Shown in pieces: positions 1 to 64,000 of a stretch of DNA of 64,000 nucleotides (positions are counted from its first letter, which is position 1; the number at the start of each line of letters is the position of its first letter). The notes below the pieces were generated by a model that worked only from the letters and a program-made list of their open reading frames with translations, was not told the DNA's origin and searched no databases. This DNA is from an uncultured virus (IMG/VR IMGVR_UViG_3300031418_000012) (taxonomy: Duplodnaviria; Heunggongvirae; Uroviricota; Caudoviricetes): the IMG/VR virus record IMGVR_UViG_3300031418_000012; one strand, written 5' to 3'. The position numbers and the translations under genes were made by a program.

Positions 1-6
1 ACATAA

Positions 7-32
7 AAAAAGGAGCCTAATGGCTCCTTTTT
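7..32. terminator. Intrinsic terminator (bidirectional-type) downstream of gp46-like gene
   Basis: AAAAAGGAGCC-TAAT-GGCTCCTTTTT hairpin with A/T tracts on both sides, 3 nt from the stop at 36. Confidence 0.85.
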
Positions 33-35
33 GTT

Positions 36-2177
36 TTATAGGTCTAGTACGTCACAGAATTCCATAGAACTGAAACTATCTTCTTTCACTACTCGTAAGA
101 TTGAGCTTGCACGGCTTACCAATTCCTCACGGTGAGATACTACGAAAATATTTTTTCCACGGACTGCACTCAAATCTTGAAGCATATGCCATGAACATTC
201 AATACCACCAGTATCAAGGCCGTTATCTAGTAACTCATCAACTAATAGTACGTTAATGCTTTGATATAGAGACTCGTATGTATCACGGAATGCTAGATTC
301 AATGCAATGATTACACGAGTTCTTTCACCACGAGACAACTGTTTGAAGTCATACGACTGTCCGTTTAGCTCAATGTCTACACTTAGGTCATTTAAGAATT
401 CAACTGTGTGCTGTGAACCTGATTTCTCGATCCAGTATTGCAATCTTGAATTCAAGAATGAAATATTCTGCTCGATGATTCGACGGCGTACAAATGAATC
501 TTTGTTCATTAGTAGTTTAGTCAAATAGTCCTGATGGTCAGCTAGTTTAACTAGTTTGTTGTATTCATCATAATCCACATGCTGAATTGAGTTCGTTTTT
601 AATGTCTCAATCTGCTCAAAGAATGGATTTTGTGATGATTGTTCACGCTCTAAAGAGGAAACCAAAGAATTGAAAGCATGTTGCAAACCACGAACTTCTT
701 CGGTGCTAAATGTTTCCGTGTATTCTTTTTCTTCAGTACTTTCTAACTCTGCAAATGCAGACATTAGTTCTTCATCATAGATATTAATATCTTCTTCAGT
801 ACTTTTCTTCTTTAGTTCTTCTAATTTGTGCTCATGAAGCTTTGCTTCTGATAATGTACGATAGAATGTCACTGGTTTAGCAGGCATCTCAAAGACTTCC
901 AAACGAGAAACTTCAAATTGTAGAGTTTGTAGCTCTCCATTTAGTGTTTCAATCGCAGAGGTAATCTTTTGTACTTCGTCTTCAGCTTTCTGCTTCATCT
1001 CGGAATGATTATCATCATGTTCTAATGAATGTTTACACAATGGACACTTACTTTCAGCAATTTCAGCTAGTTTCTGTTGTTCATTCTGCAAATAACCTTC
1101 CTGATGAGCAATTCGGTCTGTAACAGTTTTAATTTGTTGCTCTTTGAACCGTTTAGTGTTCAATGCTTCTTTCAGTATTTGCTCTAGTGCAACCCAATTA
1201 GCTAATTCTTCATGTAATGCTAGTTCAGATGCAATATCAAACTCGGAAAGCTTGTTAATACTATTAAGTACTTCCACTTTCTTTAGTTGTAGTGTATTAG
1301 AATAGTCTTCATGCTTAACTGCAAGTTGTGCTACACGATTTTCAAGATTGGTACGGTGTGTATTGTGCTTAATTGCTTCTTCCATCAATACAGCTTGTGC
1401 AAATAATGTATCAAAGTCGATTTCCTCATAGTCACTTAAGCTTTGAATAAGTTCTTCGATAGTTTTAGCTTTCTTCTGTTCGAATTCATTTGCTCGCGTC
1501 TGTAGAGATTCTATACTTTGTACAATACGCTTGTTCGATTCAGTAATAGTTTCAATTTTGAACTTTTCCTGATCTGCAAGACGCTTGGTTTCCCTGTACA
1601 TATCTTTAAGTAAGGTTGCTTTCTCGGTAAGTTGAGTAATACCAAGTAGTTCTTCAATCATTTCACGTTGTTTCTGTTGTGAAAGTGCTAAGAATGGTTC
1701 TACGTTAGCATTAAGTACTACGATATGTTCAAATAGTAACTGTGAAATACCTAAAATCTCATTCAAGTCTTCTTGGGTGTCTTTCTTTTCCCCACGCGAT
1801 TCATCTGCGACAGGTTTCCCATCTTCTAGTGTTAAGAAATTGAAAAACGTGGGAGATCTCCCACGTTCAATTCTGTATTCAACACCATCTTTCTCGAAAT
1901 CAATAATAACTTCACAATTCTTACCGTTAATCTTGTTTACTAGGTTAGGAATTTTAATATCATTACTAACACTCTTACCATACAACCCATAAACAATACC
2001 TTGAATGATTGCAGACTTGCCTACACCATTCCTACGCCCTGCTGCATCATCACCTACTGATGCATCGTTGTTCTGACCAAGTACTAACGCGAGGTCAGTA
2101 CTATCTAGGTCTAAAACTTGGGGTGCATTACCAAAAGAAAAGAAATTACGCATTGAAATGCGTTTAATAGATAGCAT
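36..2177 (-). CDS. gp46: Recombination endonuclease ATPase subunit (T4 gp46 / SbcC-Rad50-like)
   Basis: N-terminal MRNFFSFG, Walker A NGVGKS, long coiled coil with CPLC zinc hook, signature LSRGE, Walker B LLVDE, H-loop VVSH; adjacent to gp47 and gp55. Confidence 0.93.
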   Translation of the reverse strand: MLSIKRISMRNFFSFGNAPQVLDLDSTDLALVLGQNNDASVGDDAAGRRNGVGKSAIIQGIVYGLYGKSVSNDIKIPNLVNKINGKNCEVIIDFEKDGVEYRIERGRSPTFFNFLTLEDGKPVADESRGEKKDTQEDLNEILGISQLLFEHIVVLNANVEPFLALSQQKQREMIEELLGITQLTEKATLLKDMYRETKRLADQEKFKIETITESNKRIVQSIESLQTRANEFEQKKAKTIEELIQSLSDYEEIDFDTLFAQAVLMEEAIKHNTHRTNLENRVAQLAVKHEDYSNTLQLKKVEVLNSINKLSEFDIASELALHEELANWVALEQILKEALNTKRFKEQQIKTVTDRIAHQEGYLQNEQQKLAEIAESKCPLCKHSLEHDDNHSEMKQKAEDEVQKITSAIETLNGELQTLQFEVSRLEVFEMPAKPVTFYRTLSEAKLHEHKLEELKKKSTEEDINIYDEELMSAFAELESTEEKEYTETFSTEEVRGLQHAFNSLVSSLEREQSSQNPFFEQIETLKTNSIQHVDYDEYNKLVKLADHQDYLTKLLMNKDSFVRRRIIEQNISFLNSRLQYWIEKSGSQHTVEFLNDLSVDIELNGQSYDFKQLSRGERTRVIIALNLAFRDTYESLYQSINVLLVDELLDNGLDTGGIECSWHMLQDLSAVRGKNIFVVSHREELVSRASSILRVVKEDSFSSMEFCDVLDL

Positions 2178-2188
2178 CCTGCCTCCAA

Positions 2189-3220
2189 TTATAGTGATAG
2201 ATAAAGTTGAATCAAAAGTTCGTTGTCGATTACGTTGGATTTATTCTCTTTTATTTGAGCAATAACGATTTCATCAACAGTTTCAGTACCTGCTGAGAAA
2301 TCTTCACCAGTAAAGTTATTCTCTACTACTTTCTTGCCTGGAATAATGTTGAATTCACGAATCTTGTACAAATTAGTAAAAGTTTCACGTATAAAACCAA
2401 TTTCATCCATTGTAACCGGAATATCAATCTGAACTTTAGCTATTACGTTGTCTTCAAGGTAATAAGTTGGTTCAGATAGTAATTCTGATAAAGTAAATGT
2501 TCTGTAACGTGGAGCACCAGGCCACATTTTGAATTCTGGCTCATCACCGTGCTTTAGGAACATAATTCCTCGTGCATCATCCCAAGTATCTGAGAAGTTA
2601 TGAGGAAAACAGTTTCCTGTGTACAGAATTTTAGTACCTTTTGATGTTACTTTAGCTTGTCGTTTGTGGAAATGTCCACTAAAGACATATTCACATCCAT
2701 TAAACGATTCTTCAGTCTCTTTACCATGATCTGGCATCTCAACCATCTTGTTAAGAAGGTAACCAGGTAGTTCTAAGTGTCCAAAAACGTACTTAGCACG
2801 TAGAGAAGGAAGTTGTTTGTATTCATCATCAATTAAGAACGGAATAAACGCACAATCATCGATGGTTTCAATGTTATTGATAAAATGAATCTTATCAAAT
2901 ACACGAGCCATATTGATACTCGTTACATCACGCTTGTTCTTATGATACATATCGTGGTTACCTACTAGAAAGTAGGTAATGTCGAATGAATCATTTAGTA
3001 ATTGCATGATTTGAAGACCGAAGTCTAATGTATGGATGTTGATATTACTACGATTGTGGAAGAAATCACCCATAAAAATGCAGGTTCTGATATTTCTTTC
3101 ATTTGCTTCACTGATCATGAACTTAACAAATTCAAAACAATCAGTATTGTGTTCTCTGCTATTATTCTTTAAGCCTAAGTGAATGTCTGTAAAGATAATC
3201 GCATTATCAAATAGTGCCAT
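2189..3220 (-). CDS. gp47: Recombination endonuclease nuclease subunit (T4 gp47 / SbcD-Mre11-like)
   Basis: Metallophosphoesterase motifs DIHLG, GDFFH, GNHD, GHFH. Confidence 0.93.
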   Translation of the reverse strand: MALFDNAIIFTDIHLGLKNNSREHNTDCFEFVKFMISEANERNIRTCIFMGDFFHNRSNINIHTLDFGLQIMQLLNDSFDITYFLVGNHDMYHKNKRDVTSINMARVFDKIHFINNIETIDDCAFIPFLIDDEYKQLPSLRAKYVFGHLELPGYLLNKMVEMPDHGKETEESFNGCEYVFSGHFHKRQAKVTSKGTKILYTGNCFPHNFSDTWDDARGIMFLKHGDEPEFKMWPGAPRYRTFTLSELLSEPTYYLEDNVIAKVQIDIPVTMDEIGFIRETFTNLYKIREFNIIPGKKVVENNFTGEDFSAGTETVDEIVIAQIKENKSNVIDNELLIQLYLSL

Positions 3221-4067
3221 TTTTCTTCCTTTCTAGCATCTTCATTTCAATTTCGATTTGACGTGTATGACTTGGATTAAACCCATGTAATTCAAGTAAA
3301 TCATCACGAATGTTACGAACGTTCTTTTCAGAATTAAGTACTGAACGGAATGCGTTGTTAACGAATGAAGTATAATATGCAAAAGGATTAAGCTGCACAG
3401 CAGGTTTGACTTTTTTGTATAAAATGCTTTCTGTAAAGAGTAGTGCGTTCTTAACTAGCTGAATTCTCGCATCACCCATCATCTCATCTAAGTACGTATA
3501 ATTACGGTAGTTAGGTTTATGAGATATTTCTTCTGCCAACTTAATAAACATCTTACCAAGTTCATTTGTCTGTCGCCCATGAGTTAGAGAAAACTCACCA
3601 TCTTCAAGGTCGCCTTTCCAATGTGATCTTGCAACTTCATAAAGAACCCCTGCATCATCAACAATGTAATGCTTAAATGGTTCGAAGTTTGTACGTACTT
3701 TCTTATCATCGGGGTTGTTTTCAATGAAAGGAATATGTTCATTACAAATGACTCGGATAACAACCTCATCAATTGGAACATCTGTAAGTAGTAAATTGTG
3801 TTCTTCAGCGTACTCTTTTGTTTTCTTGGCAGTGAAAGCATGTTCAGCACGTATTTTATCAAGTGTACTATTGTTCAAACGCTTGATACGTTCTGCTTTA
3901 GCCACTTCAAGTAATTCTTCAGTAATTTCGGACTCGTCGAAGACGATGTAATCATACATATTGTAAGCATCGTCTAGAACCCAACAATATGACATTTTAC
4001 TGATGTGAATTTCTCTTAGCAAATCCGCATTGTTTAGATACTTTTTGCGTTTTGGTCTAGTTGCCAT
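3207..4067 (-). CDS. gp55: Late transcription sigma factor (T4 gp55-like)
   Basis: YLNNADLL, NYRNYTYLDEM and NPFAYYT motifs typical of gp55; T4-like 55-47-46 synteny. Confidence 0.85.
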   Translation of the reverse strand: MATRPKRKKYLNNADLLREIHISKMSYCWVLDDAYNMYDYIVFDESEITEELLEVAKAERIKRLNNSTLDKIRAEHAFTAKKTKEYAEEHNLLLTDVPIDEVVIRVICNEHIPFIENNPDDKKVRTNFEPFKHYIVDDAGVLYEVARSHWKGDLEDGEFSLTHGRQTNELGKMFIKLAEEISHKPNYRNYTYLDEMMGDARIQLVKNALLFTESILYKKVKPAVQLNPFAYYTSFVNNAFRSVLNSEKNVRNIRDDLLELHGFNPSHTRQIEIEMKMLERKKNGTI

Positions 4068-4115
4068 TCAAAATCTCCATGTTTTTATATAAAACGATCC
4101 TTGTTTTACCTCTCT

Positions 4116-4144
4116 ATTATACCACATATTTTATTATCGTTTCA
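4116..4144 (-). promoter_or_regulatory. Early/middle-type promoter for gp55-47-46
   Basis: Minus strand TGAAACG-N16-TATAAT with TGTGG extended -10; motif recurs four times in the window. Confidence 0.75.
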
Positions 4145-4147
4145 TAA

Positions 4148-4155
4148 TATAAATA
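4148..4155 (+). promoter_or_regulatory. Late promoter TATAAATA
   Basis: Exact T4 late consensus upstream of the baseplate operon. Confidence 0.8.
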
Positions 4156-4183
4156 CTTGATATTATTTCCTCGGAGAATGTTT

Positions 4184-4921
4184 ATGATAGATCGCAGAAT
4201 AAGACTAAGACCTAGAGATGGTGCAGCCAACTATGTATATGGAGACATATCTAATGCTGGTCAAAAGCAATCATCTATTCTGTCTTTTTTACGTGTTACG
4301 AATGGTATGGTATGGAACTATACACCTATCATATCTGAACAACGTACAGTTAACTATGAAATGGATCAACCAGTTCATACAAATAGTGGTTACAACAACT
4401 ACAAAAATACATCTAACACAGTACTAACAGTTCAAGGCTCATTTTATAGCAACACTGCTATGGAAGCTATGTATACATTAGCTTGTATGCACTTTATACG
4501 CTCAATGACCTTGATGGATTTTGGTAGAACAGCAGCCATATCACAAAACCCTGATTTCGCAGTTGTCGGTGCTCCACCACCAATCCTATTACTAAGTGGA
4601 TACGGACGATACATTTATAATGATATTCCCGTAATTATTAAATCATATTCTTTCAGTTACCCTGATGATGTTTCATATATTCAAGTTCCCGTTGATACTT
4701 CAATGGATGGCTATGATTATAGTGACTCAGCAACACGTGCTTACTTTGAGAATTTACGTAATGTCGGTACTGTAAACCCACAAAATGAAGTTTGGGTTCC
4801 ACAAAAGATGACAATCACATTACAGCTAGAACAACAACCAACACCAGCTTTCATGACTAATAAGTTTAATTTGAATTCATTTAAACGTGGTGAAATGCTT
4901 CGCAAAGGAGGATTCATTTAA
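4184..4921 (+). CDS. Baseplate/tail-tube initiator-like structural protein
   Basis: GGAG RBS at 4173-4176 supports ATG 4184; GAPPPILLLSGYG and VIIKSYSFSYP resemble gp48/tube-initiator families; first gene of baseplate operon. Confidence 0.55.
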   Translation: MIDRRIRLRPRDGAANYVYGDISNAGQKQSSILSFLRVTNGMVWNYTPIISEQRTVNYEMDQPVHTNSGYNNYKNTSNTVLTVQGSFYSNTAMEAMYTLACMHFIRSMTLMDFGRTAAISQNPDFAVVGAPPPILLLSGYGRYIYNDIPVIIKSYSFSYPDDVSYIQVPVDTSMDGYDYSDSATRAYFENLRNVGTVNPQNEVWVPQKMTITLQLEQQPTPAFMTNKFNLNSFKRGEMLRKGGFI

Positions 4922-5235
4922 TGGGTGTTCAATACAGTTTATATTCACCTTATGCTAAGGTGAAACAGACGTGGTATCTTAATTACAATTTACCACAAGT
5001 AATACTTCCAGCAGATTCTGATAGAGAATATCAGATTCCTGCTCAATATGACGAACAACCTTGGCGTCTAGCAAAGGATTTGTACGGTAATGAACGTTTG
5101 TATTACATTTTTGCATTACTAAATTCTAATGTACTAGTAGATCCAATTTATGATTTTAAAGCTGGAACGGTTATTCAAATTCCAACACTACAACGCGTAC
5201 AAGTTTGGTTAAATGGCTCGCGTAATGTCAAATAA
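4921..5235 (+). CDS. gp53: Baseplate wedge subunit (gp53 / LysM-like)
   Basis: PWRLAKDLYGNERLYYIFALLN...GTVIQIP motif. Confidence 0.7.
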   Translation: MGVQYSLYSPYAKVKQTWYLNYNLPQVILPADSDREYQIPAQYDEQPWRLAKDLYGNERLYYIFALLNSNVLVDPIYDFKAGTVIQIPTLQRVQVWLNGSRNVK

Positions 5236-5246
5236 GGATTAACAAC

Positions 5247-7646
5247 ATGGCGTCAATTCAAGATATTATTAATAAGGCGAAAACTGGTTCTGCTAGTTTG
5301 CCAGATGTGAATCTAGAAGGTGTATCTTCTCAGGTTGACAAACAAATAGATGATAGCATTTCATCTTTAACAAAATCTGCTAACAATATTAAAACCAGTA
5401 CACAGAATGCAGCTAACGCTTCAGTCAATTCATTGAAACAAGGAGTTGAGAAAGCATCAAATACAGTAAAAGGTATGATACCTGGTACTGCTAATGGTTA
5501 TGTTGCTCGTATTACAAGTGAAAAGGCTAAATCTTATAATGCCGCCGATGGTACGTTTTCCAATTTGGACTTAAACAGCTTAGTACTTCCATACGATAAC
5601 CCACTACTTGCATATGATAATTTCACTTGGTTATTTTCATTATACACAATGGCACCAAATGAATATGAATTCTTTTTGGATAATTCCAATGCGGAAGTAT
5701 CAAAATACATTATCGCACAGAGTGGAGTTACAGGTAAGTACAGTATTAACAGTGTTAAAATGACCGTGGCTGGTCCAGCAACACCTGGACTTACATCTAA
5801 CTTCACCCTAAACAATATCACTATGGAAGTTCAGGAAAATGGCGGAATGAGTTTGTATGATGACTTGGTAGTTCTTTCAAATGAACTTGGTTACAAGAAA
5901 TTCATGGATGTTCCAGTTGTTCTTGAACTTAATTTTGTTGGTTATGATCCAGATACTGGTGAACCTAGAACAATTACGTCTCTTAACCGTAAATGGGGAG
6001 TTCGTATTAATACCATTCAAGGTTCTGCGTCAGCATCAGGTGGTACGATGAATTATACCTTCCAGATGGCAGGAACACGTGGTGGTATCATGGAAAACCG
6101 TGATTGGACTTTGATGGAACCTTATACATGTACAACTGGTAACTTTGGTCAATTCGTACAACAATTAGAAGACCATATGAATAAGGTTGCAACTGACCAA
6201 TACGGTTATTTGCGTTATCGTTATGGTGCATTTGCTAATAATGAATTCTTCAAGTTGATTTGTCCAAGCGAACTATCAACCATGACCATTAACTATGATG
6301 TTAAGCAAAGTCCAGAAGTAAACCAAACATCTTCAGGTGCAAGTGCTGCTAAACAGTTTACTTGGGGTGCAGATGTTCCGGTATCACGTGTTATCGATGA
6401 TGTATTGGACTGTTGTATGCCATTACATGAAAGTACTGATAAACGTCGCCAGTTCGTTAACATTATTCCAGTTTCTAAGTACGTTGGTTATGATCCAGTG
6501 CGTGATACCTCAGCATATAAAAACTTTTTCTATATTCTAAAATATAAAATTGGTGATGTAACATCAAAGGACGATTTGGATTCAGAAGTTTTCAACATGG
6601 ACTACTTCTACGAAAACGCAGATAAGATTATTGATGAAAACGACCCTAATAAAAAGCCTAAGATTAACGCAAAGCGTTATGATTATCAGTTCAGTGGTTT
6701 GAATAATGAAATAATCAACTTGGACTTGAAATATGACCAAGGATTCAACTTAGCAGTTGTTCGTAATCCACAATCTCAGATTGATAAGTCAAACAGTTCA
6801 GGTACGCACACTGCTGAAACTTTAGAGCTTGCTGGGCAAGAATTCAGTACTACAGATACTAAAGGTTTATGGGCTAAATCACAAAGTTTAATTCGTGAAC
6901 AAGAAAATGGTAAACAGCTTTCGGACGAAGAAAAACAATTCATTCGTGATGCACAGGGTGTGGCTCAAACAAACGTGATGCCAACAGAAGGTGAAACTGA
7001 CCAGAGTAATTACAACTTGTCAGTCGCTGCTGCCTTACCAAAGTACATTGAAGATTTTAGAAATGACTTTGACCTTTCAACTGAAGGTACAAATGGTATT
7101 GGTGCTCCTAGAGTAAACTCAATCCCAACTGAACCAACTAACACTAAAATAACAAACTCTGGTACGAAAGGTGATAACAGTTCTGATGATGAATTAGAAC
7201 GTAGATTAGTTCGAGACAACTACTACAACCGTTCATTCCTAGCAAAATTGGACATGAAAGTAATTGGTGATCCATTCTGGCTAGGATGGGGTGATTATTC
7301 ATATATGCAGTACTTACAACGTGCAGTTGAAGGTAAGGATATTGAACAAACACCTGAAGATATTCACTTCGCAAACTATCTAACTACAGAAACGTATTTG
7401 CTTCTTAATTTGAAGCCTATTGTAGCAATCAGTGATGATACTGGTATTTTACAAATCAACCAATCATCAGTATTTGCTCAAACGTTCTATCGTGTGAATA
7501 AAGTAGTCAGTGAATTCAACAGCAACGGTACTTTCACTCAACAAATCACTGGTGGTGTTGTAATTCGTTCACTACGAAGAAAAGACCAGTACAACCAAGT
7601 TACTGAAACACCTGAGTCAATTAAAACTAACGGGAAATCACAATAA
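5247..7646 (+). CDS. Putative baseplate hub protein
   Basis: 799 aa directly upstream of gp5; C-terminal LDMKVIGDPFW and YRVNKVVSEFNSNGTFTQ resemble hub (gp27/gpD-like) proteins. Confidence 0.55.
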   Translation: MASIQDIINKAKTGSASLPDVNLEGVSSQVDKQIDDSISSLTKSANNIKTSTQNAANASVNSLKQGVEKASNTVKGMIPGTANGYVARITSEKAKSYNAADGTFSNLDLNSLVLPYDNPLLAYDNFTWLFSLYTMAPNEYEFFLDNSNAEVSKYIIAQSGVTGKYSINSVKMTVAGPATPGLTSNFTLNNITMEVQENGGMSLYDDLVVLSNELGYKKFMDVPVVLELNFVGYDPDTGEPRTITSLNRKWGVRINTIQGSASASGGTMNYTFQMAGTRGGIMENRDWTLMEPYTCTTGNFGQFVQQLEDHMNKVATDQYGYLRYRYGAFANNEFFKLICPSELSTMTINYDVKQSPEVNQTSSGASAAKQFTWGADVPVSRVIDDVLDCCMPLHESTDKRRQFVNIIPVSKYVGYDPVRDTSAYKNFFYILKYKIGDVTSKDDLDSEVFNMDYFYENADKIIDENDPNKKPKINAKRYDYQFSGLNNEIINLDLKYDQGFNLAVVRNPQSQIDKSNSSGTHTAETLELAGQEFSTTDTKGLWAKSQSLIREQENGKQLSDEEKQFIRDAQGVAQTNVMPTEGETDQSNYNLSVAAALPKYIEDFRNDFDLSTEGTNGIGAPRVNSIPTEPTNTKITNSGTKGDNSSDDELERRLVRDNYYNRSFLAKLDMKVIGDPFWLGWGDYSYMQYLQRAVEGKDIEQTPEDIHFANYLTTETYLLLNLKPIVAISDDTGILQINQSSVFAQTFYRVNKVVSEFNSNGTFTQQITGGVVIRSLRRKDQYNQVTETPESIKTNGKSQ

Positions 7647-10321
7647 TGGCTGATTCAAATGTAAGCAAAAGTCAGGCTTTTGCTAATAACCAAAAGGCAC
7701 GTTTTAATCCACAATTCGTGCAACTTGCAACTGTTATGGACAACCGTGATCCACAAAAAACCGGTAAACTAAAAGTATGGGTTCAGAACTCACAAAGTGG
7801 CGATGACTCTAAAGGTTCATGGCTAACCGCCTCATACCTTTCTCCTTTCGCTGGAAGAACACCAGGTGTTCCAGGTGCCGCAAGTTATCAACAATTCCCT
7901 AAAGGCTATGGCTTTTGGGGAGTTCCACCCGATGTAGGGGTAACTGTCGCAATCTTCTTTGCAAACGGGAACATTCACGAATGTTATTGGTTCGCATGTG
8001 GTTTTGATGACCGCATGAATACCATGATTCCAGGAAGTGCTACACAGAAACTTCCAAGTAGTGGATATGATATGCCAGTACCAGTTACTGACTATGACCG
8101 TAACACAATTCAAACTCAGCTAGACGAGAAGTACGTTAACGTACCGTTAGTAGCAGGTTTAACAAAACAAAACCTTTTGTACGATGAGCAGAAAGGTGTA
8201 CCGAACCGTAGTAGTACTCGTCAAACTACCAGTACAGTTTATGGTTTGGCTTCTCCACGTGGAAATAACTTTATCATCGATGATGGATATACTGATGCTG
8301 AATTAACTGCACCAAATTGGGATGATGATCCAGATGGTTATCAGAACACACAAGTTAATAACCCAGCAAACGATACTACAGTAGGTTTACGTAAGAATGA
8401 AGGTATTGTCCTTCGTACCAGAAGTGGTGCACAATTCTTACTTTCCGAAAGTGATGGTAATGTTTTCATTATTAACCGCGATGGTACTGCAAGGATTGAA
8501 ATGACCGCTGATGGTCAAATTACTGCACACTCTGATAAAAGTATTACAATCAGAACAGAAGAAGATTTCAACCTATCTGTTAAACAGGATATGAATATTG
8601 AAATCGGTCGCAATCTTAATGTTCACGCACAAGGCGACACAAAATTAAACCTAGTAGGTAAATTAGACGCACTAATTGGAAACCAAGTTGTTATTAATAC
8701 AGGTGCTGATTTACGTTTGGTAGCTGCATCAAGTATTCGTGTACAATCCGGTAGTAGTACTAACATTACTTCTGGTGAGAACACTGCAATTAAAACCGGA
8801 ACAACTTTAGATGTAACTGCACCAGATTCTATTAATCTTAGTGGTGGTGGTACAAACTTCAATATCGCCGGAGTTGTGGAAAGTAGTTCACAAATTAATG
8901 CACCTGACTTTGTAACACCTAATGTTGGTCTAACAAGTCACATTCACTTACACGCTGCATTTGCAAGTCCTACCAATCACAGTAATGAGATGGCAGCACC
9001 AATTCAAGGCGGCACGAGCGGTAATTCGAAAGCGGCGGCGGCTCCACAGCCAGCCAATGATGTTGCACCAGAAACACCAAAAGCTGAAGCACAGAATTCA
9101 GTACAGCACATTAACAGTACTTCAGAAGTAAGTCAAGTTCTTACTCAAGATTTAGTAGTTACTGATGGATCTGACGGTTCTAGTACATACACTACTACAT
9201 ATGAAAGTTTGCAGTTATTCATGCCTTGTACTGGAACAATTCGACAATTCGGATTTTGGGGTAAAGGTGTTCCAACAGAATCGGGTTCTACCACAAATAG
9301 AAATGGATGGATTATCCAATGTAAAGGTGATGTTGTTGCACCTGAAGGTGGATTAGTTACAAAAATGGGAAATGGTGGTGTTATAATTACACACCCAATT
9401 GGATACAAGTCGGTGTTTTATGATATTGCTGTTAGTGTTAATAATAAAGATACTGTCACGAAAGGGCAGAAAATAGGAACATCGAACGGAGTATTCAGTT
9501 ACGAAATTCGTTTAGTTTCCGCAAACATTTATGGATTCTCAGGAACAGTTGATCCTGGATTATTCTTCAAGACTGTTACCGGAAAAGGTAGCGATTGTGC
9601 AAATAAGAGTTTAACTGCTGGTAAAGCATCTAATCCGAACGCTACTGCATCTACTGGTTATTCACCAGATAGTACTGACTTGGTAGTAATTACTACGGTA
9701 AACAGTATTGGTTCAACTTATGCACAGCGTGGTTCTTTACACGTTCCTCAACGAACTACTAAGAAAAAATCTGGTGGTGGTGGTAGTTCATCTGCACCTG
9801 CCGAAGATTTATCTAATTTAGATAAAACTGCTATCGATTGGAAAATTGTTCCAAGTGATGGAAAGTTGATGGAAGAAGTGAAAGAGTTCGAAGGTACAAT
9901 TCAGTATCAGACAGCCGTTGGGTATTACCGTAATGGTAAATTCTGGATTTATAAAGACAGTCTAGGTTATCCGACAATTGGTTACGGTCACTTAATTACC
10001 GCTAGTGATAACTTTGCTGGTGGTATTAATGAGGTACAAGCTGATGAATTACTAATGAAAGACTTAGTAAGAACAGTCAATGATGCTAAAGGAATTTATG
10101 CACAATATAAGATGAAAACTCCATATATTGTACAGATAGTACTAACTGAAATGGTATTCCAGATGGGTAAAGGTGGTGTTCTTAAATTCAAGAATACACT
10201 TCAAGCTATGGCAAATGGTGATTATAAAGCTGCTGCTGCTGGTATTAGAAATTCTGCATGGTACAGACAAACAACTCGTAGGGCAGAAGTTATGGCACGT
10301 AGATTAGAGGCTGCTCAATAA
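7646..10321 (+). CDS. gp5: Central spike (gp5/VgrG-like) with C-terminal M23-like and lysozyme domains
   Basis: OB-fold motifs DPQKTGKLKVWV and PPDVGVTV, beta-helix repeats, HIHLH, C-terminal YKDSLGYPTIGYGH lysozyme. Confidence 0.85.
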   Translation: MADSNVSKSQAFANNQKARFNPQFVQLATVMDNRDPQKTGKLKVWVQNSQSGDDSKGSWLTASYLSPFAGRTPGVPGAASYQQFPKGYGFWGVPPDVGVTVAIFFANGNIHECYWFACGFDDRMNTMIPGSATQKLPSSGYDMPVPVTDYDRNTIQTQLDEKYVNVPLVAGLTKQNLLYDEQKGVPNRSSTRQTTSTVYGLASPRGNNFIIDDGYTDAELTAPNWDDDPDGYQNTQVNNPANDTTVGLRKNEGIVLRTRSGAQFLLSESDGNVFIINRDGTARIEMTADGQITAHSDKSITIRTEEDFNLSVKQDMNIEIGRNLNVHAQGDTKLNLVGKLDALIGNQVVINTGADLRLVAASSIRVQSGSSTNITSGENTAIKTGTTLDVTAPDSINLSGGGTNFNIAGVVESSSQINAPDFVTPNVGLTSHIHLHAAFASPTNHSNEMAAPIQGGTSGNSKAAAAPQPANDVAPETPKAEAQNSVQHINSTSEVSQVLTQDLVVTDGSDGSSTYTTTYESLQLFMPCTGTIRQFGFWGKGVPTESGSTTNRNGWIIQCKGDVVAPEGGLVTKMGNGGVIITHPIGYKSVFYDIAVSVNNKDTVTKGQKIGTSNGVFSYEIRLVSANIYGFSGTVDPGLFFKTVTGKGSDCANKSLTAGKASNPNATASTGYSPDSTDLVVITTVNSIGSTYAQRGSLHVPQRTTKKKSGGGGSSSAPAEDLSNLDKTAIDWKIVPSDGKLMEEVKEFEGTIQYQTAVGYYRNGKFWIYKDSLGYPTIGYGHLITASDNFAGGINEVQADELLMKDLVRTVNDAKGIYAQYKMKTPYIVQIVLTEMVFQMGKGGVLKFKNTLQAMANGDYKAAAAGIRNSAWYRQTTRRAEVMARRLEAAQ

Positions 10322-10324
10322 ATA
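10317..10324 (+). promoter_or_regulatory. Late promoter AATAAATA for the stand-alone lysozyme
   Basis: TAAATA core overlapping the gp5 stop codon, about 30 nt before ATG 10356. Confidence 0.6.
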
Positions 10325-10355
10325 CCTATACTGATTATTTTCAGGAGGTAATTAT

Positions 10356-10844
10356 ATGAGTAATTGGGTTTTAACTAGTCAAGATGCTAAGCTATTAAAT
10401 GACATTAAACTGTTCGAAGGTACTATTGCATATCAAACTAAGGTTGGATATTTCAAGAATGGAAAGTTTAATGTTTACAAAGATAGTTTAGGTTATCCGA
10501 CAATTGGTTACGGTCACCTAGTACTTTCAAACGAAAACTTTGCACAAGGTTTAACTGAAAGTCAAGCTAATGACCTGCTAGCTAAAGATTTAGCTGCAAA
10601 AGTTTCAGACGCAAAATCGATTTATGAACAATATGGTATGAAAGGTAATATTGAATTACAGAAAGTTTTAACTCAAATGGTATTCCAGATGGGTAAAGGC
10701 AAAGTTCTACAATTCAAGAATACATTATCCTGTATGGCTCGTGGTGATTACAAAGGTGCTGCATCTGGAATGCGTAATTCTGCTTGGTATAAACAAGCAA
10801 CTTCACGTGCTGAATCTTTAGCACGTATTGTTGAATCGCTATAA
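10356..10844 (+). CDS. T4-type (GH24) lysozyme, paralogue of the gp5 C-terminal domain
   Basis: FEG...YKDSLGYPTIGYGH, MVFQMG, SAWYKQ..RA; strong AGGAGG RBS. Confidence 0.9.
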   Translation: MSNWVLTSQDAKLLNDIKLFEGTIAYQTKVGYFKNGKFNVYKDSLGYPTIGYGHLVLSNENFAQGLTESQANDLLAKDLAAKVSDAKSIYEQYGMKGNIELQKVLTQMVFQMGKGKVLQFKNTLSCMARGDYKGAASGMRNSAWYKQATSRAESLARIVESL

Positions 10845-10854
10845 GGGAAAAATA

Positions 10855-11244
10855 ATGGCAATTATATTCAAAGGATTTTCTTCTCCTATTGTGGGAAGGA
10901 CAAAAGTACTATACGACGTTGATTTAGTTAAACAGGATTTAATTAATCATTTTAATACTCGTAAGGGTGAAAGAGTGATGGATGTGGATTATGGTTTTAT
11001 CGGATGGGATTTACTATTCGAATTAGATAGACCTGGTAATGCACAATTACTGGAAGCAGATTGCAGAAATATAGTGTCGCAAGATCCTAGATTACAGTTG
11101 CTATCTATTACAGTTTCCAGCGTTGAATACGGTTACCAAATCAGCTTAGTACTTAACTATGTACAGTTAGAGACGGTAGAGGAATTATCGTTGGTGTTCG
11201 ATAATCGTTCACAACAACGTATGGCATTTGTTAATGCCGCATAA
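10855..11244 (+). CDS. gp25: Baseplate wedge subunit gp25-like
   Basis: NHFNTRKGERVMDVDYG and DPRL motifs. Confidence 0.85.
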   Translation: MAIIFKGFSSPIVGRTKVLYDVDLVKQDLINHFNTRKGERVMDVDYGFIGWDLLFELDRPGNAQLLEADCRNIVSQDPRLQLLSITVSSVEYGYQISLVLNYVQLETVEELSLVFDNRSQQRMAFVNAA

Positions 11245-11247
11245 GTC

Positions 11248-11277
11248 AAAGGCATCTTTCGAGATGCCTTTTCTTTT
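11248..11277 (+). terminator. Intrinsic terminator with UUCG loop
   Basis: GGCATCT-TTCG-AGATGCC followed by TTTTCTTTT. Confidence 0.85.
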
Positions 11278-11278
11278 G

Positions 11279-11286
11279 GATAAATA
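11279..11286 (+). promoter_or_regulatory. Late promoter GATAAATA
   Basis: TAAATA core between the terminator and the gp6 RBS. Confidence 0.65.
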
Positions 11287-11318
11287 TTTCTATATTATTA
11301 TATGAGGTGTATAAAAAC

Positions 11319-14300
11319 ATGGCACAACAAAAAAGACAATCTAATTTGTATGCTGCTGAAGATTGGACGCAAGTTTATGAAAGCTTTGCACAAATAAATC
11401 TTCAAGCTTATGATTTCGATACCATCCGTGAAAGTATGATTAACTATTTGCGTTTGACATATCCTGATTCATTCAATGACTGGATTGAAAACGATGAGTT
11501 CATTTTTATTCTAGATACAATTGCATTAATTGGTCAGAACTTAGCGTTCCGTATGGATATGAACAGTAGAGAAAACTTTCTGGATACTGCCGAACGTCGA
11601 GCTTCAGTACTTAAATTAGCAAAAATGATCTCTTATGCACCAAAACGTGCATATCCTGGACGTGGACTTGCGAAAGTAATGACCGTTAAAACAAACCAGG
11701 ACATTAAGAACAGTTTCGGTTCTTCATTACGTAACCAAATTATTCGCTGGAATGACCCAAGCGATCCTAACTGGTATGAAAACTTCATTCTTGTAATGAA
11801 CAGTGCTTTTGTGGATACGAACCAGTTTGGTGATCCAATTAAAAAAGTTATCGCCAATGGCGTAACTAATCAACTATACCAAATGAACACTATTCCAATG
11901 TCTGCTCCAAATATTCCATTCACTGCGAATATTAATGGTGAATCAATGACATTCGAAGTAGTCAACCCTGATATTACCAGTACAGGTACAGCACAAGAGC
12001 GTCATCCACAGCCACAAGAACAAAAACATATCATCTATCGTAACGATGGTAATGGATTCGAGTCTCCATATACTGGATTCTTTGTTTATTTCAAACAAGG
12101 TAACTTGTCATTCACTGATTATGACTATGAACAACGTATCGAAAACAGAACTCAAGATTTAGATACCAATAATATCAATGAAATTGACGTTTGGGTACAG
12201 GAAATTACCGAAGACGGTTTAGTACGTACTAAATGGACTCGTGTGCCAGCAATTGAATCAATTTCATATAACTCAGTAGACCGTAAACAGAAAAGTATCT
12301 TCTCTGTAACTACTCGTGATAATGACCAGATTACAATTAAGTTTCCTGACGCAAGAAGTGGTCAAGTTCCACGTGGATCTTATCGTTTCTGGTATCGTGT
12401 ATCAAATGGTGAGACTTATACGATTAAAACTACTGATATTCAGAACAAACCTGTACAATATACTTACAGAACTAATACTCAGTCAGAATACGAAAGCAGT
12501 ACTCTAGATATGCAGTTCAGTTTGCAATTCCAGTCATCATTAGCACAATCTAAAGAGACAATGGAGCAAATTAAAGAACGTGCACCACAACTGTACTACA
12601 CACAGAACCGTTTTGTTAACGGAGAAGATTATAATATTGCACCTTTGATGTTGGGTAACACTGTTTTAAAGGCTAAGGCAATTAATAGGATTTATTCTGG
12701 TCAATCACGCTTTATTGACATTAACGACCCGACCGGAAAGTACCAAAACACTGATGTATTCACCGATGATGGGGCAATTTACCGCGATGAAGTAAATGCA
12801 AGCAATTCGCTTCTACTTCCAAGTACAAAATCGAATGCAGCAATCGTTGTTGACGAAATTCAACCATTAATTTCGGATAATGCAGTAATTCAGCTTTATC
12901 AGGACTTCGAAGCTAACACAGTAAAGGTTTCTACTAATCAACAATGGAGTCCAGAGTTTAATTCGAACTATACTTCTAACACTTATGGACGTTTAATGTC
13001 TGCTAATGCTAATGTGGTATATGATATTGGTACAATTATCAATTTCCCAACCGCTTCCGGTACAGATGTATGGACTTCAGTAGTAGACGTGGTTGGTGAT
13101 GATTATATGGTTCTATCTGTACCAATTACAGCTAAGCAGCTATGTACTGAATACATCAAACCATTCCGTGTTAAATTCTCAAACGTAGAAGTGCAGACTA
13201 TTGCAGCTATGTTAGATAAAAAGACCGATTTCGTCATGATTTATGTTCCTAACACATTATCATGGGTTCCAATTCAAGGTACATACACTGGAAGTACAGT
13301 TCAGTATGAGAATTCTGCCTATCCAATTCTAATCAGCATCTCGTATACGGCTGAATCATGGGAATTCGTTTCCAATGGTGTAAATTACGTATTCGTTGGT
13401 GGAGATAAGGTACGATTCTACTTTGTTAGTACAGAAAATATCACTGATATTAGTACCGGTACAGTTCAATCGGATAAAATTGAGGTACTGTCTAATAACA
13501 CCAACTTCTCGAACAACAATGGTTACTCAACTGATGAATCTTTCCAGATTATAAAAACGGTTAATCAGGAAAATGGATATATTGATGGTTCTCGTGTAAT
13601 TGTGACCAGTTCACAGCGTGATAGTAATGGTATTCCACTAAATCCAAACCAGTTCAGAACGGTAGTTCCTTCATTAACAGGTGAAGAAAAGACTAAGTAC
13701 GAGCAGTGGTTAGTTTTTCAAGAAAACTCGGACTTTACTATTGATTTAGTTGATCCAACTGGTGGAAATTTTACTTTATTGGATTCAACTTGGAACTATA
13801 CACTAGCTCAAGTTAATGCTGAGACTGTTGCATACCGTAAAGCTGCACTATTACGTAATGTTGAGATGCGAAGTACGAGTATTACTAATCTTTATAATCG
13901 TGGCTCCGGCTTTGTTATTGGATTTGAGTATAATGGAACTGATTATTTCGTAAAACAGACTGTTGGAAATAATAATGACCGTTTAAACAACTTCCTATCT
14001 AATATGACTCTTTCGACTGACGGTAATCCATTGACACCTGAACAGGCGTTTGTCCGTGCAATTGAAAATATGAGCGTTGAAACAGCATCTGAAGCAACTA
14101 AACTTGATTATTATGGTTATATTAACGTAAGTACTGACTATTTCATCAAGAAAGATGCTCGTGTAGGAATTAATTATCATTGGAAGCACTATGCACCTGA
14201 TGATAACCGCATCGACCCAAGTAAAACCAACTTGATTGATATGTATGTTCTAACGAACTCATATAAGACAGCAGTTGATATTTGGTTGAAGCAGAATGAT

Positions 14301-14783
14301 GGTTCAGAATTCCCTAAACCACCTACAAGTTCAGAGCTAAATGAAATGTTTACTGAAGTTAACAACAAGATTGTTATCAGTGACAGTACAATTTGGCACA
14401 GTGCAACGTACTTGAAACTATTTGGTGATTCTGCTGACGCAGATTATCGTGCGGATTTCAAAGTTATTAAACTACCCAACTCAACTTTGAGTGATGATGA
14501 GATTCGTCAGAAGGTAATTTCACTAACTAATGACTTCTTCAGTGTAGATAATTGGGATTTCGGTGAAAGCTTCTATTATACAGAACTAGCAACGTACATT
14601 CACATTAATTTGAGTACTGAAATAGCTTCAGTGGTTATCGTTCCACAAAACACAAACTCTAAGTTTGGTGAGTTATTCGAGATTCCATGTGAATCGAATC
14701 AGTTATTCGTGAGTACCGCAACCGTTGATAATGTTATCATCGTTAACTCTCTAGCGAAAAGTAATATTAACATCGGACGTTAA
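11319..14783 (+). CDS. gp6: Baseplate wedge subunit gp6-like (extended)
   Basis: YDFDTIRESM, ENFLDTAERRASVLKLAKMISY and QNRFVNGEDY motifs; follows gp25. Confidence 0.85.
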   Translation: MAQQKRQSNLYAAEDWTQVYESFAQINLQAYDFDTIRESMINYLRLTYPDSFNDWIENDEFIFILDTIALIGQNLAFRMDMNSRENFLDTAERRASVLKLAKMISYAPKRAYPGRGLAKVMTVKTNQDIKNSFGSSLRNQIIRWNDPSDPNWYENFILVMNSAFVDTNQFGDPIKKVIANGVTNQLYQMNTIPMSAPNIPFTANINGESMTFEVVNPDITSTGTAQERHPQPQEQKHIIYRNDGNGFESPYTGFFVYFKQGNLSFTDYDYEQRIENRTQDLDTNNINEIDVWVQEITEDGLVRTKWTRVPAIESISYNSVDRKQKSIFSVTTRDNDQITIKFPDARSGQVPRGSYRFWYRVSNGETYTIKTTDIQNKPVQYTYRTNTQSEYESSTLDMQFSLQFQSSLAQSKETMEQIKERAPQLYYTQNRFVNGEDYNIAPLMLGNTVLKAKAINRIYSGQSRFIDINDPTGKYQNTDVFTDDGAIYRDEVNASNSLLLPSTKSNAAIVVDEIQPLISDNAVIQLYQDFEANTVKVSTNQQWSPEFNSNYTSNTYGRLMSANANVVYDIGTIINFPTASGTDVWTSVVDVVGDDYMVLSVPITAKQLCTEYIKPFRVKFSNVEVQTIAAMLDKKTDFVMIYVPNTLSWVPIQGTYTGSTVQYENSAYPILISISYTAESWEFVSNGVNYVFVGGDKVRFYFVSTENITDISTGTVQSDKIEVLSNNTNFSNNNGYSTDESFQIIKTVNQENGYIDGSRVIVTSSQRDSNGIPLNPNQFRTVVPSLTGEEKTKYEQWLVFQENSDFTIDLVDPTGGNFTLLDSTWNYTLAQVNAETVAYRKAALLRNVEMRSTSITNLYNRGSGFVIGFEYNGTDYFVKQTVGNNNDRLNNFLSNMTLSTDGNPLTPEQAFVRAIENMSVETASEATKLDYYGYINVSTDYFIKKDARVGINYHWKHYAPDDNRIDPSKTNLIDMYVLTNSYKTAVDIWLKQNDGSEFPKPPTSSELNEMFTEVNNKIVISDSTIWHSATYLKLFGDSADADYRADFKVIKLPNSTLSDDEIRQKVISLTNDFFSVDNWDFGESFYYTELATYIHINLSTEIASVVIVPQNTNSKFGELFEIPCESNQLFVSTATVDNVIIVNSLAKSNINIGR

Positions 14784-14787
14784 TACT

Positions 14788-14813
14788 AAGGGCATCTTTG
14801 TGATGCCCTTTCT
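14788..14813 (+). terminator. Intrinsic terminator
   Basis: GGGCATC-TTTGT-GATGCCC-TTT, stem nearly identical to the one at 11248. Confidence 0.75.
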
Positions 14814-14818
14814 ACTTC

Positions 14819-14826
14819 TATAAATA
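14819..14826 (+). promoter_or_regulatory. Late promoter TATAAATA
   Basis: Exact consensus upstream of the giant ORF. Confidence 0.75.
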
Positions 14827-14864
14827 AAACAAATGAGAGAAAGAATTTTTTATTGGAGAATATA

Positions 14865-17800
14865 ATGGCGAACGGATTTAAATTTCAGCCTTCAAAAGTG
14901 TCAGAAGCTGTTAATCAGAAGTTGTTCATAAAGAGATTACCAGAGTGGATGCAAAGTCTAGAACAGATTCAAATGTTCAGTAATGACATTATCCAGCAAT
15001 GGTTTAATCCAGCAGATGAAGAAATCGTAGACGGTTATATCGGTGATCGCGGGTCACCTGCGGCTTCAGGAAAGATCTTTTTGAATGAACTTGATGCTAA
15101 GCGTCAAGAATATCAGTTAAGTACTGCATATGTTTCACATAACTCAGATACAAGCGTTCGTTCTCTCCAGTTTTATCCTGATTTAGTTGGTTACTTGGAG
15201 CATTATGGTGCATTAACTGAGAACCAAGCACGTCTATTGAGTGGTAAGTTCTATTCATGGACACCACCAATCAACCCTAACAAACTACAAAACTATAGCT
15301 CATATCTTTGGGATACAGAAAACGAATATGGTATTTCTCCAGACTATATCGTAATGGAACGTGGTGCATTAAATGGTAACACTTGGTCATTACAGAACTT
15401 CTGGTACACCGTAGGTCAATCTCTACCTGACGGTACTGTTATTACTGAACAAAGTGCACAAGGTACTCGGTTCAAACGTGCACAAGCACCAATCATCGAA
15501 TATAATAAAAATATCGAATTGATGAACTACGGTACAACGTTTCGTGGTGTAGTGGACTATCTATCGGATTCTGTAAAACCAGAAGATATTGTTCAGAAAA
15601 ATGTGAGCAACAACGTTCGCGTGGATGGTCATATTCTACAAGCGGGTGACCGTATTCTATTCACGAGTATTGGTAACCCAGGCGAGAATAACCGTATCTA
15701 TAAAGTATACATCAAGCAAATGGCTGATGGTACACGCGTATATGGCCTTGTTCTTGACGAAGATGAAGAAACTACTGAACGTCCTACTGGCGAACCATTA
15801 ACTGGTGACGTTGTGCTAATTCGTTCTGGTGATACCTATGAAAATACTTCAGTGTATTGGAATGGTCGTGCCTGGACTACTGCACAGAGCAAGAGTGGTA
15901 TTAACACATTCCCAATCTTCCAACTATATGACAAGAACGGAATTAAACTAGATAACAGTACTGTTTACCCAAGCAGTACGTTTTCTGGTTCAAGCCTATT
16001 CGGTTTGAAAATTAACTTCAACTACGGTTTGGATAAGATTTATGGTAAGCACGTAGAACTAAGTTCTTACAATTACTATGTCTTTGAAAACTTCCTACAG
16101 ACTTCTCGTTATAATTATAACAAAGCTGGTGCGATTACTGAAATCCCAGGCTTGTATTTCTATAATGTAATTGATGCTAACGGTCAGAATCTAAAATCTG
16201 ATTGGGTAAGAAGTGAAGATGAATCTAAGCAATACGTTCGTCAAGTTCCAGAAGTTACTAAAACTTCTATGTACCGTGTGTTTAATACCGTTTCAGAAAT
16301 GAACTTATTTAAATCACCAATTGAGAACATGTTTGCTTACGTTGTTGAAAATGATACAACCTATAAGTATTACAAACCTAGTAACAGTACTTTCCTTCGC
16401 TGGAACGCAATTACTACCGTAGCAGTACAATCAGACCGCTTTGAACATACCTATGAGCTAGCTCAGAAGATTAATCCAACCGATTCTAAAGAAAGCTTGG
16501 ATGTATTCTTTAACGGTACAAAGACTTTTGATTACACTACTACTCTTAATGCAGATGGTAATGTTCAAAGCATTACTATGGCAGATGGTGTAACAATCAA
16601 CGAAGACAGCATTATTGAGATTGTAACCTACAGTCCAACTAAGGTTCCTGATGAATCACTAGGTGTATACCAGATTCCAATTAACCTACAGAACAACCCA
16701 TACAACGAATTTGTTGATTATATTCATCAAGGTGAATATACTCCACACTTCCTAGATATTATCGGTAAGAATATCACCGAAGGTTCTGTAAATGATTTAA
16801 ACAACTATGAACTTCTTTTAGAGAAAGGTTTAGTAGACAACTCTGTTGGTACTAAGATCATCCAGAACGAAACATCTCTACTACCATTGATGCTTCATAG
16901 TGCAAATGAAAACTTAGATCTATTCTCTGCAATTATCTTCACGCAGTACGAATATTTCCGTTTCAAAAACAAATTCACAACACAAATGATGAACATGTAC
17001 CAAAAAGATTCAGCAGGCTTCATGGCTGAAAGTGCATCGAACATTGTTGATTTGATTTTTAGTGCAATTAATGTTGGTAAAGATAACAACTTCCCATTTG
17101 CACTTGATAATGTTGGTACAAATACAACAACATCAAAGACATTTATTCCAACTACACCACAGTTCTTAGGTATTCTTAAAGCTTACTCTCCAGAGAAAGC
17201 AACTTACCTACACGTTGGACGTGATATTGGTTGCTATAACATCGACCACATGGGAGTTGCAAGCAAGGCATATCGCGTTGTAAACGGTGTTGATTTGATG
17301 GATGATGTAATTTATGAATTAGAAAATCGTATTTTCAATAGCATTGACAACACCTTTAAGACTGTTGACTATGTTCCTGCTATGACTACCGATTTCCTAA
17401 GACCAACTCCGTACTTCAACAATACTGAGTATACTCTAGACGAGTATATCCAACTTGAACTACGTGGTTACATTAACTTTATTGCAACTAACGGTATCGA
17501 GAACGGTACTCATGACTACGATCAAAGTAACTGGATGACTTGGAACTATACTGGTACGACTTATGTTGTCGATGGTAATCCAACTAATATTCCAGCACGT
17601 GGTTCATGGAGAGCAATCTATACTGATATGTACGGTACGTACCGTCCAGACACCCATCCGTGGGAAATGTTTGGATTTACCCAACGTCCAGATTGGTTTA
17701 ACCAAGAATACGAACCAACTAAAGTTCGTCTAGGCAATGATGTATCAGAATATGTGTACGTTTACACTGCGTATGTTACTAATGAAAATGGTGACCTAGT

Positions 17801-20800
17801 TCCTAGTGGACTATGGGATACTACTTCAGCTAAAGGTGACGCAAGTACTGGTACAATCCTACATGGTGCTCGTGCTGGTCAATACGATCAATACAAACGC
17901 TTTGGTAAACAACCGTTTGAACTAGTGAGTACTGGTAATTTTGCATCTGATGGTGAAGAAATTTTCGAACTAAATCTGATTGCTCCTGAAGTTTTAGGAT
18001 TGGTTAGTGGTGCATTATCACATATATCTGAACCTTGGGCTTATGGTGACATGGGCGATATGGAATTCACCTATATGAACACGCCTATGTACGCATATGA
18101 TCGTGTTATGGCTCTATTACGTGCTAAACCAGGCCAGTTCGCAAACTATTTCTATGATACAAAGGGTAGTACTGTTCAGAAGATTAAGAACGATGGTTCA
18201 CAATTCCTATACGGTGAAACTAACAAACGTCTAAACTTTGATTCAAGTACAATTGTACACGGTGAAAATAAGCAACGTATCTTAGGATACCAGACTTGGG
18301 TAAGCGATTACTTGATTTACCAAAATAAGAACGTAACAACTAACTACGGTGACATTCTTCGTTCTTCAGTAATCAATGTTGGTCATCGAATCGGTGGATT
18401 TACTAAGAGTGATCAGTTAACTTTCAGTTCTGATTCATTCGGCTTAGTTTCCCAAGAGAACCAACATATCGGTTTAGTGAAAAGTTCTGCATTCCGTGAT
18501 GAAGTTCTAAGTGCTGTCAAGATTCAATGGACAGGAAATGGTTTTTCTATCAGTGGATATGACCTAGTTGGTGCAAAACTAAAATATAAACTTCCTAATA
18601 AAACTGGTCGCCGTGTGTCGATTACAGTAGGGAAGCGTTCTGTAGTTCATTATAACGAGTATCTTAATCAGTACGGTGAATATGAATATGGAACATTACT
18701 AAAAACTTTCCAAGAAGTGTATACATTCCTTTGTGCATACGGTGAATACCTAGAAGAATCCGGTTGGATCTTTGAAGATGTGTCTGAAGATGGAGTAACA
18801 CAGGATTGGTCAGTAATTGGTAAGGACTTTATTAGCTGGAGTGCAACATCTCCTGTCGTTGGTGAGTATATTTCGGTATCTCCAAGTACTAAGAATGCAA
18901 AATTCGGTACTACCTTCGGTTCAGTCCAATCAGTAACACAATTTAATGGTGGTGTTTGGTCATTACTTGATGACACTAACACTGGTATTCGTCCATATGA
19001 GATTGATACTTCACGAATCGGTAACGTATTCAGCGTTCGTTTAGTTGATGATTCTGAAAAGAACATGTCACTAATTCGTGTAAGCGTTGTAGCATATGAA
19101 CACGCAGTTGTTTTCGATGACACAACTATTTTCGGTAATAGTATCTATATTCCTAAGTACGGCGTCGTGCACGAAATGCTTAAGATGTATGGTTACGTTA
19201 CTGGTTCATGGAATGGTCGTCTAGAAGCGAAAGGCTTTATTATCCTAGAAGCTGGTACAATGCCAGATTTCGAAAAAGTGGTTGATGATTTCAGAAGTTA
19301 TTACGATATTGATCATCCAGTGGATAACGTTACTCTACGTAACTTAGCTCGTCACTTAATCGGATTCCAGACTCGTGATTATATATCTCAGATGATTACA
19401 AGTGATACATCACAAATCGATTTCTATCGTGGCTTCATCCGTGATAAAGGTACTAATCAAGTGTTCGAACGCGTCCTACGTGTTTCTAAGTCTTACAACA
19501 CTGATAACTACAAAGCATTACAGGAATGGGCATTTAAAATTGGTGAATATGGTAACATATATGGTAAGAAACACCTACAGTTCCAACTAATCAATAATGA
19601 GTTCGCACAAGAACCACAACTATTCAGCTTCAGCGATACTGCTACACAAGACAGCACTGGAAATGATATTGTGTACTTCGGCTCACAGGGTGTAGATTCT
19701 CGCTGGATTACTCGTCCAAAAGGAACATTTGCATTCCCTACCAGAACTGGCAAGAGTGAAGCAATTCATCTACCAGATATTGGACCAGTGACCTTAGATG
19801 AAGTTTCTTACAGCACTCGCGACTTTGACACTGCATATTCTGACCGATTATCTTATATCAGCAATACTGGCAATACTCCTACTTCGGTATGGGTGCTACG
19901 CGATATGGATAACAACTGGAATATCTTTGAGTTAGAGAACACTGGTATTACACTATCAAGCATTACTCCAGTTGTTGTAGATGATACTTACCCTGGAAAT
20001 CACTGTACTTTAACATTAAGTGCAGCACATGGAATGGAAGATGGAGATTACTTCTTCTTCGTTGACCCATCTGAATATATGCCTGACCTTCTAAAGAAAG
20101 AAACTCAGTACTTTACCACTGGCGACAGTGCGACAAGCTTTGTTATTCCTTTAGATGTAACGAATACCATTACATTCTCTGATAATAACCCTGTACTATA
20201 TCGTTATGTTAACCGTTTCAGCACTGCTCAGAAACAAGAATACATCGATAAGAAGTACTCTTATGCAGCACCTGAAACAACATTGTTTGTTCGTCCAACT
20301 ACATATAACTCAGAAACTAACGTAACTGAACTTTATATGAACGTGTATGACCCAATCAACGGCGTAATTCCAGGTACAATCATGGCTGACATTTCATATG
20401 TAAGTCCAGTTGACCCAGCGAAGTACAACAGCGATCAAGAAACAATTCAGGCGTGGGGTTCAGAAAAAGTCGGAATGGTTTGGTGGAATACAACTAACGC
20501 ATTCTTCATGGACTATACCCGTCCTTTATATGATGAAGACGGTAATGTAGACGAAACGAAAACTACAGAGTATAAGCGTTACAATTGGGGTAAACTACTA
20601 CCAAACTCAGAAATCAACGTTTATGAGTGGGTGGCATCACCAGTTCTACCTTATCAATGGGATAAGTACTGTACCGACCAGGCTAAATTGAATAAAGATA
20701 GCACTGCGTGGGTTCCAAGTGGGGAAGCTATTGAGGATTATTTCTCAGAGTTTCAGGAATACGATGTAAGTACTAATAGTTACAAGACTGTATATTATTT

Positions 20801-23800
20801 TTGGGTTAAAAACGCAATTTACGTTCCAAAAGTTAAAAACAGAAACAAACCTTGTAATGAACTAGCAAGAACTATTCAAGACCCATCTTTACTTAACGCT
20901 CCTTGGTTCGCACCAATAAGTACAGATTCATTTATCATCAGTGGACTTCAACAAGAAATTACCGATGATAAGAGTGTTCTTTCCATCACATATCAAAATG
21001 ATGCAACTGAAGTAGTTAAACACGAACAGTTCCAACTTTGTCGTGAAGGTCAGGATTATAACTTTAACCCTGTTATTTGGGATTCTATGTGGAATTCGTT
21101 AATGTCTCAAGAAACTCTACCTGACGGAAAAGTATCTGAGTTGCATTACCCAACTAACAAAACCGGTATATTGCCTACTGAAACTTGGTTTGAAGATGTG
21201 ATTGAAGCACGTCGCAACTTTGTGTCAGCAGCGAACGAAATATACAAAACAATCAACGTTACGACAAACTCTGTTGTAATGGATGGTGTGTTTAACGTTA
21301 AGACTGTTGAAGATAACCCAAATCTAATCAGTTTTAAAGTATTAAACTACAATAACGAATTAGTAATCAATCCAGCACAAGATGTGTTCGCTGAGAATGA
21401 TGCTGTACTTGTAAACACTACTGGTACACTACCTTCTCCTTTGGATTCCACGACTGTGTACTTTGTGCACTTCGATGAGAATAACTATATTCGTTTAATG
21501 AACTCTCCAAGTACTAGCGGTTCTACCGTTTACATTACTCTTGAAGATAAAGGTGAAGGTCAACATAAGATGATTAAACAGTCTGATTATATTGAATCAC
21601 TAGGTACTTCATTGGATATGTCTCAGTACTGGACACTAGCTGACTGGTATGATGATGGTTACGATGAAAATACTTCTTACACTGATGAGACTAGTATTGA
21701 CGTCGCAAATCAGAAGAATTATCAAGAAGGTGATGTTATCAGAATTACTGATGCTGACGGTGTATGGACATTGTATGTTAAGACTCTATCACGTAATGTT
21801 GTTATCTGGCAAGCGATTGCAAGAGAGAATAGTACTGTTGCACTTAATAATCAATTGTTCTATGGATACGAACAGTATAATGCTGATGGTTCATTAAGTA
21901 ATGTCGAAACTAACGTTCGTAAAGCACTAGCTTTACTTAAGAATTCATTTGACACTACACAAAGTCGTTTAGTATTCGAAATGGTAAAATATGTTCACAC
22001 AGAACAAACAGTTGTTGATTGGGTATTCAAAACTTCGTATATCTACGTTATCGGCTTAGAGCAATCTCTAACACAGAGTGCAAATAGCGTTAACTTGATT
22101 GAACAAATCGTAGAGTACTTCGAAGAAGTTAAACCGTACAGAACGAAAATTCGTTCTCAGATTGAACAGAAAACTTCAAACACCGATGAAATGACGGGCA
22201 TTTCTAATGACCTAGATCCTAACGGATATGTCTTTGTAAATGGTGCTTGGGTTAAAACTGAAGATGATATTTGGGATCATGAATATGCTCAGTACAATAC
22301 AACAACATCCAAGTGGGAAATCGTAGGTTCACTACCTGCTGGATTTAAATCTCCTTCTCGTGCATTCCAAGAATCATACGAGATGTTAGTATACGATAAC
22401 TTCCAGTGTACACCAGATGAAGATTTGGGTACTGTACTAGATCTTGAAAAAGTTAATAGCTCTTTCATGACAAATACAAACGATATTCTACCAGTTGGAA
22501 GCCATTATAAGCTACAACGTTATTCATTCACATATCCAGTGATTGATACAGCTTCTATCAATAATAATGTTCTTATTGGTATTAGTGCTCTTTATTCTGA
22601 TATTGACACCACACTTTCATTACAGGATGCAATTAAAGCTCAGTTACAAAGCTACAAAGACGATGTAGAAAAATCAGATAAGTTCATCGCTGATTTGGAA
22701 ACAGTGTCTAGCAGCGTAATAAGTTCTAACCCATCTGTTAAAGTGGCTAATGAGTACAATCAGTACAATACATTAGCGAACAGAAGAAGACTATACACCT
22801 CATTAAGCAATAGCTCAATTTCTCAGGAAGTTGGTTGTCCGTTTAAGGGGAGAGTGTTAACAGACAACTTGAATACACGCTTACCATTTGGTTATGCGGC
22901 GTCGAACAACGAAACTTACGGCTATACAATGTATAGTAGAGAGTTGTATGATAAGTTTGTTTCTCTTACAAAAGAGGCGAACCCAACGTTTACCACCGAT
23001 GAAATCAACGATTACCTAGTGTATGAGTACGGTTTATATCCTTGGATGTACGATATGGACGATGTTAATGACTCTGGAAATCATACAGGTAAGAACTATC
23101 TAGATACACTATATGTACTAACAGCAATGAGAAATACATATAATCCAGATAATGATGACCAGTTCGAGATTGCAAGACAAATTCTTAAAACTCCAACGAT
23201 TGATATGTACTGTATGGTAATGATTCCACGTAAATTGGTCAAAATCAAAGATGTTAACACCGATCAATATCTATCAGTACCGATGGATGTAAGTTTAGAT
23301 ACTTTCATGGAAGATGCTCTTATTGTGAATAACGATGTAGTTGCAATGGAAGACTTCAACTTAGATGACATTGAGTTAGATATTAATAACCCACTATATG
23401 ATGAAATTCAAGATGTGATCACTGTAAGTTCTAAGATGTACTTGAATGATGCTAACGCATTTGACAGTTCAGGTTTAGAATCACAGACTAAAGATATTGT
23501 ATATTCAGCTTCTGGTGATGTTAGTACTACAAAAGACCCTGTGTTTATTGATGTATCTGACATTAACCCATTAGGGAATGATGCAGCACAAATGAGATTC
23601 ACCGTAAGTGGATATGGTTATGAAACTGCTGGAAACACGCAGCTTAAATCTCAAGGTAACTTCCAGATTGAGGGTTATGTAGTTCAAAACCCATACAATA
23701 CTAAAGAAGCTATCGTAAGTATCCCACGTTATGATCAAGCAATTGAATACATGCAACGTGATTTGATTTCTAGAAGTACTATTCGCTATTCTTACAAGAT

Positions 23801-24860
23801 TAAAGATATTATCAACACATCAGGTACTATCAGTCTTGTTCAGGATAACGATTTTAAAGTAGGTGAAAAAGTTATGGTCTTCACTCCAGAAGCTGAAGAT
23901 TATGATGTTCTAATGCAAGATAACACGTGGAAGACAATTCTACCAGTTGCAAACATTAAAACAGGCTCACGCCCACGTATTTTCACTGTTTCATCTGTAT
24001 CTGGTAACAGAATTCGCCTTGGTGGATTGAACTTTAGCAATACATATGACAGTAGTTCAGATATGTTAATGAACACATCACCAACTTCTATTAACATTGT
24101 TCGTATTACATCATTCGCTGATGCAGAATTCCTAAACGGAGCTGTACCAATGTATACAAATGATCGTTCTTACCGAGTAAGTATTCTTGATTATGACATG
24201 TTCTATGATAGAATGATTAAAAGTGAAACGTATTCTGATACATACTTAGATGATGATTATGACGCGATTTATGTTTCTAATGAAATTGTAGAGATTGACG
24301 GTAATGAAGTTGACCACGGATATTACCAACCAGTATACGGAAAAGGTGTACTAAGTGAACTAGTTCGTACTAAAATGGATGACAGTTTGCAAATCTTCGT
24401 TTACGAATATGCAGATATTAATCCTGTACTGAATGGTGCTACTTGGTCTTATACCGGAACTGTAGTTGATGGTGTTTATGTAAGTGACCATGACGCAACA
24501 CTAGTAGTAGCAATTTCTGATTCTATACAACATATGGGATACGTAGCAACTCCAACTAAGGTTGAAAGTACTACTATTAAGGATGGGGTATTAAGTTCTG
24601 CAAGTTCTGTTAAGTCAGACTTGATTTCAGTTAATAATGAAATTGTTCAGATTCGTGGTGCGGGTAACATGCTAAGAGGTATTTTCGGAACCTGTGAAGA
24701 AGATTACAAATCAGGAACTTCATATACTAAGCTAGGAGTTATTCTAGGAAGTGAGGATGAATTGGAAGTATACACCACCAATTACCCAAGCATTCCATTG
24801 AGTACCTTTAGTTCAGGATTGAAGGTGAATGGTTCAGTAGTTGGAGAACTAATCAAATAA
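14865..24860 (+). CDS. Giant (~3330 aa) virion structural protein, probable baseplate wedge (gp7 position)
   Basis: Uninterrupted 10 kb ORF with GGAG RBS and late promoter, directly after gp6; YFEEVKPYRTKIR recalls the KP/HP motif of wedge proteins. Confidence 0.6.
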   Translation: MANGFKFQPSKVSEAVNQKLFIKRLPEWMQSLEQIQMFSNDIIQQWFNPADEEIVDGYIGDRGSPAASGKIFLNELDAKRQEYQLSTAYVSHNSDTSVRSLQFYPDLVGYLEHYGALTENQARLLSGKFYSWTPPINPNKLQNYSSYLWDTENEYGISPDYIVMERGALNGNTWSLQNFWYTVGQSLPDGTVITEQSAQGTRFKRAQAPIIEYNKNIELMNYGTTFRGVVDYLSDSVKPEDIVQKNVSNNVRVDGHILQAGDRILFTSIGNPGENNRIYKVYIKQMADGTRVYGLVLDEDEETTERPTGEPLTGDVVLIRSGDTYENTSVYWNGRAWTTAQSKSGINTFPIFQLYDKNGIKLDNSTVYPSSTFSGSSLFGLKINFNYGLDKIYGKHVELSSYNYYVFENFLQTSRYNYNKAGAITEIPGLYFYNVIDANGQNLKSDWVRSEDESKQYVRQVPEVTKTSMYRVFNTVSEMNLFKSPIENMFAYVVENDTTYKYYKPSNSTFLRWNAITTVAVQSDRFEHTYELAQKINPTDSKESLDVFFNGTKTFDYTTTLNADGNVQSITMADGVTINEDSIIEIVTYSPTKVPDESLGVYQIPINLQNNPYNEFVDYIHQGEYTPHFLDIIGKNITEGSVNDLNNYELLLEKGLVDNSVGTKIIQNETSLLPLMLHSANENLDLFSAIIFTQYEYFRFKNKFTTQMMNMYQKDSAGFMAESASNIVDLIFSAINVGKDNNFPFALDNVGTNTTTSKTFIPTTPQFLGILKAYSPEKATYLHVGRDIGCYNIDHMGVASKAYRVVNGVDLMDDVIYELENRIFNSIDNTFKTVDYVPAMTTDFLRPTPYFNNTEYTLDEYIQLELRGYINFIATNGIENGTHDYDQSNWMTWNYTGTTYVVDGNPTNIPARGSWRAIYTDMYGTYRPDTHPWEMFGFTQRPDWFNQEYEPTKVRLGNDVSEYVYVYTAYVTNENGDLVPSGLWDTTSAKGDASTGTILHGARAGQYDQYKRFGKQPFELVSTGNFASDGEEIFELNLIAPEVLGLVSGALSHISEPWAYGDMGDMEFTYMNTPMYAYDRVMALLRAKPGQFANYFYDTKGSTVQKIKNDGSQFLYGETNKRLNFDSSTIVHGENKQRILGYQTWVSDYLIYQNKNVTTNYGDILRSSVINVGHRIGGFTKSDQLTFSSDSFGLVSQENQHIGLVKSSAFRDEVLSAVKIQWTGNGFSISGYDLVGAKLKYKLPNKTGRRVSITVGKRSVVHYNEYLNQYGEYEYGTLLKTFQEVYTFLCAYGEYLEESGWIFEDVSEDGVTQDWSVIGKDFISWSATSPVVGEYISVSPSTKNAKFGTTFGSVQSVTQFNGGVWSLLDDTNTGIRPYEIDTSRIGNVFSVRLVDDSEKNMSLIRVSVVAYEHAVVFDDTTIFGNSIYIPKYGVVHEMLKMYGYVTGSWNGRLEAKGFIILEAGTMPDFEKVVDDFRSYYDIDHPVDNVTLRNLARHLIGFQTRDYISQMITSDTSQIDFYRGFIRDKGTNQVFERVLRVSKSYNTDNYKALQEWAFKIGEYGNIYGKKHLQFQLINNEFAQEPQLFSFSDTATQDSTGNDIVYFGSQGVDSRWITRPKGTFAFPTRTGKSEAIHLPDIGPVTLDEVSYSTRDFDTAYSDRLSYISNTGNTPTSVWVLRDMDNNWNIFELENTGITLSSITPVVVDDTYPGNHCTLTLSAAHGMEDGDYFFFVDPSEYMPDLLKKETQYFTTGDSATSFVIPLDVTNTITFSDNNPVLYRYVNRFSTAQKQEYIDKKYSYAAPETTLFVRPTTYNSETNVTELYMNVYDPINGVIPGTIMADISYVSPVDPAKYNSDQETIQAWGSEKVGMVWWNTTNAFFMDYTRPLYDEDGNVDETKTTEYKRYNWGKLLPNSEINVYEWVASPVLPYQWDKYCTDQAKLNKDSTAWVPSGEAIEDYFSEFQEYDVSTNSYKTVYYFWVKNAIYVPKVKNRNKPCNELARTIQDPSLLNAPWFAPISTDSFIISGLQQEITDDKSVLSITYQNDATEVVKHEQFQLCREGQDYNFNPVIWDSMWNSLMSQETLPDGKVSELHYPTNKTGILPTETWFEDVIEARRNFVSAANEIYKTINVTTNSVVMDGVFNVKTVEDNPNLISFKVLNYNNELVINPAQDVFAENDAVLVNTTGTLPSPLDSTTVYFVHFDENNYIRLMNSPSTSGSTVYITLEDKGEGQHKMIKQSDYIESLGTSLDMSQYWTLADWYDDGYDENTSYTDETSIDVANQKNYQEGDVIRITDADGVWTLYVKTLSRNVVIWQAIARENSTVALNNQLFYGYEQYNADGSLSNVETNVRKALALLKNSFDTTQSRLVFEMVKYVHTEQTVVDWVFKTSYIYVIGLEQSLTQSANSVNLIEQIVEYFEEVKPYRTKIRSQIEQKTSNTDEMTGISNDLDPNGYVFVNGAWVKTEDDIWDHEYAQYNTTTSKWEIVGSLPAGFKSPSRAFQESYEMLVYDNFQCTPDEDLGTVLDLEKVNSSFMTNTNDILPVGSHYKLQRYSFTYPVIDTASINNNVLIGISALYSDIDTTLSLQDAIKAQLQSYKDDVEKSDKFIADLETVSSSVISSNPSVKVANEYNQYNTLANRRRLYTSLSNSSISQEVGCPFKGRVLTDNLNTRLPFGYAASNNETYGYTMYSRELYDKFVSLTKEANPTFTTDEINDYLVYEYGLYPWMYDMDDVNDSGNHTGKNYLDTLYVLTAMRNTYNPDNDDQFEIARQILKTPTIDMYCMVMIPRKLVKIKDVNTDQYLSVPMDVSLDTFMEDALIVNNDVVAMEDFNLDDIELDINNPLYDEIQDVITVSSKMYLNDANAFDSSGLESQTKDIVYSASGDVSTTKDPVFIDVSDINPLGNDAAQMRFTVSGYGYETAGNTQLKSQGNFQIEGYVVQNPYNTKEAIVSIPRYDQAIEYMQRDLISRSTIRYSYKIKDIINTSGTISLVQDNDFKVGEKVMVFTPEAEDYDVLMQDNTWKTILPVANIKTGSRPRIFTVSSVSGNRIRLGGLNFSNTYDSSSDMLMNTSPTSINIVRITSFADAEFLNGAVPMYTNDRSYRVSILDYDMFYDRMIKSETYSDTYLDDDYDAIYVSNEIVEIDGNEVDHGYYQPVYGKGVLSELVRTKMDDSLQIFVYEYADINPVLNGATWSYTGTVVDGVYVSDHDATLVVAISDSIQHMGYVATPTKVESTTIKDGVLSSASSVKSDLISVNNEIVQIRGAGNMLRGIFGTCEEDYKSGTSYTKLGVILGSEDELEVYTTNYPSIPLSTFSSGLKVNGSVVGELIK

Positions 24861-24861
24861 C

Positions 24862-24892
24862 AAAAAAGGGAGCCAATGGCTCCCTTTTCTTT
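24862..24892. terminator. Bidirectional terminator between convergent genes
   Basis: AAAAAAGGGAGCC-AAT-GGCTCCCTTTT. Confidence 0.85.
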
Positions 24893-27184
24893 TTATACTA
24901 GTTTAATTTCACCGTCGATTACATCAAAGTTAGCAACGCCACCTTTACGTAGAGAACCGATTAGAATCTCTTTCGATAGTGGAACGCGAATCTTATCATT
25001 GATGATACGTTTCATTGGACGAGCACCCATTCCTGGAGTTACACCCTTCTTAGCCAATTCTTCTTTCGCTGCGTCAGATAGTACTACACTAACACCGCGA
25101 CCATCTAGATCGGACTGTAGTTCTGCGATGAACTTGTCAACAACACTGATAATAACATCATGACCTAGTTCATTGAACTTGATCACACTGTCAATACGGT
25201 TGATGAACTCTGGTGGTAGATGTTTCTTAATTGCAGAATCCATACCATCATCGCCAGATGACTTCATACCCATTGATAGTACAGCAGAATCACGAGCACC
25301 TAAGTTAGTAGTCATAATGATAGTCACGTTGTCGAAATAAACGGTCTTACCATGTGAACCCGTTAAACGTCCTTCGTCCATAACCTGTAGGAAAGTTAGA
25401 AGTACTTTACGGTCTGCTTTCTCAATTTCATCAAGAAGAAGAATACAGTTAGGATGTTGTTCAACTTTATCTAGTAGAAGTCCGTTACCTGAATCATGAC
25501 CTACATAACCTGGAGGTGAACCGATTAGTTTAGATACGTTGTGCTCTTGAGCAAACTCTGACATATCGAAGCGAACGATTTCCTGACCCATTGCATCAGC
25601 TAGTGCTTTACTGATTTCAGTTTTACCTGTACCGGATGGTCCAACAAACATGAACGCACCTTGGATGGTATTTTTACCGCGTAAACCTGCACGAGCAACC
25701 ATCACGTTTTCTACTAACTTCTCAACCGCTTGGTCTTGACCGAATACACGGCTACGAAGATTATCAGCAAGATTTAACATGCGATCACTTTCTTCACACG
25801 CTACGATCTCTAGTGGAATGTTAGCTACACGAGATACTTCGTTAACAATGTCAGAACGTTCAATTACATCTGAAGGTTCAGCTTTGTTACGGTTACGTGC
25901 ACCAGCAGCATCTAGTAGATCAATTGCTTTATCTGGAAAACGTTTGTTCTGTAGATACTTACCAGATAGTTCTAAGATTGCATCAATTGCATCAGCAGAG
26001 AATACAGCACTGTGGAACTTTTCGTATGTTTCTTTAACGCCGTTTAGAATCTGACGAGTTTCATCTAAAGTTGGTTCAAGAATATCTACTTTCATGAAAC
26101 GACGCTGTAATGCTGCATCTTTTTCAATATGTTTACGATATTCATCGTAAGTTGTTGCACCGATAACACGGATTTCACCACGAGATAATGCTGGTTTTAA
26201 CATGTTGCTCATGTCCAAAGAACCTGAACCACTTGAACCTGCACCCATGATTGTGTGAATTTCATCAATGAATAGAATGACGTTTTCACGTTCTTTCAAT
26301 TCAGTAAGTAGCATATCAACACGTTCTTCAAACTCACCACGATACTTAGTACCAGCAGTGAATGCACCCATGTTCAAAGAAAGAATTTCAACATCTTTCA
26401 TTTCTTCTGGAACATCACCGTTTGCGATTTTTAATGCAAGACCATCTACGATTTGAGTTTTACCAACACCTGGTTCACCGACTAGAGCACCATTCTTCTT
26501 AGTCTTACGAGAAAGAATCTGGATTAGATCTGCTAGTTCAGTTTCACGACCGATTAGTGGATCTAGTTTACCAGCAGATGCCATTTCGGTTAGATTGGTT
26601 GTGTAGTTTTCGATTGTACGTTTTGGATCAACTTTAACATTTACTCCACCACGTTTGTTTGCTGCTGCTTCTGCTTTAGTTGGAACTTCGTCAGAAGTAC
26701 TGCTACGCAAATCAACATCGTAGTTAATGCTGTTGATATAGTTCTGTAGTTCACGTGCAACTGCTGTGCGGCTTAGATCAAGTTCTTCTAGTGCAGCGTC
26801 AAGTGCAGTATGTGGGAAAGACAGACATTCAAAAAGAATGAAAAACGCTTGGATAGTATAATCGTTTTCTTTAAGTTGTTCGATTACTGACTTTTTACGT
26901 AGTTCTACCATTACTTTAGTAACAATAGAAGATACTGGAGTCATATCTTTAGCAAGCTGTTCTTCAACTGAATACGGAAGTGCTGGGGTATTGAACTTCT
27001 CAAGATAATCAGTGATACGTGCTTTTAGTTTTTTGGCATTAATATCGTTGACGCTTAGAAATTCAACAATGCTTGGAATATCAAGAGCAATAACTGCTAA
27101 GTGGTCGATGGTCAACATATTATGACCCATGTCACGTGCTAGTTGCTCACCCTTTTGGAAAAAATCGTCGAAACTATAGCTCAT
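24893..27184 (-). CDS. clpA: ClpA-like Hsp100 AAA+ chaperone
   Basis: Clp-N region, two AAA modules (GEPGVGKT/IDEIH and GPSGTGKT/LDEIEK), GARP sensor, no ClpB M-domain; GGAG RBS supports ATG 27184. Confidence 0.9.
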   Translation of the reverse strand: MSYSFDDFFQKGEQLARDMGHNMLTIDHLAVIALDIPSIVEFLSVNDINAKKLKARITDYLEKFNTPALPYSVEEQLAKDMTPVSSIVTKVMVELRKKSVIEQLKENDYTIQAFFILFECLSFPHTALDAALEELDLSRTAVARELQNYINSINYDVDLRSSTSDEVPTKAEAAANKRGGVNVKVDPKRTIENYTTNLTEMASAGKLDPLIGRETELADLIQILSRKTKKNGALVGEPGVGKTQIVDGLALKIANGDVPEEMKDVEILSLNMGAFTAGTKYRGEFEERVDMLLTELKERENVILFIDEIHTIMGAGSSGSGSLDMSNMLKPALSRGEIRVIGATTYDEYRKHIEKDAALQRRFMKVDILEPTLDETRQILNGVKETYEKFHSAVFSADAIDAILELSGKYLQNKRFPDKAIDLLDAAGARNRNKAEPSDVIERSDIVNEVSRVANIPLEIVACEESDRMLNLADNLRSRVFGQDQAVEKLVENVMVARAGLRGKNTIQGAFMFVGPSGTGKTEISKALADAMGQEIVRFDMSEFAQEHNVSKLIGSPPGYVGHDSGNGLLLDKVEQHPNCILLLDEIEKADRKVLLTFLQVMDEGRLTGSHGKTVYFDNVTIIMTTNLGARDSAVLSMGMKSSGDDGMDSAIKKHLPPEFINRIDSVIKFNELGHDVIISVVDKFIAELQSDLDGRGVSVVLSDAAKEELAKKGVTPGMGARPMKRIINDKIRVPLSKEILIGSLRKGGVANFDVIDGEIKLV

Positions 27185-27223
27185 CGTGCTCTCCTTCGTT
27201 AAAATTTTATTCTGCACTTACAT

Positions 27224-27252
27224 ATTATAGCACAAAAGTTGAATCTGTTCCA
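27224..27252 (-). promoter_or_regulatory. Early/middle-type promoter for clpA
   Basis: TGGAACA-N16-TATAAT with TGTGC extended -10. Confidence 0.7.
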
Positions 27253-27254
27253 AA

Positions 27255-27262
27255 AATAAATA
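27255..27262 (+). promoter_or_regulatory. Late promoter AATAAATA
   Basis: TAAATA core upstream of neck genes. Confidence 0.65.
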
Positions 27263-27293
27263 CAATATAGATTTCTTTTTTGGAGATAAAAAA

Positions 27294-28775
27294 ATGTCTT
27301 ATAGAATGTGGAAAAAAGGTCGTACAAACGATTACAAGTTCATTGACAATGCGATTGGTGAACAATACAACATTGGTGGGGTTGATATGTGGCTCTATAC
27401 ATATCAGGGTCCAAAAGGCAATGAAGGAAGTACTGATTCGACGCTACCAGATTACAGCACAGGTAATGGCACTTTGTCAAGCTTAGGTGATTACGTTTTT
27501 GGCGAAACCACACAACGCTCATACAACGTACAGGCTATCACACTTCCTGCTGTTTATCAAGTACAAGAAGCAACTCCTGACCTAAAAATTCCAGGGCTAT
27601 TCTTTAACTTCGACACAATGGACATTACTGTGCATTACAACACAATGATGCAACGTGTAGGAAGAAAGATTATCGCTGGTGATGTAATAGAATTACCTAA
27701 CTTACGCGACTTCGATGTTATCGGTCGTGACACTGGTTTAAACCGTTTCTACGTAGTACAGGACGCTTTCAGGACGTCTGAAGGTTATTCCGCTACATGG
27801 CAACACCATATTTTTAAACTTCGTGTGAAGCCTCTGACGGACTCTCCTGAGTTCTCAGATATTACAGATCAAGATAGTAATGCTTTTCCTGATGACCCGA
27901 ATGATCCAAATAATGGAAATGGTAATGGTAGTCTAGGAAATAGTTCTGCTGGAACTGAGCTTGATATTATGAATCGTATCATACAACAAGCAGATTCAGA
28001 AGTACCATATATTCACTGGACTAACGAACACATTTACAATGATATTTCAGATATTAGTGAATTGTCAAGATATATCATCAGTGGTTACGATTTCCCTGTT
28101 AATCCTTCGAAGAACATGTTTTTCATAAAGAACACACTACCAGTACTTTATGAGAAAGATGCTGATTCAAACTGGACAATTGTACAAACATCATACGGTG
28201 CAAAACTACCACGTAAAGCTGAAGATTTTTCATTCTTCTTTGTGGAAGATGCGGCAAGCGTATCTGGTTATACATTATATCAGTACTACCTAAGTGATAA
28301 AAAATGGCTAAACTGTTTATTACCGTTTACTGAGGAAGACACTGTACCAGAAGATGCAGAAGACTTCTACTGTTATTATCATAAACCTCAACTTTATCAG
28401 GTTGAAGATGATGGGGTAACATGGGTAATTCCACCGGATTCACATAGTAATGTTCCGTTTACTACAAAAGATATTGCGGCAAACCGTACAAACCATGATG
28501 ACATGCGTCCGGCGATCCCACCTACACAAACTTCTGAAAACTCTGGTGACCAGTTCCCTAGTGACCCTTCAGATGGTGAGTACTTTTATCGTACTGACTA
28601 TGTACCACAGACATTATGGAAGTTCAATTCAGAAACTTCTTCGTGGTCACAATTCAACTACGGTGGTCGTTTACCGTGGACAGGTGCAAATCTAGAACAA
28701 ACTGCGTTCATCAATAGTCCAGATAGAGTATCTATCCAGGATGTTGTTAAACCTAACATCATTTATAAAAAATAA
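27294..28775 (+). CDS. Neck protein (gp14-like) with C-terminal extension
   Basis: DYVFGETTQRSY and GRKIIAGDVIELP head-closure-like N-terminus; upstream of gp15-like gene. Confidence 0.6.
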   Translation: MSYRMWKKGRTNDYKFIDNAIGEQYNIGGVDMWLYTYQGPKGNEGSTDSTLPDYSTGNGTLSSLGDYVFGETTQRSYNVQAITLPAVYQVQEATPDLKIPGLFFNFDTMDITVHYNTMMQRVGRKIIAGDVIELPNLRDFDVIGRDTGLNRFYVVQDAFRTSEGYSATWQHHIFKLRVKPLTDSPEFSDITDQDSNAFPDDPNDPNNGNGNGSLGNSSAGTELDIMNRIIQQADSEVPYIHWTNEHIYNDISDISELSRYIISGYDFPVNPSKNMFFIKNTLPVLYEKDADSNWTIVQTSYGAKLPRKAEDFSFFFVEDAASVSGYTLYQYYLSDKKWLNCLLPFTEEDTVPEDAEDFYCYYHKPQLYQVEDDGVTWVIPPDSHSNVPFTTKDIAANRTNHDDMRPAIPPTQTSENSGDQFPSDPSDGEYFYRTDYVPQTLWKFNSETSSWSQFNYGGRLPWTGANLEQTAFINSPDRVSIQDVVKPNIIYKK

Positions 28776-28783
28776 GGCTCATA

Positions 28784-30121
28784 ATGAAATTAAATTATTA
28801 CTACGACGGCCAATTTCGCCGTCTATTAAAACATCTTATCAGAGTCTTTGGTGAATTTCAAGTGAAAAATGGCGTTGATGACAACGGAAACCAGAAATAT
28901 AAAGTTGTTCCTGCTCGATATGCAGATATTTCTCGCTTAGCAGCAAACATCATTTCAGGAAACTCTGAGAACGTTATGCCTTCTGCACCATTAATTACAT
29001 TGAACGTTGGTAATTTGAAATTAGATCGTCAGGGGATTCGTTCTCCTGCATCTCATACGATGGTTATGGGAACTAACAAATCACCTGCTCCTAATGAATA
29101 TACCAAAGATCTTGATAAGCAATACCAAATAACCAGATATAACCCTACACCGTGGATTCTAACGTTTAATGTTAACATCTGGACTACGAACTTAACTAAC
29201 AAAATGGAATTGTTTGAACAGATTGCTACATTGTTCAATCCATCAATTCAGCTTCAATTGTCAGATAATCCTATGGATTGGACAAGTGCAGTAGACATAG
29301 AACTTAAAGATTGCCAATTCAGCACTCGTGGATTCCCACAAGGTACTGAGAGTGATTTAGACATTATGGTACTAACCTTTGAATGTCCTATCTGGTTAAG
29401 TCTGCCAGCAAATGTTAAACAAGCAAAATTAATCCAACAGATTGTAACTAACATCAATACTGCCAAGGATGAACTTGAGATTGATTTGGAAAATTACACT
29501 GACACAATAACTGACGTGTATACACCTAAGAACATGTGCATTCTGGTTGACCGTGTAGAAAGTGCAAATGCCATTGAAACATATGAGGTCACTTTGGTAA
29601 GTTCTAGTTTAAATACTCTATCAACAAATGGAAAAATATATTCATGGGATAGGTATCTTGATTATCTTGATCCTGCTTATGCAGAGAAAGAGTTGTATTT
29701 GAAATTCCAACAAGGAATTGAAGAAGTCAACCCAATCAAAGGACATGTAATCAAGCGTAGTACTGAAGAACAACCAAACAAAATGGTAGTTCAGGTAGAC
29801 ACTTCACTATATGATGTAAAGTACACGATTAAAGGTTTTGTGTATGATGTTGGACAATTAGACGGTGCATTACCTGAAGATTGTTTTGTTAACATCTCAG
29901 AACACAATATCATTTTTAAAGGTACAACAATCAGGCCAAATGAGTTATTCACAGTTAAGAATCATGACGTTCAGATTGTGGACGCGGCAACAATTGGTGG
30001 GTATGTTTATAATGGTGAGGATACACACTTCTACCGTTATAATGAAGTGTTTGGTTGGCACCAATCAGTACAGAACAAGTACCGTCAAGGATACTGGAGA
30101 ATAGCATTTAAAAGTGCTTAA
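28784..30121 (+). CDS. gp15: Tail sheath stabiliser / tail terminator (gp15-like)
   Basis: YYYDGQFRR, KVVPARYA, PTPWILTFNVNIW and EQIATLFNP motifs. Confidence 0.75.
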   Translation: MKLNYYYDGQFRRLLKHLIRVFGEFQVKNGVDDNGNQKYKVVPARYADISRLAANIISGNSENVMPSAPLITLNVGNLKLDRQGIRSPASHTMVMGTNKSPAPNEYTKDLDKQYQITRYNPTPWILTFNVNIWTTNLTNKMELFEQIATLFNPSIQLQLSDNPMDWTSAVDIELKDCQFSTRGFPQGTESDLDIMVLTFECPIWLSLPANVKQAKLIQQIVTNINTAKDELEIDLENYTDTITDVYTPKNMCILVDRVESANAIETYEVTLVSSSLNTLSTNGKIYSWDRYLDYLDPAYAEKELYLKFQQGIEEVNPIKGHVIKRSTEEQPNKMVVQVDTSLYDVKYTIKGFVYDVGQLDGALPEDCFVNISEHNIIFKGTTIRPNELFTVKNHDVQIVDAATIGGYVYNGEDTHFYRYNEVFGWHQSVQNKYRQGYWRIAFKSA

Positions 30122-30130
30122 GGATAAATT

Positions 30131-30598
30131 ATGACTAACGAAGCCGTGGGAGCTATTTTTCTGTCTAAGCGTACAGGACGTATGATGTTGAATTTGCGTT
30201 CTGACACAGTAACGTACCCTAATAATTGGGGCTTCGTTGGTGGTAAGATTGAGAATGGTGAAACGCCAATAGAAGCGTTGTACAGGGAGATATATGAAGA
30301 ATTAGGTGAATCAATACCTAAAATTGAAGATATTATTCCGTTTGACGTTTTCTGTACAAAGAACGAAAAGTTCAGATATTACTCTTTTGTTGTTATTGTT
30401 CAGGATGAATTTATTCCTGACCTTAATGATGAAAGTGCTGGTTATTCCTGGGTTAAAATCGGGAACTGGCCTAAACCCCTTCATCCTGGAGCTAAAAGTA
30501 CATTATACAATAATACTATTGTCAGCGACTTTAACTCTTTATGGGATTCAATAAAAAATGGCAGTCCGTTTAAAACGAATCTGCCATATATCTATTAA
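30131..30598 (+). CDS. Nudix hydrolase
   Basis: Nudix box GGKIENGETPIEALYREIYEELG. Confidence 0.9.
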   Translation: MTNEAVGAIFLSKRTGRMMLNLRSDTVTYPNNWGFVGGKIENGETPIEALYREIYEELGESIPKIEDIIPFDVFCTKNEKFRYYSFVVIVQDEFIPDLNDESAGYSWVKIGNWPKPLHPGAKSTLYNNTIVSDFNSLWDSIKNGSPFKTNLPYIY

Positions 30599-31705
30599 TT
30601 ATACCCCAACTGGTGGTATACCTGTCAATGTAAGCAACGCTGACCATTGTGTTAGCGTTGATTGCCCTGCATTCAAATCCGAAATTGTAGCATCAATTCT
30701 GAAACCTAAATGTTTAGAACTGTTTAATGAAGAAGTAACATATGAGTTATAATCAGCTTGTGTAGTTCCATTACCATTAGTTAGGCTGGCATCAACTCCA
30801 TTAATCACGACTGCAACTGACCATGTTTGGTCTATACTGTCAATAGTATCAACAATCTGAGTAAGTGAAGAAATTTTACGTGGGTCTGGAATTTGACTTG
30901 CGGTAGCAACACCATTAGTAATTGTACCTTCATTATCGACATAGAATGAACCACGGATAATCCAATCACTGTAAACACTTGGGAACGGAACGACTTCACC
31001 AGTAGAATCAGTATTCACAGTTCTTCCCATAATTTTCAATTCATAGAAATAGTTCGAACCGAACTGCAAAACACTTTCCCCATTTTGGAAGGTTACCCAT
31101 CCATCTGAATCAGTAATACTTGCTCCACCTAAGTTAAAGTAAGCAATCGTTTTTGTCGATGTATTTCTGGTGAATTCAATGTACTTCTTACCTGTATCGT
31201 AATTAATATCAAGCAATGACTCGTACTGTTTGTTTACTGGTCGAGTAGTTTGAATTTCACGCCACTCTTTATTCTTCATTAGTACTTTTAGTGAGTCACC
31301 ATTATTAGTTAACACCATACGACCCATAATAGAGGTATCTCCATCTGGAACGGTGTTGAATAATGTGATCATTGGAATACTAGCCCAATCAAGTTCAGTA
31401 TCAGGATTAGCTGGGTCTGGTTGCCTCGCTGAATCTTTTAGTGAAATTAGCAATTCACCAGTGCCAGAAGAATTCTTATACCAGATTTGACCTGGAACAG
31501 AACCACTTGGTCGTGTTTGACCAGCAAAGTTTTCTGCTAGCCATAATGCGTTTTCATTCCATGCCTGACCATAACCTACTTTATCACGACCGACCAAGTT
31601 GATCGGTACTGGATTACCATTAGGCTGATTCGGACCAAGAATTACGTTATTAGGAATGGTAGCATAAATCTTACCATTACTACGTTTAATTGTATATTGA
31701 ATCAT
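30599..31705 (-). CDS. Putative virion structural protein (fibre/baseplate-attached)
   Basis: LVGRDKVGYGQAWNENALWLAENFA..P..GQIWY N-terminal motif typical of large-myovirus tail proteins; late operon. Confidence 0.55.
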   Translation of the reverse strand: MIQYTIKRSNGKIYATIPNNVILGPNQPNGNPVPINLVGRDKVGYGQAWNENALWLAENFAGQTRPSGSVPGQIWYKNSSGTGELLISLKDSARQPDPANPDTELDWASIPMITLFNTVPDGDTSIMGRMVLTNNGDSLKVLMKNKEWREIQTTRPVNKQYESLLDINYDTGKKYIEFTRNTSTKTIAYFNLGGASITDSDGWVTFQNGESVLQFGSNYFYELKIMGRTVNTDSTGEVVPFPSVYSDWIIRGSFYVDNEGTITNGVATASQIPDPRKISSLTQIVDTIDSIDQTWSVAVVINGVDASLTNGNGTTQADYNSYVTSSLNSSKHLGFRIDATISDLNAGQSTLTQWSALLTLTGIPPVGV

Positions 31706-31715
31706 TTATTTTCCC

Positions 31716-32321
31716 TTATTGTAACTGTACTCGCACAGTATACTTTACTTGAAGAACACGGTTAGCACTCTTTTCAACTGGATGGAAAATAATATGTGAT
31801 AATGCTAAACCTGAATCACCATCAGTGTAAAGACCTAGTTCATCAAATACGTAGTTACCATTCATATCAGTAGTAGAACTTACGTTCTGATCTGATGGCT
31901 CACCTAATCCCAATGTACATAGACATACAATGTCGGTATATACTTGTCCTGGAATGTGAACAGTACTAATATTGTTGTATGCTGAATCTACACTTGCGTT
32001 TACATTAGCATTAATTTTTTTAGCATAAGTTTCTGAATATAATCCACCGAACGAGCTAATGCGTGGAGTCTTATAGGTTACGCGACCAGTACTTAAAACA
32101 ACAGTACCGCCATTACCAAACCGCATTTCAGAGATTGCACCTAAGCTAACACCTGTTGAATTAGTTGAACCCGCTAATGCATATGCAATTGCTTGACTCA
32201 TATTCTCAGGGTGGATTGCGTTTGATTTATCTACCACAATAGATACGTTATCAGGATCAGTAATATCGGTAATTAATACGTGTCCTTTAACAAATAGTCT
32301 TGGTAGTTCTGTATTGTTCAT
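31716..32321 (-). CDS. Putative baseplate structural protein
   Basis: FDELGL and HIIFHPVEKSANRVLQVKYTVR motifs; late operon. Confidence 0.55.
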   Translation of the reverse strand: MNNTELPRLFVKGHVLITDITDPDNVSIVVDKSNAIHPENMSQAIAYALAGSTNSTGVSLGAISEMRFGNGGTVVLSTGRVTYKTPRISSFGGLYSETYAKKINANVNASVDSAYNNISTVHIPGQVYTDIVCLCTLGLGEPSDQNVSSTTDMNGNYVFDELGLYTDGDSGLALSHIIFHPVEKSANRVLQVKYTVRVQLQ

Positions 32322-32331
32322 TTCTAATCCC

Positions 32332-32829
32332 TTAGTAATTTATTTGAATTTCTTCTAACTTACCGGCTAAGGTCTTTTGAAGTTCAGTCGGTTGAGTACT
32401 AATGTAATCACGCTGAACACCTACCCGCAAGTAAGTGAAATTACCTACTACGTTTTCAGCAAAGGTTCCAGTAACTCCATGCATATAGATGGTTTTTTCT
32501 GAATTTGGATTGAAGATGATAGTATCGGTAAATTCCATATAAAAATTGCAACTTTCTTCGAATTTAATTGGGAACCAATCTGATTCGGTTGGATTGCTTG
32601 CTAGTGTTGCTTGGACATAAATTCGTCCAATGAAGTTGCGTAATGTAAAAGCAAGGGTATGTAATCCTGTAGTACTGCCATAGTAACCACCAGCAGCTAG
32701 CGGTAGTGAAACTTCGTTCCAGTGATAGTCCTCATTAGTCGTATACCATGAATCGGTATCTTGATAATCAAGATATTCACCATCTTTACTTTTTCTTCTG
32801 AAAAGAAAATTTTTAGATCTTAAAGCCAT
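32332..32829 (-). CDS. Hypothetical (probably structural) protein
   Basis: 165 aa ORF with GAGGA RBS and upstream TATAAATA. Confidence 0.6.
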   Translation of the reverse strand: MALRSKNFLFRRKSKDGEYLDYQDTDSWYTTNEDYHWNEVSLPLAAGGYYGSTTGLHTLAFTLRNFIGRIYVQATLASNPTESDWFPIKFEESCNFYMEFTDTIIFNPNSEKTIYMHGVTGTFAENVVGNFTYLRVGVQRDYISTQPTELQKTLAGKLEEIQINY

Positions 32830-32860
32830 TTTATCAGTCCTCTGTATTTGAACTTTTACT

Positions 32861-32868
32861 TATTTATA
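32861..32868 (-). promoter_or_regulatory. Late promoter TATAAATA
   Basis: TATTTATA on the plus strand. Confidence 0.75.
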
Positions 32869-32891
32869 GTACAGCGATTGATAAAATACTG

Positions 32892-32899
32892 GATAAATA
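32892..32899 (+). promoter_or_regulatory. Late promoter GATAAATA (divergent partner)
   Basis: TAAATA core upstream of ATG 32934. Confidence 0.6.
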
Positions 32900-32933
32900 T
32901 TGATAATATGACATAACATAAAAGGAATGAATT

Positions 32934-34040
32934 ATGACAATTTCATTTAATAATGGGTCTTCTTCATCTTCGTGCCATTCATGTGGTATTAAAGGTCTGG
33001 TAATTAATAACGCCGGACACTTAATCGTAACATATGATGATGGATTAATTCAAGATTTAGGTTTAGTGGTTGGTGCTGACGGTACTAATTTCTATCCTAA
33101 TGAAATGGGTTTCATTGTCCCAGGTTCTGATTTTGATCTAGATAAGCCTCAAGGCTGGACGTACTTGAGTTTAGTACAGCCAGTAACTTTATATTTCAAA
33201 ACAAATGCCGCAAACGAATCAACATCAACATGGGTTTCGGCTCCATTTGGTCAAGGTCAAACTGGTGCAACTGGTAAACCATTCGAAATCGATTCAAAAG
33301 GTACAACCCTTCCTACATTAAATTTAACTGATGGTTATACTTTCTATAACACGACTGACGGTAAAATTTATATCTATGATTTAGATACACTAGCTTGGAA
33401 AGATTATCAGTTCCGTGGAGAACAAGGTCTTCAAGGTCAATTTATTATCAATTCACAAGGAATAGACTTCCCTGAAATTGCAAATTTAACACCTGGATAT
33501 ACCTTCTATGCCACTGATACTGGATACTTATACTACGTTATTCAAGATTCCAATGGTCAAAAATCATGGAGTCAGGGTATTCTATTCCGTGGTAAAGAGG
33601 GTGATAAAGGTGACAAGGGTGATCAGGGCGATCCGGGTTCAGATTCAAATAATATCTATGCAATCAAAAATTCAATTGATAATTCGTTTGAAAATGCATT
33701 ACTAGTTATTGGTAAAGTACCTGCTGGATATTTGGTAACAAGAATTGAAGTTACGATAATTGGTGCATATGATTATCCGGTTACTGATTTGGAAGTTCGC
33801 TTCGGCGGCACGGCTCAATCTGAAATCGATGGTACTATCATTGCTCCAGCCGATTATTTTGACATTAATAGTGCACGTAAGTACATCGTAGATGAAATCA
33901 ATCATGATGTTAGTGATAAAGAAGAAATTTTGTCTTGCATCTTCAATGAATCTGTTAATAACAGTGCAGTTGGTTCAATGACAATCGTTTGTACCATTGC
34001 TAAACAACTTGATATTACACCAATCGAAGATCATATCTAA
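32934..34040 (+). CDS. Collagen-repeat fibre/whisker-like protein
   Basis: Gly-X-Y runs (GKEGDKGDKGDQGDPG) alternating with repeated GYTFYxTxxG modules. Confidence 0.6.
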   Translation: MTISFNNGSSSSSCHSCGIKGLVINNAGHLIVTYDDGLIQDLGLVVGADGTNFYPNEMGFIVPGSDFDLDKPQGWTYLSLVQPVTLYFKTNAANESTSTWVSAPFGQGQTGATGKPFEIDSKGTTLPTLNLTDGYTFYNTTDGKIYIYDLDTLAWKDYQFRGEQGLQGQFIINSQGIDFPEIANLTPGYTFYATDTGYLYYVIQDSNGQKSWSQGILFRGKEGDKGDKGDQGDPGSDSNNIYAIKNSIDNSFENALLVIGKVPAGYLVTRIEVTIIGAYDYPVTDLEVRFGGTAQSEIDGTIIAPADYFDINSARKYIVDEINHDVSDKEEILSCIFNESVNNSAVGSMTIVCTIAKQLDITPIEDHI

Positions 34041-34044
34041 TTAT

Positions 34045-34070
34045 AGGGGAACTATCAGTTCCCCTTTTCT
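34045..34070 (+). terminator. Intrinsic terminator
   Basis: AGGGGAACT-ATC-AGTTCCCCT followed by TTT. Confidence 0.8.
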
Positions 34071-34078
34071 ATTGCTAA

Positions 34079-34086
34079 AATAAATA
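34079..34086 (+). promoter_or_regulatory. Late promoter AATAAATA
   Basis: TAAATA core upstream of ATG 34118. Confidence 0.6.
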
Positions 34087-34117
34087 CAATAACAAACATT
34101 CTAAGGAGAACGTATCG

Positions 34118-34981
34118 ATGGCAGTTTTTTCTAATTTAGAAGGAACCATGAAAAAGTCTTTTATCCTTGGTAAGAACGGTGCGAAGCTATCTGTAGCTAA
34201 TAACGTATTATCAGTTCATAATTATCAAGGTACTAGTCTTATCCCTATCAGTGCTGGTGAACCAGTTGACGATACTCACCTTGTAACTCTAACTTACTTT
34301 AAATCTCACTCAGGTGGTGGTTCAGGTAATGCTTTACGCGGTCGTGATGACCCAGCAATAAGTTTAGGTACAGATGGTGATGTATATTATAAAGTTGACG
34401 ACACTAGCATCTTGCAAGTTTATATTAAAGATGATGGGATCTGGAAACCTTTCAATATTCAACCACAAACCGATTCACCATATGCTACTAGCAGTACTGT
34501 TAAACCATCAGACTTTGTAAAAGTTGGTGATGACTATACATATACATTACTTGCTTCTGAACATGGACGCGGATCTGATATTATTGTTCAGCTTCAAGAT
34601 GGAAGTGGTGCCGTAACGGGTGCAGACGTTCAAGTTGATTCATCTGGTAATATTACTGTTACAGTTGATTCAATTCCACAAACAAATACTAATATCATAA
34701 TCATTGGGGGAACCACCTTGTCAACACCATATAGTCAACTAATTAATAAATCAAATTGGGTCGCATCTGGTAGTGATTATACACTAACGATTACGCAGGC
34801 TACTCATGGTCAGGCACCTGGCTCAATTTTTATCGCAGTATATGAAAATACTGTTGATTCAGCAACAAGTACATCACCATATACAGTCGTAACGGTAGAA
34901 ACTACTATCGATAGTACTGGTAATGTAACGCTAACAGCTTCAGCACCACTTAGTGGTAAAGTAGTTATTAGCGGTAAATAA
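34118..34981 (+). CDS. Virion structural protein with two tandem beta-rich modules
   Basis: GTDGDVYY motif and duplicated DYTxTxxxxxHG modules. Confidence 0.55.
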   Translation: MAVFSNLEGTMKKSFILGKNGAKLSVANNVLSVHNYQGTSLIPISAGEPVDDTHLVTLTYFKSHSGGGSGNALRGRDDPAISLGTDGDVYYKVDDTSILQVYIKDDGIWKPFNIQPQTDSPYATSSTVKPSDFVKVGDDYTYTLLASEHGRGSDIIVQLQDGSGAVTGADVQVDSSGNITVTVDSIPQTNTNIIIIGGTTLSTPYSQLINKSNWVASGSDYTLTITQATHGQAPGSIFIAVYENTVDSATSTSPYTVVTVETTIDSTGNVTLTASAPLSGKVVISGK

Positions 34982-34985
34982 TATT

Positions 34986-35018
34986 AATCCAGAAGAATTG
35001 TTCTTCTGGATTTTTTTT
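34986..35018 (+). terminator. Intrinsic terminator
   Basis: AATCCAGAAGAA-TTG-TTCTTCTGGATT plus T-tract. Confidence 0.85.
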
Positions 35019-35049
35019 CGTTTAAACTGCACCAATATAAAGGGTGCTG

Positions 35050-35057
35050 GATAAATA
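35050..35057 (+). promoter_or_regulatory. Late promoter GATAAATA
   Basis: TAAATA core upstream of fibre gene. Confidence 0.6.
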
Positions 35058-35115
35058 CATAAAATAATGATTGGGATAATAGTTTTTTCCAAATTCAATC
35101 CAACGGAGGGATTAC

Positions 35116-38100
35116 ATGTATTCTATAAAAACTGATCTTGGCGTATCTGGTAACTCAACAATCGAAAAAGATTTGTTGATTAAGGGTAGTGCGGTTATTG
35201 AGAAAGATCTTACCGTAAATGGGACTGTCAATTTCGCTAATGCAGTATTCACTCAGATCACTGTCACAGATGCAGCAAATCTTAAAGATGTAAACTCTAC
35301 AGGCACTGCGGCATTAAATGACGTTTCTGCAACTGGTAACACAATCCTTGGTAATTCCGATACCAATTCTGTTACAGTTAATGCAACCAGTACATTTAAT
35401 GCACCCGTCACTGTAAACAGTGATGCGTCTGTAAAAGGTAATACCATCTTAGGTGACGCTGCGACGGACACTTTAAAAGTTAATGCTGAATCAACTTTCG
35501 AAGCACCTGCTAATTTTAACGGCGACGTTATTGTTGGTGATGCTGTAAGTGATTCACTAACTGTAAATTCAACTGCGAATTTAAAAAATAATGTCAACAT
35601 CGGGGAAGATGCGACTGACATTCTCGCTATTAAAAGCACAACTAACTTCGATAACAATGTAACTATTGGTGATGCGAAGACTGATGTTCTATCTATTAAT
35701 AGCAAAACTGATATTAAAAATGATGTGGTTATTGGTGAAGATGCAACTGATACACTAACTATCAACAGTACTGTTGCTCTAGCTGGGGATATTACTTCTT
35801 CAGGAAATGCAACATTCGATGGAAATCTAATTGTAAGTGGTGACACCACCCTAGAGAAATTAACCGTAAACGGCGATGCGGCTCTAAATGGTTCTTTAAC
35901 TATGGCTTCTGGTACTACTGCTTCTGTTGATAACCTAGTTATTAATGGTAATATAAGCGGTAACTTTACACTAGATAACGGAAATTTCAAAACATTAAAT
36001 GTAACTGGTGTATCTACTCTTACTTCATTGACAGTTTCAGGCACTTCATCACTAGGTAACGTTAACTTAAATGGTAACATTTCTGGTACTTCAAGTTCTG
36101 CAACTTTCAAAACGTATAACGTTGCTGGTTCTGACGGAATCATTCAATTTAGTTATAGCGATCCAGCAAGACCAACTGATATTGTTTCTTCAATCGAACC
36201 ATATCAAGTAAGTTCAAACAAATTCCAAGGTCAACTTGGTGATTTTGATCGTATCACTGTTGGTGATGTAACTTATAGCACCGCTGGCCTAACCGCAGCA
36301 GGTATTGCTAAAATTGATTACCTAGATATTGTTGGTAACTCAACAACTGGTACTGGTCGTTCACAATTAACCGTCGCTGGTAAAACAACACTACATGATC
36401 TAGAAGTTCTTGGTTCTGTAACAGGTCTAACTGTAGATTTAACTGGACAGGATATTAACCCTAACTCAGTAACTGCAACGGCTGCTGTTAAAGGTGCTAC
36501 CTTAGAATCGACTGGTAATACTACTGTTGGTGGTAACTTATCAGTAATTGGACAAACAACTACTGTTAAAGATTTAGTAGTAACTGGCACAACTACTGGT
36601 GTAACTGTAACTGCAAATGTTGATGGACAAGATATTAAACCTAAAACTGTTGTCACTACTGGTGATACTTCTGTTGGTGGTGATCTTTCAGTAACTGGTG
36701 ACTTTAAAACTGCACTAAAAGCAACTGGTGGTATTACAACAAACTCACTTTCTGTAAGTGGTTCTACGGTTTTAGCTGCTACTACTGTTAATAGCATGTT
36801 AACTGCAAATAGTCTATATAGTAAAACCACATTACAAGTAGATGGTAATACTACACTAGCTGGTAATGTAACAGTATCGGGACAAACAACTACCGTTAAA
36901 GATCTAGTGGTAACCGGAACAACAACTGGTGTAACCGTAACTGCAAACGTTGATGGTCAGGATATTAAACCAAATACCGTTGAAACTACTGCTGGTATTA
37001 AATCTGGTACTACAATCGAGGCTGTTGGTGCATTGTCTGCTGGTTCTATCTCTACTTCTGGTACATTATCAGGTGGAGCAACAACTGTAGGCTCATTGAC
37101 TACTACCGGTAAAGTAACTGCTGCATCTTCTGATGTATCTGGTGCATTGTCTGCTGGTTCTATTACAACTTCAACTGTTGGTAATGGTTCAAACGCAGTT
37201 AACTTCACCTCTAATGTAACTATGGCTAAAGACCTAACAGTAACTGGTACTCTATCTGCTGGTAGTATTGATTTGAGTTCTTCAACTCTATCAGTAACTG
37301 GTGTTGATACTACTGGTGATGTTAACGTTGGTGGTAATTTAGTTGTATCTGGTTCATTCGACCTAAGTCAGTCTGATATATATGTTAATTCATTAACTTC
37401 AGCTAACGCAGTTGTTGTTTCAAGTACATCTGCTGAATCAAAACTACCTGTACTAACAAGTACAACATTGAAGTCTAGTACATTAAATGTAACTGGTGCT
37501 TCTGTATTAGCTGGTCTAACCGCAAGTACAATTACTGCAACTGGTAATTCAACACTTGCTGCTGTTTCTGCAACTACATTAACTGCATCTGGTACTTCAA
37601 CCTTTAATGGAAGTATTACCTCTGCAAATAGTACTGTTGCAATTGCGAAATCAACTGCAATTACTGGTGATTTGGCAGTATCGGGTACACTAACTGCCGG
37701 TGTTATTGATTTAAGCACTACTGACGTAACCGTTAAATCATTAGTATCTAATGGTAATACACACGTTAAAGGTGATTTGGTTGTTGATGGTTCATTCGAT
37801 CTAAGTGCAACTAATCTATCTGCGGCAAGTCTTGCAAGTTCTGGTTCAACAACTGTTGGAACTTCATTGATCCTAACTGACGGTACTATTACTGGTGCTC
37901 CTAAGATTTCTGGAAATACAACAATTGGTGGTACTCTAGGTGTTACTGGTGCAACTTCACTATCTTCACTAACTACTTCTGGTAATACTACTTTAGGTGG
38001 TACTCTAGGTGTAACTGGTGTAATTTCTAAAGTTGGTGGTGGTAGCCTATCTGTTAGTTCTGCAACTGTGTTCTCAAGTGATGTTACTGTTAATGGTACG

Positions 38101-39510
38101 TTCACCCCAGCAGGTGGTTTAAACCTATCTGGTGCTGATCTTTCAGTAAATTCAGTTACTACTGCTGCTGCTGTTTCTGTTGGAACAACTTTAGGCGTAA
38201 CTGGTGCAACTACTCTAGCTGGATTAACTGCTGCTAATACAACAGTTTCTGGAACACTAGATGTTTCTGGTAAATCTACTCTAGGTGTTCTTGCTGCTGG
38301 TGCAACTACATTGTCAAGCACTCTATCTGTTACAGGTAACACTACTGTAGGTGGTACTTTAACCGTTAATGGTGCAACTGCAACATTGAAAGCTACTTCA
38401 GCTACTACTATGACAGTAGGTACTGGTACTGTTGACTCAACCAAAGTTGTTAACGTGTTTGGTGATTCTGTACTAAATGGAAACTTAGATGTAACTGGTA
38501 CAATTAACGCATCAATTAACTTAACTGGTCGTGACATTGCTCCACGTGGTATTAACGCTGCTGCTAATATTATTGCTGCTGGTTCAATCACTGCGGGTAC
38601 TTCTGTTACTGCTGCAACTGCTGTTATTGGTGCATCTGGAAGTACTAACAATAACCTACAGATTAATGGTAACGCTGTTACTACTGGTGATTTCACAGTA
38701 ACTGGTAAGATTATTGGTACACTAGACCAAACAACCTCTGATTTAACTGTTAAGAGCATTACTACTTCAGGTCTTGCCAAAGTTGGTACAACTCTACAGG
38801 TTGTTGGAGCATCTACCTTAGCTGGTCTATCTGCAACTAACATTACTGCTAGCGGTACTTTAGGTGTAACTGGTTCAACTACTTTAGCTGGTGTAACTGC
38901 AACTAGTATTTCAAGTTCAGGTACTTTAGGTGTAACTGGTATTTCTACTTTAGGTGTACTAAACGCTGGTAATACTGCAATCACTGGTACTTTAAGTACT
39001 TCAGGACTTGCAACACTATCTTCAGCAAGCGTAACTGGTAATACTACTTTAGGTACTTCATCTTCTAACACTCTAACTGTTAATGCAACGTCTAACTTTG
39101 TAAACGCAGTAACTGTTAAAGATATTACTGTTACTGGTACATTGAATACTGATTTGTCTAACTTAGTAACCACTTCGTTCAAAACTGGTACTTACTATGT
39201 TAAACAACATGCTGCTGAAACTGTTAGTACTACTACTTGGACTCCAGATGGTACTTCTAACGTTTATAACTTAACTGTATCCTCAGATACTGCTGTTCAG
39301 CCAATTACTGGTGCAACTACTAAAGGTGCAGGTTCATGGTTCATTTACATAACCCAGGATAGTACTGGACAACGTAATGTAACTTGGGATTCTTCATACA
39401 AGATCATCGGTGGTTCAGTAAACACTAATGCTGGTGCAGTAAGTATTTGCCAAGTAGTTTACTGTGGTATTGGTTCAACATTTGATGTGTTCATCGCACA
39501 ACGCCCATAA
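35116..39510 (+). CDS. Long tail fibre (T/G/S/V-rich beta-repeat protein)
   Basis: 1464 aa of short beta-strand repeats (LxVxG); C-terminal IYITQDSTGQRNVTW domain; followed by a chaperone-like gene. Confidence 0.75.
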   Translation: MYSIKTDLGVSGNSTIEKDLLIKGSAVIEKDLTVNGTVNFANAVFTQITVTDAANLKDVNSTGTAALNDVSATGNTILGNSDTNSVTVNATSTFNAPVTVNSDASVKGNTILGDAATDTLKVNAESTFEAPANFNGDVIVGDAVSDSLTVNSTANLKNNVNIGEDATDILAIKSTTNFDNNVTIGDAKTDVLSINSKTDIKNDVVIGEDATDTLTINSTVALAGDITSSGNATFDGNLIVSGDTTLEKLTVNGDAALNGSLTMASGTTASVDNLVINGNISGNFTLDNGNFKTLNVTGVSTLTSLTVSGTSSLGNVNLNGNISGTSSSATFKTYNVAGSDGIIQFSYSDPARPTDIVSSIEPYQVSSNKFQGQLGDFDRITVGDVTYSTAGLTAAGIAKIDYLDIVGNSTTGTGRSQLTVAGKTTLHDLEVLGSVTGLTVDLTGQDINPNSVTATAAVKGATLESTGNTTVGGNLSVIGQTTTVKDLVVTGTTTGVTVTANVDGQDIKPKTVVTTGDTSVGGDLSVTGDFKTALKATGGITTNSLSVSGSTVLAATTVNSMLTANSLYSKTTLQVDGNTTLAGNVTVSGQTTTVKDLVVTGTTTGVTVTANVDGQDIKPNTVETTAGIKSGTTIEAVGALSAGSISTSGTLSGGATTVGSLTTTGKVTAASSDVSGALSAGSITTSTVGNGSNAVNFTSNVTMAKDLTVTGTLSAGSIDLSSSTLSVTGVDTTGDVNVGGNLVVSGSFDLSQSDIYVNSLTSANAVVVSSTSAESKLPVLTSTTLKSSTLNVTGASVLAGLTASTITATGNSTLAAVSATTLTASGTSTFNGSITSANSTVAIAKSTAITGDLAVSGTLTAGVIDLSTTDVTVKSLVSNGNTHVKGDLVVDGSFDLSATNLSAASLASSGSTTVGTSLILTDGTITGAPKISGNTTIGGTLGVTGATSLSSLTTSGNTTLGGTLGVTGVISKVGGGSLSVSSATVFSSDVTVNGTFTPAGGLNLSGADLSVNSVTTAAAVSVGTTLGVTGATTLAGLTAANTTVSGTLDVSGKSTLGVLAAGATTLSSTLSVTGNTTVGGTLTVNGATATLKATSATTMTVGTGTVDSTKVVNVFGDSVLNGNLDVTGTINASINLTGRDIAPRGINAAANIIAAGSITAGTSVTAATAVIGASGSTNNNLQINGNAVTTGDFTVTGKIIGTLDQTTSDLTVKSITTSGLAKVGTTLQVVGASTLAGLSATNITASGTLGVTGSTTLAGVTATSISSSGTLGVTGISTLGVLNAGNTAITGTLSTSGLATLSSASVTGNTTLGTSSSNTLTVNATSNFVNAVTVKDITVTGTLNTDLSNLVTTSFKTGTYYVKQHAAETVSTTTWTPDGTSNVYNLTVSSDTAVQPITGATTKGAGSWFIYITQDSTGQRNVTWDSSYKIIGGSVNTNAGAVSICQVVYCGIGSTFDVFIAQRP
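36550..36972 (+). repeat. Internal direct repeat of about 93 nt (36550-36642 and 36880-36972)
   Basis: Both copies encode GQTTTVKDLVVTGTTTGVTVTANVDGQDIKP, 330 nt apart. Confidence 0.9.
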
Positions 39511-39523
39511 TAGGAGATAAAGG

Positions 39524-40162
39524 ATGATTTACTTATCAGTAGTAAAAAATGATAGTGGTGATTGGGTAATTCTAAAAACCATCACGAACGTTATTAACGT
39601 TCGTGGTAACAAAACTGGAAACACTTACGGTGATATTTCAGCACTAAGTTTAGATGTTCGTCGTTCTGAAGGTTTTTGGACACAAAAAGACCTTTATGTT
39701 AATACTGGTGAATTCATGGTATTCAAAGAGAAGACAGTTGATTTCTCTGAACAGAATGCAGAAGTTACCAATACATACATATATGAGTTAATGCCTTTAG
39801 ATGATATTCGAAACGACCTTTTAGGTCGTGTCGATTCTAAACGTGATGGTTTGTATTATGCTGGTTTTACGTTCCAAGACAAGCAATTTTATTCAGGTCT
39901 TGCAAACAGAAGTAATATTCAGCTAATGCTTTTGAATTCTATCGTTGATGAAGCAAATTTCCCAAGCGATTTAGTTTGGGATACTGTAGATGGTGAACAA
40001 ATCCCAATGGATTTGGCTACCTTCAGAGCATTTGCTAAACAACTAGCAGACACTACACGTGAACTATTCATTACAGCACGTTCAATTAAAGCAGCAATTA
40101 ATGCTGCGACGACTTATGAAGATTTACGTTCCGCAGCATCATGGAATGGTGAAGCACTATAA
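39524..40162 (+). CDS. Tail fibre assembly-associated protein (DUF4376-like)
   Basis: C-terminal KRD...GFTF...WDTVDGEQIPM...IKAAINAATT pattern directly after the fibre gene. Confidence 0.65.
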   Translation: MIYLSVVKNDSGDWVILKTITNVINVRGNKTGNTYGDISALSLDVRRSEGFWTQKDLYVNTGEFMVFKEKTVDFSEQNAEVTNTYIYELMPLDDIRNDLLGRVDSKRDGLYYAGFTFQDKQFYSGLANRSNIQLMLLNSIVDEANFPSDLVWDTVDGEQIPMDLATFRAFAKQLADTTRELFITARSIKAAINAATTYEDLRSAASWNGEAL

Positions 40163-40189
40163 AAAAAAGCCGGTTTTACCGGCTTTTTT
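40161..40189 (+). terminator. Intrinsic terminator
   Basis: AAAAAAGCCGGT-TTT-ACCGGCTTTTTT. Confidence 0.85.
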
Positions 40190-40281
40190 ACGTCTAAAAT
40201 ATGGCTATTTTATTGATTTTCAAGGTAAATACTTTGTATATTAAAATAATATACATTTAACAATTCGTGAAAGGAAATATA

Positions 40282-42195
40282 ATGTCAGATTTAAATAGCA
40301 ACTTTCAAGTATCAGGCAATTTAACCATTAGTGGTATTATTCCTGATATTCAACTTAGTTCTGCTGAAAAGAATATCCTAATCAAAAAAGAAGATGGTTA
40401 TTATGTCAGACAACCAGACGTAGTTTTACCAGATTTAAGTAGTTTCAAAACTAGCATCGATAATGCCGCTTCAATGGCATCAACTGCACTCGCTGCTTCA
40501 TATACAGTAGAATCAATTGCCGATTTAAAAGCAGTTGAACCAACTACTTCTTCAATTACACATATTCGTGTCAAATCATATTTCAAAGATAAAAATGTCG
40601 GCGGTGGTTATTTCTACTTCGATTCTTCAGATCGTTCATCTGCAACTGATGGTAGTACTATTATAGTTACTGCTAAAGGTGCACGTTGGAAACGTATTAT
40701 TGAAGACCAAAATCAATTAAACGTTACACACTTTGGTGCATTACCTGATGGTAAAACTGACTGTACTGATTCATGTCTTTCTATGCACAAATGGTCACAA
40801 AAGTACAATGCAAGACTTGGTATTCAATTCCCTGCGGGTACTTTTAAATTAAACGGGTTCGACCTAAGCGAAAGTTATGTTTCTACTTTCAGAATGGTTG
40901 GTGCGATGGTATCTTATGGTTATTTCCCAGCTACTACCTTAGTATCAGATAGAACTTCTGGTGCGATGGTTAAAGTTAAAGCTCGCTGGACTGAAGTTGC
41001 AAACTTATTCATCGAAGGCGAAACTGATATAGCTCAGAACACCAAAGGATTCTTTGAAAACACCTGCATCGAAGGTCAGTTTGTTAGAATGGGTAACCTA
41101 CGTTTTAAAAACTTAGGTGGTTTAGCTATTAGTCTTATTGACACATTAGATACTAAAATTGATCAGTTCTATGCAAGTAACTGTTCAGGCGGTGTAATTC
41201 GTGCAACTTGGTCTGGTTCTAAAACGGGTTCGTGGGATCATACTACTGCATGTGAATTATCAAACTTCAACATTCAAAACTGTAAAAGTGATGTTCAGGT
41301 ATTTGATATGCAACGCTGTACTCAATCATTCATCTACAATGGCTGGATTGAGAAAACTACTAATCCTGGAGATCTATCTAACGGTGGTTGGATTATCGAT
41401 GGTCTAAGTATGGAAGATTGTTTAAATCCATTAAACATGACCTTCTGTAAATTTATCATGAAGCAAAAGAACTTCCAAGGTACATCTGCAATTACCACTA
41501 CCGATGAAACTAAAACTCGCTGGTTGTCTATTTGGGAAGATGGTAGTACTGAAATGATGCATCATGGTTTCCGTGGTACTGGTTCAATGAACTATGGATT
41601 CTTAACTTCAGAAAGTCGTTTCTCTAATAACTCTGCAACCTCTGGTTGGGTAAAAGTTGGTACTGTATTTGTTCCTAATGATGGTGACACTATTAATATG
41701 CGTATAATTGGTTCACTAGGTTTCTCTTCTTCAATGAACACTTATGAAGTTGCAAATGGTCGTCATGGTAATGGTGAAGCTACTATCAGAATCCAGAAAA
41801 AATCAAGTGCAATTGGAATGACTTGGGAAGGTCAAGGTTCATGTGCTGTTCAGGATGTTATGTACGTTAGTACTAAAACTGAATGTACTGTGTATGTTAA
41901 ACTTGGTCCATATGTAATGAACTCAGTCGCCATCATCGAAACATCTGCAAAAGACCGTTTTTATGCTGGTGTATGTTTCCGTTGGACGTTCGACGGTACT
42001 AAAATGGCAGAGGCTGATGTATTAGCAACTCCTGGTATTCTACAGGCATTAGGTCAAGCATCGTGGAGTGCTGGTAATAATGGTATAGTATTAAGTGCAG
42101 ATGGTTCAATTGGTATTAAAACTCTACCAATCGAAAATAACCAACTACCACTTTATATTAATGGTGTGTTGTATAAAATCGCATTAACTAAATAA
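40282..42195 (+). CDS. Tailspike-like polysaccharide depolymerase (AmsF/WceF-like beta-helix)
   Basis: VESIADLK..GGGYF..GARWKR tailspike N-module, NVTHFGALPDG pectate-lyase-like start, WDHTTACELSNFNIQ; AAGGA RBS supports ATG 40282; TAAATA at 40226. Confidence 0.7.
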   Translation: MSDLNSNFQVSGNLTISGIIPDIQLSSAEKNILIKKEDGYYVRQPDVVLPDLSSFKTSIDNAASMASTALAASYTVESIADLKAVEPTTSSITHIRVKSYFKDKNVGGGYFYFDSSDRSSATDGSTIIVTAKGARWKRIIEDQNQLNVTHFGALPDGKTDCTDSCLSMHKWSQKYNARLGIQFPAGTFKLNGFDLSESYVSTFRMVGAMVSYGYFPATTLVSDRTSGAMVKVKARWTEVANLFIEGETDIAQNTKGFFENTCIEGQFVRMGNLRFKNLGGLAISLIDTLDTKIDQFYASNCSGGVIRATWSGSKTGSWDHTTACELSNFNIQNCKSDVQVFDMQRCTQSFIYNGWIEKTTNPGDLSNGGWIIDGLSMEDCLNPLNMTFCKFIMKQKNFQGTSAITTTDETKTRWLSIWEDGSTEMMHHGFRGTGSMNYGFLTSESRFSNNSATSGWVKVGTVFVPNDGDTINMRIIGSLGFSSSMNTYEVANGRHGNGEATIRIQKKSSAIGMTWEGQGSCAVQDVMYVSTKTECTVYVKLGPYVMNSVAIIETSAKDRFYAGVCFRWTFDGTKMAEADVLATPGILQALGQASWSAGNNGIVLSADGSIGIKTLPIENNQLPLYINGVLYKIALTK

Positions 42196-42202
42196 ATTAA
42201 AG

Positions 42203-42226
42203 GCCAATCGCAAGATTGGCTTTTTT
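42203..42226 (+). terminator. Intrinsic terminator with GCAA loop
   Basis: GCCAATC-GCAA-GATTGGC-TTTTTT. Confidence 0.85.
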
Positions 42227-42237
42227 GTTTTAACCCC

Positions 42238-42245
42238 AATAAATA
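42238..42245 (+). promoter_or_regulatory. Late promoter AATAAATA
   Basis: TAAATA core upstream of ATG 42277. Confidence 0.6.
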
Positions 42246-42276
42246 CTTGATATAACCATTATATAAGGATATTTTA

Positions 42277-44160
42277 ATGAGTGCAACAAGAATTAAAGGT
42301 GCTGAAGGTGTAATAATTGATAGTAATTACTACCTTGAACTACCTAAAGCACAGACAAAAACTACTACCTTCGCTGAACGTGCAGGTATGATCCGTTATA
42401 ATACAGCATGGAAAGCATTTGAAGGTATTCTTGATTTTGATGATGGTACAGTAGAATACAGACGCTTTGCAAATCTAGATGCTAACGGACAACTATTAAC
42501 ATCACAACTACCAGATTCAATAACAAGTGGTATGGATTATATCGGTACTTATTCACCGATTTCAGATGATATTGATCCACCAATTGTAGCAGGTCAATAT
42601 GACAAACTTCCTGCACCATCAACATCAAATTCAGGGGATTACTTTATTGTTCGTGGTGTTTATGATGCAGCACAAGCACATTATACTGCAAACACTCCAA
42701 GTACTTCACCCGTAATTTTCACCGCAACTAATCCAAGTTCAGCAGGAAACTGGATTGAGATTAAGTACTATTTCGATATCGATCCGGTTGAAACAAGCAA
42801 AAAGATTGTTGTTGCTGCATTCGCACGAATTATTACTTCTGCAATTCCATCATCTGGACATGAAGGATTAGTATCACTTTCCAGCGATACTGATTTAACG
42901 GATGTATTCACTTCAACTAATGATCGCTCAATTGAAAAAGCATTAACTGATGGTGATTGGATTATCAGTACTGGTGTTAAACAACAACGCCTACGTAGTT
43001 CTCGTGTAAGTATAAGTGCTGGAGCAGTTACTTTTGACCGCACACTTTCAACTGCAACCAATCGTGGCTTTACATCAAGCACAGGTACAGTACAAACCAT
43101 CACTGATAGTCTTATCCAATTCGGTTTACGCCGCACTGGAGACGCTATGTACGACGATGGCGGTAAAGGTGCCGGACGGTTAGGGGTAACTTATGGTACT
43201 GCCACAGCCCCTGCTATTGCGTTTAACAATACTACATTTGACCCAACCTCTAATCCAGGAATTGATCCTACACTATGGTCAGATACTACAACTGGTATTT
43301 TCCATCCAGCTACTGGTAGCATTGGTTTAAGTGCTAGTGGAATAGAGCGTTTACGTATTTCTCCAACACAGATTATAACATATCCGGTAACTACTGCAAC
43401 GGCAACAACACCGAATATTCTATTCTCAGCAACTGGTAATACTCAGCTTGGTCTTTTGACAACATCTAATACTATTAGATTTGTTAGTAATGGTGCGGTT
43501 AACGTTACCTTTGCACAAGGTCTAAGTACTTTTAGTGGTGATGTTTCCGTAACAGGTAACACGCAATTAGGTGATGCATCAACTGACACCGTTACTGTAA
43601 CCGCATTAAGTAATTTCAATAATACAAGTAACAGTTTTGCTGGATTGCAGATGATATCTGGCTCAGTAATGACATTTAATGGTACAAACACTGCTTCAAT
43701 TACCAAAGGTGCAACATCTTTGAATATTAATATGACTGCATATGATGATGTATCTATTATGGATGGAAGTACGCTACGTACTAAATTCAATAGGTATGGT
43801 ATTCAGTTACCAGTTCTAAATCCAATTGATGATTCGGTTGGCGTTGATGGGATGATTGCATATAGTTCTTCAAGAAGTACTGTCATGCAGAAAACTGGTG
43901 GTAAGTGGGTTGTGGTAGGTTCTGGTGGTGGGGTAGCTACTACTTTCGCAGTATCAGATTGGGTCTTAAATGGTTCTAATTATAATTATACCATTACAAG
44001 TGCTAATATCCTAAACGTGACTGTTCAGGAATTAAGTGGTTCTAATTATAGTCCAGTTGAAGTTGATACTATCGTAATATCACCAACTAACGCAGTTCTA
44101 TCAGTACCTGCAAGTCCAGATTTGAGATTTGCTGGTCGCGTAATTGTACAATATCAATAA
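42277..44160 (+). CDS. Tail fibre-like structural protein
   Basis: GMIRYNT..FEG, LDANGQL...QLP, GTATAPAIAF and DTTTGIFHP fibre motifs. Confidence 0.6.
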   Translation: MSATRIKGAEGVIIDSNYYLELPKAQTKTTTFAERAGMIRYNTAWKAFEGILDFDDGTVEYRRFANLDANGQLLTSQLPDSITSGMDYIGTYSPISDDIDPPIVAGQYDKLPAPSTSNSGDYFIVRGVYDAAQAHYTANTPSTSPVIFTATNPSSAGNWIEIKYYFDIDPVETSKKIVVAAFARIITSAIPSSGHEGLVSLSSDTDLTDVFTSTNDRSIEKALTDGDWIISTGVKQQRLRSSRVSISAGAVTFDRTLSTATNRGFTSSTGTVQTITDSLIQFGLRRTGDAMYDDGGKGAGRLGVTYGTATAPAIAFNNTTFDPTSNPGIDPTLWSDTTTGIFHPATGSIGLSASGIERLRISPTQIITYPVTTATATTPNILFSATGNTQLGLLTTSNTIRFVSNGAVNVTFAQGLSTFSGDVSVTGNTQLGDASTDTVTVTALSNFNNTSNSFAGLQMISGSVMTFNGTNTASITKGATSLNINMTAYDDVSIMDGSTLRTKFNRYGIQLPVLNPIDDSVGVDGMIAYSSSRSTVMQKTGGKWVVVGSGGGVATTFAVSDWVLNGSNYNYTITSANILNVTVQELSGSNYSPVEVDTIVISPTNAVLSVPASPDLRFAGRVIVQYQ

Positions 44161-44187
44161 AAAAAGGAGCCGTTGGCTCCTTTTCTT
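44159..44187. terminator. Bidirectional terminator
   Basis: AAAAGGAGCC-GTT-GGCTCCTTTT between convergent genes. Confidence 0.85.
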
Positions 44188-45120
44188 TTATACAGCCATT
44201 GGTGCTTTAATGGTTGCGTCTGGATTATAGTTCTCTAACCGGAATGAATCCATTGTGAACTTTTCAATATCATCAATTAAAGGATCAATCCATAGAGTAG
44301 GTAACTCTTTTGGAGTGCGTTCTAATTGCTCTTTAACTTGTTCAACGTGGTTTTTATAGATGTGACAATCACCACCCATCCAAATAAACTCACCAACTCC
44401 CAATCCACAAACTTGTGCTAACATATGAGTTAGTAGTGAATATGATGCGATGTTAAATGGAACACCTAAGAATAAATCAGCAGAACGTTGATATAACGTA
44501 CAAGATAGTTTCCCATCAACTACGAAGAACTGACTAAATGCATGACATGGTGGTAGAGTCATTTTATCAAGTTCTCCAACATTCCATGCAGTCATGATAT
44601 GACGACGACTGTCTGGATTATTTTTCAATCCATCGATTAATACCTGTAGTTGGTCAATCTTTTTACGATAAACATCAACACATTTAGCAGTATCCTCAGC
44701 AACTAGTTCATAGTTGTTATCTGTACAATAATTATATTCATCAACACTATTAACTACAATGTAATCATACCATTCACGCCATTGTTTACCATATACTGGA
44801 CCCAATTCACCATCAGAATAACCTAATGCTACTCCCTGATTCTGGTAATTACCTGTCCAAATAGTTTTCTTTTCCCAATCACGTGTACCATGAAGTATTT
44901 CAGCTAAACGTCGTTCGTCATGTGAACCTTCAATAAACCACAATAGTTCAGATAGCATTGCTTTCCATGCTAAACGTTTGGTAGTTGTCGCTGGATAACC
45001 CGCGTTCAAATCAAACCGCATTGTTTGACCGATTAATTTGATAGTACCTGTACCAGTTCTGTCAGAACTCTCAGAACCTTCTTCAAGTACTTTCGCGTAT
45101 AGATCGTGTAATTGCTGCAT
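44188..45120 (-). CDS. thyA: Thymidylate synthase
   Basis: DRTGTGT, ELLWF, SRRHI, LPPCH, YQRSADLFLGVPFNIASY and HIYKNH motifs; C-terminal MAV. Confidence 0.97.
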   Translation of the reverse strand: MQQLHDLYAKVLEEGSESSDRTGTGTIKLIGQTMRFDLNAGYPATTTKRLAWKAMLSELLWFIEGSHDERRLAEILHGTRDWEKKTIWTGNYQNQGVALGYSDGELGPVYGKQWREWYDYIVVNSVDEYNYCTDNNYELVAEDTAKCVDVYRKKIDQLQVLIDGLKNNPDSRRHIMTAWNVGELDKMTLPPCHAFSQFFVVDGKLSCTLYQRSADLFLGVPFNIASYSLLTHMLAQVCGLGVGEFIWMGGDCHIYKNHVEQVKEQLERTPKELPTLWIDPLIDDIEKFTMDSFRLENYNPDATIKAPMAV

Positions 45121-45427
45121 TTTCTTTCCTTAGATCATAAACTGTTTTATTCAACTCTTTAATTTTATTTTGGAATTGAATAATTATTTCTTCCATGTTG
45201 TATTGTATGCTAGACAACTCTCTGTCGTAGCGGTCTTCTGCCTCAGAATAACCATCTTTGTGAGAACGTTCGAGATCCTTTTCGTGGTTATATTCCAAAT
45301 CGCCAATTTTTTTTTCGTAATCGACTACAGCTTCTTTATAACCTTCGTCATAACCTTCAGAATGGCCTAATTCCCTTCCAGCTTCAACACCTTCTTCGTA
45401 ACCATCTTCGTATGAATATTCCGACAT
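45083..45427 (-). CDS. Hypothetical acidic coiled-coil protein with GxxxG repeats
   Basis: EDGYEEGVEAGRELGHSEGYDEGY; tightly packed in operon, overlaps the thyA start. Confidence 0.6.
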   Translation of the reverse strand: MSEYSYEDGYEEGVEAGRELGHSEGYDEGYKEAVVDYEKKIGDLEYNHEKDLERSHKDGYSEAEDRYDRELSSIQYNMEEIIIQFQNKIKELNKTVYDLRKENAAITRSIREST

Positions 45428-45430
45428 ATA

Positions 45431-46018
45431 TCACTCAAATTTAGAGGCGAAGTTATCCATATGTTCTTGCGTTGCACGGCGAGTACCGATGCCCGTCCAT
45501 TTACCATGTGGTTTAGGAACACTTTCAACTTCTATAAATTGTTTTGTTTGATTACAGTACTGATATACTTTGTTATCCATAATATCGTAGTGATAAATTT
45601 CTTTATCTTCGTTATCACGGTCTAGGTACATTTGAACCGCCCATGCAGTTCCGCCATCTAATTGTGAAGGAGATACTAATTCACCGATGGTATATACTCT
45701 TTCAGTACAATAAATTTGATAGCTATTCCTAGCTAGTAAATTGTATACATAACCGAATCTAGGAACGCTTCTTCCTAGTGTTCGATTAGCTAATTTTAAT
45801 TGATCCTGCACTTCTTTACAGGTTAGTAATTCGTTTGGTAATTCAACAACAGTACTTTCATCAACATGTGCTTTATGAGCAGCAAAGGAAAAGTGTATTT
45901 CATCTTGACCATTCGCTGACGCCCACAAACCAAAAAGGCGGTCAGCTCCCGCTGCACCGCCACTGAAACATACGTTTTCGAATCCCATCAAAATGACAGC
46001 TAATTCATTACGTTGCAT
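45431..46018 (-). CDS. SLOG-superfamily (DprA/YpsA-like Rossmannoid) protein
   Basis: SGGAAGAD, LARN and GGTAWAV motifs in the canonical SLOG order. Confidence 0.55.
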   Translation of the reverse strand: MQRNELAVILMGFENVCFSGGAAGADRLFGLWASANGQDEIHFSFAAHKAHVDESTVVELPNELLTCKEVQDQLKLANRTLGRSVPRFGYVYNLLARNSYQIYCTERVYTIGELVSPSQLDGGTAWAVQMYLDRDNEDKEIYHYDIMDNKVYQYCNQTKQFIEVESVPKPHGKWTGIGTRRATQEHMDNFASKFE

Positions 46019-46310
46019 CTTTATCTTCTAATTTTGATAGTAAGTCTTTAATACTTTCGTCTTCTAATGAAAAGCTAGTTTCAAGAGCCGCTAAAATAAC
46101 GGCTGCTGATTTAATCAATGATGAACGAAACTCATCAAACGATATATGCTTATCTGGTCTAGAAGCACTTTCAAATAAGTAGTATCCTGCTAGACCTGTC
46201 CAATCATTTTTCGTTTTAAGATGGTCTGCTAAAGTATTTGGGTTGCTCATTTGACGTAAGCGTTCTTCGATAATTAAAGAAATTATCTCATCCCTAGATA
46301 CTTTTGGCAT
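46008..46310 (-). CDS. Small helical protein, possibly MazG-like
   Basis: IIEERLRQ...W...LIKSAAVILAALE pattern. Confidence 0.4.
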   Translation of the reverse strand: MPKVSRDEIISLIIEERLRQMSNPNTLADHLKTKNDWTGLAGYYLFESASRPDKHISFDEFRSSLIKSAAVILAALETSFSLEDESIKDLLSKLEDKDAT

Positions 46311-46964
46311 TTATTCACCTTTTCGTTCTTTTAGAACTTTCTTGACTAGTTCAACTGCTTTAGTTTGTGAAATACCTTCAGGTAGTTCAACGAAAACAGA
46401 AGTAGTATCACTTGATGCTGCTGGTAGTGTACCTTCATATGGGCGAAGACTTGGATCTAGGCTATATGCACGGTCACGGTTTTCACGAGCTAATTGCTCG
46501 TATTTGTCAGCTTCTTCAAGTAGACGACCTACGATTGAGTTCTGTTCTGGATATTGATTAGCAGATTGCTCATAAGGATTGAATGACTTAACAGTACCGT
46601 CCTGAACAACCGAAGATTGATTGATTTCTTCGTTTAGAACATTAAGTGGGATTTTGTTATTTCCACCAACATGCATATCAACATCTAATGTGTTTTGTTT
46701 ACGGATATAACCCATGCGGTGTAATACAGATAGCATATTACTACCTTCTAGAGTTCCGATTTTGTCCATTACATCCCATAGTTCGATAGAACTTTGACCG
46801 CGACCTAGAACTAGTTCAGCTACACGGTTAGAATAAACTTCCGGTAGTGAATCGCGATAAATCACCAAGCAATGCAATGGATCATTTTCAAGCTGACGCC
46901 ATACTACGAAGACACGAGAGCCAGTACTGCGAATAACACCGCAGTGGCGAGTAATTCCGCTCAT
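46311..46964 (-). CDS. Hypothetical protein
   Basis: GGAG RBS supports ATG 46964; the longer ORF-track start overlaps the neighbouring gene. Confidence 0.7.
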   Translation of the reverse strand: MSGITRHCGVIRSTGSRVFVVWRQLENDPLHCLVIYRDSLPEVYSNRVAELVLGRGQSSIELWDVMDKIGTLEGSNMLSVLHRMGYIRKQNTLDVDMHVGGNNKIPLNVLNEEINQSSVVQDGTVKSFNPYEQSANQYPEQNSIVGRLLEEADKYEQLARENRDRAYSLDPSLRPYEGTLPAASSDTTSVFVELPEGISQTKAVELVKKVLKERKGE

Positions 46965-46965
46965 A

Positions 46966-47190
46966 TTACTCTCCTTGTTCTGCTGAGTCAGCAGCTTTTT
47001 GTGCAGCTTCTTGTTCAGCAAGAATTGCAGCAGAGAAATCTTGGAAACGAGAAACGATTGGTGCAACTTCAGCTAGTTCTTTAACGTTAAAGATACCGCG
47101 TTCAATAGCTGCTTCCATGATTTTAGTTGCATTGACAATATCAATGTATTCTAGCTGTGGTCCAGCAACTTCGTTATTTTGTTCACTCAT
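46966..47190 (-). CDS. Hypothetical protein (74 aa)
   Basis: GGAG RBS; first gene after the promoter at 47226. Confidence 0.7.
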   Translation of the reverse strand: MSEQNNEVAGPQLEYIDIVNATKIMEAAIERGIFNVKELAEVAPIVSRFQDFSAAILAEQEAAQKAADSAEQGE

Positions 47191-47225
47191 TATATACACT
47201 CCATGTATTTTTAATAATTATCTAT

Positions 47226-47254
47226 ATTATACCACAAAATTGTAGTACGTTTCA
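47226..47254 (-). promoter_or_regulatory. Early/middle-type promoter
   Basis: TGAAACG-N16-TATAAT with TGTGG extended -10. Confidence 0.75.
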
Positions 47255-47284
47255 AAAAAATAAGGCCGTCATCCATAACGACCT
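47255..47284 (-). terminator. Intrinsic terminator after the VWA gene
   Basis: Minus-strand GGTCGTTA-TGGA-TGACGGCC stem (G-U pairs) followed by a T-tract. Confidence 0.65.
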
Positions 47285-47295
47285 CCTATTTATGT

Positions 47296-48648
47296 TTATC
47301 GATTTTCCGCTTCGTATTCGTAATGAACAGTAACACCGAATGGTGATTCTTTGCGTGGATTAGAGTGTACAATAAACAATGTATCACAATAATCAGGATC
47401 GCCCCATGAACCCCACGGTTCACCATCAGTAAACATAACTAACTGCTTAGGACAGTAATTCTGTTCTTTCATGAAATCCCAAACTGCCGTGAATAAAGTA
47501 CCGCCACCGCCTTTTACTGGATATGAAAGAATTTGTTGTTCTTGACCATTAGTATAATCGTGTACTTCATAAACGTCCGTATCAAAGGTTAGAACCCTAA
47601 TCTTAAATTGAGAGAACTGTTTAGTAATTCCGTATACTTCAGATAAAAAGTCTTTTAGCATCTCAGTACTAATACTTCCAGAAGCATCTAATGCAACGCA
47701 AATATCAATATCTTGATCTGGTTTTAGACCTGGGAATATTGGATAACCAAACCCAATTCCATTAGCCCACGAACGACGAGATGGCATCATATAACTAGTA
47801 TCATTCTTAATTAGTGAACGAATAGTACGGTTTAGTTTAGAACGCCAATCAATTTTAGGTTCCTTGAACTCATCAATCATTGCACGGATTTCAGGTGGTG
47901 CACCTTTTGCCATTGCAGCGTTAATCATGGCATCTTTAAATGATTCCATAAATGATTCCAATTCTTCTTCTGAGAAGTTAGGAAGATCATCGTATTCTTC
48001 ATCAGAATCTTCAGGGTTATCGGATTGTTGTGGAATATCATGCTGGTCTAATGTACCACCACCTTTACCACCACTACCGGAACCACCACCACCGCCATCA
48101 CCATCTTCTACAAGTTTATTGTAGATTTCTTCTGCTGCCATTCCTTCATATTGTGGATCGTACAACCAGGTTGATTGAATCTCACCTAGATTTTTATCAC
48201 GATTAATAATCTGGTTAATTGCAAAGTCTGCCGCACGGTTCCATTTATTACGATCACGAGTTCCTTTACGCAAGAAATGGTTATACGCACAGTGAAGAAT
48301 TTCATGACATAATGCAGCGATTAGATTCTTTTGTGTTAGTCCATCAAGAGAATTCTTGATTTGTTCTTCAGTGATAGAATCAATTGCATCACGAAGTTGA
48401 TCTTCATATTCTTTACGAAGTGCTGGGTTTTCAATACCTGTAATGAACTCTGCATTATAATATAGATGCTTACCATCTACAGCTAGGGTTCTGCACCATG
48501 TATTGTTTTCAACTAGTTTAAGCTGTGCAGCAAGTACTCCGAAGAATGGACACGTCATGACCATTGCAGTACGTGCAACAATAATACGGTCAAGACAATC
48601 TTTAGATTTTGCAGCAGAAACTTGATACTTAGGTTTTTTGTTTGACAT
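47296..48648 (-). CDS. Metallopeptidase-like plus VWA domain protein (DUF2201-like)
   Basis: HEILH zincin motif; MIDAS DASGS, GGGT and FTDG. Confidence 0.85.
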   Translation of the reverse strand: MSNKKPKYQVSAAKSKDCLDRIIVARTAMVMTCPFFGVLAAQLKLVENNTWCRTLAVDGKHLYYNAEFITGIENPALRKEYEDQLRDAIDSITEEQIKNSLDGLTQKNLIAALCHEILHCAYNHFLRKGTRDRNKWNRAADFAINQIINRDKNLGEIQSTWLYDPQYEGMAAEEIYNKLVEDGDGGGGGSGSGGKGGGTLDQHDIPQQSDNPEDSDEEYDDLPNFSEEELESFMESFKDAMINAAMAKGAPPEIRAMIDEFKEPKIDWRSKLNRTIRSLIKNDTSYMMPSRRSWANGIGFGYPIFPGLKPDQDIDICVALDASGSISTEMLKDFLSEVYGITKQFSQFKIRVLTFDTDVYEVHDYTNGQEQQILSYPVKGGGGTLFTAVWDFMKEQNYCPKQLVMFTDGEPWGSWGDPDYCDTLFIVHSNPRKESPFGVTVHYEYEAENR

Positions 48649-48664
48649 AACTTCCTCAAATCAT

Positions 48665-48686
48665 AAAAGGGGCATAAGCCCCTTTA
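48665..48686 (-). terminator. Terminator-like hairpin between the AAA and VWA genes
   Basis: AAAGGGGC-N4-GCCCCTTT. Confidence 0.65.
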
Positions 48687-48690
48687 TTAA

Positions 48691-50025
48691 TTACTTCATT
48701 GAACGTGCTTTACGTAGTAGCTCACCATAATTTTTAACGAAGTCACGGAATACTGGAACTTCACTATAAGTGATGATTACGTTTGCATCAGTAATTGCAC
48801 GAATAGCATGTACAATTAGTTCTTTTTGAGTTTCAGCAAAGTTGGTATCAATGAAAGTTAAGAAGTTGGAGCAATATGTACCCCACTGTTCAACTTCCAA
48901 TTGTCCACGTTGACGGAAATCTGCTAGTTCAATAATTGCTTGGGTAAGACTCAATGTAATAAAGTAGTTTTTAGAAATTTCTTCTTTATGTTTACCGAAG
49001 CTAGTAATTGTCCCACTTAGAATATCACGTACTGATGGTAGGTCTGCCATTTGTTCAACATAAGTAGTGTATTCGATGCCTGCACGAGTACCAACGCGAC
49101 CTGCAACCATTGCTTTATATACAGGTGAAGAAATATCAGTACTTAGACGATGATCTTCAATATCAGCAACACGAGTCCATGAACGAGGTGAAGCACCACC
49201 TGCATGACTTGTATCTTTTGGACTTAAAGTGTTAAACCATTTTGCACCAGTTTCTTTGATGAATGCGATAGTGGTTGCATTCACACGATTAGGAATTGCA
49301 AAGTTTTCAATCCAATCGTTATAGTCTGGAATCATTTCAACGTGAGTCATGCGGTCACGTAGTGGAGTTGCAAGACTAAATGTTACACCACCATCAGTCT
49401 CACGGTTACCCGCTGCAAGAACTAGAGCTTTCTTTGGTAGTACTAGTTCACCAACACGGCGATCAAGAATTAGCTGATATGATGCGGCCTGTACAATTGG
49501 CATTGCCGAGTTGATTTCATCAAAGATGATAACCCCTTCCCAATCTTCAGGTAGTTGTAAAATCTGTGGAGAAGCCCAAACTACACCAACTTGTTCGGTA
49601 TATCCTGGATTATCTGCAAGCTCAGATTCCATAATAACGCGACCATCTTTAGCAAAGTATGCTTTTACTGGAATTGGAATACCACGTAAATCTGATGGTT
49701 CAATTTGTGATAGACGGAAATCAATAAAGTTCATGTCTTGATCAAGTAGTAGACTATTAAATTTATCATAATCTGCCATTGTGACCATTGGGTCATCTTC
49801 GTTTTGTGCACGACGAAATAGTTGGTCTAATTTTTCTTGGCTTTTACTACGGAGAGGATAATGTGTATTCGCATATTGTAATGCTAGTGCGGATTTACCG
49901 ATACCTGGTGGACCCCAAATCATTAGACTGTCACCAATAGCGTCAGCGACTGCCATTGCTTCAAGTACTTGGGATGCTTTTAGATCATAGCTTAGGATAT
50001 TTACAGGGGCTTTTGACTCACTCAT
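48691..50025 (-). CDS. MoxR-family AAA+ ATPase
   Basis: GPPGIGKS, IIFDEIN, AAGN, LRDRM and SPRSW motifs. Confidence 0.88.
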   Translation of the reverse strand: MSESKAPVNILSYDLKASQVLEAMAVADAIGDSLMIWGPPGIGKSALALQYANTHYPLRSKSQEKLDQLFRRAQNEDDPMVTMADYDKFNSLLLDQDMNFIDFRLSQIEPSDLRGIPIPVKAYFAKDGRVIMESELADNPGYTEQVGVVWASPQILQLPEDWEGVIIFDEINSAMPIVQAASYQLILDRRVGELVLPKKALVLAAGNRETDGGVTFSLATPLRDRMTHVEMIPDYNDWIENFAIPNRVNATTIAFIKETGAKWFNTLSPKDTSHAGGASPRSWTRVADIEDHRLSTDISSPVYKAMVAGRVGTRAGIEYTTYVEQMADLPSVRDILSGTITSFGKHKEEISKNYFITLSLTQAIIELADFRQRGQLEVEQWGTYCSNFLTFIDTNFAETQKELIVHAIRAITDANVIITYSEVPVFRDFVKNYGELLRKARSMK

Positions 50026-50076
50026 ACTTCAATCTTTACCTTTGTTATAATTAAAAAATAATCAGATCCATCTGAC

Positions 50077-50106
50077 AAAAAGAAAGCACTGAATCATCAG
50101 TGCTTT
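50077..50106 (-). terminator. Terminator-like hairpin in the AAA-gene leader
   Basis: AAAGCACTGA-N4-TCAGTGCTTT followed by CTTTTT on the minus strand. Confidence 0.7.
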
Positions 50107-50136
50107 GTTTTAGATTTCCATCATTTTCTTAGTGCT

Positions 50137-50165
50137 ATTATACCATAAAAAATTTTAACGTTTCA
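50137..50165 (-). promoter_or_regulatory. Early/middle-type promoter upstream of the AAA gene
   Basis: TGAAACG-N16-TATAAT with TATGG extended -10. Confidence 0.72.
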
Positions 50166-50537
50166 TAAAAATGTCGCAAACAGTTTGTTGAAATCATCAC
50201 TACAAAAAGTAAGCTGTGCTATCACTAAATCGTCTGATAAGTACAAAGTATCTCCATCAACATAATATGGAGTGGTGCAAATACGGTCAAGTGAGGTAAA
50301 AACGTTCGAAGTTCGGTCATTTCGTTTTAAGGGAATCGCAAGAAACTCATATAACGAATTTTCTTCACATATTCTATATCCTAATTTACTCAACCTAAGA
50401 CCACCACCAGTTCTGTAATTATCAAAAATAGATATTAGAATCATTCTGTCCGAGAAATCACAATCAAAATCATGAACTTCTCGGATTGAACCTAATACTT
50501 TATATTGAAACTCAGTACTGTTGGTTTTCGGTATCAT
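50163..50537 (-). CDS. Hypothetical protein
   Basis: 124 aa, GGGLRLSKLG, packed in the minus-strand operon. Confidence 0.65.
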   Translation of the reverse strand: MIPKTNSTEFQYKVLGSIREVHDFDCDFSDRMILISIFDNYRTGGGLRLSKLGYRICEENSLYEFLAIPLKRNDRTSNVFTSLDRICTTPYYVDGDTLYLSDDLVIAQLTFCSDDFNKLFATFL

Positions 50538-50539
50538 AA

Positions 50540-50932
50540 TTAGATTCCCACAAAACCTTTTTGTTGTGCATAAGAGTCTGCTTCAGCAGCACCGACTTCA
50601 TAGTTCTGGACACCATCTTTATCAATATAAGGACCAAAACCTTCAGCACCATATTCTTCTTCTAGTTCTTCTTCAGAACCCTCAACACTATATTCATCAT
50701 CAACTTCAGGTGAAGTTAATTCTTTCAAAGAATCAGAAATATTCTTCAAATCTGAAGTTAATGATTCCAAATCTTCGATTGAACCATCAGCAATTTGTCC
50801 TGATAATTCTTTTAGGGAGCCAATAATCTCTTTTAGTAATTCAGGAGCAGAAAGTTCAGATTCGACCTGAACTTCTTCTTCTGAATCATAAATGTCATCA
50901 ATGGATTCCATTAGTTTTTTCATGTTACTCAT
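50540..50932 (-). CDS. Acidic protein, candidate prohead core/internal protein
   Basis: Highly acidic; N-terminal MKKLMES. Confidence 0.5.
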   Translation of the reverse strand: MSNMKKLMESIDDIYDSEEEVQVESELSAPELLKEIIGSLKELSGQIADGSIEDLESLTSDLKNISDSLKELTSPEVDDEYSVEGSEEELEEEYGAEGFGPYIDKDGVQNYEVGAAEADSYAQQKGFVGI

Positions 50933-51852
50933 TATAGACCTTCCATATACTTTTTATATTGGCTAGAAATAGATTCAAAGATAGAATCAACAGATTCGTC
51001 TTCTTCAGATTCGCCAACAAGTGGATTGTCACCTAATGCAGTACCAGGTTGTTTGTCTTTGTATGCATGACGAGAATTTACAATACCATCATCATCATAG
51101 AATTCAGGATCTGGACGATTTTCAGCGTCTTCTTGCATGGTACGTTTCCAATAGAATGCATTCCCTTTAGGAACAACGATGAAGTTATCACCTTCAAATC
51201 CATTGGTTTTTTCTTGACCGTCTTCAACACACTCAAATTCACTTCTGAATGGACCGAATTCTTGTGATTGGTCAGCTTCAGAGGCAACTGAATCTTCGTC
51301 TAGTGATAGGTCAGGGAGTAGGCTTTCAGCTACAGATTGGTCAGCGTCATCAACTTCTTCTTCAGAGTCGGCAATATCTTCTTCAAGTTCTTGACTTTCA
51401 TGAATACCTGCTAATGAAGACATACGACCCATATCGAACTCGTCATCACCAGCAGAATCAAATTCATCTTCTGTTTCAAACTCGTCATCGCCGCCATCAA
51501 AAGATTGTACATCAGCAGCGCCGTCAATGTCAACTGAATCATCGCCAAAATCGGTCACAGAGCCAGCTAAATCGCTTACAGCAGAGCCGAGGTCATCAGC
51601 TCCAGCATCGCCCAAATCGTCAGCACTAGGTGCTAATTCAGGACTCATGATAGGTTGGGTTTCATCTTCACCGCCCATGCTATCAAAATTTAATGGAGCA
51701 ATGGCAGGAACTGAAGTCATTCCACCCATTTGAGGCGAACCACGCTCCGCTTGCCCTGCTAGGGCAAGCATACGAGAAAGAGTATCAAGATCGCTAGATT
51801 CTAAACCTTGTACATCAATACGAACGGATGCCTCATTAATTGTTTTTTTCAT
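50932..51852 (-). CDS. Very acidic protein, candidate prohead core/scaffold
   Basis: D/E-rich; INE, IHE and IFE sites; RMLALAG and RMSSLAG motifs. Confidence 0.5.
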   Translation of the reverse strand: MKKTINEASVRIDVQGLESSDLDTLSRMLALAGQAERGSPQMGGMTSVPAIAPLNFDSMGGEDETQPIMSPELAPSADDLGDAGADDLGSAVSDLAGSVTDFGDDSVDIDGAADVQSFDGGDDEFETEDEFDSAGDDEFDMGRMSSLAGIHESQELEEDIADSEEEVDDADQSVAESLLPDLSLDEDSVASEADQSQEFGPFRSEFECVEDGQEKTNGFEGDNFIVVPKGNAFYWKRTMQEDAENRPDPEFYDDDGIVNSRHAYKDKQPGTALGDNPLVGESEEDESVDSIFESISSQYKKYMEGL

Positions 51853-51872
51853 AATAACTAATTCCTTTTATA

Positions 51873-53240
51873 TTAATCTGTAGTATTTAATGAATTTAGA
51901 ATCTCTGTTGCTTCACGTTGTTTACCAGCTAGAATAATATCTGCTGCTAGTAATGAAACTTCATCACCACGACTAAGAAGTACTACAATATTTCTTGCTA
52001 ATGGAGATGCTTTAATTCTGTCAGCCAAACCTTGTAATCCAGATTCTTCAGAACCTTGTGGAGCACCGTTTTGTGCTGGTGGTTGTTGTCTACCCTGATC
52101 CGGTTGCGGTCTGTTTTGTTCTGTATCAGAACCTGCACCACCTACATTTACTTCAGGAGCCTCATCACTTTGGTCTTGAGTATCAGTATCACCTTGTTCA
52201 GCTTTACTAGACATGTCATCTAGTACTTTACGAGAAATATCAGAAGGAAGTAATTTTCCTGAATCGGAAATAAAACGACCATTACCTACATACTTATATG
52301 AAACACCTTTTTTAGACTTCCATTCAGTACCGATTTTAACAGTTTCAGTGGAGTTATGTTTCACAATAGCTGCTTGTGCTGCACGTTCTAATGGTGCGGC
52401 TGCTGATTGGTTGATTGGTTGTTTAGTTTCTGATGAGAACCAACGACCATTCTTTTTAAAGTACTTCTTACCTTTACCTGAAGTATATACATATCCATCA
52501 GGAACAACAGTACCTTTAGCACTATCTTGAGCTGGTGCATCTGAAGAATTAGATTCTTCACCGTTCTGTGCCATTTCTTGCTTAGCGTAATTTTTAATTC
52601 TATCCATATAAGCTTCAGGATATTCATTACCGTTCTGCAAATCTACAAATGCATCACCAACATAAGTAAGGGTGTTGCCTCTGTACTGAACAGTAGTTCC
52701 TACCGGAAAAACTTCATGAGGATTGTTGTTTAGCTTTTTAATATAATCTTTTGCTTCAGCATTGAGTTCTTCTAGATTATCATCTTTCTTTATTACTCGG
52801 TCACCTTTATGGAACCAAGCACCTTTGCGATAAATGTAGTCACCCATTTTAAAGTAACTAGGAATCTCAGTACTGTTTTTGTCACCTAATTTTAGGTCAG
52901 AAAATTTATTATCTTCTGCTTCAAATAGATTTTTCACACGAGCATTAATACTTTCACTAAGAAGATTGCCGTTAATGGTAAAATTCCCACGGCCTACATA
53001 GGTATATGCAGTTTTATTAACTTTATATGATTTACCGATTTGTAATTCATTACTTGTGTTGTGTTCGTTAATTTGTTGTAGAGCAGACTTATTCATTTTG
53101 AAGTTATGTGTGCTTTCTACAATGTTTAAAGTAGAGCAGTTCATCCAAGAACCATCAAGGTACATATATTCTGTACCTTTATTTGATGTATAAACATAGT
53201 TATTTGGAATTGAAATGTTATTACCGTAGGATTTAAACAT
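51873..53240 (-). CDS. Hypothetical protein with three internal domain repeats
   Basis: Repeated (I/V)PxxY...GxW and G...YVG.. units. Confidence 0.65.
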   Translation of the reverse strand: MFKSYGNNISIPNNYVYTSNKGTEYMYLDGSWMNCSTLNIVESTHNFKMNKSALQQINEHNTSNELQIGKSYKVNKTAYTYVGRGNFTINGNLLSESINARVKNLFEAEDNKFSDLKLGDKNSTEIPSYFKMGDYIYRKGAWFHKGDRVIKKDDNLEELNAEAKDYIKKLNNNPHEVFPVGTTVQYRGNTLTYVGDAFVDLQNGNEYPEAYMDRIKNYAKQEMAQNGEESNSSDAPAQDSAKGTVVPDGYVYTSGKGKKYFKKNGRWFSSETKQPINQSAAAPLERAAQAAIVKHNSTETVKIGTEWKSKKGVSYKYVGNGRFISDSGKLLPSDISRKVLDDMSSKAEQGDTDTQDQSDEAPEVNVGGAGSDTEQNRPQPDQGRQQPPAQNGAPQGSEESGLQGLADRIKASPLARNIVVLLSRGDEVSLLAADIILAGKQREATEILNSLNTTD

Positions 53241-53252
53241 TATCTTCTCCTA

Positions 53253-53816
53253 TTAAGAAATTAGTCGTAGTAGTTTTTCACGGTCTGCTGGACTTAACCC
53301 TGATAACTCACCTTTGAAACTATCATTACCAGCAGCAGGTGCAGGAGATGAATCGCCTTGACCTTGTTCCTGACCTTGACCCTGTTCTTGTCCTTGAGCT
53401 TGGCCTTGTTCCTGACCTTGTTGTTCAGGTTTATTTTCGTCTTCAGCATAATCAGTGTTTAGCTTTTGGACTGCTTTCATTAAAGCTGCACCAACATCTT
53501 TAGGAGTGAATGAACGACGTTCATTATTTCCTAAGAAAGAAACATCTAATTTGTTACCTTTGAAAAATGCAGCAACATCAGAAAACGAAACTGCTTGTGG
53601 GTGTGAACCATATTTACGTCCAATATAACGCTTAAAATCATTCCACAACTGGTTTGCCATTTGTCCGGTTTCTTGAGAACCTTGCTCAACTTGACCGGAA
53701 CCAAAGAAACCTTTTACTTTGCCTTTCGCTGAGTCAATCGCTGATTGGCTACGGCTATAAGGACGCTCGTTTAATGGCTCTTGTTGTCCATCAAACATTT
53801 CTTCTAAAAGACTCAT
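53253..53816 (-). CDS. Hypothetical protein with QGQ(E/A/G) repeat
   Basis: QGQEQGQAQGQEQGQGQEQGQG low-complexity tract. Confidence 0.65.
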   Translation of the reverse strand: MSLLEEMFDGQQEPLNERPYSRSQSAIDSAKGKVKGFFGSGQVEQGSQETGQMANQLWNDFKRYIGRKYGSHPQAVSFSDVAAFFKGNKLDVSFLGNNERRSFTPKDVGAALMKAVQKLNTDYAEDENKPEQQGQEQGQAQGQEQGQGQEQGQGDSSPAPAAGNDSFKGELSGLSPADREKLLRLIS

Positions 53817-53819
53817 CGA

Positions 53820-54365
53820 TTACCCCTTTTTACCAAAGCCAGCAGACATATATTCTGAGTACGGCTTTTTGTCTTTTTTATAACTGTCAATTGCATCTTT
53901 TACTGCGGTATCCGCACGACCTTGACCAGCAATTTCCTCAGCATTAACTTCAGGAACTTCTTTATATTCAGGATCTAGTAGGCGAGGCTCATAATCATCA
54001 AATTCAATATCATCTTCAGAATCAGCAATTTCTTCCTGATAAGGTTCTAAGTTGTTACGAACGTGAAGTAAACCTTCAGACCATTGTAAAAGACTTCCGA
54101 TTTCAAATAATAGTACTTGTGGTTGAATCCCACGCTTACATTTAAAATCGAACATCCAAATTTCACCACAATCTAGATTATAGAAATCAATTGGGTTTGA
54201 TTGGAAAATGGTTTTCTTTAAAGGACCAACTTCAAAAGCATCATATCGGTCTGTAAGTCGGGTTACGACTTTATGTAATTCTTCTGTGCTTGGCTCACAA
54301 GCAAATTTTACACGATACGAATATTCTGGAGTAAGTTCTGTTAATATTTTTTGTAATTTATTCAT
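53820..54365 (-). CDS. Hypothetical protein
   Basis: 181 aa, GGAG RBS, TAAATA upstream at 54394-54399. Confidence 0.65.
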   Translation of the reverse strand: MNKLQKILTELTPEYSYRVKFACEPSTEELHKVVTRLTDRYDAFEVGPLKKTIFQSNPIDFYNLDCGEIWMFDFKCKRGIQPQVLLFEIGSLLQWSEGLLHVRNNLEPYQEEIADSEDDIEFDDYEPRLLDPEYKEVPEVNAEEIAGQGRADTAVKDAIDSYKKDKKPYSEYMSAGFGKKG

Positions 54366-54392
54366 GTTAACTCCGAGTCACAGTAATTTAAT

Positions 54393-54953
54393 TTATTTAT
54401 TACGTTTCATTGATGCAAGTAGCTCGTTGCGTGATTTTACTGCAACAACCTTCTCACCTGGAATTGCGTTAGGGTCATTACTGTTTCCTAACGCTACTGG
54501 AGTCTTAGATTTCTGATTAAGTTCGATTTCCATCTTATCTTTCTTAATCTGCATATCAATTAGTTTAATATCAGAGTCGATGACTTTCGAGTGAGCATCA
54601 AGTGCAATTTTTAACATTGCGTTTGCTGCGTTAATCATTTCTGATGCGAATCGGTCTTCGCAATTGAATGCTCTATCAAAAATATCTTCGAACCGGTCTT
54701 CAGCTAACTTAGCTAATCTGTCTAAATGAGTTTTACGATGTGTAATATCGGGAATATCTTTAAGTTGTTCACGATATTCTTTTAACTGGTTCATTGAGCG
54801 GCGAGCTTCTTCAATGTCTTGTCCAGTAATTTCAGTACTTTCATCTTCATCATCTGAATATAGGTCACTTGCATCAGCACCATCTAGTAACTTCTGAATA
54901 TCTTCAGAACTTGCTAGTCCTAGTGCTTCCTCTACACCACGTTTTACTTTCAT
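54393..54953 (-). CDS. Candidate terminase small subunit (gp16-like)
   Basis: Helical core RFASEMINAANAMLKIAL and C-terminal SRNELL resemble T4-like small terminases; next to gp4. Confidence 0.4.
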   Translation of the reverse strand: MKVKRGVEEALGLASSEDIQKLLDGADASDLYSDDEDESTEITGQDIEEARRSMNQLKEYREQLKDIPDITHRKTHLDRLAKLAEDRFEDIFDRAFNCEDRFASEMINAANAMLKIALDAHSKVIDSDIKLIDMQIKKDKMEIELNQKSKTPVALGNSNDPNAIPGEKVVAVKSRNELLASMKRNK

Positions 54954-54954
54954 A

Positions 54955-56504
<1,550 letters not shown>

Positions 56505-56513
56505 ATATTATCC

Positions 56514-57287
56514 TTATAAACTTGTATTACCAAAAATCTTATCAACAATATCAAGTGCACTATTAGTCTTATCAGATAGCAATGAATTAATTCTGTCTGA
56601 GTACATTTCTTCAATCATATCATATTGAACACAGTTATCTGGTTTAATAGTTAATTTCATTGTTAAGTACTGAGATGAACCATAATCAAGGGAATCCCAT
56701 GAAATATCGGTAATAATGCAACCATAGCAAACCCAACGGTCTAAAGTACTTAATGCGTTATAACCTTTACCACCAACGAAATCGTCAATAGCATTTACTA
56801 GTCCTGCGTTGTTTGTTACTGCTGTCGCCGCATCAACGGCTGTATCTCTAATTAGATTAGTAAGAGAATCATCAGGGTTTGCACCACCAGTAGTTTCAAT
56901 CATCATTCGGAATTTGTATCCGGCGAATGGTTGTTCTGATTTTGCTGATATTCTGCGTTGGAAATCTAATTGTTTTTGAAGTTGGCGTATAATTGCTTTC
57001 GCTGCCTGGTTATCTACCGAATCACGAATAGTCAGGGTGATTGGTTTCCAATCCCAACGTCCTACATAAGAGGTATTTGTTGCGAACTGATATAATTGGT
57101 GAGTTTCGAAAGAAATGCTCGGACGGTCTACTGATTCAACTTCAAGTGCAATATGGTCTTTTTCATCTATGTCAATACCAAAATTATAAACGACCACGCG
57201 AAACTTGTGTTTCACTTTTGGCTGACTCATTGTTTTGTTTCGACCACTAGGTAAAGGAACGCCATATTTATCCATCATGCTTGCCAT
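56514..57287 (-). CDS. Tail tube protein paralogue
   Basis: QPKVKHKFRV and GRWDWKPITLTIRD; clearly similar to 57368-58057. Confidence 0.75.
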   Translation of the reverse strand: MASMMDKYGVPLPSGRNKTMSQPKVKHKFRVVVYNFGIDIDEKDHIALEVESVDRPSISFETHQLYQFATNTSYVGRWDWKPITLTIRDSVDNQAAKAIIRQLQKQLDFQRRISAKSEQPFAGYKFRMMIETTGGANPDDSLTNLIRDTAVDAATAVTNNAGLVNAIDDFVGGKGYNALSTLDRWVCYGCIITDISWDSLDYGSSQYLTMKLTIKPDNCVQYDMIEEMYSDRINSLLSDKTNSALDIVDKIFGNTSL

Positions 57288-57334
57288 TACATTTTCCCCT
57301 ATTTAATATGGTATGTATAATTATATTTAGCAAT

Positions 57335-57359
57335 AAAAAAGCCCTGAACATGTCAGGGC
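57335..57359 (-). terminator. Intrinsic terminator after the tube gene
   Basis: GCCCTGA-N5-TCAGGGC followed by T6 on the minus strand. Confidence 0.8.
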
Positions 57360-57367
57360 GTTTATTT

Positions 57368-58057
57368 TTATTGACCTTGGTAGAAATTGGAATCTGGTAG
57401 AGTCTCGGAGTTGATTGCCGTTGGACTTGTACTAATAGAAATTGAATTCTTAGGAGTACCGTTACCTGCGACTTCATCACCTAGAGCTTGACCTTCTGGT
57501 CCAACTAGAACACAACCATCTGGTTGTAGTGACATAGTAATTACTTGTGCTTCTGAGCTGGAATAATCCCACTCACCGAAGTTTGAATCAGTAATAAAAC
57601 ATCCTTGGCAAATCCAAGTATGTAGTGTTCCTTCATAAAGGTTGGTTAAGTTTTCACTATTCGAGCCGTCAAGAGCCTGAATCCACATTTCGAATTTATA
57701 CTGTGAAGCACTAGTACGAGATTCTTGTGAGTAGTAGTTGAATTCTTTACGCATTTGGTTCCAAATGGCTTTCAATGACATGTTGCCTACTGAGTCGCGG
57801 AATGCTACTTCAATTGTTGACCATGTATATTTGCCTTTGTAGTGTGCCGAACTGTTATAACTGTGAACAGTTATATTTTCGTGCTCCACATGAGGTGTAC
57901 CAACAGTATTCGTGTCTAATGTAATATAATTACCGTCTTCGGTATTACCAAAGCCGAAGAATACTACACGGAAACGATACTTTGGCTTAGGTTGCTTCAT
58001 TGGTGCACGTGCTGCACCTGGAATTGGAGCACCATATTTATCCAGTAAATTTGCCAT
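57368..58057 (-). CDS. gp19: Tail tube protein (gp19-like)
   Basis: QPKPKYRFRV, GKYTWSTIEVAFRD and WICQGCF; directly after the sheath gene with own late promoter. Confidence 0.8.
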   Translation of the reverse strand: MANLLDKYGAPIPGAARAPMKQPKPKYRFRVVFFGFGNTEDGNYITLDTNTVGTPHVEHENITVHSYNSSAHYKGKYTWSTIEVAFRDSVGNMSLKAIWNQMRKEFNYYSQESRTSASQYKFEMWIQALDGSNSENLTNLYEGTLHTWICQGCFITDSNFGEWDYSSSEAQVITMSLQPDGCVLVGPEGQALGDEVAGNGTPKNSISISTSPTAINSETLPDSNFYQGQ

Positions 58058-58095
58058 TATTGATCTCCTAAAATCTAAGGGAATAATCTTTAATG

Positions 58096-58103
58096 TATTT
58101 ATA
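58096..58103 (-). promoter_or_regulatory. Late promoter TATAAATA
   Basis: TATTTATA on the plus strand. Confidence 0.75.
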
Positions 58104-58140
58104 AACTTTCAGGGGTTGGAAGTGCATTAGTAATAAAAAC

Positions 58141-58166
58141 AAAAAAAGGGAGCCAAAGGCTCCCTT
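58141..58166 (-). terminator. Intrinsic terminator after the sheath gene
   Basis: GGGAGCC-N3-GGCTCCC followed by T7 on the minus strand. Confidence 0.85.
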
Positions 58167-58170
58167 AATA

Positions 58171-60828
58171 TTATGAAGTTAAACTATTTTCCAAACGAAT
58201 CGGAATATAGATGAAGTTGATTGAACGAGTCGGAACAAGTGCAATATCCATCCACAATTCATTTGCATCAATACGTGAAGTTGTGTTGTTTGATTCATCA
58301 CAAACTACTAAGAAGTCGTAAAGACCATTTAGTTGTACAATTTCAGCTAGGAAGTTGTTAACAACTGAAGTGAATTCTTGACGAGTACTTGCAGTGTTTA
58401 GACGGAACAAGAACGGTTCAGCTAGTATTGATAGTTGAGTACGGATGTAAACAACAAGACGAGCAACGTTAACACGACTTAGTGCAGAACTATCATCAGC
58501 AGCTAGAGTTTTATCCCCATATACTAGAAGTCCACGGTTAGGACGCATTGCAATTGGGTTAATCTTGTTAACATACATTGTATCACGTTGACCCTGATTA
58601 TATACTACTGGAGCATATTCACCTTCGTCATTGATATAACCAACTGAAGCAGCATTTGTAACAATACCACGTTGTGTACCTGCTGGTGGATACCAAACAT
58701 AACTTACGCTATCGCTATAAGCATATGTACGCATCGCAACAGTACTTCCTGGAACTGCAACTTCAGAACCATCAACGTTAGTACCTAAACACCATCCCAT
58801 ATACTGTGCAGCATATGAATAAGCAGTTGTACGACCTACTTCACCATTACTTGCAGCGTTGTTTGCATTGGTCGCCCAAGCTTGAACATCTGTAGCAACA
58901 GGAGCTAAACGTGCTGGAACATCAGTTACGATGAATGCAGTTTCTTTACGGTCAGTGTTCAATGTTACTAGTTCATCTAGAAGTTCTACATATCCTGGAA
59001 CACACATTAAGTTGAACTGGATACTTTCAGCACGAATATCTTCGTTACTTACTACTACTGATGCTAAAGCTTCAACGATAATTTTACGTTGTGCTTCACG
59101 TCCAAATAGACCAGAACCATCTAGGCCAACACCAGAAGCAACTGTCCATACGCCATTTTTCATTACTTTAACAACACCTTCAGTTGAACCTAAGTCCACT
59201 GCAAGCATACCATTTTGGTATAGTTCTGCACTTGGAACATCACCATTAGTGAAGTCTTCAAATACAAGACCGTTTAAAGTGCTTTGGTCAGTACTATCTA
59301 GTTTTAACCATGTACCTGAAACATTACGGTAGAATACATAACCATCAATACCCTGTGAAAGTGGTTGAACCCAAAAATCACGGTCTGCTGCTGGTTCGTC
59401 TAATTGAACGTACATGTTAGTACTTGCATCAATCAAATCCCAACTATCAGTTGAAACGTTAGCAACATATAGAACTACGTCCAACGAATCAGAGTTGCTG
59501 AAGTTGTACCAGTAAGTGCCTTCTGCTGCTTTAGCAGTTGGAGTACTTGGTGAAACACGAATGTTGTTTACGTTAACCAATGAATAGTTGCTGCTATCAA
59601 CAGTTAGTTTAGAAAGTTCTGATGAACTGAATAGTTGTTGACCTGAATTAGTAGTAACGAAACTATAACCATTTTTATTACTTACAATTAGGGAACTAGT
59701 ACCAGTGAAAGTAAATCCAGCATTGATTAGTTCAGCACTTTTGTTAAGGTTAGCAATAATAGTAGAAACATTAATAACTTCGCCAGTTTTAACAGCTACA
59801 ACAGTTACTGATTTATTCAAGAACTTGAAAGTTAGTGAACCATTCGCAGTTGCTAATGCACCTGTTGATTGACCAGCAGGAACTGCACCCGCACTAATTG
59901 CTGCGATTGAACCAGCTTTAGTGTATAGTGAGAAGCTTTTACTGTCTTCGTCAAAAAGAGCACCGAAATATGTATTTCCGAAAGTACCGGATTTTGCTTC
60001 AATTTCGTAGAAGCTATTACCTGTCCAAACACTTACTTCAGACCAAACCGCAGTTAGGGAAGCATAACGTTTTAGTACAAAGCGAGTACCAAAATAGTTT
60101 GAACCATTTTTAGTATATCCATCACGAATCCAAATGTTACCGGTTAGGATACTAGAACCTGTAGGTACTTTGTTAATAGGTGATAGGTAAGTTTCAACCT
60201 GTACAAGACCAACTGCTTCATATTTGTACATAAGCATTTGTCCAGTACTTGGAATGTGGCGAACTAGTAAATCGTCTACGTTTAGACCAGTAGTGTCAAC
60301 GTCTGCAATGTGTTCTTCGCTAACGATAGTAACAGGCTTAACCTGCCAATCGTAGAAACTTGTTGGGTTGTCAATCTTAGCAACATATGCTTCGATTTGT
60401 GATGATTTTGTGTCTAACCACAATGTGCCGTTAGATACCGGACCAGTTGGTGCAGTACCAGTTGGTGCCAATTGTGCTAAGTCAATATCTGCACGAACTA
60501 CATAAGCACGGTTTGCAATACCCATGTAACTGTATAGTGCATGAAGACCGTATTCGTTTAGTTCGTCACCTTGAACTACTGAACCATTACTCGATTGGAA
60601 AATCGGTGATCCATATGTTTCAAGTGCGTTGCGTTGCGATGTAATTAGTTTAAGTGTACCTGCGTTAGCCTTAGTTGTACCAGTTGCAATTGAACTGCTT
60701 CCAGTAACTAGCTTATCTTGTGCAGTTGCAATAACAAACAAAGGCACTGTTCCGTTAGCACTTGTAGCACTAATGGTTTCATCGGTAACTGAAACACTAA
60801 CACCAGGTGATTGTAAATTATCAGCCAT
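58171..60828 (-). CDS. gp18: Tail sheath protein (gp18-like)
   Basis: LQSPGVSV, WYPPAGTQRG, INPI, YGDKT, RVNVARL and VVCDESNNT motifs. Confidence 0.95.
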   Translation of the reverse strand: MADNLQSPGVSVSVTDETISATSANGTVPLFVIATAQDKLVTGSSSIATGTTKANAGTLKLITSQRNALETYGSPIFQSSNGSVVQGDELNEYGLHALYSYMGIANRAYVVRADIDLAQLAPTGTAPTGPVSNGTLWLDTKSSQIEAYVAKIDNPTSFYDWQVKPVTIVSEEHIADVDTTGLNVDDLLVRHIPSTGQMLMYKYEAVGLVQVETYLSPINKVPTGSSILTGNIWIRDGYTKNGSNYFGTRFVLKRYASLTAVWSEVSVWTGNSFYEIEAKSGTFGNTYFGALFDEDSKSFSLYTKAGSIAAISAGAVPAGQSTGALATANGSLTFKFLNKSVTVVAVKTGEVINVSTIIANLNKSAELINAGFTFTGTSSLIVSNKNGYSFVTTNSGQQLFSSSELSKLTVDSSNYSLVNVNNIRVSPSTPTAKAAEGTYWYNFSNSDSLDVVLYVANVSTDSWDLIDASTNMYVQLDEPAADRDFWVQPLSQGIDGYVFYRNVSGTWLKLDSTDQSTLNGLVFEDFTNGDVPSAELYQNGMLAVDLGSTEGVVKVMKNGVWTVASGVGLDGSGLFGREAQRKIIVEALASVVVSNEDIRAESIQFNLMCVPGYVELLDELVTLNTDRKETAFIVTDVPARLAPVATDVQAWATNANNAASNGEVGRTTAYSYAAQYMGWCLGTNVDGSEVAVPGSTVAMRTYAYSDSVSYVWYPPAGTQRGIVTNAASVGYINDEGEYAPVVYNQGQRDTMYVNKINPIAMRPNRGLLVYGDKTLAADDSSALSRVNVARLVVYIRTQLSILAEPFLFRLNTASTRQEFTSVVNNFLAEIVQLNGLYDFLVVCDESNNTTSRIDANELWMDIALVPTRSINFIYIPIRLENSLTS

Positions 60829-60874
60829 TTAATCCTCCAAAAATCTTGGGTTTATTCGAATATTCGTATAATTA

Positions 60875-60882
60875 TATTTATT
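60875..60882 (-). promoter_or_regulatory. Late promoter AATAAATA
   Basis: TAAATA core upstream of the sheath gene. Confidence 0.7.
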
Positions 60883-60919
60883 GGAGGATGAACTGTAAGG
60901 TGTTTAAACGAGAATATAC

Positions 60920-61558
60920 TTATATAACGCGTAGAATGTCATATGCCTGATTATATAGGTCATTTAGTGTTCCAGTATTCTCTACGATGTAGTCAGGATG
61001 ATTGATACCTACCCAACCGTACTCTGAGCTATGAATGCCATCTAAGGAACGAGGAATAATTAAGTCCACATCAGCAGTATTTTTATGTAAATTATACTTG
61101 TATGCATCCCAATACCACTCAGGCAACTTACGCTGTACTTCAATAATGATACCATTCTGTTCACGAACTAATTTTACTTCATTAGGAAAACGACAATCAG
61201 TAATGATAATCTTATCACTGTCCATATTAAGAATGCGTTTTTCTAAACTGAACAACCAGATATTATCATGAAAATGCTTTCTAAGAACATCCGTACCCAA
61301 GTTCTGTAGTACCCAACGTGGAGTTACAGGACGACCCATTTTGTTAGTCCAGAATGCATCTTCTTGTTCACGGATAATACGAGATTCTTCGGTATTTCCT
61401 TCAAGCATTTCACGATCCCAACCGAATATAACACTTACTGCATCTTTTAATGATTCAGCAAACGATACTCGCTGGTATCCATTATCAATAAAAACTTTAG
61501 AGAATGTATCTTTTCCTGAACCAATGGTTCCGTTAATTGCAACTATTTTACGTTCCAT
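60920..61558 (-). CDS. Deoxynucleoside monophosphate kinase (T4 gp1-like)
   Basis: GTIGSGKDT, SFAESLK, TPRWVLQNLGTD, DCRFPNE and HSSE motifs. Confidence 0.9.
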   Translation of the reverse strand: MERKIVAINGTIGSGKDTFSKVFIDNGYQRVSFAESLKDAVSVIFGWDREMLEGNTEESRIIREQEDAFWTNKMGRPVTPRWVLQNLGTDVLRKHFHDNIWLFSLEKRILNMDSDKIIITDCRFPNEVKLVREQNGIIIEVQRKLPEWYWDAYKYNLHKNTADVDLIIPRSLDGIHSSEYGWVGINHPDYIVENTGTLNDLYNQAYDILRVI

Positions 61559-61577
61559 GTATTTTCTTCCTTAAACG

Positions 61578-61608
61578 AAAAAAGGAAGAACCTTTTTAAG
61601 GTTCTTCC
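61578..61608 (-). terminator. Intrinsic terminator after the neck gene
   Basis: 11-bp stem GGAAGAACCTT/AAGGTTCTTCC followed by T6 on the minus strand. Confidence 0.8.
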
Positions 61609-61625
61609 AATAATTATCAAATATA

Positions 61626-62411
61626 TTAGCCTATGATAAAGCCTAGTGGGTTACTACCATCTTCGTAACGGCGTAAGCGGTCACGTAATTCTTGTTGCAT
61701 ACGGATTGCGTTTGTTAGCAAATCTGCACCATCAAGAGAGAATGAACCTTGCGGCCCAGGTAGGGTTGCGAACTTCGAACGGTTACGGCCTAGAATCATC
61801 ATCGCTTCAGATAAAGCCCAATCACGTAACCACGGATAAGTACTTTGAGTTTTGAATAGTAATGGTTCTGGTTTATTATGATATACATGTAGAAGTACTT
61901 CTTCTTCACCACGAATATCACGCTCTAGTGTTAGCTTTTTAGTTACTGAGTTCCAAAGGAACATAATTTCTCGACCAAACATACGACCAACAGTTTCATC
62001 GAATTGGTGATATAAGTCATAAGTTAATAGACCTCCACCAGTACTTCCACGAACTGCACTTAATAGATATGTGTTACTGTATGCTAAAGAAAATGGATCT
62101 ACGGTAGAACCTGAACCCGAAACAACACCATTACCACGGCGATAAATTCTGCGAACAATTTCAACTTCAGTTGGTAGTTCGTATACAGAATCAGATTCGT
62201 AAAACTTCATATGCAAGAATGCTTCTTCTTTTGAAGCACCAGCCCATGCTCGGTAGTTTGCTACTGCATTATCAATACAAACCTCAAGCTGTTCATCGGT
62301 GATTTCAACTTCTACGGCACCTGCACCTAGCATTACTGTAACAACACGTTTCATTTCTTCACGGTGATCGTACTGTGGAGAATCTGGATTACCAGCATAA
62401 TTGTATGACAT
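61626..62411 (-). CDS. gp13: Neck protein (gp13-like)
   Basis: LGAGAVEVEITDEQL, WLRDWA and KFATLPGPQGSFSLDG motifs. Confidence 0.8.
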   Translation of the reverse strand: MSYNYAGNPDSPQYDHREEMKRVVTVMLGAGAVEVEITDEQLEVCIDNAVANYRAWAGASKEEAFLHMKFYESDSVYELPTEVEIVRRIYRRGNGVVSGSGSTVDPFSLAYSNTYLLSAVRGSTGGGLLTYDLYHQFDETVGRMFGREIMFLWNSVTKKLTLERDIRGEEEVLLHVYHNKPEPLLFKTQSTYPWLRDWALSEAMMILGRNRSKFATLPGPQGSFSLDGADLLTNAIRMQQELRDRLRRYEDGSNPLGFIIG

Positions 62412-62455
62412 AAAAAAATACCCCTAAACATGTTTATATATCATATTTAGGGGTA
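62412..62455 (-). promoter_or_regulatory. Combined terminator / SD-sequestering hairpin containing a late promoter
   Basis: 14-bp stem 62419-62432/62442-62455 with TAAATA in the 5' arm and AGGGG in the 3' arm, followed by T7 and ATG. Confidence 0.7.
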
Positions 62456-62460
62456 CAGTA

Positions 62461-62823
62461 TTAAAACTTAGTACAGTTTTGTGTGAAATAATTCAAGCGT
62501 TGAGTACTATATGGACCAACTACTAAAATCTTAGTTTCAGTTTCCCCACTAATAAAGTTAGTTGGTGCACCTTCCATATTACATATAAATTCAATCTCAT
62601 CTAGTAAATCAGTTGAATCTGCTACAAACAATTGTTGTTCACATCCTGCATCAACCCAATCCGAGAAATCTTTATTGAATAGTTTATGTTCATTAGCACC
62701 AGCATATGATGACCGTGTTGGGTCGAACTGATTCATAATTTCCATACCTGCACGTACTGACATACGAACTAAGTCTACTGGAGATTGACCTTTCAAAACT
62801 ACAACTACTTGATGTACACTCAT
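62461..62823 (-). CDS. Degenerate PTH2 (peptidyl-tRNA hydrolase II)-like protein
   Basis: QVVVV start, W...G, LVVGP and terminal FT pattern match the PTH2 layout; catalytic motifs not visible. Confidence 0.45.
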   Translation of the reverse strand: MSVHQVVVVLKGQSPVDLVRMSVRAGMEIMNQFDPTRSSYAGANEHKLFNKDFSDWVDAGCEQQLFVADSTDLLDEIEFICNMEGAPTNFISGETETKILVVGPYSTQRLNYFTQNCTKF

Positions 62824-62833
62824 TACTTACCTA

Positions 62834-63166
62834 TTATACGATGATTTTGTTGCTTGGAACAAAAATCTGAGATTCGGATTCTTTACTTGCTTCGATAGAT
62901 TCGATTGCACTTACATATGCACCTGCGATTTCTTCTGAAGGTACAGAAACCGACACGATGTTATATTTGAAGAAAATGGTATTTTCTTCTGCGTCAGTTA
63001 GACCTTCTAGATAATCACGGATGATCATTTCACCTTGTTCATCTAGACCGAACTGGCATGGATTACGAACCACGATTGCATCATTCGCATCATCTTGGAT
63101 AGTACCGATTAGTGGACCAATACCATTGATGAAAATAATTTTTACGTTGCTTGATACTTTAGACAT
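62834..63166 (-). CDS. Hypothetical protein (possible Sm-like fold)
   Basis: VKIIF.NG..LIG...IVVRNP beta-rich pattern. Confidence 0.5.
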   Translation of the reverse strand: MSKVSSNVKIIFINGIGPLIGTIQDDANDAIVVRNPCQFGLDEQGEMIIRDYLEGLTDAEENTIFFKYNIVSVSVPSEEIAGAYVSAIESIEASKESESQIFVPSNKIIV

Positions 63167-63184
63167 TTTAACTTCCTTGTTAAT

Positions 63185-63688
63185 TTAATTAAGTTCGTAT
63201 AGATTCTTTGTTGCGTAAGTTACACGAGAATCAATGATTCTTTCGATAACTTCCCAATTTCCACCTGCTAATCCTGCTCCCATTTTAGGGAAGTGCAGAT
63301 GTACACTATCAACTAGTTTTAATCCTAAAACTGTTTTAGCGGTGTTATTTAGTTCTGTAAAAACACTGTCAATTGCATCATAGCTGACATACTTTTTACC
63401 ATCATACCCATAGAACTGTTGGGTTATTGCATTACAGATTACTAGAGAACCGTGAACTGGATGATTAATCATAGTTCCTAACTCTAGTCTGTTGTTGTTT
63501 TTAACGTACTCGTCATTATATGCTTCATACGCTTTTGGAAATCGTTCACGTAATTCTTTGGCGAAACCAGTACCCATTCTTCCCTGTGCATTACAACCGT
63601 GAATAATGAAATGTAGTTCGTCACCACACATGAACTGAGGGCGGGTATCTAGTAAATCAAATAGATTCCCGTAAAAATAATTAATCAT
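63185..63688 (-). CDS. Macro-domain (ADP-ribose-processing) protein
   Basis: GNLF, HGCNAQGRMGTGFA, NAITQ and PKMGAGLAGGNW motifs. Confidence 0.88.
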   Translation of the reverse strand: MINYFYGNLFDLLDTRPQFMCGDELHFIIHGCNAQGRMGTGFAKELRERFPKAYEAYNDEYVKNNNRLELGTMINHPVHGSLVICNAITQQFYGYDGKKYVSYDAIDSVFTELNNTAKTVLGLKLVDSVHLHFPKMGAGLAGGNWEVIERIIDSRVTYATKNLYELN

Positions 63689-63700
63689 ACAGCCTCAGTG

Positions 63701-63728
63701 AAAAAAGGACTTCCGAAGAAGTCCTTTT
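63701..63728. terminator. Intrinsic terminator-like hairpin
   Basis: AAAAGGACTTC-N3-GAAGTCCTTTT. Confidence 0.8.
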
Positions 63729-63730
63729 AA

Positions 63731-63970
63731 TTATAATCCGAAACGGATTCGCTTTATCTCTTTACGATTTTTTCTTGCAGTATTACTTTGGTGAAGTCTT
63801 AATCCTCGTTTATTATCTTTAGACAAGTACCATGTATCTTCCGGTACGTCATAATCACAATATCCGTCTTCCGTAATCGTTCCTAAGAAAGCTGACTTTT
63901 TAGGAATATCCACAGATGATTTAACACTTTCAAAAATGCCTTTAGCTAATTTCTCTCTAAAACTAAGCAT
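63731..63970 (-). CDS. Hypothetical small basic protein
   Basis: 79 aa, GGGAG RBS, N-terminal IFE/ITE sites, basic C-terminus. Confidence 0.6.
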   Translation of the reverse strand: MLSFREKLAKGIFESVKSSVDIPKKSAFLGTITEDGYCDYDVPEDTWYLSKDNKRGLRLHQSNTARKNRKEIKRIRFGL

Positions 63971-64000
63971 GATTTTTCTCCCAAATTGTAATACGAAGGA

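Follow-up and report, generated by a model that had tools for sequence, protein, structure and literature searches.

The inverted repeats conserved in the leaders of the tail sheath and neck (gp13) genes of a jumbo phage probably act as translation locks of the type known from gene e of phage T4. The Shine-Dalgarno (SD) sequence of sheath and gp13 would be paired within the predicted hairpin on any longer RNA from early or middle transcription, while an RNA started at the presumed late promoter inside the hairpin would be free of the 5' arm and hence translated. Mechanistically, this would involve a gp55-like sigma factor that reads TAAATA and places the RNA start about 6 nt downstream, prereplicative RNA that arrives at both genes, and a difference in translation between the long and short RNAs.

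The window analysed here, a stretch of 64,000 nt, comes from a jumbo phage of the GAP32/CBB type, whose gp55-type sigma factor presumably reads the TAAATA boxes. Genome-wide tests used the complete genome G001, which shares 99.5% identity with the window and in which 257 of 288 called genes (about 90%) lie on one strand. Among its 68 pairs of box and gene, some boxes occur by chance ahead of genes that are probably middle ones, such as DNA polymerase and nrdA, and an A is enriched at the position equivalent to the T4 start (41/68). Rfam families gave no match in the window at the gathering threshold. The comparison with RNA runs (4 of the 23 listed) used assembled contigs, which are patchy and carry neither strands nor transcript starts, and runs with a small share of the phage are no evidence of expression or habitat.

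The lock score was defined as the ensemble energy of opening the ribosome site in the long RNA, starting 40 nt before the TAAATA box, minus that in the short RNA, starting 6 nt after it. As a swap control, each leader was combined with the upstream part of every other late leader and ranked by score; a lock was called when at most 1/67 swaps scored as high in G001, or at most 1/19 for orthologous leaders. Folding z-scores were computed against 200 dinucleotide shuffles. Leaders of proteins less than 60% identical were excluded (3/28 for gp13, 11/32 for sheath), as were one gp14, one spanin and one KTSC row (alignment A3); a partial gp13 protein was left out of the protein tree. With T4 as control, e, 49, I-TevI and I-TevII ranked 0/40, segB and 26 ranked 1 and soc 4, while the T4 sheath, tube and portal genes gave no lock signal in the swap test.

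The six inverted repeats reported in the preliminary description, and their TAAATA boxes, were all found at the positions given there (Table 1). As for the locks ascribed to them, those of sheath and gp13 are robust and well supported by swap controls and conservation, whereas the lysozyme and gp14 sites are weak or confounded, and those of the gene starting at 32829 and of the first tube gene (box 58096-58101) are not conserved. In G001, the lock gain was +16.2 kcal/mol for gp13 (1/67 swaps as high; shuffle z-score -4.1) and +10.9 for sheath (0/67; -2.5), compared with +6.1 for 32829 (3/67; -2.0), +3.6 for lysozyme (24/67; -2.3), +1.6 for gp14 (5/67; -1.1) and +1.6 for tube (19/67; +0.3). The orthologous threshold was passed by 25/25 distinct leaders for gp13 and 20/21 for sheath, and by 7/14 for gp14, 6/14 for lysozyme, 6/22 for tube and 2/13 for 32829; since the orthologues are related to one another, these counts exceed the number of independent cases and overstate independence. 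The short RNAs of sheath and gp13 fold with -2 to -3 kcal/mol.

Table 1. Features of the window that bear on the proposed locks
Feature	Position	Strand	Basis or remark
gp55-type late sigma factor gene	3207..4067	-	phrog_12791, E 2e-157; phrog_234, E 6e-19
Free lysozyme leader, box 10319-10324	10319..10350	+	5-bp + 4-bp hairpin; weak
Middle-type promoter of ClpA-like gene	27224..27252	-	TGGAACA, TG-extended TATAAT; promoter scan
Weak hairpin at gp14, box 27257-27262	27248..27285	+	explained by divergent -35 box
Inverted repeat of 165-aa gene, box 32861-32866	32828..32887	-	strain-specific, no conserved lock
Terminator upstream of first tube gene	58138..58166	-	terminator scan
Tail sheath gene, 885 aa	58171..60828	-	phrog_10581; 87% to XbC2
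Sheath hairpin 3' arm, SD GGAGG + flanks	60832..60840	-	aligned leaders
Predicted TAAATA late-promoter box, sheath	60875..60880	-	invariant in 21/21
Sheath hairpin 5' arm, anti-SD with CCUCC core	60881..60889	-	sequence pairing; adjoins box, non-coding
dNMP kinase gene, between gp13 and sheath	60920..61558	-	phrog_139
Intrinsic-terminator-like hairpin between gp13 and dNMP kinase genes	61576..61608	-	terminator scan
gp13-like head-tail adaptor gene, 261 aa	61626..62411	-	phrog_211, E 5e-41
U7 run between gp13 stem and start codon	62412..62418	-	sequence; terminator-like tail
gp13 hairpin 3' arm with SD AGGGGU	62418..62432	-	sequence pairing
gp13 hairpin 5' arm	62442..62456	-	15 cross pairs; overlaps late box, non-coding
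Predicted TAAATA late-promoter box, gp13	62444..62449	-	invariant in 25/25 leaders
Intrinsic-terminator-like hairpin, interval from gp13 to its nearest middle-type promoter	63699..63728 (approximate)	-	terminator scan

The gp13 hairpin, whose 5' arm lies just past the stop codon of the upstream gene, is present in all 25 distinct orthologous leaders. Its covariation score of 0.163, against 0.103 +/- 0.014 for shuffles, was reached by none of 500 shuffles, and is an undercount because 5 of the 25 rows of the MAFFT alignment are out of register; a separate hand-registered count was made. In register, four core pairs hold in 25/25 leaders, with a C-G/U-A exchange in 7, for which the protein tree requires two or more changes. 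The pattern argues that the gp13 helix is maintained by selection on pairing.

The sheath hairpin is likewise kept in 21/21 distinct orthologous leaders, and the columns of its 5' arm show an identity of 0.96 compared with 0.66 for the flank. In the stem, 166 of 168 cells are paired; of the 7 departures, 5 replace C by U opposite a G, the kind of substitution that AT-rich DNA also shows most often. No double-sided change was found in the aligned sheath leaders, and 500/500 shuffles reached the covariation score, the shuffle control being uninformative at this site. Covariation in relatives, raised in the preliminary description, is thus seen as compensatory changes at gp13 and not at sheath, where conservation and wobble pairing only would point to selection on the helix. 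A sigma-70-like match that overlaps the sheath box was discarded, its TATAAT being missing in the other 20 aligned leaders.

Could the pairings be by-products of AT-richness, promoter preferences, or divergent promoters and ribosome sites? As a general account this is improbable, and yet it is true at gp14, where what was claimed as a 5' arm is, on the other strand, the -35 box in the promoter of the divergent ClpA-like gene, and where upstream DNA from another such divergent locus locks gp14 equally (medians 4.1 vs 3.9 kcal/mol). It is probably also true at 32829, at the tube gene and at the endonuclease VII gene; the latter, tried as a parallel to T4 gene 49, gains +8.4 kcal/mol in G001, but only 4/14 orthologues pass, and it shares the divergent -35 confounder with gp14. 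The divergent T4 pairs 4/53, 26/51 and inh/segE similarly gain pairing through their arrangement. The by-product account fails, however, for gp13, sheath, the KTSC-domain gene and the spanin, whose upstream genes are co-directional and which outscore composition-matched swaps and covary; no C-rich consensus was found to precede the TAAATA box in general, and at gp13 the compensatory changes refute a by-product origin.

A role of the repeats in DNA, as a cruciform or by binding a dimeric protein that would gate late transcription from the box, is very unlikely. The arms are placed symmetrically beside or over the box, and the 32829 repeat sits between back-to-back late boxes. Nevertheless, the 3' arm is the SD in every conserved case, the arms differ from gene to gene with no common motif, departures from pairing favour G-U on the sense strand, and a cruciform with a stem of 8-10 bp and a loop of 40 nt would be improbable. 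The cruciform earlier suggested for the divergent loci loses its footing in both places: it is not needed at gp14, where the arm is the complement of the divergent -35 box, and the 32829 repeat lacks conservation, being broken in a relative whose protein is 94% identical.

Genome-wide, the anti-SD excess over controls that had been anticipated was confirmed, with locks at 9 of the 68 box genes of G001 (binomial P 2e-4) and at 2 of 110 box-less controls (Fisher p=0.003); gains of at least 7 kcal/mol occur in 13/68 and 0/110, respectively. The excess recurs in three other genomes (G012, 11/69; G013, 7/74; G014, 6/62), and the same orthologues are locked across genomes (Fisher p 0.001-0.02 over six genome pairs). 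The neck, sheath, Rz-like spanin and KTSC-domain genes are locked in 4/4 complete genomes tested, and spanin leaders of proteins that are 30-37% identical build the same lock from different helices. The terminase gene, the DUF1353 gene and three virion genes (89 aa, 178 aa and 192 aa) pass in G001 and in only some or no other genomes, and are therefore lineage-level or chance cases. The lock is used selectively, and not systematically on virion genes as first described, because the locked fraction (9/68) matches that of T4 (6/41). No lock is seen at the major capsid gene, at gp6, at either tube gene that has its own box, at the giant baseplate gene or at the fibre genes, and of the 17 genes in the window that follow a box, only 2 are robust.

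Locks are biased towards the strand of prereplicative transcription. Middle-type promoters are distributed 38 vs 1 between the strands, and 13/13 locks share the strand of the prereplicative promoters (p=0.014); upstream terminators are avoided by locked genes at borderline significance (0/13 vs 13/55, p=0.06). The targets are late genes that are co-directional with prereplicative transcription and are not directly preceded by a separate terminator. T4 structural clusters mostly point the other way from early transcription, whereas the sheath and neck genes of this phage are co-oriented with it, and a lock is probably needed for that reason. The nearest middle-type promoter lies 3.1 kb upstream of gp13 (G000 65488-65516, beyond the window) and 4.6 kb upstream of sheath, with one and two separate terminator-like hairpins in between, respectively, so that read-through has to rely on leakiness or antitermination. 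The likely carrier of read-through RNA into the sheath leader is the dNMP kinase gene, for which no promoter of its own was recognised in the promoter scans.

A further idea is that the lock sets late stoichiometry, with long late RNAs silenced and each gene made from its own promoter only. Late boxes do lie upstream of sheath (that of gp13) and of gp13 (at G000 64019), and the idea suits the weak lysozyme hairpin, whose box overlaps the stop codon of the upstream gene and whose sole upstream source is a late operon. We consider it unlikely, however, as genes of operons that are late throughout (54365, 51852, major capsid) lack the lock and the locks follow the prereplicative strand.

A possible but less favoured reading, compatible with the translation lock, is that gp13-type hairpins are mainly or also intrinsic terminators with a built-in late promoter: read-through RNA would fold the stem and stop at the U-run, and late RNA, without the arm, would pass. 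A box-spanning hairpin followed by a U-run, with the SD in the stem, occurs in G001 at gp13, the KTSC-domain gene and the 178-aa virion gene, and at none of 42 T4 box genes; in a 306-aa virion gene (G001, G013) the box lies within such a hairpin and the SD after the U-run. U-rich spacers are found in 4/9 locked G001 genes vs 4/232 non-late and 3/59 unlocked late genes, and the KTSC U-run is retained in 12/12 orthologous leaders. On the other hand, at least 6 U in 8 nt are found in 20/25 gp13 orthologues, and the run is short in the other 5 though the stem is retained; the sheath hairpin lacks a U-run and its loop is 40 nt long; and loops of at least 9 nt are long for terminators, the gp13 hairpin, with a loop exceeding 8 nt, being absent from the output of a standard terminator scanner. 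Moreover, full termination at gp13 would silence the downstream dNMP kinase gene until late, because it has no recognised promoter of its own.

Tentatively, the two functions could be joined in a Rak2-like double lock, in which the hairpin with its internal late promoter would terminate prereplicative read-through and hide the ribosome site, and late initiation would lift both together. If true, the double lock would gate a small fixed set of genes (neck, sheath, spanin and KTSC-domain gene) for the timing of assembly and lysis throughout the group, and would stand in for the separation of early and late genes by strand in T4.

In the related phages CBB and GAP32, PMC5259590 reports a predicted ATAAATA late motif, a TGAAACG promoter class and a gp55-like sigma factor; common to these phages and the one studied here are the box before structural genes and this second promoter class. 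The word 'hairpin' has no match in the main text of that paper, and no published description of these hairpins in Rak2-like phages was found in a search of openly accessible papers, with the main text for CBB. In T4, section 29 of PMC3014915 describes hairpins that sequester the ribosome-binding site, with an internal late promoter, at e, soc, 49 and I-TevI, cases that score comparably to sheath and gp13 in our swap test. As there, the SD or AUG is paired on the long RNA (here by prediction), a gp55-type box lies in the DNA of the 5' arm, and the late genes would be embedded in prereplicative transcription. Unlike in these T4 cases, the box (TAAATA) lacks the leading TA, U-runs close several of the hairpins, and the lock is a prediction from sequence. 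According to passages of PMC2988022, genes of this type are all late and lie on long polycistronic RNAs with early and middle genes; its set comprises I-TevII, I-TevIII, segB, Aeh1 mobE and the T4 baseplate genes 25 and 26, and structural genes (soc, 25, 26) are already listed there. Those cases come from T-even and Aeromonas phages, are mostly mobile nucleases and include no Rak2-like jumbo phage in these passages. Single-strand-biased jumbo phages could in this way silence late tail and lysis genes during earlier read-through, and the four conserved leaders (neck, sheath, spanin, KTSC) exist in culturable phages, where they are directly testable. The mechanism would be that of T4 e, soc, 49 and I-TevI, here on core tail genes, with sheath and neck predicted to be locked where the T4 sheath is not; because it is established in T4, the gain lies in a wider scope and a testable terminator variant.

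The window comes from a jumbo phage of the GAP32/CBB group and covers its tail and baseplate region (sheath protein 87% identical to that of XbC2 and 86% to those of CBB and GAP32). For CBB, an ATAAATA late motif has been predicted at 35 sites, together with a second promoter class marked by a TGAAACG -35 box (PMC5259590). Genome-wide tests were run on G001, a complete 355-kb record matching the window at 99.5%, where one strand holds 257 of the 288 called genes and 38 of the 39 middle-type promoters.

The lock score was defined as the extra cost of opening the ribosome site on a long RNA relative to one that begins 6 nt past the TAAATA box. This offset, the T4 geometry, coincides with an enrichment of A (41/68 leaders). 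Each gene was ranked against its own leader joined to the upstream parts of other late leaders (swaps), a pass meaning at most one swap as high (of 67 in G001, of 19 in orthologue sets). Since swaps retain the box, helices built from it earn no credit and the test is conservative. With T4 as control, e, 49, I-TevI and I-TevII ranked 0 of 40, segB and 26 ranked 1, and soc ranked 4.

All six inverted repeats of the preliminary description are present at their positions, but folding the leaders with and without their upstream part, against swaps, left only sheath and gp13 as robust locks. The gp13 leader gains 16.2 kcal/mol in G001 (1/67 swaps as high) and at least 7 kcal/mol in 25/25 distinct orthologous leaders. 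The compensatory changes that had been suggested as a check are present here: the covariation score reaches 0.163, with shuffles at 0.103 ± 0.014 (0/500 as high), in an alignment with five misaligned rows, and once in register all 25 leaders contain the four core pairs. One core pair is C-G in 18 leaders and U-A in 7, requiring at least two changes on the protein tree (24 rows); its neighbours show further changes, and the flanking pairs occur as U-A, C-G and A-U. The sheath leader gains 10.9 kcal/mol (0/67 swaps as high), and at least 7 kcal/mol in 21/21 leaders. Its non-coding arm has a column identity of 0.96 against 0.66 in adjoining sequence, and 166 of 168 stem cells are paired, five of the seven departures being C to U opposite G. 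No double-sided change was found among the aligned orthologous sheath leaders, because the SD never varies. The loop of this leader holds a palindromic 10-mer, CGAATATTCG, which is retained in most relatives and remains on the late RNA.

The other four sites behaved differently. The gp14 leader gains 1.6 kcal/mol (5/67 swaps as high), and its lock was rejected: read on the other strand, the arm is the -35 box of the divergent ClpA-like gene's promoter (27224-27252), and upstream DNA from the other such locus locks gp14 equally (medians 4.1 vs 3.9; native higher in 7/14). The gene at 32829 gains 6.1 kcal/mol (3/67) and was rejected as a conserved lock, its long repeat being disrupted in a relative whose protein is 94% identical, and 2/13 orthologues passing. 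The tube gene, called weaker from the start, gains 1.6 kcal/mol (19/67; 6/22 orthologous leaders pass) and has a terminator directly upstream. For the lysozyme, a possible but weak lock, the gain is 3.6 kcal/mol (24/67); nearer relatives retain its short arm (median gain 5.6, 6/14 pass). Directly upstream, the gp5-like gene carries a C-terminal lysozyme domain to which this free lysozyme is closely paralogous, both falling in the same PHROG.

Across G001, 9 of 68 box-gene pairs pass where 2 are expected (P = 2e-4), against 2 of 110 controls (drawn from 149 box-less genes that have an intergenic gap); gains of at least 7 kcal/mol occur in 13/68 and 0/110, respectively. The excess recurs in the complete genomes G012 (11/69), G013 (7/74) and G014 (6/62), whose sheaths are 74%, 72% and 66% identical, and locked status is common to orthologues (Fisher p 0.001-0.02). 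Locked in all four genomes are gp13, sheath, an Rz-like spanin (borderline in G012, 3 of 59 swaps as high) and a KTSC-domain gene. The last is the strongest conserved lock (12/12 leaders), with a 12-bp stem covering the SD, then a U-run, and an arm moved 10 nt relative to the box in L180. A T5orf172-domain gene passes in 9/11 leaders, its short covarying anti-SD arm lying right behind the box and straddling the predicted start.

A T4-type translation lock is the probable account of the conserved hairpins. On long prereplicative RNA the hairpin would fold over the SD; late RNA would start within the hairpin DNA and leave the SD open, and the predicted folding of short leaders is only -2 to -3 kcal/mol. 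That the repeats fine-tune late expression levels is a poorer fit and unlikely; that the pairings are by-products fits poorly too and is rather less likely still, and action at the DNA level, another poorer fit, is very improbable. It is possible, though doubtful, that gp13-type hairpins also terminate transcription, which would be compatible with the translation lock. A U-run stands right behind the stem in gp13, the KTSC-domain gene and a 178-aa virion gene (T4 box genes, 0/42), and U-rich spacers occur in 4/9 locked genes against 4/232 non-late genes. However, the gp13 U-run is short in 5/25 orthologues although the stem is retained, so the constant feature is the pairing over the SD. In two of the four complete genomes, a terminator-like hairpin holds a late box in its loop and the SD comes after the U-run, a putative transcription-only form of the lock.

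When the cut in G001 was relaxed to no more than 3 swaps as high and a gain of at least 6, 13/13 locked genes lie on the strand with middle-type promoters, against 36/55 others (p = 0.014), and none of the 13 is preceded within 60 nt by a separate terminator, as 13/55 others are (p = 0.06). Within the window, the genes ahead of sheath and gp13 are non-structural and run in the same direction; gp14 and the lysozyme lie on the opposite strand. A dNMP kinase gene separates gp13 from sheath, and the promoter scan recognised no promoter for it. T4 gene 1 is made before late times; if the kinase is too, the RNA that encodes it must pass through the gp13 leader and would continue into that of sheath. 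Against read-through, 3-5 kb separate gp13 and sheath from the closest middle-type promoter, and terminator-like hairpins lie in the interval. Two such hairpins directly precede the dNMP kinase and phosphatase genes and leave no space for a promoter; this implies that termination is leaky or that an antitermination system operates. In PA5oct, a more distant phage, a single strand accounts for nearly all early transcription (PMC7318152), a pattern that fits the read-through picture without testing it.

Further arrangements accompany these promoters. At three loci a middle-type promoter and a late box stand back to back on opposite strands, with the -35 box of the former within about 4-10 bp of the latter, a layout kept in most relatives; the two promoters, the late sigma gene's own included, could be mutually exclusive. 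Ahead of a 79-aa gene, a C-run and the box pair with the SD around an inner hairpin in most of 14 relatives, not significantly so in the swap test, which retains the box; a 323-aa virion gene has a similar box-based helix (4/4 genomes). The long fibre gene has a hairpin between its box and its SD; it occurs in nearer but not in more distant relatives and remains on the late RNA. Long antisense ORFs inside the tail fibre gene are probably shadows of repeat codon use.

Coordinates of features (window positions unless a genome or locus is named; G000 coordinates run beyond the window)
Feature	Position	Strand	Size
gp55-type late sigma factor gene	3207-4067		
Back-to-back promoters, gp55	4116-4155		
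Back-to-back promoters, ClpA-like gene	27224-27262		
Back-to-back promoters, endonuclease VII locus	G001 near 149600		
Free lysozyme gene	10356-10844		
Long fibre gene hairpin	35073-35110		
Antisense ORF in tail fibre gene	35253-36143	minus	296 codons
Antisense ORF in tail fibre gene	37368-39182	minus	604 codons
Sheath leader loop	60843-60870		
Hairpin ahead of dNMP kinase gene	61576-61608		
Hairpin ahead of phosphatase gene	about 63699-63728		
79-aa gene	63731-63970		79 aa
Box of 79-aa gene	G000 64019-64024		
T5orf172-domain gene	L043:422-733 (G001 160422)		
323-aa virion gene	G001 185398		323 aa
Box in hairpin loop	L044:9886 (G001 189886)		
Box in hairpin loop	G013 18837		
KTSC-domain gene	L045:7024-7557 (G001 207024)		

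In T4, the lock mechanism has been documented for e, soc, 49 and I-TevI (PMC3014915). A further account describes it for I-TevII/III, segB and mobE and lists genes 25 and 26 (PMC2988022), so structural genes with locks are already known. For Rak2-like phages, a literature search with the CBB supplements and subscription papers outside its scope returned no report of such hairpins. The proposed systematic lock on virion genes is partly supported, as a real, selective and group-wide T4-type lock, not a general one: the major capsid, gp6, giant baseplate and fibre genes are unlocked in the same test, and the locked share in G001, 13% (somewhat higher among true late genes, as the 68 pairs take in some chance boxes ahead of probable middle genes), is not above T4's 6/41. 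The T5orf172-domain gene resembles T4 gene e, whose anti-SD arm also directly follows the box. In T4, the sheath, tube and portal genes give no lock signal in the same swap test, whereas here the sheath gene is locked.
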